Part shown: positions 1 to 64,000 of the stretch, piece by piece
Layout of the letters: each line of letters starts with the position of its first letter
Position numbering within the stretch: the stretch's first letter is position 1
NCBI GenBank assembly: GCA_905178155.1
Contig: CAJINV010000003.1
Coordinates: 3,441,600-3,505,599 of the forward strand
Direction of reading: 5' to 3'
DNA length: 64,000 bases
Source: Amoebophrya sp. A120
Taxonomy: Eukaryota > Protista > Dinoflagellata
Translations under genes and position numbers: made by a program
The notes under the pieces: model-generated
What the model saw: the letters and a program-made list of their open reading frames with translations, nothing else
Databases searched by the model: none
Told to the model about the DNA's origin: nothing

Positions 1-3000
1 TGGTGCCCGGCAATGCTGCTGGAGCCGCTGAGTTAATATCATCCGCTGTTACTACACTAGCGATGCCGGCAGCTGCCCCCGCTGGTGGAGGAGAAACAAG
101 TTCCGGCGGTGGCGGTATGAATGGACTATCGAGATCCTCAACTTCAACGCGGGGCATGCGCTCGCGCTTGCGAATCGGTCGCTTGTTACCTCCAAAAGCG
201 GCAAGAGCTGCGAGACCCTTCATCTTCAGAAAGGGAGCCGCTTTACCAATCGCTTCTGTTCGTGGCGGAGCATAATTTCGCAAATTCTCTTCGGTGGGTG
301 CTGCCGCAGCAAGAGGTTTTGGAAAAATGTCTTCTTGAGCAGGAGGGCGCGGAGCGCGCGGTTGTTCAATGTCCAAGCGATACGTAACCCACGAACAAGA
401 AGTACCAGCAGGCATGGCCGGATGACTGGCCGCGGGGGCGGCTACACCGTAGTTTATTTTCGACGACGAGGGCTGCGGACTGGCAAAAAGGAAGAACCGT
501 CGGTGCTTACTGGTCGGAAAGCCGAAGTGGATCGCACGGAGAGAGTTCGGGGCCGTGATCATGTTTCGGGGAAACTTTTCTACTGCGTAGGCTTTCTTGG
601 GAACCAGTGCAGCCGCAGCTTTGTCCGCGAGCATTTTCTGTTGCTGGGAAGCCGCCGCCTCAATCGCTAGTGCCAGACTTGTGGCGGACGAAAGATTCAA
701 GAAATTTCCGGGTGCGCTCGCCCGGGCCTCCGCTCGCGCCGCCAGCGCGCTGCCAGGCAGGGGACAGCCCGAGAACGCTCCCTTCCGCCACGCCAGGCCG
801 CGCAAAGCCTCGAATTTGCGGCTCTGCCACTTGGTCCGCCAGCAAGTGTCTAGAATGCCTTCTTTCTCAATGGGGCCGTCTAACCACTCGATTTCGTCTT
901 CCTCGTGCAGCAAGGTTTTCCCGCGTCCCTTGAACACGTACGTGTCGTCATTCAGCTTTTCGTTCAATTCCGGCGGTGGCCAGTCCAGATGATCCGAATT
1001 TTTGATGCGCAGTACCCAATTGGATGGCGGAACGGCTACCTGTGCGGGCACGACGGGCTCCTCTGGAGGAGCACCAACTGTGCCCGCCCCCGCGGCCGTG
1101 TCCTTTTTCTTGCCTCCTTTTTTCCCCTCGGAAGTAGACGACTCGGATTTATTTTGCTCATCTCCCTCTGCCTTTGCGTTGTCTTTTTCGTCACCTTGCT
1201 GACCTCCAGGGATTGCTCCTCCTTCTTCGCGCGGCAACCCGTCCTTGCCAAAGGAAACTTTTTTCTTCTTTTTCGACTTTTTCCCGTCCTCATCCGCTCC
1301 ATCATTGTCGTCCATTTCCGCCGCAACTGCCTTGGGCTTCTCGGCCGAGCCCGGTGGAGCTTCGTTAGTCATGGCCTCCAACTGAGCATCGATACCAACA
1401 GGTTTGCCGTCCCCATCATCTCCGAGGGCAAGCTGTTCGCGGATGTTCTTCAGCTTTCCAACGGCGCCCGAGAACTTTTTCTGCACATTCAGCCCGGTAT
1501 TGGGTTTCTCCAGATCCAGCTTCTCGCAGAGGGCCGTCTCAATGGCCCGCTGCAGGTCGCGAATTTTGCTGACCCGGGCGTCCCAGGTAAAACGATACTT
1601 CGACAGCCATTGAACGTGAGCCTGCGGCTTTGGTGGAGCGGCGACTTTCGGAACAATCTTTGGCAGTGAAGATTTGAAAGTTGTCAACGTCTGCGACATC
1701 ATCTTTTTCTTCTTGGCACTATCCTTTTTCTGCTTCTCCAAGGCGGTCGCTGAATCGTCATCGCTTTTCTTATCATTCCCCCCTGCGGTTCCGCCTTCTT
1801 CGCCAGAATTGTCTTGGGCTCCTGCACCTCGCTTCATGGCGCCTAGAACTCCACCCAGTTTCCGCTTGGCGCGCTTCCAGCTCGCCTTCGCTATGACTTC
1901 GACCGTCGTGGACTGCACTTCAGGCACGCCGGCAAGATCATCTCCCTCTTTTATTTCACCCTCGACGTCGCTGAGTTGTGCTTTCTGTTCCTCTGTAGCA
2001 GTACTCGTTGTTCCGTCGTCTTTACTTTCGCCGTCGCTATCACCAGCCTTGCCGCCCTGCTCAGTACTTTCGCCATCGCGTTTTTTGCTCTTCTTCTTTT
2101 TCTTTTTTTTCTTCTTCTTTTTCGGCTCGCTGTCAGCATCTTGGCCCTCCTTCTTCTTTGCGTCGCCGTCGGGATCTTCATCCCCTCCGTCTTGTGGATT
2201 CTTCTCTTCGTTTTGATGTTCCTTCTCATTGGAGCTTGTTTCTGCCGAGGATGAAGAGGAGCCGTCTTCGTCTCCGGTTGAGCTGCTTCCCGAACCGCTG
2301 CTGCTTTCGTCATCGGAACCGTTTTTCTTTTCACCTGTGGAAGCTGCATCCTTGTCCTCTTTTGCAGCACCAGAGGACGCCGCAGAGCCCGTGCGACTGC
2401 TTGACGCGGCGGAAGACGCCTTCGATTTTTCTGACGTGGCGTCCTCCAAAATTTTCACCTCGCCGCTTTTCCGCACCCAGCGCAGGGCCTTCTCCTCCTG
2501 CTTGCCGTTAAATTTGCCCAGCAACTTGATCTTCGTGGCGGCGGGCACTAAGGTGGTGATGACCACTTCCAACCTGTACTGAAGTCCTCCCAGCCACTCC
2601 GCCTTGCCTTCGAAGCTCTGCCACACCGGGGCGATCGCGCCGCTCTTGCGCCGAATGATCTGCTCCGGGTTCAACAGGTAATAGCCGACCCCGCGGGCAA
2701 AGGTGCGTCCCGTGCGCGGATGTGGCATTTTCGTCTGCTCGATATCACTTTCCACATCAGAATCCGAGGAATCGTAGATTTCGCCCCCCAAGAGGTAGTA
2801 GTCACGAACCACCTTGCGGCGACGCGGCGGGGGAAAAAATTTGGCCATGTTTTGCTCGTCGTCGACATGCTGTTGTACATTACCGCCCTTCAGCGCGCTT
2901 TTGAGCTTCGACATGGACTTCATCATCGTAAAAGCACTGGCCTTGCTAGCGACGGCCGCAACTGCTCCTGCAAACGGATTGGTCGTGCTTGAAGAAGAGA

Positions 3001-6000
3001 GGGTCGTGCTATCTTCTGTGCTCTGAGGGCCGTCCTTCCCGGCGGGCGGAGGAGTAGATGCAGTAGGCAGCACGGATTGATCATGATTTTCCGAAGAGCC
3101 TCCCGTTGCAAAGGTGGTGACTTCGGCGCCCTCCGCAAATCCTACCGACTTGCCCGGGGACTTCCCCTTCATGCGTTTAAACTTCCCCAATGCTCGCATG
3201 GTCGACAAGCCTCCCCCACCCAGCGTCGGCAGTTTCACCGGCGGAGCTGCCGCCGCAACGGCAACGGCAGGCGGCGCTGCCAAAGAACCTTGGTCTCCTC
3301 CTGGTCCACCTGGGACCACCGCAACTGCTTCGGCCGCCGCTCCTCCCGATGTGATCGCCGAAGAGCCCCCTGCCGACGGCGGCCCGTTTGTTATTCCGGG
3401 ACGAACCGGCACCCACAGGCGACGTTCCAGGTCCGCGACGCCGCCCGCGCTCTTTTCGCCGCGCACGCGCACCGGGCGCGTGTCGCGAAAAATCAAGTTG
3501 CGGTCGGGGCAAAACCGGTCGAACCGGCGGCGCCGCGTTCCGCTCAGCGGGAACGTGTTCATCGCCAGAACTTCCCAAAACGTGGCCTCGTCCAACGCCA
3601 AGGCCTGGTCGATTGACACGTTCGGGATGAGACCCTCCTTTAGTAAATTGTTGAACCGAATCATGCCGGTCCAGTCGTCTTTCACGCGGCGGGGGTTGGC
3701 CCAGAGGTGCGTCCGCAGCTTCACCGGATCAAACAGGGCTGTTTTCAGTGTGCACTGCAGCAGAGACGGATTCGGGTCGGGAAACGCGAGCCCCACGACG
3801 CAGTTTTTCGTGTTCGAAGACTGCTTCACGCCGCGCTCCTCGGGGTCGGTGTGCGGAATGTGCTGGATGCCGGCTTTTTGCCGCTTCTGGAGCTCGTCCT
3901 CCGCCAACTCCTCCTTCAGTTTCTCCGAGGCAAACGCCTTGTCCTGCGTTTCGGTCAGAGTCTTGATGGTGTAGCGGAGGAGGCGCTTTTGCTCGGCGGA
4001 GTCCGCACAATACGCCAAGTCCTCCTCCGCCTGTTTCAGCTTCGCCAGCCGTGGCTTTTCCCCTTTGGTCTCCAGCGCGTCGAAGCCGGGAAACTTTCCG
4101 AAGCTCTTCAGGTCGTCCTGGCTGTTCACGTAAAATTCGGGGAATGTCGGGCCCCGCGGAAACGGTTGCCGGTTGGGGTCCTTGCGCTCCTTTTCGAAGA
4201 AGATCGGAAAGGGCGGCCCCAGCTTCTCGATGCTGCAGGTCCGTGGCGACATCGGGTTGTGCTGGGAGAGAAAAGATTCCTCGAAGTGCGGCAGGATGTC
4301 CATTCCGTGCATGGTGATGCGCAAACCCCGAAGGTAGTCACGTGGGAGAAACCGGAGGAGCTTGATGTCAATGTGGCTCGGTAACTCGTGCTCCGCAACG
4401 TGGAATCGCGTCCCGCGGGCGGAACCCGTACTTTCTTCGGAAAGCACGGACCGGACTTCCTCCCGCTGCTGCTGGAATTCAAAATCCTCATTGCGTTTCT
4501 TCTTTTTCTTCCCTTTTTTCTTGCTTGTTTTCGCGGACGAGGCCGCGGGTCCTCCTTGGACCGCCTCCTCGTTTTCGTCGGAAGCTGCGGCACGCGCTGC
4601 TTCCAGTTTTGCCAGGTTCGCCGTGGTCACCTCGTTACGCTGCTGGACCATGGTCTGTTGCTGCTTCACTTTCTTTTTCGTTTCTTTCTTCCAGTCTTCG
4701 CCCCGGGTAGTTTTCCGGCGGACATCCACCGTGTCCTTCTTCTCCAGATCCTCCTTGGCCTTCCAGGAGGCAGTCGGGGCGGTGAGCGCCGCCAAGCCTC
4801 CGACGCCCTTCCGGACGGCCCGGCGCAGGACCGCGGCAGCCGCCACGCCGCCGGCACTGGAGGCGCTCACGGTGGTTTGTCGTGCGGTCTGGCGCTTGTA
4901 AGCGTCCGGGTTGGCGTCGTCCCCGAGCTTCTTCGCCTTTTTTTGCTCCTCTGCGTCCTGCTCCAGCAGGAGGTTTGGCGAATACTCGGGCATGAGCGGG
5001 ATGGGCGATGTCCAGTTGTCCGCTACGCTTTTGCGCTGCAACCAAACCGGCAGCTCCTCCGGGTTTTTCATGAAGCCAAGCGTCTCCTTCTTGGTTCGTC
5101 GCTCCTCCAGCCGTTTCTCCTCCGCTGCCTTCTCCTCTAGCTGGCGCTTGGCCTCCGCCTTTTCCGCGGCCCGCCGTTCGCCGATCTCCTTCTTGTTTCG
5201 ATCTTTGTCGGCACACTCGAGGCTGTAGTCCTGCAGGGCGTAAACGGCTTGGATGGCCTATCAAAAGGAAAAATTTCTCCTCCCCATATCAAAGCGGAAA
5301 TCTGTGATGCAGATTTGTTGTCACAAATCAGCTTTGTCATGCTACACGGGAAAAGATGCGGACTGTAGTGCTCGGTGGCGTGGGCGGTAAGCGTTGCATC
5401 TTCAGCATGATAGGAGGCAGCTGAGAGTGGGAAACAGCATGACAAATTGCCTGCAAACGAGGCCACGAGTGCAGGTCTTGACCTTCTAGCATGACAAGTC
5501 GACTTGTGACCTCAAATACAGCATCACAAGTTTCGTTTTCGATATGGGGAGGGGGGATTTTTCCTTTCGATATGGCCAGTTCCTGGAGCTCCGGAGGAAC
5601 AAACCAGCGCCAGCTGGACACCTTGATATCAAATGTAAAAATGTCTGGGTCTGGAAGATTGCCGGGTTTGTCATGCACGTTGTGCATGACTCCTCAAGTC
5701 TGTGATGCATGCCCTAGCATCACAGATTTTTAAAGGGCTTCCTGATGCCTATTCCGCATGACAAATGCTCTTTCCGTGCTGCAAAATTTGGACTCTCTTT
5801 GCTGCTCATGCAATACAGATTTTTTTAGAATCCAAAATCAGCATGACAAGTTGGATTCTTCCAGACCCAGACATTTTTACAGTTGATACTTGAGCTGCTG
5901 GAACCAGACGGCGTAATCGTGCATGCCCGTGATGAAATTCGCCGGGGGCGCCAAAGGCTGGATTTCTTCTTTCACGAAGTTCCAGTTTTTCACGCCCTTC

Positions 6001-7833
6001 AGATGACTGAGCTGCAGCGACCCCGACGCTGCCGCTGGTAGCACATCCGCACCCATGCTCGGAACGATCGGTAAGTTGGCGCTTTTTGTTCCACGACCGG
6101 GCGACCCCACAGTTGTACATTCCTCGTCGGGTGCATGGTGTTCAATGGATGCGGGACTTCCGTCTATCGCACGCAGCAGCTTCAGGTTACTTGCACCGGA
6201 TGAACTTCTACCCGAAGAGTGCGTGGCTGCTGCCATGTGCTCCAGCACCAGCTGCTTGCTGAACGCTGTTCTACTCGGCTGAAAAACCGACTGTCCCAGC
6301 ATTTTGACGACGTGCAGCGATTGCGAACGCGGCGGATTGAACACCGAGTGAATGATCTCCTCCTCGACAAACAGCGGGCCCAGGTTGTCCTTGATGATTT
6401 GCCGCTGGAGCAGCACCACCTCCGCACAAAAGTGCAGGGACCGCGGCTTCACCGGCGGGCGGCCCAGGCACGCCTTCACCATCTTCAACTGCCCCCAGAT
6501 GTCTTCCCACCGCGTCAAAACGCGCCGCGGCTGTGTCCAGTCCGTCGGGATTGCGAACCGGCGTTGGTCGTACCCGAAGTTCACCACACTACGAATTGGA
6601 TTCTTCTGCAGGTACCGTTGGAGGAACTCGAACTTGTTTTTCCCAAACAAATCCTTCATCCGGCTCTTCAGCTCCGTCGAGGAGAGATTTTCCTCCTTCG
6701 TGTAAGGGTCTTGCCCGATGAAGTCCGGCTTCTTGTTCGGGTCGTCCTGCGCCACTTCCCCGCCCGACCCGAGACTGCCCGCGCCCCCGGCGCTCCCCGG
6801 GTAGGTGCCCGCCGCCATCATGGCCTGGATGCGCTCGTGCTCCTGCTCCAGCTCGATGCGCTGACTGGCGAGCAGCCTCGTCCCGGCCACGTTGCCCAGG
6901 TTCAGGCCCTGCCGATTCAATTCCATCTGTCGGGCGTTCTCGCGTTGGGCCTTTTCGATGCTCGAAATCCCGCCCTCCTCCGCGGCGAAGTTGACGTTGT
7001 CCAGTCCGCTGTCGGAACTCTCCCCGTCCTTGCGCGCGTACGGATCTTCCTCGTCCTCAGGGCCAGCGAGCTGTTCATCCTCGTAGTCCTCCGCGAGTTC
7101 GATGGCCCGAATCCATTTCCGCCGCTCGTGCTCGATCTGCTGGACCTTTTGGAGTCCTTCGGCGTACCACTCGGCGTAGGCCTGCAGCTGCTGCTCCAGC
7201 AGCAGTTCCAACTCTTCGTAGTAGCTCGGATCGCCAAACAACGTGCTGTTCGGCGTGAGCGCGGCCTCCCGCTTTCGCTTCTCGTACTCCCGCTGCTTGG
7301 CCTGTTTGTCCATCCCGGCGAGCGTCGGATCTGTGTTGCGGCGCTTCAGCGAAGTAGACTCCCGGGGCGGGGCAGATTTGTTTTTCTTCTGCGCGGCGTC
7401 GCCCTGCAGCGTCAGGGGAGGCGCAGTGGCGGCCGCGGACGTGCCCATGTCGTACGTGTAAGGGTTCCACTCTAGCAGAGGAGTGTATTCGGCGAGACCC
7501 TGCAACCACCGGAACTCCGGGTCGTTCTGAAGGTGAAACTTGAACATGAGAGGCTCCCGTGGGGAGCTGCCCGGAGGATTAGAAGCGTTATTTTTTCGTG
7601 CATCATTATACGGCACCAATTGATGCTGCTGACTCGTCGTGCCACCTGTCGCGTGCTCCGTTTTTCGTTTGTGAACCAGGTAATTCACCTCCTCGGGCGA
7701 GGTGATTTTTGACTTTCGCTTTCTACGTTCCGCACCCCCAGCATCGCTGCCCGATTCATCGTCACCGGAGTTGTCTTCTTGCCCTCCGGGCTGACAAAGC
7801 ATATCCTCGATCGGCATGACGTTGATCTTGTTC
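1..7833 (-). CDS. Very large hypothetical protein (>2,400 aa), multi-exon, runs off the left edge; interrupted by two introners
   Basis: Exons 7833-5889, 5621-5577 and 5257-<1. Removing each TIR element plus one TSD copy gives the continuous frame YAVWFQQLK-VSSWRWFVPPELQEL-AIQAVYALQDY. The last exon appears open to the window edge (sampled translation and consistent antisense shadow ORFs), which would explain its absence from the ORF track. The acceptor TTCACAG|G at 7834 implies a further upstream exon (possible donor AC|GTAAGT near 8012), so the start is unresolved. K/E/R-rich, no recognised domain. Confidence 0.8.
5259..5572. mobile_element. Introner / MITE-like intron 1 (314 bp, about 86-bp imperfect TIR, 5-bp TSD TGGCC)
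   Basis: Left end TATCAAAAGGAAAAATTTCTCCTCCCCATATC; right end reverse complement TATCGAAAGGAAAAATCCCCCCTCCCCATATC; pairing continues to TTGTCATGCTA. TGGCC at 5254-5258 and 5573-5577. Removable in frame as a GC-AG intron 5576-5258. Confidence 0.9.
5627..5888. mobile_element. Introner / MITE-like intron 2 (262 bp, about 50-bp TIR, 5-bp TSD CTTGA)
   Basis: Left end TATCAAATGTAAAAATGTCTGGGTCTGGAAGA; right end reverse complement TATCAACTGTAAAAATGTCTGGGTCTGGAAGA. CTTGA at 5622-5626 and 5889-5893. In-frame removal (267 nt) gives at best GT..AA or TA..AG ends. Confidence 0.9.
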
Positions 7834-8622
7834 CTGTGAATGATGTTCTTACCGGCCTACTCGCCCGCGTAGTGCATTTTCCAGATACAAGTAAACTCCG
7901 GACCGAGTAATAGCTTCAGAAAATCCGAAGCCATCATGGGTTATCTTTGCCGTTGCGTCATTCTATAATGGTGCACGGATCACGAGCCGGCAAGATCAGA
8001 GTAAGTACTTACGTACACACCTGCTGCATCTGGCGCAGAAGATGCCAGATGGAAGCAAATCTGTTCCTCGACCGGAAAGTGACAAAGAAGTCACCAGGAC
8101 TCCTGATGCAACGCAACTTGACAAGCACCCTATCACATCTCTATTTAGAAGCGGGCTAAAAATATGCATGGGTGAAAGAGCTCTTGACTTCCTGCTGATG
8201 AGATGACAAAGACGTCGAATCATGAGTTTGAACGTGAGAGTATTCGTTAACCGGCATTGCACAACACAGATTCAAAACCGGACAACAGCGACGGATTTGA
8301 ACATGTACGTACGATTTTCGGGACGATGAGACAAACGAAACGATTTGTTTGAGAGACAAGCAGCACGAACTGAACGATACGTGTAGGTGTAGCTGCAACG
8401 AATGACGCTACACCGATGAGCAACAGATAGTAAACACGAGCATAATCGTGGACGTGTCTACAGACGTGGACGAATACTTAAACTGAACATGATGAATGTG
8501 ATGTAGATGCATTTTTTTCATCTAGTTGCACGAGGCGTCAGCGTCTAACTTTGACCGCCAAAACTACCGTGGCATAGTGGCCGAAGTACACACGAAGTAT
8601 CAATCTATTAGTGCTATTTTTT

Positions 8623-10629
8623 CTAGAAGTTGCGAAGGTTGGTTTTAGCAGCGTCGAAAACGTCGCCGTCTTTGATTTTCCCTGTTTGCAGCAGGTGCAA
8701 GACTTTTTGATTGTCGTCGGTTAAGGGCTTAAAAGTTGACGTATTCGCCAGGAGTCCCAGCTGAGAGGAGGCCATTCGCAGTTGCTGCGTGCGCTTCTCG
8801 CGCTGCTTCTCGTTCCAGGCCTCTTTTTCGAGATCCTTTTGTTCCCGGAGTTTTCGTTTCTCCTCCCGCTCCTTGGCGATGCGCGGTGCGCGTTTCAGCT
8901 GCCGCTTCTCATTGCGGGCTACCTTGAGCTGCTGGCGGACGATGGCCAGTTCATGAAAGGGGGCCCCCTTGTCCGTGGGCCAGGACTGCCGCTGCAGGCG
9001 CCACGGCAGCACGGGCTTGTGGTGCCAAATGGCGTTTACCTTCTTCGTGTACTCCGGCAACTCCATCTTCCCCTTCCGCCAGTACACACTCAACTCCTCT
9101 TCCAGCATCTTGTGCAAGCTGAACTTCGCCCGCGTCAAGACCGACACTCGCTGCTCGGCCGTCAGCATCTTTGCGGAAACGTACCAGCGGCCGTCTTGTA
9201 CTTCTGCGCCAGATGACCTCCTGGCCGTCTCTGGTGAAGATGTGTTGGCCACTTCTGAATGATGTAGTTGCCATCCATTTTCATTTTTCTCTCGCAGAGA
9301 GGAAACCGAAGGAGCGGAAGGCTGATGCTCTGGTGAACAAGACGATGAAAACAGTCCTGTCGCAGACCCGATCCCTGCGAGGCAGCGTCGCTGAAAAGAC
9401 ATCCCACTCTCGTGGTTTACCGTTGGACTGGATAGCGCAAGGCTCTCCCTGTTCTCGCCTCGCATTTCGCTAGCGTCCAGTTGGAAGACGAGAAACAATT
9501 CCGCAAATTCGCGGAAGGTCAGAAACCGTTCCCACGACCCAAACCGGTGGTAGACTGCTTCGTCCGCAATGCTTGTCGTCACGTTTTCGTGCCCGGCAGG
9601 CTTCCGACTCTGCTCCAGCAGCTTCAACTCCACCGCAATGCTGTCTACCGCCAGAGGCGCGGCGCTGGACGAGGACGATGCAGTGGAGGAAGTAGATGAG
9701 AAGGCTCCGCTGTGCCGTGCCTCGCAGGCGGTGTGCAATTGCTCTGCAAGCGACAGCAGCTGGTCGTTGAAATGCTCCCGCTTCTTGATCCAAATGGGGT
9801 CATTCTGCTTGTCATTATCGAGCGATTTCATGTGCACGGTTTTCGCGCATAACGACGCGGGCAGCTTCAGAGGCGAGTGGAGGGCGTCCCAGACGGCCCG
9901 GCGCGTTTCAAATGTCACGTACCCGGTACCGGAGCATTGGTAGGGGTCGTGGGAGTGCGGGAGGCATCTCACCTGCTTCAGGCCACCAAATTTCGAAAAG
10001 AACCGCCGCAACCGCTCCTGCAAGTTTTCCGGCGTCACGCCCATGGGCAAGTTGGACAACTCGATCGTATTTTCTCCATACACGTCGCGGAATTCCAGGC
10101 CCGATTTCGGTTCACTGTTGTACCAGTCAATCTGCTCACCAGTCGTCTTACTCACTTCCGGGTAGTGGTACCGTGATATCTGTTGATCATCTTGATGTTC
10201 TTGGAGGGAGGTTTGTTCACCATTCTCCTCCACTCCGCTCGCGGCTCGTCCTGATGCCCCCTCCGGAGGTCGCTGGTAAGGTATTCGCCAGTGCCACTTG
10301 AAGTTACTGGCGCCGCGCGGCGCTCGGAACCAGCCCCAAATACGGTGCTTCGGGTGTATTCGGTGGTATATGCTCTTGGCAATGAACAGCGGCCTCGAGC
10401 GACGAAATACCCCGCCTGCGGAACCGCACGAGGCGCGGCCCACTACTGCAGCTGGGGACATTCCAATTTTGCTCGCTAGCAGCAAGGACCTCGAGCAGGT
10501 CGGATCAAGCGCCTTCATCATGGGCAATAAACCGGTAGTAAGAGTAGAGCTGGACGACGTACTAGAGCTCACGTGGCAAAAGAGCGAGTCGGAGCATGCT
10601 CGTCGACAAACGTTGTGAAACGCCGACAT
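8623..10629 (-). CDS. RRM-domain RNA-binding protein, possibly mitochondrion-targeted
   Basis: Single ORF, first ATG at 10629. RNP2-like TIELSNLP and RNP1-like SGTGYVTF with RRM spacing (LQERLRRFFSKFGGLKQVRCL). Ser/Arg-rich, acid-poor N-terminus and a basic coiled-coil C-terminus. Confidence 0.75.
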   Translation of the reverse strand: MSAFHNVCRRACSDSLFCHVSSSTSSSSTLTTGLLPMMKALDPTCSRSLLLASKIGMSPAAVVGRASCGSAGGVFRRSRPLFIAKSIYHRIHPKHRIWGWFRAPRGASNFKWHWRIPYQRPPEGASGRAASGVEENGEQTSLQEHQDDQQISRYHYPEVSKTTGEQIDWYNSEPKSGLEFRDVYGENTIELSNLPMGVTPENLQERLRRFFSKFGGLKQVRCLPHSHDPYQCSGTGYVTFETRRAVWDALHSPLKLPASLCAKTVHMKSLDNDKQNDPIWIKKREHFNDQLLSLAEQLHTACEARHSGAFSSTSSTASSSSSAAPLAVDSIAVELKLLEQSRKPAGHENVTTSIADEAVYHRFGSWERFLTFREFAELFLVFQLDASEMRGENRESLALSSPTVNHESGMSFQRRCLAGIGSATGLFSSSCSPEHQPSAPSVSSLREKNENGWQLHHSEVANTSSPETARRSSGAEVQDGRWYVSAKMLTAEQRVSVLTRAKFSLHKMLEEELSVYWRKGKMELPEYTKKVNAIWHHKPVLPWRLQRQSWPTDKGAPFHELAIVRQQLKVARNEKRQLKRAPRIAKEREEKRKLREQKDLEKEAWNEKQREKRTQQLRMASSQLGLLANTSTFKPLTDDNQKVLHLLQTGKIKDGDVFDAAKTNLRNF

Positions 10630-11064
10630 GTTGCTTTTCGCTTGTCCTCTTTTTTTTTCCACGGCCACGCACTGATTTAGATTTTCTTCTCGATGAGAAG
10701 ATTAGTTTGTCATCGGGGGTTCCCGTTGCAATGCAAAATGCGGATTTCTAAGAGACAGTGCGCAGGCGGGGAACTGTCACAGGCGCCTCAAAAATGAACA
10801 TCTCGTCCAGACATCCGCTTGCGCCTGGGCATTGGTAATCATTAATTATCACACCTCCTCCGAGATTTTTGTTTCTTGTTCTACTTGGATCACATATTGT
10901 TGTTGTTTCCTTGTTATTTACTCACGCATTTTTTACTGTGCATGTACCTGTAACTGTATGTTGAAGATATGAAGAGGCAGATGGCAGAAAATGCCTACTT
11001 ACTTGCATTTTTTCGCCTACCACGAAGCACGATTAGATTTAATAGAGGAAGCGCAAACACTGGA

Positions 11065-12391
11065 TCACAGGATGAGATCTGGCCTGTGGTTGTAAAGGTG
11101 CATCGCCTCGTTTGTGTCCGCGATGGAGTCCAGAAAAGCCATTTGGTCGTCGGACAGGGAGAAGGAGAACAGGTCTAGGTTCTCCTGCATGTGCTTCGGG
11201 TTCGCCGTCCCCGGGATCACCACCACTCCCTTTTGCACGGCCCAGCGGAGCAGAATTTGTCCCGACGTGATGTTGCGTCCCACTTGCTCGGCCAACTGCT
11301 GGAACACGTGCTGCGTCACGATCTGCTTCGACAGCCGCGTGCTTCCCATGGACCCGTAGGCCGTTAGCACAATCTTCTGCTGGTTCGCAAAATCCAACAT
11401 CTCGCGCTGGGGGTACCACGGATGCAATTCCAGCTGGTTCACCGCCACCCGGTGCTTCGAATGTCGGTGCAAACGCTCGATTTTGGGCACGTCCCAGTTG
11501 GAGACGCCGATCGACCTGAAAATCAAGGGCGAGAGTTGGTGCTGTTGGAACTACGATTGCAAGAATATGCCGAAAAAGCTACATATGCTCGGCCGGTGCC
11601 TGCGCTGGTGTGCTCGGCGCAGACATATCAAGATCTTGTTCATCTTCCAGCTAAAGCAAATCAACTATGTTGCAAATTAACATTTTGGCGAGCCAAGCAA
11701 CAGCGTACCGAATGAATCCTTCGTCCTTCAGCACTTCTAGTGCGGCCCAGCTTGCGTGCCGGCATAATTCCCAGTCCGGTCGGCCGTCGGAGGCGATGTC
11801 CACGCAAGAGGGGTCCTTGTCGCCATTGAAGCCCTGTTCACCCGACACGTGCAGCAGCACCAGATCCAAATACTCGGTCTGCAGCTCCAGCAGCGATTTT
11901 TTCACGGTGCGGTAGGTGTTTTCGTATCCGAACTTGTCGGACCAAATCTTGCTGGTCAAAAAAAGCTGCCGGCGAAGATTTTTCACGAGCTCCTGATTTT
12001 GCTCAACACCTGCTCCACCGCCGGGTTCGTCCAGTTTGCTTTGCATCCACTGCTGCATGCCTCGGCCTATTTCTTCATGATTCTGGTACAGCACCGCAGT
12101 ATCGATGTGACGCCCGCCAAGCTCGAGATATTCGACAATGCTTTGCGTTGCTGGGTCGCCGCGCGCAGTCTCCCGGCAGCACATGCCGATCCCCGTCAAG
12201 GGAATGCGGTGCCCATCAACCAGATCGCGTGTTGGAATAATATCGGAGCGTACCAGCGGGGGCAAAATCGTTCCGAGTGAAGAAGGAAACCCAACCACAA
12301 GCTTCGGTCCTGAAGAAGCGTCTAGTATCGGCCACCAGCTAAGCAACGACGCAGACCATGCAAAAAACGAACGCAGATGCAAGGTGGCCAT
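11065..12391 (-). CDS. Aldo-keto reductase with putative N-terminal signal peptide (2 exons)
   Basis: Exons 12391-11709 and 11515-11065; the GT-AG intron 11708-11516 restores GFIR-SIGVSNW. Catalytic tetrad present in HIDTAVLY (D, Y), LTSKIW (K) and LDLVLLH (H). Other family motifs: VNQLELHP, QILLRWAVQKGVVVIPG, HMQENL. Confidence 0.92.
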
Positions 12392-13001
12392 TTTCGTTGC
12401 TCCTTGAAAAATAAGTGGACCGCGTCACTCTCAGAAAAATGAAAATGATCAACCCCACGCTCAATAACTCAATTGGGCTGCATGTCCATGCTCCATGTAT
12501 GAATTTTAGAAAAAGCTGCAAGAACCGTCGGACAGCAGCACTTTGGCCGAACCTTCGCTGTGAGCAGTAGCTGGCTCGTTGTCACCAGCACCTGCGCAGA
12601 AGATGCTCTAACACTTGCAAGAAGACCGTGCACTTCTTTTGCATGTCGTTTTGGATGTAGATGTACAGAGTCGCTTCAAATCGGATACAAGTTCCAAAGA
12701 AAAAATGTACACATTCATCATTCCAGATTAGACAAAAAACCCGTACCCTGTGCAAGATTAAACGCAGTTGACTTTGACATGTTTATCCTTAGAAAAAAAA
12801 CTTGCACGTTGTTCAACATTCAAGTACTGACTGTGACTGTAAAGGAAACAAAGGCATTGGCATGATAATATGCAGAAACAACAACTGGCGCCATGATATC
12901 AACCAAAAAAGTACCAGATTGAAAATTTTTGTTTGAAAATCTCTACCATGACTAGATATAGGTAAGAAAACCCATTATTTAATAGTATCCCGCAATAGAA
13001 G

Positions 13002-13150
13002 AAACAAAGAATAGAAACGAAAAACAAAAACAAAGAATGGAAACGAAAAACGAAAACAAAGAATGGAAACGAAAAACGAAAACAAAGAATAGAAACGAAA
13101 AACGAAAACAAAGAATGAAAACAAAAAACGGAAACAAAGAATAGAAACAA
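13002..13150. repeat. Tandem repeat, 26-bp unit AAACAAAGAATRGAAACGAAAAACRA, about 5.5 copies
   Basis: Directly visible periodicity. Confidence 0.9.
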
Positions 13151-13202
13151 GAAATAACAACAACGAAATGCAGACAAGGAAAGTGCCCAAGCTTCTAAGC
13201 GG

Positions 13203-13362
13203 CGAAGCCAGCCTCGAAACGATGAGGCCTCGAAACGCCGAAGGAAGCAGCGAAGCCTCGAAGCAGCGAAGCCTCGAAGCAGCGACGCCTCGAAGCAGCG
13301 AAGCCGCGAAGCAGCGAAACCTCGAAGCAGCGAAGCAGCGCAGCCCCGACGCAGCGAAGCCT
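13203..13362. repeat. Tandem repeat, 8-bp CGAAGC(AG/CT) subunits forming a 16-bp higher-order unit CGAAGCAGCGAAGCCT
   Basis: Directly visible periodicity; explains the spurious ORFs 12975-13391 and 13168-13377. Confidence 0.9.
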
Positions 13363-13564
13363 ACAGAGAGGCGCTGAGTGCTACTATTCATCTAGCGGAA
13401 TACTATTAAGTCTGCAAGTTACTGGACATGGGAAGCGGGATAAGGCTAGTTTGACCACTACCTACCTACAAAACAAATACACGAGAGAATCAAATCAAAT
13501 AGAATACGCGAGCTTTGGCAAAAAAAACTGAGTCAGGAGTGGCACTAGAAGCTGGTGACTCGTC

Positions 13565-16036
13565 CTAAATCAACCGGGGCGTGCTAAGGAGTAAGTTTGT
13601 CCTGCGCCCGTGCAGATCGTCCAAATAGTTCGTGAGGTATTCGTATCCGCAACCAAACTTGACCATGTTTGCACCCTGCCGCTGCACCACCACGACGGTC
13701 TTCTCTCGGCACTGCTGGCCGCTGATAACATAGTTGTTTTCCGCCGCCTTCTTGATCTGCAGCGGAAAGTCTGGGTACTGGTTAATAAATTCCTGGATCT
13801 CCTCGTCGGCGGTCAAGGCAGCTTTCCGTCCCGTCGGGCGACGTCCTCGGCTGAAACTCCGGGTGGACGAAAGTAATGTCGTGCTGCTGGCAGCACTCCT
13901 GTTTCTCCTCGGTCGGGCGCTCCCACTGCGATGACGTTCGCGCTGGTGTGCGGGAGTTTCCGCGAGCGCTTGGTGCGAGCCGCGATCGTCCACTGCGCGC
14001 GAGGTGGTACCAGCACGCGAGGACCCGCTGCTCGCGTTGTAGTTTGCAGCGTCGGACAATTGGTTTACCGCCCGTTCTGCCTCAAGCTTCCGCAATCGAG
14101 CTTGTAGCTGCGCCACCTCCGCGGCCAACGCCTGCAGTTTTTGCGCATTCTCTTCGTCGACCGACTTTTCCTCGTCCACTTCGTTTGCAGCCTTCGGAAC
14201 AAGAATCTTATTCGAGTCAGAAGTTGTAGATGCAGCAGTGTTCTCCTGCACGGCACTTCCTTTGCCTTTCGCAGATGCTGCTTCACTTCCACCGAATGCT
14301 ACAGCAGCTCGGGTGACTGGCGAAGACGCAGATTGCAAAAGCGTGCGTGGCGCGGGACGTGGAGTTGACAAATCTAGGGGCTTGTTGCTGATACCCGCAT
14401 GACTAGCCATGTTCTCTCCGTCCGAGCTTGTCCCGAGTGCTGCGGCCAACTTCGAACCGCCAGGCGGATTCCACGATGTCGACTGCGGTCTAGCAGATGA
14501 AGCTGGTTGATGATAAAGATCACTCTCCCGAACAGCACCGGCACCCGGGTTTACGTTCACTTCCTCCATCTGCCTCGGAGTATTTTTGCTGTTCACGTAG
14601 GCACGGCTACTCTTCAACACGAACGCAGGGCTGACACCGATTGCTGGTGACATCAAAGTTTCCGGCATCTTCCACGGACTGGGACTTCGCGCCCACGATG
14701 TCGTACTGTTCATCAACCAGGAGGACGGGGGAGTGCTTGCACTTGTCAGGAACTGTTGCGATGTTGCGAGAGCTCGGCCGTGCTTCTGCCGTGGCGTTTG
14801 CAGGACTGCTTCCTGCGCAGGAGAGGTAAAGGTATTGACGCCCGAGTAGAGAACTGCGGTCTTCATTTTAAGTTGTTCTTCTTCTTTAGCATCATCCTTA
14901 TTGCTCGATGACATCACAGCATTATATCCCGGAGCTCCACCGGTCAGTTCAGGCTCGTCCTCGTCCTGTCCACCGTCTAGTTGGATTTTGTCCTCACCCT
15001 CTTCCATTTTCATCGCACCCCCCTGCAGCTGTTCACCTTCCGCCTGGACAGCCGGCTGCCGCAGTCTATTTTGACTGGAACTTGCTGCTAGGTTAAGCGG
15101 TTTGACGTTCATCTTGGACTGACGAACGCGCGTCTCGTACCGTGCGCGGTCCCGGGGAGACATTTGCGACACATCCAGCGAGGCGGGTAGTTCCTGCGAG
15201 TTGTAGTGCTGGATCGACGAGGATACCGAACTTAATGTCTGGCTCTGGCGGGCGAGAAACCTTTCCTTCGCTTGCTTGTATGTCGTCATCGGAGCAGCTG
15301 CTGTGCTTGGTGCAGTGTTGGCACTAGATGGTAGAAATTGCCGAGTTCGAGAAGAAAACGGCGTCGACAAGTTCGTGATTGGTGTGAGCCCTGGAGTCGC
15401 AGCCTTTTGTGACTCTGCTGAATGATTCTCCGACCTGGCTGGTGAGGAGGGTGGTTTCACTGCAACACCAGCGGGAGTAGTTCCAGTCTGTTGATTACCC
15501 GCCTGGACCTGCACCGGTGGTCGTGGTCTTGGCGCTGGTACCGGGGAGTGTGCTATCACATTTAAGCCGGGTATTCTGAATCGGCGAAGTACTGGCTGTT
15601 CGGTGGGAATCCAGGTTGCAAGGAGTGGACAACTCCCATCAGGCGTGCCTGGAACCTGACAGATAGCATCGAATGTTTGAAAGTAGGAGACTGTCCAAGA
15701 TTCCCGAGATTTTGACGGATCGTAAAAATGCGCTCGCAGCGAGATGATGATGAACAAACCTAACCACGAACAGCAGGAGAGAATTACAAGGAGATGCTTT
15801 ACCTGATGAATTTTCCCGATGCAGTTCTCGAATCCTTCGACTGCAGTACCGTGATCCAGAACTCTCGGTGACGAGGGTGAAGCCGATCGGGGCGATGCCG
15901 GGAGCGACGTGACGCTTGCATTGACCAACAGTGTTGGACCCAGGTCGGGATTTGGCATCATAGACAACCGGATCGGTGAACGTGTCTCCGGTCGGGTCCG
16001 CAAGTCGTGAGTGCGCTGTGGCGTCGTCAGCGCCAT
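13565..16036 (-). CDS. Low-complexity/coiled-coil protein with C-terminal GAS2/GAR-like microtubule-binding domain
   Basis: 823-aa ORF with ATG. The C-terminal segment IKKAAENNYVISG...KTVVVVQRQGANMVKFGCGYEYLTNYL resembles the GAR signature (Y.fG...VRVGGGW..L..YL). Possible in-frame intron 15802-15656. Confidence 0.6.
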   Translation of the reverse strand: MALTTPQRTHDLRTRPETRSPIRLSMMPNPDLGPTLLVNASVTSLPASPRSASPSSPRVLDHGTAVEGFENCIGKIHQVKHLLVILSCCSWLGLFIIISLRAHFYDPSKSRESWTVSYFQTFDAICQVPGTPDGSCPLLATWIPTEQPVLRRFRIPGLNVIAHSPVPAPRPRPPVQVQAGNQQTGTTPAGVAVKPPSSPARSENHSAESQKAATPGLTPITNLSTPFSSRTRQFLPSSANTAPSTAAAPMTTYKQAKERFLARQSQTLSSVSSSIQHYNSQELPASLDVSQMSPRDRARYETRVRQSKMNVKPLNLAASSSQNRLRQPAVQAEGEQLQGGAMKMEEGEDKIQLDGGQDEDEPELTGGAPGYNAVMSSSNKDDAKEEEQLKMKTAVLYSGVNTFTSPAQEAVLQTPRQKHGRALATSQQFLTSASTPPSSWLMNSTTSWARSPSPWKMPETLMSPAIGVSPAFVLKSSRAYVNSKNTPRQMEEVNVNPGAGAVRESDLYHQPASSARPQSTSWNPPGGSKLAAALGTSSDGENMASHAGISNKPLDLSTPRPAPRTLLQSASSPVTRAAVAFGGSEAASAKGKGSAVQENTAASTTSDSNKILVPKAANEVDEEKSVDEENAQKLQALAAEVAQLQARLRKLEAERAVNQLSDAANYNASSGSSRAGTTSRAVDDRGSHQALAETPAHQRERHRSGSARPRRNRSAASSTTLLSSTRSFSRGRRPTGRKAALTADEEIQEFINQYPDFPLQIKKAAENNYVISGQQCREKTVVVVQRQGANMVKFGCGYEYLTNYLDDLHGRRTNLLLSTPRLI

Positions 16037-16898
16037 TGTCTTGCTTTTGTCCTGTAGCTGTATCCGATATCAAAAAACCTAGACCTACGAGAGAGAAAAA
16101 CCCTATTGCGTCACGTTCCCCTCATGGATAGTTCCCAAAAAACGCGATAGGTCTGCTTTGCCGCTGCAAATGCCTTGTTGTATCTACTTATACGTATAGG
16201 TCAAACTCAAAGGAAATAAAAAAATCTGCCCACGCATAAAAATCGAAAGTCTGCAACAACAAAAAACATTCACATTGTGCCACGAAGTTGAAACGTTTGG
16301 AACGACAAGACAAGTGCGCCTACTTTTATTTACAGACCCAAATCGATGACTTTGTTTTGAAACCGGCACCCCGAGATGAACAAAGGATAGTCCTAGCAGC
16401 ACCGACGAAATTTAGATGAGTTTCAGAAAAAGAAACACCCCCCAGAAAAAAAAAAAAGGATACTAGACGACTGCTTTGCCCGCCGATTGCGATGACGATG
16501 ATGCTTGTTTTGCATATTACTCTCGTTACACAGACACAGGTGTGAACAAGTGGTTTTTTGCCCCCCGTCAAACGAGGATAAATCGCGTGCTGCGTTTTTG
16601 ATCGCGCATAGCTGCAATGTCGGAGCTGTTGCAGCTGTACTGTGGTGGTCAATCCTACGTATTCGTACAGTATTCCAAATTCTTCTTTCTACTTCTTCGT
16701 CGATTTACTCTGATTTTCATTTTCCTTCGTGTTCGTCTTTTGCAGACTAGTAAAATAGGGGCAATGATGAAGGGCTCCGTTGTATTTTTCGAGAATTTAA
16801 GCATTGCTTAGGTCATCGCGTCTACTTGTTTTTGTCACGGTCGGACTCTATGAACAAGGTTCTGCACTGCATCGATATGCAGAAGTACCAGAACAATG

Positions 16899-19800
16899 TC
16901 AGGACAACTTTTTTTCGATTTTCGAAACTATCCCCTGCAACTGCAGCTCATTGCTTTTTCCCTTCGCGGTCGTGACTCTGTCCGGCTGACCGTGTATTTT
17001 GGCTCCGAATTTTGCACTCGGAGACGGGGCTTTTTTCGGTAGATCGACTTTTGCAGCGACTTTCGCTTGATGAACGCTGCTAATGGGTTTCTGCAAGTTC
17101 CCAACTGAAAGTGGTTCGTCGGCTCTTCCGATTACGATCCTGCTCGGGTCAGGCATCCCTGGTTTTGGAACGACCGTCTCGTTGGGCTCTGTGTGCGCCG
17201 CGAGCCCAGCAGCTGGCGCAGGATCATGCACAAAGGATTTTCTCCCTGCCTCCAACATAAAGGTGCGCCGATGGTTTTGTACAAACGCAGTAGAGCCTTG
17301 CTTTTTCTCAGTCGCGCTCGTCTTGGGTGGAGGTAGCGGCGCGCCCCCAGCCAGCTCCAACTTTTGGCCACTCGGGGCTGAGCCGGCAAACAAAAGACTT
17401 CCATCTTGTCCACTAGTCGCAACGGGTGAGGAGGCTGGTCTTTTCAGCGGTAAAACACGAGGACGCTGGGAGGACTTGCTAGTCCTCTGAGACATTTCTT
17501 CAGTAGGAAGGTCACCGGCAACGCGCGGGCCGGGTATCATCCCCGATGAGGTCATGCTCCCACCGGAAGCAGCAACACGCGCCCTAGCCACTGCACCTCT
17601 GCTTTTGCTGCGTGTTGCTTCGGATGTTGCCGGCCGCAAAAAAGCTTTTGCTGCATCGTGCACGACCTCTTCATCTGAACTCTTTATCATAACTTTTACT
17701 TTTTTCACGTCGCCACGGTTCGACATGATAGCTTTATTCGGCCGATCTCGATTCACACTGCTGGGCAAACGACTTGCACGCACGCTGGCTGCTTCATTGT
17801 GAACACCAGTCGCACCACCTGCCAATGTCCTCTCCATGTTTTCATCGATGAAGAGGTTTTTCCTCCTCTTACTTCCAGATCTAGACGCATCTTCCTCCCC
17901 CACGGGCGCTCCCATCATCCGATCAACGTCGTCTCCAAACTGGCGCAACAGCAACCGGTTGAAAGCTTGCTTCTGCCCCATGCCGAATAGGCGATCCCGA
18001 AGTTGCTGCCGCAAACGGGCACGCTGGGCGCTCCATCGGCGCTCCTGTTCTTCATCCGATAGTAGGAGCTGCTGGTGCGCTACTTTATTTCGCGGAAAGA
18101 AGCCTCCGGCCGTTCGTTCCCGAGCTTGCTGGAGGGTCTTTTCATGGTACGGTGCTTGCGACCACATTTTGGCCAGCGGTAAATTGTTCCCATTGCTGTA
18201 GTCCAGCGCAGGTGAAAGCAGATTGTCGTCGACTTCAAGTGCACCTTGTTCCAGTGATGATTTGTCGCCAGAGAGTGGACTACCCCCGAAGCCGTGCCAG
18301 CGCTTGGCTCCGGAAAAGCTGGGCGACTGCGCGGGCGACGCGCTGAAAAGGTCGTCAAGGTCAAAGTGCAGCGCACCGGCGGGCGCCCGGTCCGGAGATG
18401 CCGGAGTGTTCGGCAAGTGATCTCGTGCGGCACCATCAGCCCGGGCCGCGCTTACCAAGGTGCCGAGCTTTCCTTGCAGTCGCCCCCACAAGCGCTTCCC
18501 TCCCGCGGGCGATGACGCGGGAGAGGATTCCACAGTCCCAGCATCTTCCTTCGTGGCGGCTCCTGGTCCCAAAGGACTCCCCTGCTGTTGCGAAGGCAAT
18601 GACCTCGGCGATGAAGCAACAACGGAATTGCTATCCACATTGCCTCCCCGAGGTGTTGTACCAGCAGGACTAAGTTCTTTATTTGCCGTGGCAGAGGCGA
18701 TATTCCCCGTTTCTGTGCCAGTTGATGTCAGCAACGTGGTGCTTTTTTCGTGGGCGGAACGAATGTGCTCCACGGCCGTCACCAGTAGGGCGTGCAGTAG
18801 CTCCCGGTCTAAAACGGAGAGGCGGTCCATGTGCGGATGCGAACTGGCAATCGACTTGCGCTCCACCGTAGACTTGACTGCGGCCCTCGGAGAAGCAACT
18901 GGGGAAGTTGTTGTGGAGAGCGCAGCACCCTGAATCTTAGACTCCGCCACGTCGATATCGTTGCTTGGCTGCACAAGGGTGCTCAGTCGCGGGGCGAGAG
19001 TTGAAGCGCTTGCGGAGGAACTGGCCTTTTTTTTTTCAACACTGCCGGTATCTTTCGTTTGAGCGATGTCATCAAGTGGCTCCGGAGGCGCGGTCGGAAC
19101 CTCGACCCGAGTTGTCTCTGTGTCACCGGGTAAGTTAAGACTTAGTGACACGCGCCGGATCGACACGGATTGCGGGCGAAAAGTTCCGGAACAAGCCTCA
19201 TTTGCAACAATCTCTGTTGCCTCTTTTCCAGGCTTTTGTTCGACATCATCAGGATCAAGGGGCTCTTCGACCTCGTGCGTGGTGCGACGGGCAGCTTCTG
19301 TGTTTGTCTTTGTTTGCCGTTTAGGTGCGGCCGCGACCCACAAGCCGGATAAAGTCGCAGGTGTAACGACGGCACTTTCGTCAAATAAGGAGACGCGGCG
19401 CGGCGTCCGGCGCGTTGGTGACCAAGCAGCAGCCGAGGAATGCCGCCCGCGACCGCCCGACGAGGCTGCTACCTCCCGTTCTCGCTCTGCGTTCGAAACA
19501 CAAAAGCGGTGCAGGTCTGCCACGAAGCGAAAAAACTCATGAATGGTGTGTGCGTCGCTGCCGGTGGAGTGCAGGTCGAGAAGGTACTTCTTTCCCAGGA
19601 TGTTGTTCGCCTGCACACCTTTGATTCGACTTTTCTTTTCCAGCAGGTTTGCCAGAAAGGCCTGCTTGGATCGCTCTTCGTGGATGGCCGCGGAGTCTTC
19701 CATCGCTTCGTCGTCCGACTTCGAGAACACCACCTTGTTGGCGCCAAACACGTCTTCCCGACGCACTGTTTTCGTGGCGGCAACGAGTTCGTCCCGCTCC

Positions 19801-22800
19801 TCTTCGTCCTTCACAGCTTCCAATCGCTTATGCCGGTTGGGTGCTGTTTTAATATCCGCCTTTTTTCTGCTCGATGGACTCCGAGAGGTGGAGGGAGAAA
19901 CGCTTTTTTCCTTCCGGGGCTTGTTGCGGTGGTCGCCTGTGGTGTTTTTCTTGGCCTTCGCCTCGTCGCCGCGATCTGCACTAGCGTCAAGTTGCAGGTC
20001 TAGCTGAACAGCACGCGTACCAGCTGCGATCTCTGCCTCACTTGGAGCGGTTGGCTCATCCGGGACGACATCGTCGCCCTGGATCTCCCCTGGTAAAAAT
20101 GCGTTTCTCTTGATATCGAGGTCATTCGCAGACATTGACACTGCTTTCTGTCCTGCTCCCAGCAAGGAGCCGCCACCGTGCACCAACTCTTCGTGGCTTT
20201 GCCACAAAAGCTTCTGCTTTCGCACAATGCGCAGTGTTGGTAAGTTTTCCTGAAGAGCTGCGAATAGTGCCAAGTGCAGGCGGTCCCTAGCTGCGTCGCT
20301 ATTCTTTGACTGCCTTCTTTCAGCGTCTTTGTGATGCGCGTCAAAGTGTCCGAAAATCGTCAGCCGCGAGGCAGGCCGAGTTGCTGTGACCAGCTTTTGC
20401 GTAGTTCTCCTGGTGGTGCCCGGCGTTGCGACTGGAAAGGGTGAAGGAGAAGATTTTTTCAGTATGGACGTCCTTGGCTTTAGCTTTACAGAAGAAGACC
20501 TTGATACGTCGTCCTGCTCTTGTGGTGCTGGTGATGCATCATTTTCATTACGAGTACTCGTACCCCTAGGATGAATCTCATCATCCTCCTCCTCGTCTTG
20601 GTGCTGCGCCTCTTCTAGTCCATCTGCAGAGGACTGGCTCTCCGGTGTATTCCTACCTGATTTCCGAGCAGCTGTAGAGAATGCATAGCTGTGGTTTACA
20701 CGAGGTGCGACGTAGTTTTGAGGCGGGTGCTGCGCAAATCGTGCGGGTGCAGTTTTTGTTTTCACCACCGCACCATTTTCGTCGTGAAGATCGTCTTCCG
20801 GCACTGTCTTTTTTGAACTTGTTTGAGCTTGTAGCTGAAAGAAATCGCCTAGATCCAGAGAGCCTTCGTGGAACGCTAGAAGCTTACTTAGAGCCGTACG
20901 GACTTCTTGCAGCAAGCAGCGCAGAAACGGCACTGTGGAGGCCAGACTGAGAAACAGCTCCTCCGCCACAGTAGACTCCTGCTGCCCTGCGCTATCCATC
21001 CCACGATCTCGTCCCCGCTTGCTGCTCTGCCGCTTCAGTATCTGCCGGAGGCCGACGATCAGCTTGAAGACAAAGAGTAAGCTGAAGGACACGTCTAGTC
21101 TGGTTTTGCCACCCACCTCGAGGTAGCGGAAGTAGTCCACCCTGCAGAGCACCACGCACTCCGCAAAGGCAAAGCTGGCGGGCCGAATGTGCTCCGGAGG
21201 AGGAAGCGTCGAGCGAATACTTTTGGACGTCGCTCCAAACTTGTAGGTAAGCACAGCCGACGTCGGCGACCTTTGTTGAACCGGCGCCCCGAGACTAGCT
21301 TGGTCGGTCAGAGACTGCGCGTGCTCTTGGTCCTCGTGCCCGAGAACGTGTCTTGCCACGGTTTCCACGAATACTGTGCGCGTCGAGAGACGGCCCGGAC
21401 GCTCGCCACTTGTTGTGTGCTCGGTATGAGGATCGTTCGGCGCGTCCATCCCGAAAAACGTTTCCCAAAATTGCGCTCGATCAAAAAGGCGTCGCTCCGC
21501 CTCGCGCCGCTTGCCGCGCGCTTCACGGTATTTCTTGCGAAGCTTATCGGCCTCGCGCATCGTGTTGAAAGTCACCACGTGCTGCGCGCCACGAACTGCA
21601 CCGTGCCGCCGCGACCTGCTGGCTGCGCCGGCACCTGTTTGGTTGCCTTGCTGCTGCGCTTTCAACAGAAATACGCCGAAATCTGGCTCTTCCTCGGAGG
21701 ACGAGGAGGACGCTTCGTCGAAAAACACGTCTTCTTCGAACAAATTGTCCGTTGCAAGTAGTCCTTCTCGCAAGACCCTTGTTCGACGCCTACTTTTGGA
21801 CGAACGGCCCCCACGACTCGTTGTTGTAGTTCCCGGGTCGGTCAGCGTCCCGTCCAAGCCAAACGTCACTGGATGAAGAGATGCGCGCCGGCGCGCGCGC
21901 GACGAAAAGCCGAAGTCATCCTCTGCCTCGTCCTCATCTTCCTCGGATCTTTTGCCCGACAGCGTTCGGGAACGCAGCGCCGTGATGGCCTCCGTGTCGG
22001 ATTGCACGCCCTTTCTGCCGAGCGATCGTTTGACCAAATTGCGCAGAAAATTTTGCCGATGCCGCACGCCGAGCTTCGGAAGAAAGTAGGTCCCGTGCGC
22101 CGCCGCTGAGCCCAACCCCAACTGTTCGAGAGCCGCGGCGGTATCGCCTCCCTCCGAGGCAAAAGCGTCGTTGAGCAAGCGCGCACGCACATTTTGCTCG
22201 TAAGCACTCATCCGCCCGGAACGGCGATCGCCAGGCGAAAGGTGGCGGAGCATCGCACCGTCAGCGAATGCCATCACATCAACCTGCTTTACCGGCAGAA
22301 GCAAGTTGCGATCGCGATACCGCGGTCCACCTGCTGTGCCATGCAGATTCTGACCGGTCGAGTCGCCGTGCGTTTGCTGCTGCAATGCTGCGTCCGCGCC
22401 GTTGATGTGGCCGTACAGACGGAGATTTCGTCGCATCTCCTTGGCGCGGTCGATCAACCGCGACTTCCAAAACTGGCAGTAGGTATCCAGAGACGAAATT
22501 CGCCGTGTTAACTGCGTTTGTTCGATGCCGAACCGCTTTTCCTGCTCGCTTTGCAGCTCCGGCGGTCCTTTCGATAGCTTGTTCGCGAGCTGCTTCAGAC
22601 CGTTTGCGTACAACCACTTCCGCAGCTGAGTCCATTTCTTCTCCCTGCGCTTCTGCAGCAATGCATTTTTCCGGTTTGCTTGGTTCAGACAGCGCTGCAT
22701 CTCGTCCAGTCCGGCATCCGGGTCCGCTTGCTGCAGGAACCGTGGCAGCTTCTTTGTCTTGCGCTCCAGTCGCTTTCGCTTTTTCAACAGCTTTTTCCAT

Positions 22801-25800
22801 TGCAACTCCAACACGAAGCACTCCTCTTGAAGCTCTTCGTTGACCTTTGTCAGCTCTATCTTGCGTTCGCTGAACGTGATTCGCGCATTCAGCAGTGCCA
22901 AATGCTGCACGACCTGCGTTCGTTCCGCTTCTTCCTTATCACGCAACGCGTTCAGCTGTTTTGTGTGTTTGGGAAGATTATCGAACCAGCACGGAAATCA
23001 TGCAATGGGAAAAACTAACCAAGCATCGCACTACCGTAGCTCGAACAAGAACGCCTACGCCCAGGAGCGAGAGCGGGACAAAACGTAATAAATGCTTTCT
23101 ATGTGGTGGTCAACATCCTATGCACCTTTCTGAGCTCGTGTTCTGCGTTTTGCAGTTTGTTGCGCCAGCGAAAGACGTCGTCCTCTTTGAGGAGAATTTC
23201 CTCTGATTTGACGACCCGCTGCTTCCGGCGCGATTCGGTTTCGCGAATCTCCTGGGCCCGCTTCTGCAACTCCTCGCGTTTCTTCGCCAAAAGTTCTTGG
23301 TCGACCGTCACTTGCATGGTTTCCAAGTCCACGACGCACATGGTCGTAGTTGCACTCAGCGTTGCGGAGGACCCGCGCCTCGCGGCATCCGCCTGCTCCA
23401 CCGCCCCGCTTGCTTGCCCTGCAACATCATGAGAAGCCGCACTGGTCGTGCCCGTCACGTTGTTAAATTCGTCAACCGCAGCGAGCAGCAACTCTCGCTG
23501 CGCCTCGAGACGCATCGCCGGCGTCATGCTCATCGCCTTGGCGCCTGGCTCCGGGCTGCTCTGCCCTCGTGGGACGGCCGCCAGGCGCTTTCGGTTCCTC
23601 TCTTCCTCTCGGATTTGCTGCAGCAAGGCCACGTTGTACTTACTGTGGTCCCAGAACAGGAGCTCGTCGGAGACGTCGTCCGTCATGTTATTCAAGGCTT
23701 CCTCGATTTTCTTCTTTTCCAGCTGCAGGAGCTGCCACTTTTTCCCGAGTGCCGAGTTGAGTCCGTGGTTTTGCAGACCGTTGGCGGTAGCGCTTTTCAG
23801 CTTCTTGGCAATCTGGCGCGCCATGTCGGCGAGGCTGGTCTGGGTCTCCTGCAGCTGCTTTTCCACTTGCTTCTTCTTGATCTTCTGCGTCGTCCACAAC
23901 TTACGTAGACCCGCAAATTTTGGGTCCGCAGCTACGCGCTCGTTAAACACGCCGTCGCCCAGCACATCGTTCGCGGAAAGCACGCCCAGTTCCAGCGGCT
24001 GGGACCGACTCTGCTGCGCGGCTTTTTCGGCATCCTTCTCGAGTCTGGTCCGCCCCATTGTAGTTCCCTGCAGCAGTTCTCCCGTAGTTGGGCTTCCGAA
24101 TGATCCTGCATCTTCTTGCTCTCCGGTGTAGTCGACCTCCCCGTGCTGGCCCCCGCGCTTGGAAAACTTACTTTTTTGAAGATGCGCGGCAGTCTTCGTC
24201 TTCACTATGGAGTGTATTTCCGAAACAAAGTCCACCCGCTCAATCTTCTCCAGTTGGGCTAGCACCTCAGCGTCCTCGGTGTTTTGCGGGGCACTTGCTG
24301 TAGTAGTACTCAGTGCGGTTTCTCCACTCGTCTCCGCCTTTTTGTCCCCCTTTTTCATCAACTGATCCTGTTTTGAAGCTCGTGCTATTGGCGCAATCAC
24401 TTTTTTCTTGATTCTCTGACCAAATTTCTTCGTGGTCGGCCCGGTGCCTCCTTGCTCTTTGCCGCTCTCACTAACGCCTTCGGCGCCGTCCTCGTTGTCG
24501 AACAAATCGTCGTTTTGTTCACGGATCTGCTCCACTTCGCGGTAGGCCAGCTGCAAAACGTTCGAAAACGTGGATAGCTTTTTGCGCACGGCAAATTCGT
24601 GTTGGTTCAGAAAGTCCAGCGCCTGCTTCTTCACTTCTTGGTTTAGCGAAGTACTTCCCTCCATCTGCAGCGCGCTGCGCCAACTGGCGTCGAGAAAGTC
24701 TCCGACGGCCTTCCCACTTTCGCTGTTCTTGATGGCGGACACCTGCTGCAGATAGGCTGCCTGGGACTCCGTCAGCTCCTGGAAAAACTGCATCAGTTTT
24801 TTCTGCACGAGGAAAAAGTCCTCCGCGAAGGAGCGCGCACTCATTTTCATCCGCGGGCTCGCGTTCTTGTTGGTTGTTGTATACGGCGGACCCTCTCTGT
24901 TCGCCTGAAGCTGTTGCTGCCGCTGATGCCAGTAGTCACTGGTTGCCAGCGTGGTTGCTCGTGGCGGCCTAATCATGTTATCGGGACTTGGAGAGGTGGA
25001 CGTCGCGCCTGTCATGTTAAAAGGACTTTGCGGTGAAAGAGCAAGCCCATGCCCGCCTCCCGGTCTGCTTAGCGAGAACTTTGGCCGTGCTGCACTGGGT
25101 CTCGAGCCCAGAATACTCGCACTTTTCATTTGCGGCGGAGGAGAGCTGCCGATGACACTTTCGCGTCGTAGCCTCAGTGTTGACGAACTCGGACGATTTT
25201 CTGTGCTGCTTCCAGGCGTCGTCGGCGCTGCGATATTGCTCCCGTTACTTGGGCGCTGCGGGGGCGGTTCCTGCATGATACTTCGCCGGCGTATCTGCGT
25301 GATCCGCTCTAGCTGCAGAAGGGCACGCTTTACAGACTGCGCCGACTGGAAAATTCGGAGGTACACTTTGTTCAGACTTTCTTGCTTGTCCGCAGCACTT
25401 CCAGTACGCTTCTTCTGCTTCTTCGCCTTTTTAGACGACTTTTTGACTTTTGTCGACCCCGCCTCGCTTGAAGATGAGGCGGAAGACGAGGAGCTGGACG
25501 AGGAGGCTTGCGCGTCCACGAGTTCCGGCGCTTCCAAAAGCAAAATCGAGTACGCGAGGGAACATTGACGTATCGAGTCGAACATACCCTGCGTGTAGAG
25601 CTTTTGATTTTTCTTCCACGGGTGACCAGCCGTTCCAAACTTCAAGGGCTCGTAGTTGTTCGCCAGTGCTGTGCTTCCCCCCACTCCAGCTCCGCCGTGA
25701 CGCGTCGAGAATCGCCCTGCCGACGGCGACGTTCCTGAGACACGCAGGATGCTTCGATGTTGCGTTTTGGCGGCAGTGGCGCCGCTAGTCGCGACCTGCG

Positions 25801-26821
25801 CTTCCTGCTCCATGGCCGGACGTTGCGCGAGCTCCTCCTCCCACTGTCTAAGAGGATCGACAACGTGGACCGCTTTTCGTTGTCTGGCATTTGTTGCAGA
25901 TGGAAGATTCTCGATTGCGCTTTTCATCTCTTCCGCCCCCTGTGTCGCGCCACTCGTCCCAGCCGTCGCTCCTGGAGAAGCCGGTGGTCCCTTGACGTTA
26001 GCGTTTGCGTTTGTGTTGTAGTGCAGTAGTGTTTTACGAGACAAAAAGTCCCTTCCGAAGCGCACCGCGGATCCTGAAGGCGTGCTGTCTGCTCCGTCCT
26101 CGCGGAAAGTCGCCTTTTTCCCAACATCGAGAGCATCGACAAAATCCTCGTCCGCATGGCTTGTGCGCGAGACAACAGTCGAACGGCTTTTGCAAATACC
26201 TGCGCCATTATCTCCACCAAGTTGTTCCTGTCGTCGGCCATGAACATTTCGAGACAACGGACCAACATTTGACGAGGACGATGAGGAGCCAAAGCTTGAA
26301 GAGGAGGAGCCTCCACTCTTTTCAGAACCGGATGAAGCATCCGACGAGGAAGACGCCGATAATTCGGATAACTTGAGCTTGCCTTTTTGCTGTTGTTTTT
26401 TCTGCCTCCTGGTTTCCTCGACCTCGCGCCGGGCGTTCTCGACAAGCTCGTCAATGCGGTCCTGCACCTGAGCAGCCGCTTGCTTCCTCCGTTCCTCGAG
26501 GGCCGATTGGACGTCACTCTTCGCAGCACCATCGAGAGATCGGGCGTTTGCTTGGACCCCCAGGACCCCCGTGCTCGATCGCGATGAGATTGGCTTTGCT
26601 GGTCGCGGTAGGTAAGATTTATTCGCGTCTCTGTTCTCGCCTGCGTGTGGTCCGCGGTGTGCAATGAAGGAAGAGCCGAAGCCTAAATAGCTGGCCTTGT
26701 TGGCCGCAGTCTTCTTTGCGGATGAATGACCGCGGCGCAGTGGTACTTCGTCGTAGAGAAGCAGTGGCTGCTCCGAAGCCTTGTTGCCAACTCCAGAGCC
26801 CCACTTTTCTCCGCTGTTCAT
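16899..26821 (-). CDS. Giant hypothetical coiled-coil/low-complexity protein (about 3,250 aa, 2 exons)
   Basis: ORFs 23099-26854 and 16899-22946 join via a phase-0 GT-AG intron 23125-22956 (AAG|GTGCAT...AAAACAG|CTG), giving the continuous coiled coil EHELRK-LNALRDKEEAER. First in-frame ATG at 26821. Confidence 0.75.
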
Positions 26822-27695
26822 GTTCGAGATCCACCGGGAAACAAAACATCCCAACGAAGTACACGAAAAAACGAAGCCACCCTTTTGGAAAGCACCAGAT
26901 GAACGTCGACGATCACTTTCTAGTGCTCAAAAGCAAAAACCTAGATTATGTCTGGTAGGGGGTCGGTTTGGAAAGTGAAAATGCAACTGAAAAATAAGCC
27001 GATGATCGATCTTGGATTTGCAAATCTGTACCTGTTTATCTCCAAAACCGTCAGTAAGACATGGCCACACTTGAGACGGAACAGAAATGCGACCACAAAC
27101 CGATGTGTAGCTGCATTCGCGACTGTTCTGTTAGGGCCATCTCAACCCGCGCTTTGTGCATGATCAAAATTCATATTGATATTCAAATTCATCGCTATCT
27201 AGATAGCAATCACGGAATCACGCTGCTTCAGGTTCAGTCTTTCATCTGGTCAACTCAGCATTTGTCACTTATGACAAGTAGATTATTTTTGAATGGATGA
27301 TGACAATCTTCGGAAACGTATTTCCGAAAGCGAAACCGAAAACGTATTGCCGAATAAGCATACACGCATGGCATGTGTTAGTCTTATTCGCTTTCCTGAG
27401 AAAGCCAAAAAGTGAGAGAATGTAGTTGTTCACACGGAAGAACGGCGAGGCCGTTTTGTTTTTTCGAAGGTCGAAAATGAATGTAAGCAGCTCACAGTAC
27501 TATATATAATGACCCACACGTAGTGGAATCTCGTACGGTGGATATCGTTGTCTTTTGTGGAGACCCCGATCTCCTAAGCACTAACGCGCTCGCGTGAGAG
27601 CTGTGTGAGGCCCCCGACAGCTACGGCGCGCGGCCCGGCATACGTAGTGGAATGAGAATTTTTGAAATGGTATATGAGATTGACCGTGGTCGAAC

Positions 27696-29716
27696 TTAGC
27701 TTTCTCCCTTCCCCTTACCCTTCCCTTTTCCCTTGCGCTTCCCCTTGCCCTTCTTTCCGCGTCCTTTTCGTCCCCTGCGCTTCGTTTCCCCAGCTTCGGT
27801 GGAGCCGCTTGGCAGCGCAGTGGAGCCGCTCGGCAGCTCCATATCCCCCGGTACGATCTTCTGCGTACCAGCGAACAGCGGATCCTTCTTTTGCACGTTC
27901 GGGTCGCCCGAGAGCGGAACTGTGTTTCCATACTCATCCTTGACGGGCGCGTGCTGCACTAGCCATTGTGCGCGTTTGATGCTTTTGATGAAGTCGCGGG
28001 AAATGTCGTCGTCTTCGTGTGCATCGGTCTTGGCTCTGCGTACGAGATTGACAAATCGCACGGGATCCCACATTGCCGCTTTCAAATGTTTTTTCACAGT
28101 TTCGACTCCGCATCTCGGGATATGCGCACCGTTGTAGTCGTTCCCGATCAACAGCAGCCCAAGTGCGATTTCGCGCTGGTACGGAAAAATGTTCTTCACC
28201 CGAATTCGTTCTTCTTGCGCTTCGGATTTCGGAACGTCGCTTCCGCCGATACCCGTCACGCGAACGCCAACGAAGGGATTGTCGCCTGCCTGCAATTGAG
28301 ATGTACAAGCAACACGAATACCGAGCTTGAGGCGAAATAAGCAATGAAGGTATACATCAACTACATGTTGATCAGTTGTCACTGCAGAGACAAAACTCCA
28401 ACTGGTGATTTCTCGCCGTTTCTATTGGGTGCAGTTCAGCATTACTTCACAAAGGAGTACCCGACGGCGCTGTGGCAGCCGGTCATCTGGTGCCAATATG
28501 AATTCGACCGTCGAGCCCACACTGCAATTCTTGAACCCCGCCTGCTTCACATTGGACGCGTGAAAAAACAGTGTCTTTCCGCGGGCGTTCGAAGGAAGCT
28601 TCTTACGCGTTTCAGTGCATTTGATAAACCCGAAACCACCCTGCTTCTTACTGGCAGCAGACGAATACTTCCAAAACGTAATCACACCTGGACAGAATTT
28701 TTCTTTGGCTGTAGAGTCAAGTTCTTGTGCTGGCTCTCGAGGTAATGCTGAGTAAAAAAAAGGCGAAAGCGAGTTTGAGAATGAGGTTCACATCGAGCCA
28801 CCTTCGTAGACGTCAGAGTTTTTTGTCGGCAAGAAACTATCGACCAGGTCCGGACACTTCTCGTAGTCTTTCTTCAAGTCGATGAGCGTCGCGCGAATGT
28901 CGTCTTTGTCGGACCCCAGCCCCTCCGCTTGTCGGAGCAGCGGAATCTGCCACAAAAGAAAGTCGGTGTCCTCAGCGAGAACAGCATCTATCTTCTCGTT
29001 GTTGAACAAGTAAACCAACTGATGGTCTGCTTCGTAGGCCGCAATGATCGACGAATTGGACCGCACCTGAAAGAATAAGAAAGAGAAAATGCATCAGATC
29101 ACCGGAGAAAATGAGAAAATTGCGGGACTGAAGAGCGAATTATATCGAAGTCGAACTTGTTCCATTCGAGGTTCGCAACCACATCATCCATCGCTAGCGA
29201 TATTAAGAAAATCATTTTGCCTGGATCTGGTCGCGGTTGTTAATAACTTGAAAAACCAAATCCAAAACTTAAACTTACTTGATTCAGTGCCTTCCTACAT
29301 TCTTCCACGATGCGTTCGTCACAATCGAACGCTTGAGCAAATTCTTTCTTGTCGAACGCTTTTTGCCGCTGCTCCTTGCGTTTTTCGAGACAGTCGGACT
29401 TTTCCGGTAAGTCCTTCCCGTCGAACACCGTCACAACGGTCTTCTGCGTTTTACGCGCAATGCGTTGGACCACCTGCGAAACGTAACCCGCAATCTCGCT
29501 CCGAACTTGCTGTGCCAGAGCTGCGTCCGGCGATTCTCTTGTTGCCTTCACGTACTTCTCCTTCAACTTCGCCGGAACGGTCTTGTGAATGAGCGCATTC
29601 CCGTCGATTCCCAGACGATGAATGCCGTGAGCACTCAGTTCCTTGCTATTGAGCGTCACCTGCTTCTCGCAAGGCTGGACGACCTTGAGGAAGTCGGATT
29701 TTTTTCCTCCGCCCAT
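27696..29716 (-). CDS. EXO1-like (FEN1/XPG family) 5' nuclease with an inserted cold-shock domain, about 507 aa, 4 exons
   Basis: Exons 29716-29279, 29066-28802, 28687-28461 and 28289-27696; all introns GT-AG; total 1524 nt in frame. Motifs: LGIDG..LIHK, VFDGKDLPEK, AAYEADHQLVYL, AVLAEDTDFL, H3TH LLIGNDY..HIPRCGVETVKKHL. Cold-shock domain YEGVITFW..GGFGFI..TLFFHASNV..VEF..VRVTGIGG. Basic (GK)n tail. An alternative exon-3 donor 15 nt downstream (GAA|GTAATG) is also in frame. Confidence 0.85.
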
Positions 29717-30756
29717 CTTGATTTTTGGTTGCGGAGGGGACTCTGCCCCTCAACTGTCTCTCTGCCTGTAGCTCGCCCTCTAACTTTGAACCAGGTGGTG
29801 ATCGAATTGAGATCGAAGTCTTACGTCCCAAAGGAAACTTGTTTGTGGGCGCCAGTTTTTTTTTTCGGGTGTCGCTTCGCTGCCCGTCGTTTTGTGGTTC
29901 TACTTTTCACGACGAAGGCACACAATCGAACAACCACGGTTGATGGTTCCCATGCCACAGGCAGGCTAAGACCTTGACCCGGAAACGGAAACAGGCCGGA
30001 CCTTGAGACACTTAGTCTGTCATACTCATATGCTAAATTGCGAGCTCGAAGATTAATTTTCAACGCATTATTTGCATAGTTTTGCTGTATTCATTCGTTC
30101 AGATGGTGTACATCGTCAGAAACAGGTACAGTGCGGCAGTTACTCGCACGGAATAGGAATCAAACTGCATTTTTTAGTAATAAAAGCGTTGACAAACTCT
30201 TCCGTAACACAATTTGTCCAAAGAAAGATCTTGATAAGCTAGAATTGTCTATTTTCAGTTCACGTTTGAAGTGAATGACATAACATTTTCACAGAAACGG
30301 TTTTTGCAGGCTCTCGCCTGAGCGACGTGCAGAAACGCGATGTCCAACGTCCGCGGGTAATCTTCCAGGATCCGCCGACGTCACCATCGCCTACTGCAAC
30401 GCCACTCTGCAGCTCTGCACGTTCTCGGTTTTTCTAATGCAAACAGATACTAACAAACTAGGATTTTTTTGGTCTGAAATTTCACGATTCACGTTTTTCT
30501 CGATAGCTAATTACATACTAGTTTCTTTTTCGGATTCGGCGAATCACGTCTAGCGCTATGCTAGCAAGCATATAGATACCATAGCAATTTCGAAGATTCA
30601 TGATTTTTTCCTGTTCAAGATTGTAAATGAGAAGATTGATCTGAAGTATTTCAAGAAACCTATTTGCGTAAACTCTACTGTTTGAAGATTTTTCTCTGTT
30701 TTCGTCTTGTTTGAAGATTTTCTGAAGCCTGGAGCACTTTAGTAGAAGCAGCACTC

Positions 30757-33700
30757 TTATTCTCCCTTCAGGAAGAAGATCCACGGCGTCTGGATCTTCG
30801 CCGACGTGACCACGAGCCTGCTGCCGACGGGACTGGACCCAGTGAAGTCAACACCAACGGACACGGACTTCCCTCCTTCGATCTTCTGCTTGTTGGGTAC
30901 CTTGAGCGCGAAGTCGTTGGGGTTGTCGATTTGAAACGTGAAGTCCTCTGCCTCTTTGAACGGGTTTCGGAAGTCTATTGAAGCGGACTTGGAAACCACC
31001 ACCGGGCCCTTGGCCTGCGGTGGCTGCGAGTAGCCCGCCAGCATGGTGCGGTATTCGGTGCCGGTCTCTGGGCTGGTGACCACGAGAACCGCCCGCATCT
31101 CGGCCAGCTCACTGGGTTCGTACTTCACGTCAATGCGCACCTCCGTCGGACCCTCACCCGCCTTGATGTCCTTGGTCTCGATCTGGAAGTCCTCCAGCCT
31201 ACTCGCGGCGCTGCTGGAACTGCTGCCTGCGGTAACAGAGAGTGTCGTGTGGGACTTGTACGTTAAAGGATGTGAGTATTAAACTACAGTACAGAAAAGA
31301 AATGTCGATTGATGCACATGCACGTCTACTTCAACATCGTCGCCGAAAAACAAAAACATCCCTGGTCATACCACCTCCCTGCGGCAGCTCGACTTTTGCG
31401 GTGTAGCCGGTTGGTTTTTTCCCGAGGTGCGTGAACCGGAAGGTTTCCGTCACCGACGACCCCAGTGGTGCCTTGAAGACGAGCGATTTTTCCATGCCGG
31501 CTGGCGTGGCCTTGTATTGCACCTGGTAGGGGTAGCTGCCGAGTTCCGGGCACTGGAGCACCACCTCGCCCTCCCCTTCGCCCTCGCCACCCGAGGGTCG
31601 GAAGCACACGTCCATGTACACTTCTCCGTTCTCGGGCACCTCGAACGAGGGTCCGTGTGGGGCGAAGAAGATGTCGGGTATGGTGGACGTGCACGTGAAG
31701 GTGACGGGTTTGGACAAGGGATTCGCCACCATGATGGGCCACTTCGCGGTTTGCCGGCACGCGGTCTCGAACTTTATCACGGCCAGGGACTTCGGCTCGG
31801 TGAATTTGAACTGCACCTCGACCTTCATGAACTCGCCCGTGGTCGGGTTCTCGAATTCCGCGAGCACCAGCACCGTGGCGACGCGGAACGCGTAGACCTG
31901 GAATTTGTAGTCCCGCTTCAGCTTTGGTGGCAGGTCGAACAGCTCGATGCCCTGAATCTTTACGGCGTCCGCTTCTTCGCTGTTCGGTGCTGGGTCCAGG
32001 AGGGTGAGCTTCACGTTGAACCGTTGTCGTTGGTTCAACCAGTTCTGCAGCGGAATGGCTTGCACGTGCGCCGTCTTGCATGGAACCTGAAAAACGTTGA
32101 GATCAGAATTTTTGTGATCATCAACAGGTAGTGTTTGGATCATCTCAATGATTTGTGTGGTCTGCATCTGCTGGAGAAATGAAGGACCCCCACTGACAGT
32201 TAGAAAGAGAAAAATGAATTTCGATCATCTTTAACTATCTTTCGATGATCTTACCTCGACTTCTATTCTCTGGTCCAGAGTCGGTGGGTCCGCGCGGCCC
32301 TCCAACTGGTAGACGTAGGCCTTGCCGTCCGGCGTGGCGATGAAGAGGCTACCCTTGTGCACGTCCTTGATGACGGTGCCGTCGTCTCGGACGTCGTCTG
32401 GCTTCGTCATGGTCAATGGTTTGTAGGTCACGTCGATCGACGCGGTCTGGTTGGGCTGCAGCACCACCTCGGACGGGCAGAAAAAGAAGCCCGGTGTCTG
32501 GTCTGGTGGGTAAATAGTCATCACCTCGGGTTTCAGACGCCAAGCAGAACTGATGTTCACCGCGTTCGGCGGGAATGTTATGCTCTGCACCTGCTCTTTT
32601 CGCACCTCCGTCTGGAAGTTCAGTGTGTGCACGGCGTCCGATGGCTGGGCGATGCAGCGACCTGACGAGTAGTTTGTTCTCGTTGCGGCGTGCGCGTGGT
32701 GCAAGTACATACCAAAAAACTATGTCATTCAGATGACGATGCTGAGACAAAAAGAAAAACACAATCGCGCCACATTGCCATTCCTGAAACAAAAAGTAGC
32801 AAAATCAATGTTTTTGCTGCGTATCACTTACCCGTGAGACTGAGTCTTATCGGTTCGTGGTTGTCCAACAAGCAGACGATATTTCCACAGGTGATGTCCC
32901 TGTCTACGACCTGCTTCGGGCAGAATGAAATCTCCAGCACTTGATCGTCGTGGGGTGCCACGTACCCGGACAGCGGCTTGATGAAGAAGATGTCCTGAAA
33001 GCGTGCGGGGATTTCGAATTTGTATTTTGACCCCAAGTCCCCGAAGTTGTGCAAATGCACCTTCTCCGACGCGCGGCTCTGCACCACCACGGGCGGGAAC
33101 AGCACGGAATGCTCGGAGAGCTTGATTTCCGTCGCGTGGCATTCGCCGCACACGGTCGCCAAGTGAATGGTCTCGCCCGTCTGGATGCACTGCACCGTCA
33201 GCGGGTACTTGAAAGGCGCTACGCGGAACTGCGGATTGAAAGACAAATCGATCGGGCACTGCTCCTTCGGCCGCAGCGTGATTTTGTTTTCCCGGGCGAG
33301 TTCCTTGGACGTTTTCTGCTTGCCCGCCGTGCTGGCGAATGACGAACTTGACGAGGACCCGCCCATGGGCGTCTGCCAGCTGACCGAGCGGTCCTTGAGC
33401 CTGTCGTCCTGGTCGATGATAAAGAAGTCGCAGGGGCAGGGCGACTTGTTGATCAACTTGATCGCGCGCCGGATCGGTGGCTTGTTGCCGATCGTGACGC
33501 CGAAGTCCACGGTCTGCATGTCCATGGACACCAACTCCAGCTTCAGCGGCGTGCCCTTGCCTCGCACGTTGACGTAAAATTTGGTGAAGTCGTTGATGAT
33601 GAACTCGATGCGTTCCCGGTACTCCACGCTGTCGCGCGGCTGGAAAATCACCGGCACCACCATGCTCTGCCCCGCCTCGATCATGCTCTGGTCCAGCTGC

Positions 33701-36700
33701 ACGTCCAGGTACGGCGTTCGCTGGAAGGTGGTGGACAGCAGGCAATCGGAGACGTCGCGGTTGGTCACCACGAGGTCCACCTTTTTGAAGCACTGGTCCT
33801 TCTTCGAGCCCATGGAGTCGCCCGCCACGGTGGCCCCCGCGCGCTTGTCGATGAAGCAGTAGCCGAAATCGTAGTTGTGGAACGAAAAATCCACCTGCGG
33901 TCGTCGAGCCCTCCCGCTCAGCTCGACAAGGTAGCAGCTCTCGTCCACGCCCCCGCGGTTGGGCCCCTGTCTGGCACTGGGGATCAGCAGCTTCAGGATG
34001 CAACCGTCGAGCGTGTGGCTCTCGAGTGGTGCGTATTCGACCGTAAATTCTACTTCTCCCTCCTGTGGAGCGACGCCCTGCATCTGCGAAATCGTCAAAT
34101 AGGGTGGTAGGGCGGCCGACCGCCTTGCTTGCGTGGAGCCGTTGTCCGTGAGCTGTGTTTTTTTTTCATGAGAGCATTGTCGCAGCTACAGGTTTGTCCT
34201 CCAATAACTTTCCAACTCTGTCGAAGAACTTGCACATCAAGCGAACACAGACATGAAAACCTAAAACCAGAAAAAACCGCAGCAAATAATACCTTTTTGC
34301 CCTGGTAGATGATTTGCCAGACGAAGTCGAAGTTGAAGGAGCCACTGTTTTTCAAAACCAGCTTTGCTTCTCTTCGCTCGTGCACCTGCAGGTTGCTGCC
34401 GAAGTCCACAATTTCCTTGACGCCTGGGTGAAGCAAGCGGTCCATGCTCTCCTTGACCAGGAGCTGCGCGTGGATCTTGTAGCCCTCGCCCTTCACCTTG
34501 AGTGCGAGCGGTTGCTCTTTTCTCTTCACTTTGCAGACCACGTTGTAGGACACGGCCTCCTCGATAGCGGGTCGGAATAGCACATCCACCGGGAAGCTGC
34601 TGTTCGGGCCGACCACCCCCTGTTCGGGCGAGATAAAGATGGTCGGCGCCTTGACCAGCGTGTCCATCGGGTTCGCCTCCACGCCCTTCGGCTGGTGGCC
34701 GTAGCTGGCCTTGTCGAAGTTGAACGAAAACGGGATGTGCTCCTTGTTTACGATGTAGAGCGTCTCGCGGGCCTTGCCGCCCAGAAGTAACCTGCCAAAG
34801 TTCAAGAACGGCTGCTGGAACCCCACCCTTGGTTCCTTCACGTGACCAACGACCAAGAACGTCTGCTCCACCTCCTTGCCCATCACCTGGAAGACCCAGT
34901 TGCTCTCGTGCGAACCCATGGACATGGGAACGTACTCGAAGACCATCTCGAACTTCTTGCCTGACAAAATGTGCCCGTGCTTGGTCAGACACCGGAACGG
35001 GCTGCCCGCGGCCTGCTCCTCCTGTTGGCCCAAGCCCCCGCCCCCGCCCGAGGCGCTGGACGACTCCTGGTTGGACCCACCCTCCTTCTGCTTTTGCGTC
35101 CAGATGAAGTCGTAGGACTCGCCCGTCGGGTTCAGAACGTAAAATCTCCTGGTGTTTCGCACCCTCGTACCCAGTGACGGCGGGAACTCGATGATCATGC
35201 ACTTCGGATCGTCGTTGGTCGCGCTTTGGTAGTTGCTCGGCGGCAGCTCGAAGTGGCACAACGGTCGCACCGCGCTGCCGTTCAGACTGATCGTGTGCAG
35301 CGGCACCTGTGATACATAGAACATCAACAGCGCTAAAAGATGAAAGTTCAAAATTTACTAGCCTTCATACATTCATTGCACTGCTGCACTTCACCAATGT
35401 TCTTTCCGATTCTCGTTCTTCAACTTCAAGGCCAGCAAGACCTCCAGCAACAGCTACAAGCATAGAACAAACAAGAGAGAACAAAACACGGGTAATTTCG
35501 TCTAGGTGTAAGTACCTTGAACGGGACTTCGGCATCTCCGTCCTGGTAATCGATGAGCGGATCGCCGTCGGACGTGATGGCGGACCCGTGTGGCACGTAC
35601 ACGGGCGAGGTTTTGCCGCTCGGGTCCCCGAACACCTGGTGGCGAAAGGTGCACAGCTGCAGGTTGGCTCGGAAGTCTTCCACCTCCGTCGGCTGAAACT
35701 TGATCTGGAACTCCATAGAGCCGTCGGTCGGAATGATCCCGATCTTCGGCGTGATCTCGTAGTTCTTCTTGCTGCTCTGCAGGTTGTGGATCTTCCACTC
35801 GTAGGGGAGCGAAATCATGCTGGAGTTGCGCACGGTGAACGAGAAAACCTTTGCGCCGAACATCATGGTCGGCGCGAAGTGGATCTTCTCGGTTTCGCAC
35901 TCGAACCCGCGATCGTCCGCTGCGGCCGTGATTTTCAGCGGCATCTCGCGATTGCTCGGTTCCTCGGTGTCGTTTCCCTCCGCGTCCTTCTTCGGCAGGA
36001 CCACGTGCGACGGTTCCTCCCACACCTTCTGCACCTTTCTTCGGACCTTCTGCGTCGGGTAGCGCGGCTCCGCGGTGTCCGGGTCCTCACCGTCTTCGAG
36101 CGGTAACGGGTCGGCGCCCTCGATGGGCTCGTCGACCTCCTCGGTCACGTAGTAGGTCATGCTGTCGTCCCAGTCGAGCAACGGCTTTTTCCCGCCGGCT
36201 GTGGACTCGTGCGAGATCGATCGCCCATCCGACGTCTGCCGCAAGAACGGCATGGTGGGCTGGCTCTCGCCTCCGGAGGGAAGCGCAGCTCCTGCTGCGC
36301 CGTCATCGTTCTCGTTGCCGGAGTCCGGCGTGGAAAACTCGATGTCCTGGATCTTGCACGGAATCTCCACCAAGTCCGCGGACACCTTCTCCACCGGCTG
36401 AAAGTGCACCACGATCTTTTTCTTCGATCCCGGGGGCACGTGCCCGCAGGACGGAGAAAACCTCAAATTCGGATTACTGAAGCTTTCGGCCGCCTCGGCG
36501 GACAACGCGAACGGCGCGGGTAGTGTCTCGGGAAACTCGAACCGCACCGTTTTCTTGCTCCCGTTCTTAAGGTAGATAATCTGCTGCTTGCGACTGCCCA
36601 CCGGAAGCTCGCCGATCCCGAGCTCATCCGGGGGCGCGGGTGGCCGCACCTTGGCCTGACGACCGCCGTCTTTCAGCGGATAGGGTGGGTCAAAGGGTGA

Positions 36701-39700
36701 AATTTCTGGCGACAAATCCAAGTCCAAAAGCTCGTCGTCGCGGCCGGACTGGTTCATCAGGTCCCAACACACCTCTTGCACGTAGCCCTCGCCCTTCAAT
36801 GCGAGCGTCACGTCTTCGAATGGGTTGTGGATTGTGTATACCCGGAACTTCTGCAAGAAGTAGGGGAGCTGTACGCCATCATCCGGCGGGCTGATGTCAC
36901 ACGGGTGGAACTTTGCAGTGAACTGATAGTCCTTACCGGGCTCCAGATTTATCGTGCTCGGACAGATCACGGAGAAGTGCGGAATAGTGTCCGTGACTGC
37001 GATGCCTTCCTCGTTCAGGATCTCGCACCTTGCCGTCGCGGGTATGATCCCGTCATTCTGAAGGCGGAACTGAATTTGATGCTCGCGACCGAGCTGCAGC
37101 TTGCCAAAATCAAACTGTCCGTCTGTCAAAGCGTCCACGCCTTCGAGCGTAATACTCGGCACCGTGCCATCGCCGCGCATCTCGAACGTCAAGTAGTTGC
37201 TGCGCGGGTCTGTTCCGTCCGTGACCTTCGCCTCGAAAATGGCGTAATACGTCTGCAGCTGCGGTGGGGCGAAGGACACGGTAACGTACCGGTGCTCGTG
37301 CGGCGGAATGACCAGCTGCGCGGGCTGGATTTCAAATGGAAAGTCCTTATCGCCCGCTGCGGATCGCGGCTTGACGCTAATGTTGACCTCACATGGAATT
37401 CCGCGCGGATTCGTGATTCGCAGCCGTTCCTTCTGGGGTTCTGCCCCGCCGGCCAGGCAGGGACCGAAGCTGAAGACCCGATCCTCCTCCGCGTAGCACC
37501 GGATGTCCACCCGACCGGCGGTGGCAATGGCGTCCTCGAGGTTGCGTGCCACGTACTGCTCTTCGAACACCCACTGCATGTTCGTGTCAATTGCAGGTAC
37601 GCAGGACTGCGCGGTCAGGAGGTAAACCAACGCGTTGATGTCCCCCACGCGGATTTGGTCCGCCATGTTGGGCTCCACGCCGGCGACCCAGAGCCCGAGC
37701 TTCTTGTCCTCGTCGCGATCCCCGTTAGCCACGAACTTTACGGTAATCTTCGCCGTGGACTTCTCCCCGTCTTCGGCGACCGGATCTAAAGTGCCCATCG
37801 CGGGGGATACCTCGAACGGTCCAATTTGCACGGTATCCTTGAAGTACTCGCCCGGCGGTCGGGCCAGCACGCTCGGGTCCACGTAGCGCTCGACCTTCTG
37901 TCTCCCCGGGCTGCGCGGACTGCCGCGCTGCGACCGCGGCGACTTCCCGCCCTTGGGTGATCGCTCCGCGGCTGCCGCCACCTCCGTGACGCTGGGGTCC
38001 TGCATGATCTGGTTCAAGTCGACCAAGGCCCACTCGAAGGCAAACACACCGTCGTTTCGGATTTCGAACGTTCGCGTTTTTGGGTCGGCGCCCGATTTCA
38101 CCGGACCAAAATTGAGGCCGCGCGGTGGCGTCACGGTGAACGCGTTGTACGCCGCCTGGACGGACAGTCGGATAGGCGGAATGGCGGGCTCGACGCGTTC
38201 CATAGAACGGGCTTCGAAAATCTTCAAATGCAGCTCCGGGGCGTCAACGATCCTCACTTCGCGGAACGAAACGGCGGAGACCTTGATCACCCGGCGCTCG
38301 TCCGGCGCGATCTCCACCGCCCGGCCCACCTCGTCCTTGATGGACAGAATTTCCATGATGGACCGCTTTTTGATCTTAAGCTCGTACTTCAACGGATACT
38401 TGCCATGGTTCACGATTTCGAACTGCTCCTCCTTGGTTTCGCCGACCCGGAGACTGCCGAAGTCCAGACCGCGCTCGTTGGGTGGCGGGAACACCACCCC
38501 GACGTCTACTTCGAAGCACTCGCCGGAAACCTCTACTTCGCAGGGAGGCAGCTCCACCGCGGAGTGCTGGATCTTGGGAGCCTCCTCGCCTCGTGGATTT
38601 TCTTGCTCGAGCTTCGCGAGACCGCTCGAGTAAAAACCCTCCGTGTCCTGGAGAGCGAAGCGGAGCTTAAAGTTGTAGAAGTTCGCTTTGGTGGCTTTGA
38701 AAACGACCTTCACGCGCACCGTTGCCCCGGGTGTGAGAATCCCCTCTTTTGGCTCGACAGTGAACTGGGGCGGGACCGTGTACTCTAGTTCTTCCGGCGA
38801 TGGCTCGGGCGGCGGGTCCTCGCCGTCGATCGGTGTGACGTCCTTGCCGAACTTGTTGTCCACCTTCCAGAAGACATTCACGGACCCCGGGTTCGTCAGC
38901 GTCACCTCCCGCACGTCGCTCTGCCGCAGCATCAGCTTGTCGAAATCCATAGACGCCGCGGACGCCTCCAGTTTCGGGATCGTGCCGGTGGCGGTCAGGG
39001 GGATCACCGTGCATTCCGGGTTGTCGTCGATGGTCACGACCAATTTGTCCGCCACGGTACCCTCCGTCGTCGGGAAGCACCACACGGTGACCTCCCGCGT
39101 TTCGTCCTGCTGCAGCTCCAGCACCTCTGGCGTGACGCAGAAGGGGTAGGTCGAGAAGTCGGCTTTTGGGAAGGGCAGCGCGGTTTCAACCGTCGGCACG
39201 AGGCCCTCGTACGTCTCGGGCGTCACGGACTCCTGACCCGCGATCAAATCCTTCGCCTGTTTCAACTTTTCCGCGACGGATGCTGTGGTGCCCTCCACGG
39301 TTTGCGAGGACGCGAGACAGAAAAAAGCGCGCAGCGGGAACAAGCTGTTGTTCGTGATCCGGAACCGCTCGACGTGCTTGCGTAGGAAAAACAGCTGGTT
39401 GTCCTTTTCTTGTTCCAGTTTCATGGCCGCGCGGCGCTCGGCGCGCTCCTCCTCGGTGAGGGGGACCTTCTTGGCAACCTCCTCGCCCGTCGCGGTCGAG
39501 GACTGGTCTTGCCAGGACTCCCGCGTGCTCGTAGATTTTGTCGTCAAACCGTCAAACGCGCTGAAAACGTAGCCAGTGTTTTCGCGCTCCGCGATCTGCC
39601 GGTCCAGCCCGAGGGCGAGTCGTTTTGACACCTGCAGCATTTCCTGAGTGAACAAATGCCGCGCTTCCGCGTCCTTGCCGACAAGCAGCGGTCCGAACTC

Positions 39701-42700
39701 GTAGAGGTCGCGACTGCTGATGTACTGCCGACTGACGTAGATCGGAGGCTGGGGTCGGAGCCGGATGCGGCGCATGAACAGGTTCGCGGGGTTGCTGTTG
39801 ATGTGCGGGAACGCGGTCACGCCGGATATTGTCACCATTGCCCGGCACAGCGTGACCGGGGGCAGCGGCATCTGGAACGCGAGCGGGTGGTTGGCCAGGT
39901 TTTGCTTCTTGTTCTGCGGCGATTTTCCCGTGGGCGGATTGCTGGCCGGCGACTTGTCGCCCGCGGCGTCCTCATTGTTAGCTTCCTCCAGCGCATCGTT
40001 TGACTCGATGATGGCGAAGCTGTGCGTTTGCAGCTCCTTGAACAGCTTCGCATCGTTGTGCAAGTAGTTGTAGCCCTGCACAACCTCGAAGTGCAGCCGA
40101 CCGGTGACTTCTTCCACACGGTCGGAGAAAAATTTCACGAAGATCTTCACCTTCGACTGGGGCGGAATCACCCACCTGGTTTGCGTGGTCGAGCACTGTG
40201 CCAAGTCCAGAAGCTCCTCTTCTGACTTTGGTGGCGCCGCAGGCTCGATTTCTCCGTTCTCCCCAGCAGCGGCATCTTCTGTCGGCGCAGCAGGAGCTTC
40301 TTCGACATTTTGGTTTTCGTCCCCCGCAGTCCCGTCCTCGAGCGCAGTGCCTGCTTCCTCTACCGCTTCCAGCTTCTGGTCCTCGGGCGGCGCTTCCACA
40401 ACGAGCGGCTCCGGCTGCCCGTCGAGGGGGGTGAGAATCGAAAAATTGTGCTTCGACAGCTTGTACGCCTCATCGTGGTCGAAATCGCGACCGATCTGCG
40501 GCGAATACACAACTTGCCGCATCGAGGGCTGCGGCAGCCTCGGGTCCTCGGGCACGCGTGGCGCGGGCATCATGTCCTCGGGCTCCGGCAGCGCAGCCCG
40601 ACTCTCCTTGTCGTACGGAAGCGGGTACACCGAAACCAGGTGGAAGTCCTGAAATTCCATGTTTGCCAACGCGGAATGCTGGCTGTGCGCAGGCGAGCTG
40701 CCCTTGCTGGATTCCGCCCCTTGGGATTTGTTCCTGGCCTTCGCGCCCGCTTTCGCTGCGTGCCTCTTCTGCTGCTCGAGCGCCAGCTTCTGGAACTCCG
40801 CGTGCTTCACGGCGTTCACTGGCTGGATCGTGTCCGCAATCAGTTGCCTGTAGAAGTCGAAGCACTCGCGATTCGCGGGCACATTGATCTTCTTCAAAAT
40901 TTCCAGCTCCGCCTTGCCGGCTTCCAACCGCTGTTGCAGTACCGCCAGATCGTCTTCGTCCCCGTGATCTTCATCTGCCGAGCTGTCCTGCACCTTGGTT
41001 TCCAGCGCCGTCATTTCGGCCTGCAAACTCTCCGCGTCCTTCTCGATCTCGGCCTGTCGCAAGTCTAAAAACGCCTGCAGATCGGCCTCAAACACCTCAA
41101 TGCGCTTCGCCTCCTTCGCTTCCTCGTCCAGCTCCTCGTCGGCGACCTTGTTTTCATCCGCTGCACCGCCCGCAACATCTCCTGGGTTGTTGTCTGCTTC
41201 GTTTCCCGACATGCCTCCCGTGTCCTGCTCGGGAGAGCGGTGGCTCGGTTCCATCAGGAAGAACCGAATCCGCTCGTCGAGAAGGAACAGCACCTGCAAA
41301 ACGCTCTCCGGCGTGAGGTACTTGATGGACGCCTCGAAGGAGTTCAAGATAAAACCGGTGTTGAAGTCGCACAGCGCGAGCCGCTTCTTGACGATCTGCG
41401 CAACCACCTCCGGGTCCAGGTCGTAGGTCGGGAACGCCGCCGCGGCCGCGTCGTCGGCTGGAGGTTTGATGTCGTGCGACAAGAGGATGCTCTTGTGCGC
41501 GATCTTCGCCTCGTACTCCGCTTTCGCCGCGGGATCCGTCTCCCACAGCTGCTCCCGCTCCGTCATCGTGGCCCGCACCTTGTCGACGAACTCCTCGTCC
41601 AGTAGGCCCTTCGCGCTGCCTGAAACCGCCCAGTCCACGCACTCGTCGATGGAGAGAAAGCCCCGCTGGCTGACCGCGTGAATCTGGTTGGCCCACTTCG
41701 TGCGCCCGGAGCGCTGCGGCCCGTGGATCACCACGTTCTCGCGGAACTTTTGCGGGACCCGGTTCGGGAACTTGTCCTCCTCCAGACCCAGATCCAGCAT
41801 CGCCGCCACCTCGTAGTCGCGCTCCGTCTTGATCACGGGCTTCTGGCACATCAGCGGCTTGATGTTCTTCGGGTCCCACACAGGATCCCGCACGAACCGC
41901 CCGTCGTGATCCTCGTTGGCTTCCTCCCACAGCCACAGGTAGTAGTCGTTCTGCTCCTCCATGGTGGGAATTTCGTCCGGGAACCACTCCCACGGGAGCT
42001 TGTCCGGCTCCTCCTCGAGTTCTTCCGGGTCCAAATTCTCTTCCTTCAAAAACAGCCACTCGCTCTGCCAGAATTCCTGCACCTTCGTCAGGAACTGCTT
42101 CTGCAGCTCCACGATGGCGATCTCCTTGCCGCCCGTCGTGTTCATCGCGTTCGTGTCGTTGTCCTGCTTCTTCTGCAGCAGCTCGTCGTCGCGCTCCTGC
42201 TTTCGGGCCAATCGGACGTCCTGGTGCTCTTTTCGCTTCTGCTCCTGGTTCCACGTGTCGATCACGTCGGGCCACGTCACCGACATGTCGGACCGCAGCG
42301 GAAACTCGGAGTACTTGTAGAGCGGGTCGTGCTCGTAGATCTCCAGCATCTGCTCCTCGAGCCGGTACTGCTCGTCAAAGTCGGCGCTGTAGACCGTGAT
42401 GGGGTAGTCGGTGGGGTTTTCCAGATAGATGCCGCGCAAACTTCGCTCGTAGTACGGCAGAACCGGGTCGAGCTTGATTTCTTTTTGGTCCACGTTCAAA
42501 CTCAACATGTCGCCCTGCCCGTTGCACGTCAGCATCTTCTTGTGCGGATTGTCCTTCACCTTCAAACCTGTTTATTTGGTACTTGGCCTATTTTTATCTT
42601 GAAAAAGCAACGAGTCATGAGACATGAGAGCGCGTACGAAACGAGGACCAAGAGGCCGAGGCAAACAAGAGGTAGTAAAGTAGGCAACTATGGGTATGCA

Positions 42701-45700
42701 GCTTACAACTAGAGCTCGCCGCATAGATTGATGCATCGTCTCCGCGGCAATTTCAGAAATAATAATAAAATGAAAACCGAAGAGTGTACCGAGCTTCTGC
42801 TTGTAGGAATTTGCAGAGTTTGGTGTGAAGGCAATTTCCACCCACTGCACCTCGTCCGGGTGCAGCACCCCGTGGTCGGGTGTGACGGTGAAGACCGTAT
42901 CCCACTTGGGCAACGGCTTGCCGCCCGACGCTTTGGGCGTCTTGTAGCTCCACTCGATTGGTACGGGCTTTTTGTTCTTAATCGAGATGGTGATGATCTT
43001 CTTCTGCCCGACGAGCACGCGGCCGAAGTCGATGAACTCGTTGCTCACCACGATCTCTGGCAGTACGAAGAACGCTTTCAAGTGCACTTCGTACTGCGGT
43101 CCGTTCTTGACCGGAATCTTCCACGAAAAGGAAACCGGCCCCTCGCCCTGCACTAGCGGGTCGTTGGCGTCCTTACCACCCTTCGCAACAGCGGTGGCCG
43201 CATCCTCCTCCGGGCTGGCGGAATACGCCTCGCACGTCAGGGTGATCTTGTCGAGTGCTGGGATCGTTTTGGCGTTCGCCGGCTCCACGAGAAAGCCGTA
43301 GGCTTCCAGCTCCTTCTTCTTGATCTCAAACTGCACGGTGTCGTGGTACACGTTATGCAGGATGATGTTCTTCTTTTTGCTATGCCCCAGAATAATGTAG
43401 CCGAAGTCGCACACGTAGCTCGCGGCGACGACTCCGGCCTCCTTCTTCTTGCCTTTTTTCCCCTTGTTTTTGCTGCCGCTCGCCTGCGGTGCCGCGCGCT
43501 GCTGCAGGAAGAGTTCCTCTTCCTGCTGCAACAGGATCTGACACAGGTGCTGCCGGTCGACCTCGCTCTCCAGCTTCAGCATCAGCTGCTTCCGCTCGTT
43601 CGCGACCGCGACTGCGGTTCCGCTGCGCGGCGTGCCGTTGCTGACTTCCTGCTTCGAGGATTTCTTGGCTGAGCCCTTGGAACTGGCGGACGGCGGGCGG
43701 TTGCTCTCGCTGTTGGACTCCCCCGATCCGGACTTGTCGGGCGCGCCGGAGCTGCTGGAGCTGCCCTTCTTCGACCGGCTCTTCTTGTCTCCCGGCACCA
43801 AGGCCGTGACACCGTCGACGATTTCGTCTTGCTGCTTCTGCACCACGGCCCGCGCGGCCTCCAACTTCATCAGATGCGTCTCCCGCTCCGCCCGCTCCAG
43901 TTCCAGCACCAGGTTCGGGAAGATCCCCGTGCCGTTTATCTTGAACTTGATGGGCTCGTAGTGCGCCACCGCGATCAGCACGTGCTCCTCGACGTAGTCC
44001 GGGATGCCCGGGCAGAATCGGATTTTCAAAAACGTTTTGTCTTCCGGGTGGATCAGCCCCGTCTGCGGGAAAATGTCGACGCAGAGCGGTCGCTTCAACG
44101 TGGTCATGTCGACGCTGTAGTAGAACGGCACCTGGCCCATGTTCCGGATGCACAGATCCCGTTCCACGGTTTGCGTGAACAAGATATCGCCGACCGACAT
44201 GCCGTCCTGCACGCCGCCGATTTTGTCCAGCCGATACTCCACGTCACTGGCGGTCCCGCCGACCGCCACGGTGTAGTCCGGGCCGCCGTCGCAAAGGCAC
44301 ACGAAGTGCGTCTCGACTTTCCGGTTCCCGAGGCCGAAATACGTGAACTGCACGTCCACGCTGCTGCCGCTCTCGATGCGGCCCGCGATCGGCAGGACGT
44401 CGAACACCTGGCCGAGCGGAACGTCGACCATTTTGCCGTCCATGTCGCAGCGGATGCTGTCCTCGTCGACGAGTGTGAACTCGAAGTTGACCGGCAGCGG
44501 GTACGGATTGGAGACGCGGATGCTCTGCACCTTGCTGGTCATGTTCAGAATGGCGCCGAAGTCCACCGCGAGGGCGTCGAACACCAAGTTCGGGAACACC
44601 ACCTCGCCGATCAAGTCGATGCTGTCCTTTTGCGGGTGGTCCGCGTAGGTGATGGCCAGCTTTTGCTTGTTCACGTCGCACACCTTGTCCACTTGGTAGT
44701 TCGGGTCGAAGGACACCGTGCAGGTGTGCTTCTGCCCCGGCGTCAAGGTCAGGGCCGTTTTGTCGATGTGGAAGGGGTAGGGGCACTTGATTTGGAACTT
44801 CACGTCCAGGGGACTCACGTTGGTGAACTGCAGCGGCTGCGTGAGCGGGGCGAACTCCCTGTAGCCGTACTTGGTCTCCCACTCGAACTTGTACTCGAGC
44901 GACTGCTGGCTCAACTGCAGCAGGGGCGCGATGAACTCGCCCTGCAGTTCGCACTGCAGGACCGGCTGGCCCTTGCGGTCGTTGGCGCCGACGAATTCCG
45001 TGCACGTGAGCACTTCGGACACCGACCCGGGACGCGCGGACATCGCGGTGAAGGTGAACCGGTACATGGACTTCCCGTCTAGCGTCACCGTGTCCGGCGT
45101 CACGCTGAACACCGGGGTGAGCTCCTGGATTTTTAGTTCCATGGCGCGCTTGCTCTTCCCGGACTTTTCCTCCTCCTCGCTGGGCTTCTTTGCGAGAAAC
45201 TTTTGCAGAGCCTCCAGTTTCTCGCTGCTCCAAACCAGTCTCCTGGCTTTCTTTCCCCGGTTCTCCACGTAGATCTCGCGGGTGTGCGTCTGTGTGGCGT
45301 ACACGGTTCCGAAATCGAGCTTCGACAGGTCTTCCGGGCTGGTGATCGGCGTCCCCGTGCCCTTCGCTTTCACGGCCACCATGATGTCGTTGGATTCGTG
45401 CACGACCAGGTGCAGCGTATCGGACACCGCCTGTTTCTCGTCGCACACTAATGTCAAGTGCAAGTAGGCCACCTCGTTGGGCGCGAGGTGCAGCTTTTTG
45501 GGCTTCACGCTCCACAGGCTGTTCTTGCTCTTTAAGAAGCACCTCACGGCAGCGTCGATCACGCTGTTGTTCGTGACTTTCAGGGTCTTCGTGACCGGCT
45601 GCAGGCACTTCGTGTTGCCCCAGTCTAGCTTGTTGGTCTCGACCTCGACCCGCGGGCCGATCGGGATGGCTGTCAGCTGGAAGGGATACGGAACCGGCTG

Positions 45701-48700
45701 GCCCAAAATCTTCACGTACATCGGGATGCTCAGCGGCTGGCCCCCAGCTGCGGAGGATAAAATTGAAATAAAATTGATAAGTATTTTTTGCATGACATCA
45801 TGACAGAAAACTACGAAGAAAGCGACACTACCCCGTAGGATGGTTTTGTGGTTCATCTTATGTCAATGACATCTCTGCCACATAATTCATCGAGAAGACC
45901 ACGAGCAAATACCAGTTTCCTTCGGGATTTTTTTCGCAATGAGCGTGATCGTGATCACGTGCGAAGACGCAGGGGGAACGTTGCCCTGCATCTGGTCCGC
46001 TTCGAACTCCGCAATCTGTTTGCTCTGCTCGTCTTGCGGCAGAATTTGGAACTTTGCGGGAAGGGAAGACGTGTTGTGCATGACCAGGCACTGGCAAAAC
46101 GCGTACCGGATGAAAACTTCCCCGAAGGAAATAGCCTCGTACGGCTCAAACACCACCGTCGGGACAGCGCACCTTAGGTTGGTCATTCAATTGACTTGAA
46201 AAAATGCATCTCGGCATGTAAGTAAGCAAAGCACAGTCACTTATTGACAACGAACTTCAGATGCACATGGAAGCAAATAAAGAAGGAATGGTAAGAGACA
46301 CGAAACGGATTGCAAAAAACTACTAGTTCTTCTACTTCGGCGATTACAAAAAATTGGTACTTCGCAGTGATCGGGACGCTACCCAGCTCCTGCCCGACTC
46401 CATCGAGATCCACTACCAAGGCAAGATCATATGCCTTCTGCGGATTGGCCTGAGCACTGATGAAGTCGATCTGTTTTTTGGAGAAGTGATTTAGAATTTT
46501 TGGTGTGTTCAGCATCAGCAGTCACTGTCTTCACTACCACGGTTGCATTGATTACGCTCTTCTACTTCGATCAGCTATGCATGTTTATGTCTATCACCGA
46601 GAAGATGAGATCTCCTACCTGTATTTTCTGGGAGCAGTTTGGCAAGAGCACGCCCTTGCTAGGGATTACGTCAAACTCCTTCTGCAAGAATCTGCCGTCC
46701 CCCGGTATTCTCAAGGCATACCGCATGGTGACTTCGCTGTCGTTGGAGAGCGTGATGGTCTTGCAGTTCAGGAAACCGAACGACACGGTACCGAAATTTA
46801 TCCGGTCCATGTCGAAGTGGAAGGTCGGACAGACGGAGTTACCCTTGAACGAAATCGGGATCACGCACGCGGCCTTGTTGTTCGAACTCAGTTCCCAGTT
46901 AAAAGTTTCGTGGAACTCCCCGAGAATGTTCGGGCAGAAGTCGATCTGCAGCGTTTCTTGCCCGTCGACCTCCAACCGCCCGGAAGCAGGCGTGAACGAA
47001 AACTTGCTTCCGAACGGAGACGTGTTCGGAATCTGATGTAGTTTCGGAAAAATCAAATAAAAATATGATAATCAGATAACGACCAGGTGCGGGTCGGAGT
47101 GGGAGTGGGTTGGAAAAGGTATATGGAGTTTTAGCTATCAAGAGCAGGGAGGATCGAAAATGGTGCGCAGTCGGCGCTGTATGCTTGTACCGCTGTCCAT
47201 ACCCCGTTGACCTAGGCATACTGCTCGTGAAGGATCAAACTCAAGGTCGCCGAACGCATACGCAATCGAATAAACACGACCTATCATACCAGTTCGTAGT
47301 TGACCGCGATGTCGCCCTGATTGACAATGTCGACCTCGTATCGGTGCATACTTTCGACAAATATGTCGCCGACGTCCATCTCGTCGTAGGAGAAGGCCGC
47401 CTTGGGGCCAATGCCGTGCCCGGTCAGCTTCACCGGAATTCGCTCCTGCTGTCCCACGATGCTGCAGTACGCGAGACAGTGGTAGTGCAGCGCGGACTTC
47501 GGCGAAAACGAAATGGTCACCGTCAGCTTGCTCTTGGCCCATATTCTGCCGGAAAGGGGCTCAATCCCGAAAATTGTGTCGTAGAAGTACATCGGGTCCT
47601 CCAGAACGGCTTTCGCGATATTGGCGTACTTCCGCTTCAACGCGGCCAACTGGGCGGCGCCCCGCTTCTCCGGTATCCTGAGTAAAAACGTCCCCATACC
47701 AGAGTCAAGATGGGGATTTTGCAACACAAACCTTGAAGTTTTGGGAGCCCCGCATGAAAAACTGCAGGCTGTAGTGTAGTGCAGTTTAGAAAGGGAAGTC
47801 GCATTACAAATCCATATGCTTATCCTGGTTACAGAATTACACGTTCCAAAACACGATCGGAAATGCCTATCATGGGGATACGCATTACAAATGCTCGCGT
47901 GCTCGCAGATCTGCATGACAACTCTGGGGTGGGGATGTTTTTACTCAGGATATCCGGCCGGTTGTCGTCGTCCGATTCCTCGCCGTCAGCCTCCTGAAGT
48001 ACGGGTGGAGGTGGTAAAAAAGGATTTTTGCCGATTATTCGATGCGGGACCTACACGAACTAGTATGGCGCTAGTATGCGCTGTGCTCGGTCTTTGTATT
48101 TTGTTTCAAGATTTCACTTGGCGTGCAACGCGCTGCACGTTAGGAGAAATGCAACATGACGAAGTAATTATCAGTACGTGATGCGGCAACTCTAACGCCA
48201 TTTGTTCTACGAACAACTGTTCCTCGGTTTCCTCCTCCTTCAGCTGCACACCCAGCTTCAATTTCTGCTGGATCTCCTCCTCGACGTTGCCGAAGGCCCG
48301 CCATGAAAAGTCCACCGGGTGATCGCTGTTGTTGATGATGTCTACCGTGGCCTGGGACATCAGGGCAATGTAGGTGTCGTGCAGCAGCACGTTCCTGGTT
48401 TCAAACTGAATATCCAGGTTGCACCCGCGCCCCCTCAGCTTCGTGCACGCCTCCACCGGCGCTGAGTCGCCGTAGCAAAGGACCAAATCCCTCTCGTAGT
48501 CCGTGTCGCTGCGGTCGGGCCTGAGAAAAAGGAAATAATTGCAAAAAAACTAAACGCAGTTCTGCAGGCAAAGAAGTATTCAGTTGAGCGTGCGCTACGC
48601 TAGCTGCGCTCCTGCGCATAGATTCACTTACGTACACTACACGCCAGATGTTGATGAGATGCACAGACATGTTGACAGTGAAGAAGTTAGTAGGGCACGA

Positions 48701-49486
48701 AAAAAATGAAGAAGCTTCAGAATTATACTTGAAGTGGATCTGGACTTGAAGCGTTGAATCTGGGTCCAAGTAGCCGTCTGCGATGGAGACCGAAAATGGT
48801 GGCGCTACCTGAAAGCAGAAGCGTGTGGCCTTTTCTCCCACGTTGCGCATCAGTACCGTCTTGGTAGACTCTAGCCGAACTGGGCAGTCCGTGCCGAAGT
48901 CAACAACGTCCGGAAAATCAAGCAGCGCGTGGAATCCGAGGGCTCGGATGGGCACGACAAACTTTTCCCGCTCGGTGACGACGGTGAGGTCGTAGGAATA
49001 GTCCTGGCGGGAATCGGGCTTAAATCGTATGGTGTAGCAGATCTCCATGCCGGGCGCCACCTTGTCCCGGTTCTTCTTGGACGGGATCACCTCGAAGTAG
49101 CCGGAATCCGGCGGGAACACCTTGCAGCGGCGGGCCACGTCGTCCTGGTTGCGCAGAAAAAGCTGCGTTTCGTACGTACGCAAGGCCCGGTAATCGGAAA
49201 ACTCAATCATCGGCGGGTTGGGCCGGAACAGCGGCTCGCCCACGGGCACGGAGCTCTGCTCGTGGTGCGTGTACAGGCCCATATTGAGAAACTGCACAAT
49301 TTTGATGCTGCTTGGATCCTCTGCGTGCGGGAACTGGCGCTGTGCACCCCGGTTCTGGTGCTTCGCGATCACCTCCGAGGGAGTCATTTTGGCTTTCTTC
49401 TTCATCGAGAGCGGCGGCGACACCGAGACGGCGGCAGGCGAATTGCCGCCCTCGAGCATCCCGATCCCAGCAGCCGGCGGCGGCAT
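30757..49486 (-). CDS. HYDIN: HYDIN, axonemal central-pair apparatus protein (about 5,413 aa, 14 exons)
   Basis: Exons 49486-48729, 48520-48178, 47993-47953, 47668-47290, 47032-46619, 46470-46361, 46172-45913, 45747-42790, 42567-35516, 35306-34293, 34152-32832, 32661-32255, 32086-31372 and 31226-30757; sum 16,242 nt, in frame. Many ASH/PapD-like repeats (e.g. FTVEPKEGILTPG, INFGTVSFGF), N-terminal KVAPGM..TIRFKP..VVTEREKFVVPIRA, central adenylate-kinase-like region VVIHGPQRSGRT. 12 GT-AG introns and 1 non-canonical intron. Confidence 0.93.
47674..47952. mobile_element. Introner / MITE-like intron 3 inside HYDIN (279 bp, about 32-bp TIR, 5-bp TSD TCCGG)
   Basis: Left end TATCCTGAGTAAAAACGTCCCCATACCAGAGT; right end reverse complement TATCCTGAGTAAAAACATCCCCACCCCAGAGT. 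TCCGG at 47669-47673 and 47953-47957. Removing 284 nt restores ESDDDNRP-EKRGAAQLAALKRKY; read-through hits an in-frame TAA. Confidence 0.9.
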
Positions 49487-50601
49487 CGCGGCTTAGCTAG
49501 TGGACCCTAAGAATTCGTGTGGTGCCTGCGAAAAATGCAGAACAAGCCTCACGACGCCGGTTCGACTTCTTCGCTCTTAACCTTGGTTCTTCTTATTTTG
49601 TGTATCAACATTGCTGCGAGCGGGCCAACCACCCGAACTCAACAGCTAGTACCGGTCTGCTTTATTTGATCACGGACCACGCGAGGGAGCGCGTTCTCGT
49701 TTTTTTGTTTTCAATTCTACCTGGTATCGATCCTGTATCTTCCTTGTCAAACAAGCCCGCCCATCACCATCAGCTAGAAAAGAAACGAAAAACAGTTTTT
49801 GTTATTGCAATTGGAATTGCAAACGCGGCGGAAATCCACCAAATCATTCTCTTTATCTGACGAAGGCAACTACCTGCAGCGGTGCAACCCAACGAGGCGG
49901 AAATTCAGCGACAAATCTGATTCTGACGGGCTACTAGCAATAACTCGTAACGAGCGAAGGCAATATCCACATCGCTCGAAACGGACGCTCACGCTCGGCT
50001 CAGAGTCACACGAAGGAACTTACGCGCTCTCAGCTCACACTGTGGTCGCTCTAAAAAAGAATCGAGTACGAGTGAGAGGTAGAAGACGAACAGACGCTAC
50101 CGATCGCCTGAGGCTGTAAGAAAACCGGTTCGCCCGGCAAAGTTTGCTGACCGCACGAAATCGCAAACTTACGGTTACACTATATTTTTTTTATTTGACC
50201 ACATAGAAGTCGGCATCATTTTACAAGTGCATTTTAATTGTACAGAATTTGCTGGGAGTTGCGTCGTCGTCACGCCGAAGTCAGATTTTTCAACTTGTTC
50301 ATACATACGAGCTTAAAATTTTGGAAACGATTCGAAACAGTTTGTTATCTAAGTAGAAATCGATCGAGGCGACAGCGCTGCTCGTTCGCTTTCACTATTG
50401 TTCATCGGAAGTTTTAAAGTTTTTCAATTAGGAGCGCGTCATCGTGATTCAGTGTGATTCTTTCATTTCATCTTGCTGGTGCTCGTACGCGAAGTTACTG
50501 GTAGAAGAAAACGCTCTAGTGCTGGCGTCGGAAAATCAAAATGCTACAGATGATCGAAAACATATAACATTATCTATTAACATCGATACCTGAAGACGCC
50601 A

Positions 50602-53600
50602 TTAGAAGCGCGTGAAATTTTGTAACTTTCGTTCATGTTGCAGATGTTTTGGGTAGTAGGAGTGCGACGTTGCATTTTTTACATACCTCGTCTGGTTTTT
50701 GTTTGCTGTGCCGGTACTTCTGCTTGCTGTTGCTCCACCTCCGGTAGAATTCAGCTCCGAAGCGGTCCGGGATATTTCCCCCCCGGTTCCTTGCGCGACC
50801 AAGAAATCCTTGCCGCGAACGACCTTCTGGCGCAAAACGTCTTCCGGGGCCCGGTCGCCGAAGGGAGAGGTGGAGGTGGAAAACGGAGTTGTGGATGAAG
50901 CTGCTGTCCAGGTGTTGTTGGAATCCGTCGGCGAAGGTAGACTTCTCCCCAGGTTTGTACGCGCAGCTGTGGCACCATTGGCGCCAGCTTTTTTATTTCC
51001 ACCACTCCGAGCGGTCCTCAAGCTTGGCTTTGAGCTACCAGGGGTCATGGATAAAGATGCTCCTGTGTTCATGTGCTGGGAAGATCGAGACAAAAGCATG
51101 AGCTGCTCCGACAGATCGGCCTGGTGTTGTTCACCGCGGTAGGCGTATCGACTCTTTTTGGGACTTCGACTGTCGACGCTTTTGTTCGACGCTGCGCTCC
51201 TTTGCACCCTGGCTCGCTTCTTGGTCGGGGAACTACCGCGGTGCCCCTCGTTCATCTCGCTGGACATGGAAAATCTCCGCGAGCTACTAGCGAACGGTAC
51301 GACAGGCTTGCCCTTGACCTTGTTTGTTGGTAGTAAAACTTTGAGCTTCGCGTTCGATAAAGACAAGATGAATCATAATATCGGACAAACGAAAGAATAC
51401 AAGCTGGCGGGAGCGGGGTGACAAACTAACTAACATTGAGGATATTCATATTGACAGTTATCGTAATCTAACTGCTGTGTACTATACCGCCTGAGTACCT
51501 GAGTGGACCGTATCTGATTCTTCTCGTAAAGCTCCAGTAGGAGGTCCTGATGGGGATTTAGATCTTCGACGTCGACACTTCCACGTCTACTCCTCGCGGC
51601 CATATTGGGTAACACGGATAGCGTCGCTCGAGTGGTCTGATCCCGGCCAGTCCAGATCTGCTTCTCCCGATGTCGAGGGCCAGTTGGCGTATTGACAGTC
51701 ACTGGCTGCTTCTTCAATTCGTCCACCTCCCCCTTCACATCATCGACTTCTCGTGGCGGAGGCAGTAGGCGGGCGGAAGCAGAACTAGGTGCTGAATCGA
51801 CCAAGACCACAGGATGCCGACTGATGATTCTCGCACGATTCGCGCCGACACCAGTATGACCAAACTCTTGTGGTCGCGCGGTGTCGCTGACAACAGGAGA
51901 TCTTCGAACTCTGTTGTCTAGCAGTGAGGGCGGCACTGGATCTGGTAAATGCAGAATGCCAATGTTGTTGGATTTGCCCTGCGTGAAGCTTTCACCTACC
52001 AACAGCACCGGTTCTACTGTTGGCGCCACTTCACTCCTTTGATCATCCGACGCGGACGAAATGGGAAAGGTTTCGCCCATTTGCGGCGCATCTGCCTTTT
52101 CTACTTGCTGCACCTGTGCACTGCCACCTCGTCTCGAAGACGACGAGGTCGACGACTTCGGATTGCGCGCACCACCGCTGAGCTGTTCGTCCTCTGATGT
52201 CGTGCTCGGGAATGCAGCAACGTACGAGCGCAAATGATCGTGCTCGGTGTGGTCTTGCTCGGATGAGGAACTCTGGTGACTCCCTTCGTCGAAAATCATT
52301 TCTGGGGTGTAAAAGAGCAGCTGCTTCTTGCTTATTTTGTGCGTCGTCACAGTATTCACCGCGTTGTGTTCGGGGGAAGGAGCAACAGCGACAGCCGGGC
52401 TACTTGCGTCCACGAAGGACAGAAACGAATCATTCGCTTGCAGATCGGTCGTGTCCGCGACGAGAACGACTGGATTGTTTCTTGAAGATCCCGTGAATGT
52501 GTCTCGTCCCGGCTCGTCCTCCAAATCTGACTGGTTAACCAGGTCGAGATGCGTTCTCCGCAACACAGCCGCTTCGAAGAAGCCGCGCGGCTGACTAGAA
52601 GACGACGCGGACGCACCTTGGTGCGGTTGTCGTGCCGTAGCCGCTCGACCTTGTGCTGCGTCGGCTCCTCCTCCGGGAAGATCTTCTCCGGGGGTGTTCT
52701 CCAACAGCCCAGGAGTAAAGAACGCAAAGGAAAGGTCTTCCTCGTCGCCTGCGAAGGGATCACGACCGACGGCAGCAACGTTTTTCTTCCCGCTGCCTGG
52801 AGTTGCTTGCTTGTTCCCGCGATCCGCGGCTCCGCGTGCAACAGCAGCAGGGGCGGAAGGGCCAGCGCCAACTTGCGATCGCGATGTAGGACCACTTCGT
52901 GTTGATGTGCCTTTTCGACGATCACGGTACCGATCTAGAAGCACTTCCGTTAAGGAGCTTCCTTTAGACGAGCGCGGGTAATTGTCACCTTGTTCCGGCG
53001 CTTGTGGCACTTGTGCGCGAAGTCGAGATGTAATTGGCGTGCTGGAAAATTTTTTGCTTCGTGCTGACACTACGGAGGCGTTTGTTTCTTCTTTGACGGC
53101 GTTTTTCCCTTTATTTCCTGCTGGAGGTTCGATCTCGACGTCCTCCCTTCCAGGTGGGCTTTCTTGCGACAACATCGAGAACTCGTCCGCGGATAACGCC
53201 GCAGAAAGCGACAGTCCGCCCTTGCTCGTCCTCTCGTCACCCACCTCCCGCGGAGACAGAACGCCGCCCGCCCACTTGTAGCTAGACCTTCTGCCGGGCT
53301 GGAGACGGCAGGACTTCCTCGACATTTTCTCGGTGAGCCGCTCCGTTTTCGTCGCGAAATACACCGAGCGAGACTCGTGGTGGTCTTCGAAATGCCCCAG
53401 CAAAGCGGCGTTCGCACTGCGGCTGCTCACGGTGGACCGCCCGCCCGGACGAAACCCCACCTTTGGCTCGTTCTGGCTCCGGCGCGCAGCCGCGGCGTAT
53501 TGCTGGACACGGGTCTTGCTTTCCTCCACGCTTTCGTCAAACACGACGAAGGCGCTCGCGAAGGTCTCAAGACAGTGCGTAGCGCCAGCGAAGGCGTCAC

Positions 53601-56600
53601 ACCCCGTGTCCTCGTTGTGCGCAGCGACGATAAGGGGCACGTAATCAAACAGGATCAATCGGAATAATTCCACTCTGGTTTTCGGAGGAGAGACCACGCC
53701 AACCATAGAGACACTGCCGCCGGAGATGCGCCGCCTCCGAACGATCAACGGGCGGAACACGGCGGCTTTCAAAGCCTCAAGCGCTACGCGGACAACTTCC
53801 GCATCAGTAGAAGCGGCCGCTCTGCTGGCTCTGCTCATCCGTGTGGGTAGCTTCACCCGTGCGGACGCTCTCGCGGTTCCAGTCGACGACTGCGCCCCTC
53901 CGATGTTCAATACCGCTGGCACCATCTTCCTGCGCGGAGGAGAGGGCGAACGGGAAGAGGAAAAACTGGAGATCGCATCGGCAAAGATGGGTGTTTTGGC
54001 CGTCCCACTCGTAATTTCTGAAGCTTGAGAAGATGAAAGAGTCTGGACCAGCGCCCACAAAAAGGTTCGGAACTGCAAGGCCGCATTGGCGCGTTCGCTG
54101 TCGCCGATTTGTCTCTCGAGATCGTTCAACAGAAACTGGACGTAGCTTCGCTCTTCCGCAATCCAGGATAGCTCCAGCTCCTTGGGAGTCTTCGAATTGA
54201 TCGGCGGCACTACCGCAGACGGCCTCTCTACTTTCTCCGAGTCTTGTTCAGTGGCTTGTTCCAGTGGTGGCACGGGTGAGCCGATTCGGCTTCCTCCAGC
54301 ACTCCGGCCAGGAGATGGAACTACAGTGGTGCGCTTGATGTAGTGACTGGTCGTGTGGCGGGCGTAACTCGGAGACCTCTGTTCTGCCTCGTGGTCGGAG
54401 TGCAGTCGTGAGACTTGCTCTCGCGGCCCGGGCTCCTTCTTCGTTTCCTGAATGCGAGGAACCTGCTGCGGGGAATCTTCTTCCTCAATCACACTCGCTC
54501 TCGAGCGTCGCCTTTGCGGTGCCGGTGAGTTCGATGTGGACAGGCGCCCGGGGGCGTTTAAAAGGTCGTACCGGTGCCAAGCGCGCCGTGACCGCCGCAG
54601 GTACACGTCCACTGCGGAAGCGCGCAAGTCCTCACAGATTTGTGTGCTTTCCGACCTGAGATAGTCGCTGCGCAGAAAGCTTTGGTCATACTCGTCGACT
54701 GGTGATGTAGTTCCTGCAGCGCTCTTCTTCTTCCTTTGCTTCGTACTGGTATCCGAGCCTCCCCCTTCCTTAACAAATTTACTGATGTCTTCAATGACGC
54801 AATCAAACACCCCTGCAAGTCGCTCTACCGCAATCAATCTGGCCTGCAGCCGAGCCGTCTCGCGTCTCCGGATTGCGTCCTTCTTGCTGGCCCGTCGCGG
54901 GCTCTGTAGACACAAGAGCGCGGTGCTGTCGAGATTTTCTGCTGGTCTCGCGCTGTTGCCGGTCGGAGATACCACATCGGTCACTCCTTGTTGTTCTTTC
55001 CCTCGTTCAGTAGCTGCGGCTGAGCCTGATGCTCCAGACTGTTGAACAAAGTTCTCCAGAAACTTGCTGTTCCCGCCAAAGAGCGACGCCGTGTTGGAGC
55101 GATCTTCACCTACTTCCTGCAGTTCGCTGCTGAGATCCAAGACGGAATTTCGCATCGAAAATAACCCATTTTTCGCACCACCACCTACAGGCAGCACCAG
55201 AGTAGACCCGGATGAAGACAACGCACTTGCGGCGCCCGATGTTGACAGAACCGTCTTGGTGTGGTCGCAGTAAAGCTGCAGCAGCCCATCGACCAGTTTT
55301 TTGGCTTCCAAATCGATCACAGCATTCGCTTTCTCGGAACTCGCGAGGATTCGTGCTTGGGAGTACTTTTGCCCCGACAGCGATTCCTGCAGCAGATCCT
55401 TCCAAAGCTGCTTCGAACCCTCGACGACTTGTATCATTTGCAGAATGCCGACAAGCGTGCCCTGGTGCTCTGTGCTATCCGAAGAAGCGAAGATTTTCTC
55501 CAGACGCACCAATTGCGCATCAAAATATGCGTTCCCGGCTCTACTTTCATGTGGTTCTTCTACTTTGCTTTTCATACTCGATCGCCATCTGTCCATTTTC
55601 CCCTGCACCGCCTCACAGCTTTCGTTCAAGACTTCGAGCGTTGCGGCTGTAGACCACGTCCTGGAGCGACTACTGGAACTTCTGTGCTTGTTTGTACTAC
55701 TGGCCCGGATCGCCTTTCCACAATCTGCCAGATCTTTCTGTGCCGCAACGAGGAAACGAGCAATGGTTTCCATTTTCCCGACCACCGTCTTCTCGTGCTC
55801 CAGCTGCTTCCGATCGCCAAACGCCACTGCTTGGTCCCGAAGCAACTCGGACACTATTGCTTCAGACGCCTCCTGCCGCTGGTCTGCCACCGCCTCTGCG
55901 ATTGAGTAGTTCGGCAGCAGGTTTACATCTGACGTATCCAGGTCGCTCTCAATCGGCACTTCTTGCTTACGGGCAGCGGCGGTAAGTTTCGCGAGCAAGA
56001 TATTTGTTCCTTGTTGACTATCCTGATCGCTCTCGTCCTCGACTTGTTCCACAATCCTTGCCGGTGCCTTGTGCGCGGCCGTAGCTGCAACATCCTCGAC
56101 AGGTTTGTTGTCGCGTTCTTTCTGTCCGCCCGGTGAGCTAGCACTTTTCTTCGAGGCGGACGAACTCGTTTTGCTGGAACTTGAGGGAGTAGTACTCGCG
56201 CGCCTGGGCAACTTGACAGCGCCCGAAGACCGACGACTTTTCTTGCTGCTCTCCTCGTCGGTCCTCTTCTTGCTTTCCGCAGCAAGTGCCAGCGCCACGT
56301 CCTCCTCCGTGGCCTGGATTGGTGAGAACAACCCGAGCTCCTCCGCGACGTTCATTCCGCTCTGCAGCGGTAGGTCCTCCGGGTAGTTGTCCTCTTTCAT
56401 GGTGGTCCCTGACTCGTCCTCCGGTATGCCTTCTTCTACCGGTAGCTTGCTGCCGACATGATCGTCCTCTTTTGCCTCTGCAAGAACAGAAGGAGCCACA
56501 CTATCTTTATTTGCTCCCGCTGTGGGCGGTCTATTTCTCTCCACCTCGACGTCCTTCTTGCTAAATCTGCTCTCTTCCCCTGAAGAAAGCTCTTTCAAGT

Positions 56601-58896
56601 ATCCTGACTGCCCATCGGGTAAGGCAGGGAAAGCAACCGCCGCGCTCAAGTTGAAGGCCTCCTCGTCTAAAAGTGGCGGAATCGAAGACTGCAGGCGAAA
56701 CCCCGTCAACACTTGTTCCTCTTCTTCATTCGACGAAGCCGATTTTCCCTGCGGCCCAGGCACGGGTAGATCGGCGTCAGAGTTCTCGTCGCCGTCCACC
56801 TGAAAAAAACAGTATTTAAACTGTGACGTCGACGGAAGCATCAACGAAATTCACTTGTTTTACAGTTCATTGTAAGCAAATAGCACGCTACGATTGTGGC
56901 ACCTCAAAAAAAGTTGAAGGACCTCGTCGGCTCGACGCTTTTTTCCACCGTGCTTCGCATGTCCAGAGGAAAGGCTCACCTTTTTCTTCTTTTGCTTCTC
57001 TCCCAGCTTGTTCTCACGTTCTGCCCGGCGTCGTTCCATAAGCAACGCAGTGTGATCTGAAAAAGTCGCGTCTTTTTGCAACTCGGCGGTGAAAGCTTTC
57101 GACTTGAAGAGCAAACTTTTCTGCATCGTTCCGTCCGACGCGTTGGTGATGGCGTCTATGTATTTTGGATTGACCAAAAACTCCTTCGCTTCTTGTGCGT
57201 GTTCCGGGAAGCGTCCCAGCTCTTGGATTCTGCACACAAGCGACAGTGCCTCGAAAAAGTGTATTCTGCGATGTTGTTGTGCCTTCACCTTGTTACTTCT
57301 ACCCAAAACGGTTCCGCTTCCGGTATTTGTTGCGTCCGAGTAGAAAATGGCGGGAATCTGTGGCTTGTTTTTCCGGGAAGTACTAGCAGCCGCGCCGTCT
57401 TCTTGACTCGAAGTCGCCGAGCTTTCAGAAGATTTCGGCTTTGGCAATGGCACGGGAACATGAACGGCAGGCACCAGATCATCGGGAAGTATGCTGGGGA
57501 CTACTTCTACCACCGGCGCATGCTGATTTTTCTTGTTCACCGTTTCTACTTCAGAAGACCTCGTCCCCACTACTGTCGCGTCTTCTGGTTCATCTGGGGG
57601 AAGCGAATATGCCGCTACCGCTTGATCGTACGGGTGATCTACGTCGGCCGACATGTACTCTGCACAGAGACCTTCCGTGATTGTCACTTCCTGCTGAGGA
57701 CCGCTGTTCTCCTCGTCGTCGCCCTCCTCGTTCAGGTAAATGCCGTAGTCAATCTCGGACAGAAAGTCACAAAGCTTGGCGGGTGTTTCTAGAAACATGC
57801 TCATCTTCTTCGAAGGTACCGACGTTTTGCTTCGACCCGCATGCTGGACACCTTCATCATGATGATCCGACGTGTTTGAGGCCACGATCTCGTGAAACAT
57901 TTCCAGCAGGCTTCCACAAATCTCCTTGTCATAAATCTGGAGGATGTTCTTCGGAATGTAGCGGAGTGCCAGAAAGTCGTTCTCGTCGGAAGTCGGCGGG
58001 TCCTCGGCAACCTGCACTTTCGCAAGAAATGAATGCTGGAGGTCTTCGTCGTAGTGGTCGGGTTGCGCAGCAGGATGCTCTTCGTAGTCAACATGGTCCA
58101 ACACAACCTCATCAACGTGGACAACTGCATTGTTTTTGGTACTCTTGTCCAGTTCACTCTCGTGCAGCAACTCTTCGTGATCGTAGTGCAAATCTCCTTC
58201 GTAGGACGACTTCGACTCTCGACCACCTGGTTGATGTGGCTCAACTACGGCCGCTTGCTCTCCCGTGAATATTCCCTCATCGTCTCTTTCTTTATTCGCA
58301 CCACTAGAAGAAAGCTCTGGATCCTTCCCTTTGCTTGCGCTCGAGCTTTTTTTATCTGGTGCAGCAGCGACGTCGATTTTGGGGTTGCGAAGAGATGTTG
58401 GCTCCTCTATCGTAGTCTCGGTCACTTCTTCGTCTTTTCGCCGTGCTGTATCTTTTTGCTTTTTCCGCGCCTTTTTTTTGTGGCCATCATGCTCCGAGGG
58501 GTAGCCCTCGTCCTCCAGCTCGCTCTCGTCTCGTCCACCTTTCGCGTGTGACGACGATGACGAGGAAGCTTTGTGTTTGTGCCCGGTGCTTTCATGCTGC
58601 TGCTCTAATATCTTCGTCTCTTTCTCTTTCTGGTGTTGTTCCTGTCTCGTCTCTTTGTGTCCTGTGTGTCCTCGACTATCATGTTTAGCTTTCTCTGGTT
58701 TCTTGGGCGACCTGCTCTCTTCGCGCTGTTTTGCTCTTACCTCCTCGGCCTCCTCTCGCTTGCGGTCGACGTCGGGTGCGCGCGCGGTGTCTTCGCTGAC
58801 TTCAGCCAATTTCGCATCCTCAGCAACCGCGGATGTGCCTGCCGCTTTTGTGCCATTTTTGGCAGCAGAAGTGGGCTTCGTGACACAGCACCCCAT
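50602..58896 (-). CDS. Giant hypothetical protein (about 2,660 aa, probably 3 exons) with N-terminal dual-acylation motif MGCC
   Basis: ORFs join via phase-0 GT-AG introns 56922-56800 (GAG|GTCCTT...TTTTTCAG|GTG) and 51498-51319 (CAG|GTACTC...AACAAG|GTC; this acceptor is less certain). Starts MGCCVTK. Confidence 0.65.
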
Positions 58897-59161
58897 CTTA
58901 GTACCCGTCTCCCTCTGTTTCTGTTTGTTAGTGCCAATACAAAGAAGTGAGGCAACTACAGGTACCAGGGCGAGAGCATTGCTCTATCATGTCTGATAAA
59001 CAAACCCATGTCAACATCGATACTGATCAAATTGAGCGCTGCCGGTTGCACTGCATCTTGGGTTTTCCTTCTCTTCGATGCTAACTTTTCGCTCATGTAT
59101 TTCTAGCAACCAAGAACTTGATAGATCTTTTCTCTCTTTGAGCACTGTCCAGCGGGTGTGC

Positions 59162-59177
59162 CACACACACACACACA
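59162..59177. repeat. (CA)8 microsatellite
   Basis: Directly visible. Confidence 0.8.
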
Positions 59178-59323
59178 GACAAGCACAACTGAAAAAACAC
59201 GAGAAACCCTCTGGGGAAGGTTCACACAAAGGAACACCAAATCGTAATGCACGGGCTCGATACGGGATTCCCTTTGCAGTGGAGTTAAACGCCTTTCTCT
59301 TCGTTCAGGATTTTTACTAGTAG

Positions 59324-60832
59324 TTACGCAATAGCAGTAGCACTTGTTGGACTTAGGGTCATCCTAGCACGTTGCTTTCCGATCCCTTTGGTGATGGCGT
59401 GACGACGACTGGCAACGTAATCGGTAAAACTTACGTCAAGCGCTGCGCTTTTCGCTATCACTTGATACGGAAACTCGACAAATTTTTGAAGCGTCCATTT
59501 CGCACCCGGAGATATTACAGGCCCAGACTGCCGAGCTAGTGGGGAACTGCTTCTGGCTCTGGATATTGACCGGTTCACTTGTTCATCTTCTGCACACGCC
59601 ACGCCACTCAGAGGCAAACCTCCCGTCTCTCGCGCAAACACGTCAGCACCACCGTGCCAGCTTCGGTGATCGGGATCTGGGATGTCATTCGTTGCGTTCG
59701 CACGGCACCCGTCGTTTTGTGTGCTTCGAGACGAAGACGCCAGCCTCGAAAAAAAGATCAAGCACCGACCTTTCTTTGGCTCGACAGCGAAACCGCCCGA
59801 ATTTCTCGTGCGGAATAGTAGATCCGGTGACGCTCTACGTGCTCCTGTGGACACGACACCAGCGTCCTTCTCATCAGAGCCGTGCTCCGAGCGAGATGGA
59901 GACATCGCCCTTGTTTCTTTCAGCAAACGCACGGCCTCGCTTTCAACGTCGAAGGCTGCGGCCCTCAGGTCCGGGCAATCGCCGCGACTGGCATTTCCCG
60001 TGTGGCACGCATTTCGCTCAGTCAACAACCGCAACGAGGAGTCGAGAGTAGGCGAAGTTGACAACAGCGTTCGCGTTCGTGTCGTCACGTGGCCCTGTGT
60101 TCGCCGGATCAGGTCGCTCTGGCTCCTAGTCAAAGATGGCAACCGGTGCTTCAGATGAAGAGGATCTCCCTTTGGATTTGAGCTCTTGCAGTTCTTGTCC
60201 ACGACACTCCGGCTCGTCGGCGACGCTGTCCTACTTTTGTTGACGGCGCTAGTGAGAGGCAGCGCACCCGGAAACACGGTTTCGCCGCCCACGAAATCGT
60301 CCGATAGGTACACGAGAACTGTAACATAACGGTAGAAGCGATTATTCAGATCGATGTGCAAGCCCAAACTCATCTTGTGAGCATCGTCTTCAACCGTTGA
60401 ACTTCTGGCAGGACTTCCTGAACTTGCGGGTGTCACGTGGCACTGCCAGACGTCATGTTGCGGAAACGCTTCGCGCAACAGCGCCAGAGCGCTGCGGTTT
60501 CCGCTTGTTCCCGCGTCATCTTCTTGTACCGAGGACTTCGTTTCCTCGAATAACAATCTAGCGAGGCACTGGTCCAGCCGGTTCAACAATCCCGTCGGGT
60601 CCTCTGTGGAAAGGTCGGTTCGCAGCTTCGCAGTGTTCCCCGCGAGGCTTTTACAGTCAAACCGCGCTTCCTGGTTGATTACGTGGTCACACTCCAAAGG
60701 TGTCAGAAAATCATCGGCGACGAAGGCCAAAGGCTCTGCCGATAGCTGCTTCCAAAGGCATGATCTTTCATCAACTGTAGGTAGTCTGGACATGGGGGGT
60801 GAAGCAGCAGGTACAGGCTCGTGGGTTTCCAT
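59324..60832 (-). CDS. Prolyl 4-hydroxylase-like 2OG-Fe(II) dioxygenase
   Basis: QLSAEPLAFVADDFLTPLECDHVI; HID (HxD); RYVTVLVYLSDDFVGGETVFP; VEPKKGRCLIFF; RSWHGGADV (distal His); GAKWTLQKF (2OG-binding Lys). First ATG at 60832; the ORF track start at 61057 is non-ATG. Confidence 0.85.
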   Translation of the reverse strand: METHEPVPAASPPMSRLPTVDERSCLWKQLSAEPLAFVADDFLTPLECDHVINQEARFDCKSLAGNTAKLRTDLSTEDPTGLLNRLDQCLARLLFEETKSSVQEDDAGTSGNRSALALLREAFPQHDVWQCHVTPASSGSPARSSTVEDDAHKMSLGLHIDLNNRFYRYVTVLVYLSDDFVGGETVFPGALPLTSAVNKSRTASPTSRSVVDKNCKSSNPKGDPLHLKHRLPSLTRSQSDLIRRTQGHVTTRTRTLLSTSPTLDSSLRLLTERNACHTGNASRGDCPDLRAAAFDVESEAVRLLKETRAMSPSRSEHGSDEKDAGVVSTGARRASPDLLFRTRNSGGFAVEPKKGRCLIFFSRLASSSRSTQNDGCRANATNDIPDPDHRSWHGGADVFARETGGLPLSGVACAEDEQVNRSISRARSSSPLARQSGPVISPGAKWTLQKFVEFPYQVIAKSAALDVSFTDYVASRRHAITKGIGKQRARMTLSPTSATAIA

Positions 60833-62096
60833 ATGACCGTCTGCTTGTGGCCTTGTTAAACATTTGAAATGATAGTGACGTGAGGTGGATGTAGAGAACT
60901 TCAGGGTCGCGAAAAGAAAAAGTGAAAGTAGAATGAGTCCTACATATACGGGTACCACGGCCGCATGGTGACACAAAATGTAGGATCGTAGAAGTCTACG
61001 GGTACGGTGCCAGTGCCTCTCCTGCTGGTACAAAACCAAAAGTTGAAACAGAAACACTTTCGGTAACTCATCTACACCTTGAAAAAGTTAACATACTTAC
61101 TAGGTCGAGGTTTCTTCGCGACGTTTCTAAGCATAAAGAGCTAAGTACCTCCACCACGATTGAGCGAACGAAGGCAGGGGAGCCGTTTAATTGTACGACT
61201 TTTACCACAAGAGAAGAACGGACTTCTACGAGCAAAGGACTTATTCAAAACATAAGATTGAACGACAAGAAGACGATCATTGTAGCGCGTTGAGTGACTG
61301 TTCTTCTAGCCAAAGCCGATGAATGCGCACCAATGCCAATCGTTATCTTTGTTTGGACAAGACTGGTGGATGAAACCGACTCCGACTTACTTTGTCATTC
61401 CAATTTCGCGATTTCTGCACGTGTACCGGAAATAGGTCACGCGGCCGATTTTGCGTTGGCGCAACTCGTCTGCCAAAACGATGCCGCAGAGGCAAAGTCA
61501 AAAAGCATAGTAGAGCACAACAAGCGGCAACGTAAGCAAAAGAAAAGTCCAAATCCCATTCCGTATGGAAATAGGCGCTGAGCGGCCAAAAATGCGCTTT
61601 CTATCTGTTGCAATGGTTCATTTGAAAGTAATTGAGTCTCGTCATGACCTTCTGTTCTTTCAATCGGGGCAATGACGAATTCCTGTATTCTCGAAATGTG
61701 TGGGCGGAAAGTCGAAGTGCAGTCGGAAACGAAAACGAATAGACGTGTTCAGAAGAACCAAGTTGTGGAACTGGTGGTACAAAAATGAAAAGGCGGGGAG
61801 CGTTTAATACAGTGCAAGTGCTCGACCCGAAGAGAGGCCACGAACTCTGCACTCTTATTTCACGCTGAAAAAAATATGCACATGCAGTGTTAGATGGGGG
61901 GGAAGTAGAAATAGAATTTGCATTAAGAGGTCGACACTCTTGCGTTGCTGGGAAAATGTAGTGGTCCCGCTCAGAAGGCCTTGCTGCTGCAGCAAGAAAG
62001 AATTCACCGCCAGCGAGGAAGCTTCAGCGCTGGAAAACATACAGCAGGGTTAGGTACGCTGTCAGCGGCCTACTGAAAGGTTGTACATCTTCCTAC

Positions 62097-64000
62097 TTAC
62101 TGCACCGGGCCGAAAGCGCTGCCCTTGAAGACCTTCAACACGAATGCCGCGAGTGCAGTGGCTTCCGAGTCGCCAGAGACCACCTCAATCGTGTTCCGGC
62201 CAAAGTCCAACATGAACTGTGACACCCGCCTATCCAGGGCGCCGGTAGCGCTTCTAGAAGCAGCTGCAGCTCCTGGGACACCACCAGGGTCTACTCGCGA
62301 TAAGTCCCCCGTGACTGTCAGTTGCATCTTCGAGTTGCAGTGCGACTGCGAGTCACTTCCCTCGCCGTCTCCCGCTTGCAACAGCGTCCGTCTTGTCGTT
62401 ATCCCTTCTGCAAAATTGGAGCGCTCACCTGGAAAATCGAAGTCGGAGTCTCGCGGGCCTATGCGCTCCAGAATGGCCCAGAGCATCATGCCAGATTGGA
62501 CGGCTTCGGGAAAGTACAGGATGGAAAGAACTAGCCTCCCCTGGCGCAGTCCGAGTGCTTCGGTTGACGCAGGACGTGAAGTAGGAGCGTTCTCGTGGTG
62601 TCTGGCCTCCTGATAGAAGTGATTCATGAGTGTAAAGTAAAACGCGGTTGGCGCTGAAGAGGCCCCGGCCTTTCTCTTTACCCCCAGCATCAACGAGTTT
62701 TGCAGCTGGGTCTTCGTCGGAACAGCGGAAACTGGCATGGTACTATGCTCCTCCGGATTTGTTGTTGAGCCCGAAGTACCTCCAGAAGTGATCGGTGGAG
62801 CAGGTGGAGGTGCAACAACTGGTGACTGGTCAGTACTCCTAACTTTGACGGTGCCGGAGATAACCTTTCCGCGATGCAATGTCCGCCTCACGGAACCCTC
62901 ACTTGCCTGGCTCCGCAGGCTGTCCGTGGAGTCCATAATCCCCAGCGAAACGCTCAAGGAAGAACCTGTTGCTGCATACTCGGGAGAAGTTCGACGGTCT
63001 TGACGCTCGGTTTCGGAAATCGTGGCTGCACTTGTGTCTGCAATTACGCTGGTCCTCGTCTCCCTACCGAGCCCCAACGGGTGTTGCACAAAAACCACAT
63101 CCGGTTCCTTCCGGCTTGCGTCGCTACAGAGGGACTCGGAAATTTGCCTGACAAAGGAATCCATTTCGTCGAAGACCATCTGTTCCTCGAGCTCCGCCAG
63201 GTCAGCGGCGGCCCCTGGGTCGTTCTGCTCCACGAGATGGCGAATCAAAGACAAGTCCTCAAGAATCCCCGCAGTGTTGTCTCCTGAAGGCAGCGCCGCA
63301 CCACCTTCCAGTGCTGCTCGAGTTTGCCGGGCACAGATGTTCTCAACGCCAACTACCTGGTGCTCTACTGCGTGGTCCTTGATGTCCGCGTCCTCAGTCA
63401 GCAGAGGGCCAGAGAAGGTCGGAGTCCGCAAGAACGGATCGTCCATCGAAAGCACCTCGGGCTCCATGTCAGAGGTCGTTTGTAGAGGTCGATCTCTGAT
63501 TGAGGTACTCGAAGTCGTCGTTGTGGAGGAGGTCGTACGGAGGAGCGGCACAGTCACTTCCTCTCGCGGAGGAGCAGTTTGCGCGGGATGGTTGCTCGAG
63601 GGGACTTCTTGCGAAGGAGCCTGGAATGGAGACAAAGCGTATGGCGACGAGGTGGTGGCAGGAGCACTCGGATTGCAGTACCGCGGCCAGCTTGTAATCG
63701 TGGGAGTTGTCGTTCTTGCTCCAGCGGAGCGCGGACGGCGACTGGAAGAAGATGTACCGCGACTGGAAGACGTACTGCAAAAGCCATTCAGGCGGGGGAC
63801 GTCTTCTCTTCCTCCATGTGGAGCGTTTTCTCGGCCCCGCGAATCATCTGCACAACTACGCAAGTGCTGCTTCGAGCTTGCGAGAGGTGCAGGAAATCGC
63901 GAGTCGAAGACACTCCGAGGCCAGGAGTTGGCACCTCCACACGTCGAGGGTCTTTCTTGCTTCGCACAATCTTCTACATCATGCTGGTCCTCTTCATCGC
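62097..64000 (-). CDS. Hypothetical protein, 5' end beyond the window
   Basis: The frame of the 588-aa ORF stays open from 63863 to the window edge. S/T/P-rich N-terminal part and a globular-looking C-terminus. Confidence 0.7.
   Translation of the reverse strand, partial: DEEDQHDVEDCAKQERPSTCGGANSWPRSVFDSRFPAPLASSKQHLRSCADDSRGRENAPHGGREDVPRLNGFCSTSSSRGTSSSSRRPRSAGARTTTPTITSWPRYCNPSAPATTSSPYALSPFQAPSQEVPSSNHPAQTAPPREEVTVPLLRTTSSTTTTSSTSIRDRPLQTTSDMEPEVLSMDDPFLRTPTFSGPLLTEDADIKDHAVEHQVVGVENICARQTRAALEGGAALPSGDNTAGILEDLSLIRHLVEQNDPGAAADLAELEEQMVFDEMDSFVRQISESLCSDASRKEPDVVFVQHPLGLGRETRTSVIADTSAATISETERQDRRTSPEYAATGSSLSVSLGIMDSTDSLRSQASEGSVRRTLHRGKVISGTVKVRSTDQSPVVAPPPAPPITSGGTSGSTTNPEEHSTMPVSAVPTKTQLQNSLMLGVKRKAGASSAPTAFYFTLMNHFYQEARHHENAPTSRPASTEALGLRQGRLVLSILYFPEAVQSGMMLWAILERIGPRDSDFDFPGERSNFAEGITTRRTLLQAGDGEGSDSQSHCNSKMQLTVTGDLSRVDPGGVPGAAAASRSATGALDRRVSQFMLDFGRNTIEVVSGDSEATALAAFVLKVFKGSAFGPVQ

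What the first reader, a model, noticed from the sequence alone, without database searches (positions are those of the whole stretch)
5254..47957. Three exon-inserted TIR elements share one exact end signature, TATC-N4-G(G/T)-AAAAA, plus a 5-bp TSD
Seen: elements 5259-5572, 5627-5888 and 47674-47952 differ internally and in most of their TIRs, yet all six ends read TATC AAAA GG AAAAA / TATC GAAA GG AAAAA / TATC AAAT GT AAAAA / TATC AACT GT AAAAA / TATC CTGA GT AAAAA (twice). Each has a different 5-bp duplication (TGGCC, CTTGA, TCCGG) and similar size (262-314 bp). In each case removing the element plus one duplicate restores the host frame. Known: inverted-repeat/direct-repeat introners have been reported in Amoebophrya, so the class is not new. 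Inference: divergent subfamilies are served by one transposase and/or one excision machinery reading this spaced motif. TA termini with a 5-bp TSD do not match the DNA transposon superfamilies I know (Transib has 5-bp TSDs but CAC ends).
Basis: partly seen in the sequence, partly recalled or inferred. Interest (0 to 1): 0.82.

Follow-up and report, generated by a model that had tools for sequence, protein, structure and literature searches.

The report
Known Amoebophrya introners, hidden shared repeat
Three small hairpin-ended mobile elements sit inside genes, and two are shown to be cut out of the RNA exactly; they match the already published transposon-like introns of the marine parasite Amoebophrya A120, and a shared internal 8-base repeat likely marks binding sites of one still unidentified transposase.

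Summary
Observation confirmed: three TIR elements with distinct 5-bp duplications carry the signature at all six ends (0.06 expected by chance). RNA-type contigs remove E1 and E2 exactly with one duplicate; removing E3 restores a HYDIN frame. The class is published. Farhat 2021 describes A120 introner ends as TAT + 7 variable bases + at least 3 A, with 5-bp direct repeats. Gozashti 2025 lists an A120 family as '5-bp TSD, TA/TA termini'. The 'exact' signature is overstated: in 413 related elements only 271 of 826 ends and 8 of 33 families carry it; only TAT and A11-13 are near-invariant. This is a better sign of one shared transposase. TA termini point to IS3EU/GingerRoot integrase-like transposons, but those make 6-bp duplications; no transposase was found. 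Both orientations occur in exons. Duplication bias modestly favours a cut one base before and four after the element, which suggests a relaxed spliceosome. Verdict: already known class with useful new detail.

The parts
5259..5572 (.). Element E1, 314 bp, 52-nt TIR; non-canonical intron of a minus-strand gene
   Evidence: removed in RNA-type contigs (skip 319); closest relative in fetched loci 94% identical over full length
5254..5258 (+). E1 5-bp duplication, left copy TGGCC (right copy 5573-5577)
5574..5622 (-). 49-nt mini-exon between E1 and E2 (limits given for the inferred 1+4 register; position ambiguous within the duplications)
   Evidence: retained in spliced contigs of X3, X4, X5
5627..5888 (.). 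Element E2, 262 bp, 32-nt TIR; member of the largest family (163 of 413)
   Evidence: skip 267 in RNA-type contigs
5622..5626 (+). E2 5-bp duplication, left copy CTTGA (right copy 5889-5893)
47674..47952 (.). Element E3, 279 bp, 32-nt TIR, in a HYDIN exon; splicing inferred from frame and homology, not shown with RNA
   Evidence: folds at z = -6.97 against shuffles; closest relative 88.5%
47669..47673 (+). E3 5-bp duplication, left copy TCCGG (right copy 47953-47957)
5303..5342 (+). E1 left subterminal pair of TGT[ACG]ATGC (5303-5310, 5335-5342), 32 bp apart
5489..5528 (-). E1 right subterminal pair (5521-5528, 5489-5496), 32 bp apart; third copy 5437-5444
5669..5708 (+). E2 left subterminal pair (5669-5676, 5701-5708), 32 bp apart
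5810..5848 (-). E2 right subterminal pair (5841-5848 exact, 5810-5817 one mismatch), 31 bp apart; further copies 5756-5763, 5717-5724
47882..47920 (-). E3 right subterminal pair (47913-47920, 47882-47889), 31 bp apart; third copy 47801-47808
2..7856 (-). Host gene of E1 and E2: open frame of 2423 codons after splicing, running off the window start; no Pfam family
   Evidence: covered by RNA-type contigs
47284..49492 (-). Part of a HYDIN gene around E3, with an inferred GT-AG intron at 47994-48177 just upstream of E3
   Evidence: Pfam HYDIN Ig domains; homologues annotated HYDIN; alignment

Best explanation
The three elements are short inverted-repeat inserts with 5-bp duplications inside coding exons; two are shown to be removed exactly from RNA, and they are likely non-autonomous DNA transposons (the published Amoebophrya A120-type introners) that are likely moved by one unidentified transposase and likely removed by a relaxed spliceosome. 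Mechanism, step by step. (1) Insertion, inferred: a DDE transposase cuts the target with a 5-nt stagger and little sequence preference (172 different TSDs in 196 elements). It likely reads a two-part tip (TAT at 1-3, AAA at 11-13, about one helical turn apart) and subterminal TGT[ACG]ATGC sites paired 31-33 bp (about three turns) apart. The best guess for its class is integrase-like, IS3EU/GingerRoot-type. (2) Removal, shown for E1 and E2: the element plus exactly 5 nt leaves the RNA, so the protein is unchanged. (3) Register, inferred: the cut likely falls one base before and four bases after the element, so the invariant T-A-T stands at intron positions +2 to +4 like GU(A/G)A/U of an ordinary donor, and the T-rich inner face of the other end lies 15-19 nt before the acceptor. 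Because both ends are the same, either orientation can be spliced.
For: Exact RNA joins in 3 of 4 runs laid, one sample; X9 did not cover the gene. X3 also skips an intron that reads GT-AG, so it is spliced RNA. DNA-type run X1 holds all E1/E2 junction flanks with 0 differences and summed depth up to 780,182 on the E2 end against about 26 on flanks (not a copy number). 410 unique relatives in 815 kb of another assembly, 0 in one shuffle. TSD length tested without presupposing it: 149 of 152 TATC-start TIR pairs have a longest repeat of 5; 296 of 414 TAT[CG] pairs have a perfect 5-mer, 0 a 6-mer. Precise removal leaves at least 300 nt open on both sides in 116 of 345 elements, against 25 and 23 for removals off by 5 nt. 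Both orientations in exons: E2 family 33:19, E3 7:7, E1 8:4. End-to-end mismatch is 0-3% at positions 1-3 and 11-13 but 22-54% at 4-8. The 1+4 register is the only one of six with excess of both GT donors (40 vs 30.3 of 112, p=0.028; 91 vs 69.1 of 255, p=0.0016) and AG acceptors (15 vs 7.3, p=0.006; 29 vs 17.3, p=0.0045). Literature match.
Against: No transposase was found: none in 199 long ORFs of the fetched loci, in 13 ORFs inside 3 of the 8 longer elements or in 13 window ORFs, and no multi-kb element with matching ends. Farhat 2021 found no transposase in A120 and argued against general transposase-mediated mobilisation. The IS3EU/GingerRoot TSD is 6 bp, not 5. The register signal is modest, from ten tests per set; set B also shows an AG excess for the 4+1 register (84 vs 69.1, p=0.02), and cDNA cannot place a cut inside a duplication. 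Only 11 of 112 exonic elements can be read GT-AG or GC-AG in any register. U1 snRNA was not detected in A120. E3 splicing was not tested with RNA. The statistics come from a related assembly, not the window's own genome, which is not held.
Confidence: 0.62

Rival explanations
1. Same elements and same removal from RNA, but mobilised by a hAT5-type transposase (hAT group with 5-bp TSDs; hAT transposases bind subterminal repeats through BED fingers).
For: hAT5 is defined by 5-bp TSDs (PMC12730594 passage). Subterminal repeats are typical of hAT elements (Hermes paper PMC10368747, search listing only). One A120 family (fam135) has a Dfam hAT5/hAT6 terminus hit.
Against: TIRs here are 30-50 nt or longer; hAT TIRs are usually short (recalled). 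hAT5 is placed among animal hAT lineages. The A120 family manually annotated with TA/TA ends and a 5-bp TSD has integrase-like, not hAT, homology.
Confidence: 0.15
2. Removal is not spliceosomal: the terminal hairpin is cut by a structure-guided endonuclease and religated, as proposed for euglenid nonconventional introns.
For: Each element folds into a long hairpin joining its ends. About 90% of exonic elements have no GT/GC-AG register. U1 was not detected in A120. Euglenid precedent (PMC11282704 passage).
Against: No excess of G-U over A-C mismatches in sense-strand TIRs (106 vs 96, p=0.53; 216 vs 210, p=0.81), so no sign that RNA pairing is selected. Positions 4-8 of the stem are often mismatched. 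Strand-asymmetric AG|G bias at the 1+4 register resembles spliceosomal proto-splice sites. U2, U4, U5, U6 and most spliceosomal proteins are present in A120.
Confidence: 0.15
3. The subterminal repeat and spaced tip motif are binding sites of a host splicing or chromatin factor, or inherited relics of one ancestor, and the elements spread by an RNA route (reverse splicing) rather than by a transposase.
For: No transposase known in A120 or found here. Farhat favours a copy-paste spread.
Against: Fixed 5-bp TSD with free sequence is the mark of a staggered DNA cut. The motif lies on both strands, facing inward from both ends (921 vs 398), with helical-phase spacing kept in families of otherwise unalignable sequence, which fits duplex DNA binding. 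Both orientations occur in exons, whereas reverse splicing would give sense only.
Confidence: 0.07
4. The elements are excised from DNA (empty sites or programmed elimination), and the 'spliced' contigs are DNA.
For: Runs X3-X5 are only guessed to be RNA and come from a different sample than X1.
Against: X3 also lacks a GT-AG intron and has no cover over 8.6-12.4 kb, while X1 covers it evenly. Farhat's introns were RNA-seq supported.
Confidence: 0.01

Closest known systems
Introner elements (IEs) of Amoebophrya sp. A120 (Farhat et al. 2021, PMC7789003; seen: abstract, sections 10, 11, 12, 16, passages, supplementary figure legends, no figures)
   Same: Non-canonical introns with terminal inverted repeats; ends TAT + 7 variable nt + at least 3 A; 3-5-nt direct repeats (5 bp in Fig. 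S19 legend); A120 non-canonical introns average 240 nt; many families; genes in one-strand clusters.
   Different: Farhat reports no subterminal repeat in the text I could read, no fixed register, and no superfamily; it argues against a transposase.
A120 introner families of Gozashti et al. 2025 (PMC12130899; seen: passages and all 58 A120 rows of supplementary file 8)
   Same: Most are classed 'TIR DNA, unknown'. Sizes and TIRs match by description only: fam9 278 bp/TIR 30 (like E3), fam5 317 bp (like E1), fam12 252-260 bp (like E2). fam38: '5-bp TSD, TA/TA Termini'.
   Different: fam38 is about 810 bp with Copia-integrase-like homology; E1-E3 are non-coding. No sequence comparison was possible, so family assignment is not tested.
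IS3EU/GingerRoot superfamily (PMC10045372, PMC6839031, PMC12730594; passages)
   Same: TA..TA termini (TAYGG in fungal IS3EU; 67 of 826 ends here start TATGG), TIRs over 30 bp, no target sequence specificity, integrase-like DDE enzyme (fits the fam38 homology).
   Different: TSD usually 6 bp; here 5 bp (0 of 414 pairs with 6). No transposase in hand. No intron behaviour reported in the passages read.
hAT5 and Ginger2/TDD-4/5, Transib (5-bp TSD groups)
   Same: 5-bp TSD (Transib from search listing).
Euglenid nonconventional introns (PMC11282704, passage)
   Same: Non-canonical junctions, TIRs joining the ends, TSD-like repeats, MITE origin proposed.
   Different: Other lineage and end motifs; here a fixed 5-bp TSD and a weak AG|G bias.

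Membership tests
Amoebophrya A120-type introner elements | IR at both intron ends starting TAT + 7 nt + at least 3 A | tested here: met
   6 of 6 window ends; 716 of 826 ends in related elements
Amoebophrya A120-type introner elements | 3-5-nt direct repeat at the exon/intron boundaries | tested here: met
   5-bp in all three
Amoebophrya A120-type introner elements | Removed from mRNA at non-GT-AG ends | tested here: met
   E1, E2 joined exactly; E2 and E3 have no GT/GC-AG register, E1 has one GC-AG register; E3 not tested with RNA
Amoebophrya A120-type introner elements | Repeated, in families | tested here: met
   Families of 40, 163 and 65 members in related loci; very high summed depth in X1
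Amoebophrya A120-type introner elements | Host is Amoebophrya A120 | tested here: inconclusive
   Inferred from motif match, one-strand gene cluster and dinoflagellate HYDIN homologues; earlier unchecked scan notes on the same genome name A120; no call names the window's organism
MITE / non-autonomous TIR DNA transposon | Short, non-coding, TIRs, fixed-length TSD of variable sequence | tested here: met
MITE / non-autonomous TIR DNA transposon | Autonomous partner or orthologous empty site | tested here: inconclusive
   None in 815 kb searched; own genome not held; HYDIN homologue proteins are colinear across the E3 site but no orthologous DNA was compared
IS3EU/GingerRoot | TA..TA termini | tested here: met
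   All detected elements by construction; TAT at 98-100% in the less constrained scan
IS3EU/GingerRoot | 6-bp TSD | tested here: not met
   0 of 414 pairs with a 6-mer, 296 with a perfect 5-mer
IS3EU/GingerRoot | Integrase-like DDE transposase in the IS3EU/GingerRoot clade | not testable with these tools
   No autonomous copy obtained
hAT5 | 5-bp TSD | tested here: met
hAT5 | hAT transposase; hAT5 terminal consensus | not testable with these tools
Ginger2/TDD | TGTNR termini | tested here: not met
   Ends are TAT
Canonical U2 spliceosomal intron | GT/GC..AG ends | tested here: not met
   Possible in 11 of 112 exonic elements and 1 of 3 in the window

The most novel reading that the evidence does not exclude
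All TAT-ended introner families of this lineage are the non-autonomous offspring of one undescribed IS3EU/GingerRoot-like transposon with a 5-bp stagger, whose transposase binds TGT[ACG]ATGC pairs three helical turns apart, and whose symmetric tip doubles as an orientation-independent splice signal (N|TAT at +2 to +4, cut 1 before and 4 after) read by a U1-less spliceosome. The motif pair gives a direct probe for the missing enzyme.
Probability: 0.3. Interest if true: 0.68.

Novelty: already known. Interest (0 to 1): 0.33.

Why it matters
The elements, their end motif and their 5-bp repeats are published, so the finding as written adds little. Two questions about these introns remain open in the papers read: what moves them, and how an apparently U1-less spliceosome removes tens of thousands of introns without GT-AG. 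The cross-family subterminal repeat with fixed 31-33-bp spacing argues for one DNA-binding transposase, against the 2021 paper's view, and gives a search pattern and a binding probe. The register bias gives a concrete prediction for lariat sequencing.

Tried and rejected
Own genome: not held, so no genome-wide count; the contigs behind the fetched loci are not searchable by handle. Viral contigs: 0 matches for two patterns. Prokaryotic genomes: 0 matches. Transposase search: negative; this covers under 1 Mb and is weak evidence. The longer elements (457-1384 bp) have unique interiors without a Pfam hit above noise in the 3 scanned; one (L021) looks like neighbouring short elements joined by chance. 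RNA-level selection on the hairpin: not seen. Strong orientation bias: not seen (the window's own reference elements count trivially as 'same'). Target-site motif: none beyond the weak sense-strand G bias. Raw RNA reads X12 and X13 did not cover the host gene; their hits come from other copies of the E2 family, which says nothing on expression here. X9 did not cover the gene. Rfam: 0 hits in the window. PMC6004678: no passage for hAT5 or 5-bp. PMC12005148 (passages): Amoebophrya ex Karlodinium has mainly GT/AG introns. Earlier-findings look-ups returned nothing; 48 returned only other genomes.
Full report
Observation. The pattern TATC-N4-G[GT]-AAAAA matches six times in 64 kb, only at these ends, against 0.06 expected. 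They are three of the four top-ranked inverted repeats of the window. All long frames lie on the minus strand. Removing E1 and E2, each with one duplicate, gives 2423 open codons; partial removals do not. E3 lies in HYDIN: spliced, the reading aligns with eight homologues on both sides; unspliced it stops within the element.

Removal from RNA. Single contigs of runs X3, X4 and X5 (one sample, RNA by guess) join 5252>5572 (319 nt) and 5621>5889 (267 nt) with no other letters; X9 did not cover the gene. X3 also skips a 147-nt intron that reads GT-AG and lacks cover over several kb that DNA-type run X1 covers evenly, so it behaves as spliced RNA. X1 contains the element junctions with no differences, so the assembly is sound. 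E2 and E3 have no GT-AG or GC-AG register; E1 has one GC-AG register.

What is in print. Their Fig. S19 legend says 'Direct repeats of 5 bp'. They found no transposase in A120 and no U1 snRNA. Gozashti et al. 2025 (PMC12130899; passages and all 58 A120 rows of supplementary file 8) class most families as TIR DNA of unknown superfamily and annotate fam38 as 'Ginger; 5-bp TSD, TA/TA Termini' with Copia-integrase-like homology. That the window is A120 is my inference; unchecked notes of this scan on the same genome say so too.

Related copies. The window's genome is not held. Best relatives are 94%, 94% and 88.5% identical to E1, E2, E3; no locus overlaps the window. A family-agnostic scan (TA[TC] ends, exact 5-mer, 14 of 20 complementary) gave 442 hits, 413 unique with the window's three, in 33 clusters; one shuffle gave 0. 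Family proportions are biased by the search pattern. TSD length, tested separately, is 5: 149 of 152; 296 of 414 perfect 5-mers, 51 with 4 of 5, none of 6.

The signature is not exact. It holds at 271 of 826 ends, in 8 of 33 family consensuses and at both ends of 89 of 413 elements; TAT-N7-AAA holds at 716 ends and TAT[CG] at 783. End-to-end mismatch is 0-3% at positions 1-3 and 11-13 and 22-54% at 4-8: a two-part tip.

TGT[ACG]ATGC has 13 of its 15 window matches inside the three elements. It occurs in 403 of 413 elements (shuffled 10), in 296 of 306 that the search pattern could not have selected, and in 223 of 231 with no strict signature at either end; pairs 31-33 bp apart (one mismatch allowed) occur in 350, 243 and 181 of these sets (shuffled 1.4 or fewer). 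It mostly faces inward from each end (921 vs 398). Symmetric placement on both strands and spacing near three helical turns fit a protein binding duplex DNA, as subterminal repeats of transposons do (inference). Searches listed no paper that joins this motif or 'subterminal' with Amoebophrya introners; figures I could not see may show it.

Exons and orientation. Of 405 short elements, 345 had enough flank. Precise removal leaves at least 300 nt open on both sides in 116, against 25 and 23 for removals off by 5 nt, and is the best of the three in 183. Among 112 confident exonic cases both orientations occur (33:19, 7:7, 8:4). Only 11 allow GT/GC-AG. G-U and A-C mismatches in sense TIRs are equal (106:96; 216:210), so no RNA-level selection on pairing is seen.

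Register. Earlier unchecked notes proposed a cut one base before and four after the element. In my sets this is the only register with excess of both GT and AG (112 elements: 40 vs 30.3, 15 vs 7.3; 255 elements, strand from locus majority or AT skew: 91 vs 69.1, 29 vs 17.3; AGG 14 vs 4.2), though the 4+1 register shows an AG excess in the larger set (84 vs 69.1). The sets overlap and ten tests were made in each, so this is modest support. Under it E1 reads AT..CC, E2 GT..AA, E3 AT..GG, and the invariant TAT sits at +2 to +4.

Which transposase. None was found in 199 long ORFs, 13 ORFs within 3 of 8 longer elements or the window, and no multi-kb element was seen. By termini the nearest superfamily is IS3EU/GingerRoot (TA..TA; TAYGG in fungi), which fits the integrase-like fam38, but its TSD is 6 bp, so I do not file the elements there. 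hAT5 matches the TSD; Ginger2/TDD matches the TSD but not the ends.

Verdict. Real, spliced, and a known class with a known end motif. The additions are RNA support for two elements, the cross-family subterminal repeat, a candidate superfamily and modest support for a fixed register. Interest 0.33.

Noticed in passing
window 12979-13409: A second repeated element of another kind: 15-nt TIR (TTAATAGTAT.CCGC) around two tandem arrays (13- and 16-nt units), no 5-bp TSD (TTAA at both tips). An X3 contig skips 12982-13422, which reads GT..AT on the minus strand, downstream of the ORF ending at 13565. X1 depth there is over 100-fold above flanks; no copy in the fetched loci.
   Followed up: partly
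L024:2446-3417: A 972-bp E2-family element with a unique interior overlaps the end of an ORF carrying RNA polymerase II Rpb1 domains 5-6, so it likely interrupts an essential gene.
   Followed up: no
L038:765-1461, L048:8759-9965, L056:1547-2930, L047:3096-3834, L024:7348-7843: Longer elements keep family ends and a 5-bp TSD but carry unique interiors, like captured host DNA (Pack-type); no Pfam hit in those scanned.
   Followed up: partly
window 1-64000: Only 3 such elements in 64 kb (0.05 per kb) against 0.5 per kb in the fetched loci, which were chosen around elements; all long ORFs are on one strand; a HYDIN gene spans about 35.4-49.5 kb.
   Followed up: no
run X12 on window 5625-5888: 126-140 raw RNA reads carry one end of an E2-family element with a different flank, i.e. 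a transcript of another locus that retains or ends in an element.
   Followed up: no
   Followed up: partly

Follow-up and report, generated by a model that had tools for sequence, protein, structure and literature searches.

The window, that is, the whole 64,000-nt stretch of DNA from the marine parasitic dinoflagellate Amoebophrya sp. A120 that was analyzed, contained on its minus strand a four-exon gene predicted to encode an EXO1-type nuclease with a cold-shock domain (CSD) inside its core. Joining the four exons gave 1524 nt, corresponding to 507 amino acid residues and a stop codon, without an internal stop codon. The features of the gene were as follows.

29279..29716, minus strand: exon 1 (aa 1–146), XPG_N region with D38, H44, D99, gateway K106/R113, and the shortened helical arch
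29067..29278, minus strand: intron 1, 212 nt, GT-AG, phase 0, absent from the X1–X4 contigs
28802..29066, minus strand: exon 2 (aa 147–235), XPG_I region with E158, D160, D179, D181, beta-pin 189–208, two short helices, and the start of the insert
28242..28811, minus strand: inserted cold-shock (OB-fold) domain, aa 232–326, across exons 2–4, from Pfam and structure models
28688..28801, minus strand: intron 2, 114 nt, GT-AG, phase 1, within the first strand of the insert, absent from the X1–X4 contigs
28461..28687, minus strand: exon 3 (aa 235–310), CSD strands 1–4 with W240, RNP1-like F253/F255, and RNP2-like F275/F276/H277
28290..28460, minus strand: intron 3, 171 nt, GT-AG, phase 0, absent from the X1–X4 contigs
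27696..28289, minus strand: exon 4 (aa 311–507 and stop), CSD strand 5, linker, H2TH with D361, EXO1-type C-terminal helices and hairpin, and basic tail
28077..28184, minus strand: H2TH region, aa 346–381, D361 corresponding to human EXO1 D225, from alignment and model, without a Pfam match
27699..27785, minus strand: basic K/R/G tail, aa 479–507 (16 K+R and 10 G of 29 residues), low pLDDT, with a shorter copy in strain A25

One contig from each of X1, X2, X3, and X4, which are probable RNA runs (their RNA nature was guessed, and they are assembled contigs, not reads, from two samples of one study), omitted exactly the three GT-AG introns, in agreement with the original prediction that four ORF fragments are spliced through canonical introns into one 507-residue frame. 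Exon 3, whose loss from transcripts or location in a separate CSD gene had been raised as a concern, was retained in all four spliced contigs, and its omission causes a frame shift. A single unspliced contig of X5 extended across positions 27612–30100. The raw-read RNA runs X8–X10 contributed no reads at this locus and do not bear on the splicing. An in-frame alternative acceptor at position 28748 is present in the DNA and was used by no contig of the runs examined. The spliced product was letter-for-letter equal to P0001 (CAD7939991.1), an unnamed protein of Amoebophrya sp. A120, for which the spliced gene model already exists in NCBI/EukProt with precomputed PF00313 and PF00867 assignments. 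In X5, depth over positions 27572–27641 of the 3′ untranslated region was elevated, with additional short contigs and loose ends, which suggests a repeat with copies at other genomic sites. This segment was single-copy within the 64-kb window and was flanked by a 15-nt direct repeat (27515–27529 and 27639–27653).

The neighbors in the window were ordinary eukaryotic genes, and seven of the 18 long ORFs scanned had Pfam matches. Directly upstream, positions 30757–49492 of the minus strand were occupied by a multi-exon gene of very large size that encodes numerous HYDIN/CFAP65-like Ig domains, and its transcript contigs extended down to approximately 30022. An RRM-containing frame (8623–10701) and an aldo/keto reductase exon (11651–12424) were located on the same strand. 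Seven long minus-strand frames of 587–2032 aa (5877–7856, 13565–16069, 16899–22997, 23099–26926, 51430–56850, 56860–58983, and 59324–61087) gave no Pfam match at E 0.001.

Nuclease core and its affinity to EXO1

In P0001, Pfam matches above the respective cut-offs were obtained for XPG_N at residues 21–120 (23 bits, cut-off 22) and XPG_I at residues 153–193 (28.5 bits, cut-off 24.9). In P0002, the orthologue from strain A25, XPG_N scored 20.1 bits, just below the cut-off of 22. The top solved relative in a single-sequence PDB search was human EXO1 (E 5e-5). An AlphaFold2 model built from a 30-row alignment had a mean pLDDT of 74.9 and a pTM of 0.70, and residues 1–471 of this model were aligned to residues 2–357 of the human EXO1 chain (PDB 5UZV/7MXW), including the C-terminal core, at about 20% identity. 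The match to human EXO1 had a Foldseek E of 8e-12 and a Z of 29.4 (rmsd 3.0, 309 residues aligned; Z 28.2 in another comparison), whereas the values for other family members were up to 22.6 for FEN1, 20.1 for XPG, only 17.5 and 15.1 for GEN1, and 14.7 for Xrn1; the folding alignment consisted mostly of EXO1-like rows and may have biased the model toward EXO1, which was also first in the PDB search that is independent of this alignment. The EXO1 affinity proposed in the original prediction was therefore upheld.

The acidic active-site motifs had been described as intact, and all ten motifs named in the original prediction, those of the CSD included, were found at their places. The seven acidic metal-site residues (D38, D99, E158, D160, D179, D181, and D361) and G2 were present in both A120 and A25. 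The residues equivalent to human EXO1 G2, D30, H36, D78, K85, R92, R96, E150, D152, D171, D173, and D225 were identical in the two strains, as read across alignments from which E150 was also numbered, and these include the gateway Lys and Arg of helix alpha4 (K106 and R113). Two model helices, 346–358 and 372–381, flank D361 and could be aligned to the H2TH of EXO1. No Pfam family matched this part in the whole protein or its ORFs, and the H2TH assignment therefore rests on the model and alignments. Of the predicted domain order XPG_N, XPG_I, CSD, and H3TH, the first three were recovered with Pfam in that order, and the fourth had no Pfam counterpart.

Several positions differed from human EXO1. 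Y32 was replaced by N (N40), E89 by L/H (position 110), and R95 by Q/A, and the basic residue that follows the H2TH hairpin in most homologues was missing by eye in both strains. Y32 and E89 are conserved in 10 eukaryotic Exo1s according to the sections consulted of PMC7993637, from which the roles of residues in the Exo1 active site and gateway were also taken. The spacing between the second and third acidic motifs was 60 residues, compared with 72–75 residues in 42 of the 62 homologues measured (66 rows examined, four not measurable). The arch was approximately 13 residues shorter than that of EXO1, and it was equally short in eight other homologues of the 62. The model contained a single arch helix (104–122) without the second arch helix, or cap helix. 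Three environmental proteins, P0005, P0006, and P0007, formed a small clade (SH-aLRT 96) of compact EXO1-like proteins of 354–392 aa with the same shortened arch and without the cold-shock insert.

The C-terminal tail consisted of 55 residues, unlike the long tail of canonical EXO1, and regular expressions for PIP and MIP matched neither P0001 nor P0002. The basic segment of the tail could possibly serve in nuclear localization or nucleic-acid binding. A weak Pfam match to XRN_N was located over the first motif (E 0.0026, 17.6 bits, cut-off 22.9). Membership in the XRN 5′–3′ exoribonucleases was rejected on the basis of this sub-threshold score, the Z of 14.7 versus 28.2 for EXO1, and the far shorter protein. 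Judged from the model and the alignments, the gene product is a predicted member of the Rad2/XPG family with an EXO1-like core that lacks two canonical EXO1 features, the full arch and the long tail.

The inserted cold-shock domain

The insert comprises residues 232–326, a 95-residue domain, and is followed by a 19-residue linker, at a position where, in EXO1 homologues, the first H2TH helix begins after just a few residues. The original prediction placed a full CSD between the EDTD motif and the H3TH motif, where EXO1 has a short beta-pin/linker; the insert was found there, but the beta-pin is retained (strands 189–194 and 204–208), and the insert follows it and two short helices. The Pfam CSD profile matched residues 249–301 of P0001 with E 2e-5 and 24.8 bits, below the 27-bit cut-off, and matched the ORF of exon 3 alone with E 4e-7 and 30.2 bits, above the cut-off. 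The scores for P0002 and P0003, an environmental fragment, were 26.0 and 26.6 bits, respectively, against the same cut-off.

A domain-only model from a four-row alignment formed a five-strand barrel with a pLDDT of 73.9. Compared with 48,161 solved chains, the insert was most similar to Unr CSDs, with Z of 7.0 (rmsd 2.5, 68 residues aligned) and 6.9, and an exosome S1 domain, CspB, and Lin28 were no more than one Z unit from them. Foldseek gave no match for the insert alone at E 0.001. Because Z did not exceed 7.0, a level that S1 domains reached equally, and the Foldseek search was negative, the structure alone indicates an OB fold and not a CSD specifically. The Atlas structure rows for residues 180–365 all aligned to CSD (six of six). 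RNP1-like F253/F255 lie on the second strand and RNP2-like F275/F276/H277 on the third, both matched in P0003; W240 and these five residues were identical in A120 and A25. The consensus for RNP1/RNP2 was taken from the sections consulted of PMC12787238. The fold is thus that of an OB domain, which is identified as a CSD by its RNP1/RNP2-like motifs and by the profile match, in line with the predicted presence of a CSD/OB fold at this site. Region 303–346, where the insert joins the H2TH, had a pLDDT below 50.

At the junction occupied by intron 2, the ORFs of P0003 and of a second environmental fragment, P0004, continue without an intron. Acquisition of the CSD by exon shuffling as one cassette was rejected, as far as is visible, because introns 2 (phase 1) and 3 (phase 0) both interrupt the domain and differ in phase, and P0003 and P0004 lack intron 2. 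In the Atlas, the structures nearest to the insert included two clusters, one of giant-virus proteins of 116 aa that consist of a stand-alone CSD and one of type III CRISPR RAMP proteins, in which 68% of the members have CSDs.

Distribution, paralogy, and origin

P0002 consisted of 495 aa with the same layout as P0001 and 69% identity to it; between A120 and A25, the insert was 72% identical and the nuclease parts were 71–73% identical. The average orthologue identity between Amoebophrya strains is given as 48.2–51.2% in the consulted part of PMC7789003. A HMMER search of 1.84 billion representatives gave 76 matches, among which, besides P0002, two unnamed environmental fragments span the junction between the nuclease and the insert, P0003 (56% identity) and P0004 (38%). 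The XPG_I acids were kept in both. P0003 contains XPG_I and the CSD in a single uninterrupted ORF and had the sole CSD match among the 75 scanned. P0004 contains XPG_I, strand 1, and RNP1, followed by an apparent intron read-through. In place of its final 16 residues, another frame fits 13 of 15 RNP2-region residues, a value reached in none of 10,000 shuffles, and its contig therefore likely contains the next exon.

The lineage-specific setting that had been proposed was consistent with these results, as the same architecture was found in strain A25 and otherwise only in the two unassigned environmental fragments. The insert was found in no named protein outside Amoebophrya (30 proteins with names looked up). 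In word-based homologue searches, the 331 longer and 7219 near-length candidates yielded P0001 and P0002 alone, and the 48 shorter ones yielded none; these are weak negatives. Pattern matches to related loci in metagenome contigs (592) and viral contigs (139) yielded no confirmed locus, likewise as weak negatives. When metagenomes were scanned with a degenerate motif, 11 loci were obtained, and each was rejected as a chance match because stop codons surrounded the motif.

Strain A120, whose paralogs were sought through protein databases, also encodes a conventional EXO1, P0011 (1055 aa), with a long tail, normal arch spacing, and a PIP-like match. The CSD-bearing gene is hence an additional paralog. 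The original prediction that the long EXO1 tail had been replaced by a short basic tail held for the basic tail itself, but the cell has not lost its long-tailed EXO1, since P0011 is retained. In a quick tree of 66 rows built without named FEN1, XPG, and GEN1 references, the CSD-bearing gene stood on a long branch without clear placement. A clade with P0011 was not rejected (p-AU 0.83), which fits a lineage-specific duplication without showing one; the unconstrained quick search had overlooked a better tree. As for a viral origin, Atlas clusters of giant-virus XPG/G5 proteins reached only 0.83–0.85 (lead level), matches to viral folds, at best E 3e-9 and TM 0.39, were weaker than that to EXO1, and the neighbors are the HYDIN-like gene and other eukaryotic genes; a viral origin was thus unsupported.

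Proposed function and relation to known systems

We propose, with slightly better than even confidence, that this second EXO1-type gene encodes a stand-alone 5′ structure-specific nuclease in which the cold-shock insert would hold a DNA substrate by its single-stranded arm. The two-metal 5′ nuclease core is predicted to be active, as argued by the retained set of catalytic residues, and would cut at the junction of single and double strands, one base into the duplex, while the insert grips the 3′ overhang or gap strand, which is left uncut. The side of the beta-pin is where a recessed-end substrate carries its single-stranded overhang. In FEN1, the beta-pin, which lies just before the insertion site here, contacts template and upstream DNA according to the consulted part of PMC6265464. 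Judging from the family, bases may stack on the RNP1/RNP2 aromatics without sequence specificity, giving greater affinity or processivity on long or hairpin-prone single strands. Sections of PMC12787238 describe non-specific binding of ssDNA and RNA by dinoflagellate CSDs, and those of 10.1101/2021.11.30.470623 describe assistance by the Dis3L2 CSDs in initiation and substrate retention. Because the long tail and the PIP and MIP motifs are missing, the enzyme may not need recruitment by PCNA or MutL, with the CSD and the basic tail providing the grip. The short cap-less arch and the changed Y32 and E89 would make it a less canonical threader, possibly acting as a gap/flap endonuclease rather than a long-range resector. 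The earlier suggestion of a nuclease tuned to ssDNA, RNA, or RNA:DNA flap substrates seems reasonable.

A shift to RNA or RNA:DNA hybrids, in which the enzyme would remove RNA primers, R-loop RNA, or structured RNA with the CSD as an RNA chaperone as in RNase R/Dis3L2, is the main, though less probable, alternative. The retention of P0011 for conventional DNA work would free the paralog for such substrates, and the weak, sub-threshold XRN_N match lies over a first motif of the form D-x-N-x-x-I-H, presumably as in XRN1. In the parts of PMC12787238 that we used, CSDs are described as mainly RNA-binding with a preference for RNA/ssDNA, and RNA as competing efficiently with DNA for dinoflagellate CSDs, the latter of which favors an RNA role over the DNA reading; stimulation of EXO1 by ribonucleotides at the 5′ end is also described (PMC7303207, in part). 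However, the fold is far nearer to EXO1 than to Xrn1, the duplex-binding H2TH motif and EXO1-type C-terminal elements are retained, and the basic tail suggests a nuclear protein. A bolder version, which we consider unlikely, is a Syndiniales-specific fifth Rad2/XPG type, namely an EXO1 duplicate with a cap-less open arch and an internal CSD that would act as a 5′ nuclease on RNA or RNA:DNA hybrids, melting and cutting structured RNA without PCNA or mismatch-repair partners.

The changes at Y32, E89, R95, and the H2TH basic residue, the shortened arch, and the long branch would also be compatible with a nuclease-dead or weakly active nucleic-acid-binding scaffold whose function is carried by the CSD. 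We regard this as improbable, considering that the seven acids, G2, H36, K85, R92, and R96 are invariant between strains that are about 30% divergent, and that P0003 and P0004 also keep the XPG_I acids. Sections of PMC6176090 describe some Amoebophrya strains as infesting the host nucleus and digesting it, and the gene has so far been found only in the Amoebophrya lineage and the two unassigned fragments, both of which would suit a feeding or effector nuclease that aids digestion of the host nucleus. This role is very improbable: the protein has no hydrophobic N-terminal stretch (best nine-residue hydropathy of 0.56 in the first 30 residues and best 19-residue window of 0.94), and members of the family need G2 as a free N-terminus within the active site (PMC7993637, in part). 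Neither the gene ids nor stage-resolved expression could be found in 10 supplementary files of PMC6176090 and one of PMC7789003. An artefact of the gene model or assembly that fuses a nuclease gene and a cold-shock gene is effectively refuted: the spliced evidence consists of assembled contigs from two samples of one study, but one contig per run covers all four exons, the unspliced DNA contig is continuous, A25 has an independent orthologue, and P0003 joins XPG_I and the CSD in one ORF.

The FEN1/EXO1/XPG/GEN1 nucleases share one common core and gain their specificity from small add-ons. To our knowledge, the established example of a complete additional domain in these nucleases is the chromodomain of GEN1. 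GEN1/Yen1 thus resemble the present protein in carrying an additional nucleic-acid-binding domain on a Rad2/XPG nuclease and, as far as PMC5039027 was consulted, in having an arch without the cap helix alpha5, whereas the GEN1 chromodomain extends the core C-terminally and the OB fold here is inserted inside. RNase II, RNase R, Dis3, and Dis3L2 are likewise nucleases with CSDs that help to engage and hold the substrate (10.1101/2021.11.30.470623, in part); unlike the present protein, they have an unrelated RNB catalytic domain, 3′–5′ polarity, and N-terminal, not inserted, CSDs. Fusions of S1/cold-shock OB domains are also known in bacterial LK-nucleases (PMC2848206, in part), which belong to the DUF88/NYN-like class with OST-HTH and are end-to-end fusions without a FEN-type arch or H2TH.

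The cold-shock domain is the commonest annotated nucleic-acid-binding domain of dinoflagellates, and its roles there are poorly known. The insert shares RNP1/RNP2-like motifs with this family, which is expanded in dinoflagellates, and differs in its longer loops between strands 1–2, 2–3, and 4–5; the four architectures in Table 3 of PMC12787238, a 2026 review consulted in part, lack a nuclease (CSD; CSD+GR; CSD+GR+ZF; RRM+CSDn+RRM). A literature search of mostly open-access reach found no FEN1/EXO1/XPG nuclease described with a CSD. The terms 'cold', 'CSD', and 'OB-fold' do not occur in the main text of the PIN-superfamily classification (PMC5499597), nor do 'nuclease' and 'cold' in that of the Amoebophrya genome paper, and that of a preprint on Amoebophrya spore types does not mention EXO1. 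The original remark that no CSD-in-EXO1 architecture was known is, within the reach of this search, consistent for a CSD inside the FEN1/EXO1/XPG fold but does not extend to the pairing of a CSD with a nuclease; because such joins are known in other families, the novelty lies in the host fold and the internal insertion. New beyond the earlier reading are the status as an extra paralog beside a conventional EXO1 and the lack of the arch cap helix, Y32, E89, and PIP/MIP.

The protein ties a dinoflagellate CSD to a predicted enzyme, with a narrow known distribution. As a natural 507-aa EXO1-type enzyme with an internal single-strand-binding domain and a short arch, it offers a compact test of how substrate choice and processivity may be rewired, and its insertion site marks a loop within the nuclease core that tolerates a folded domain.
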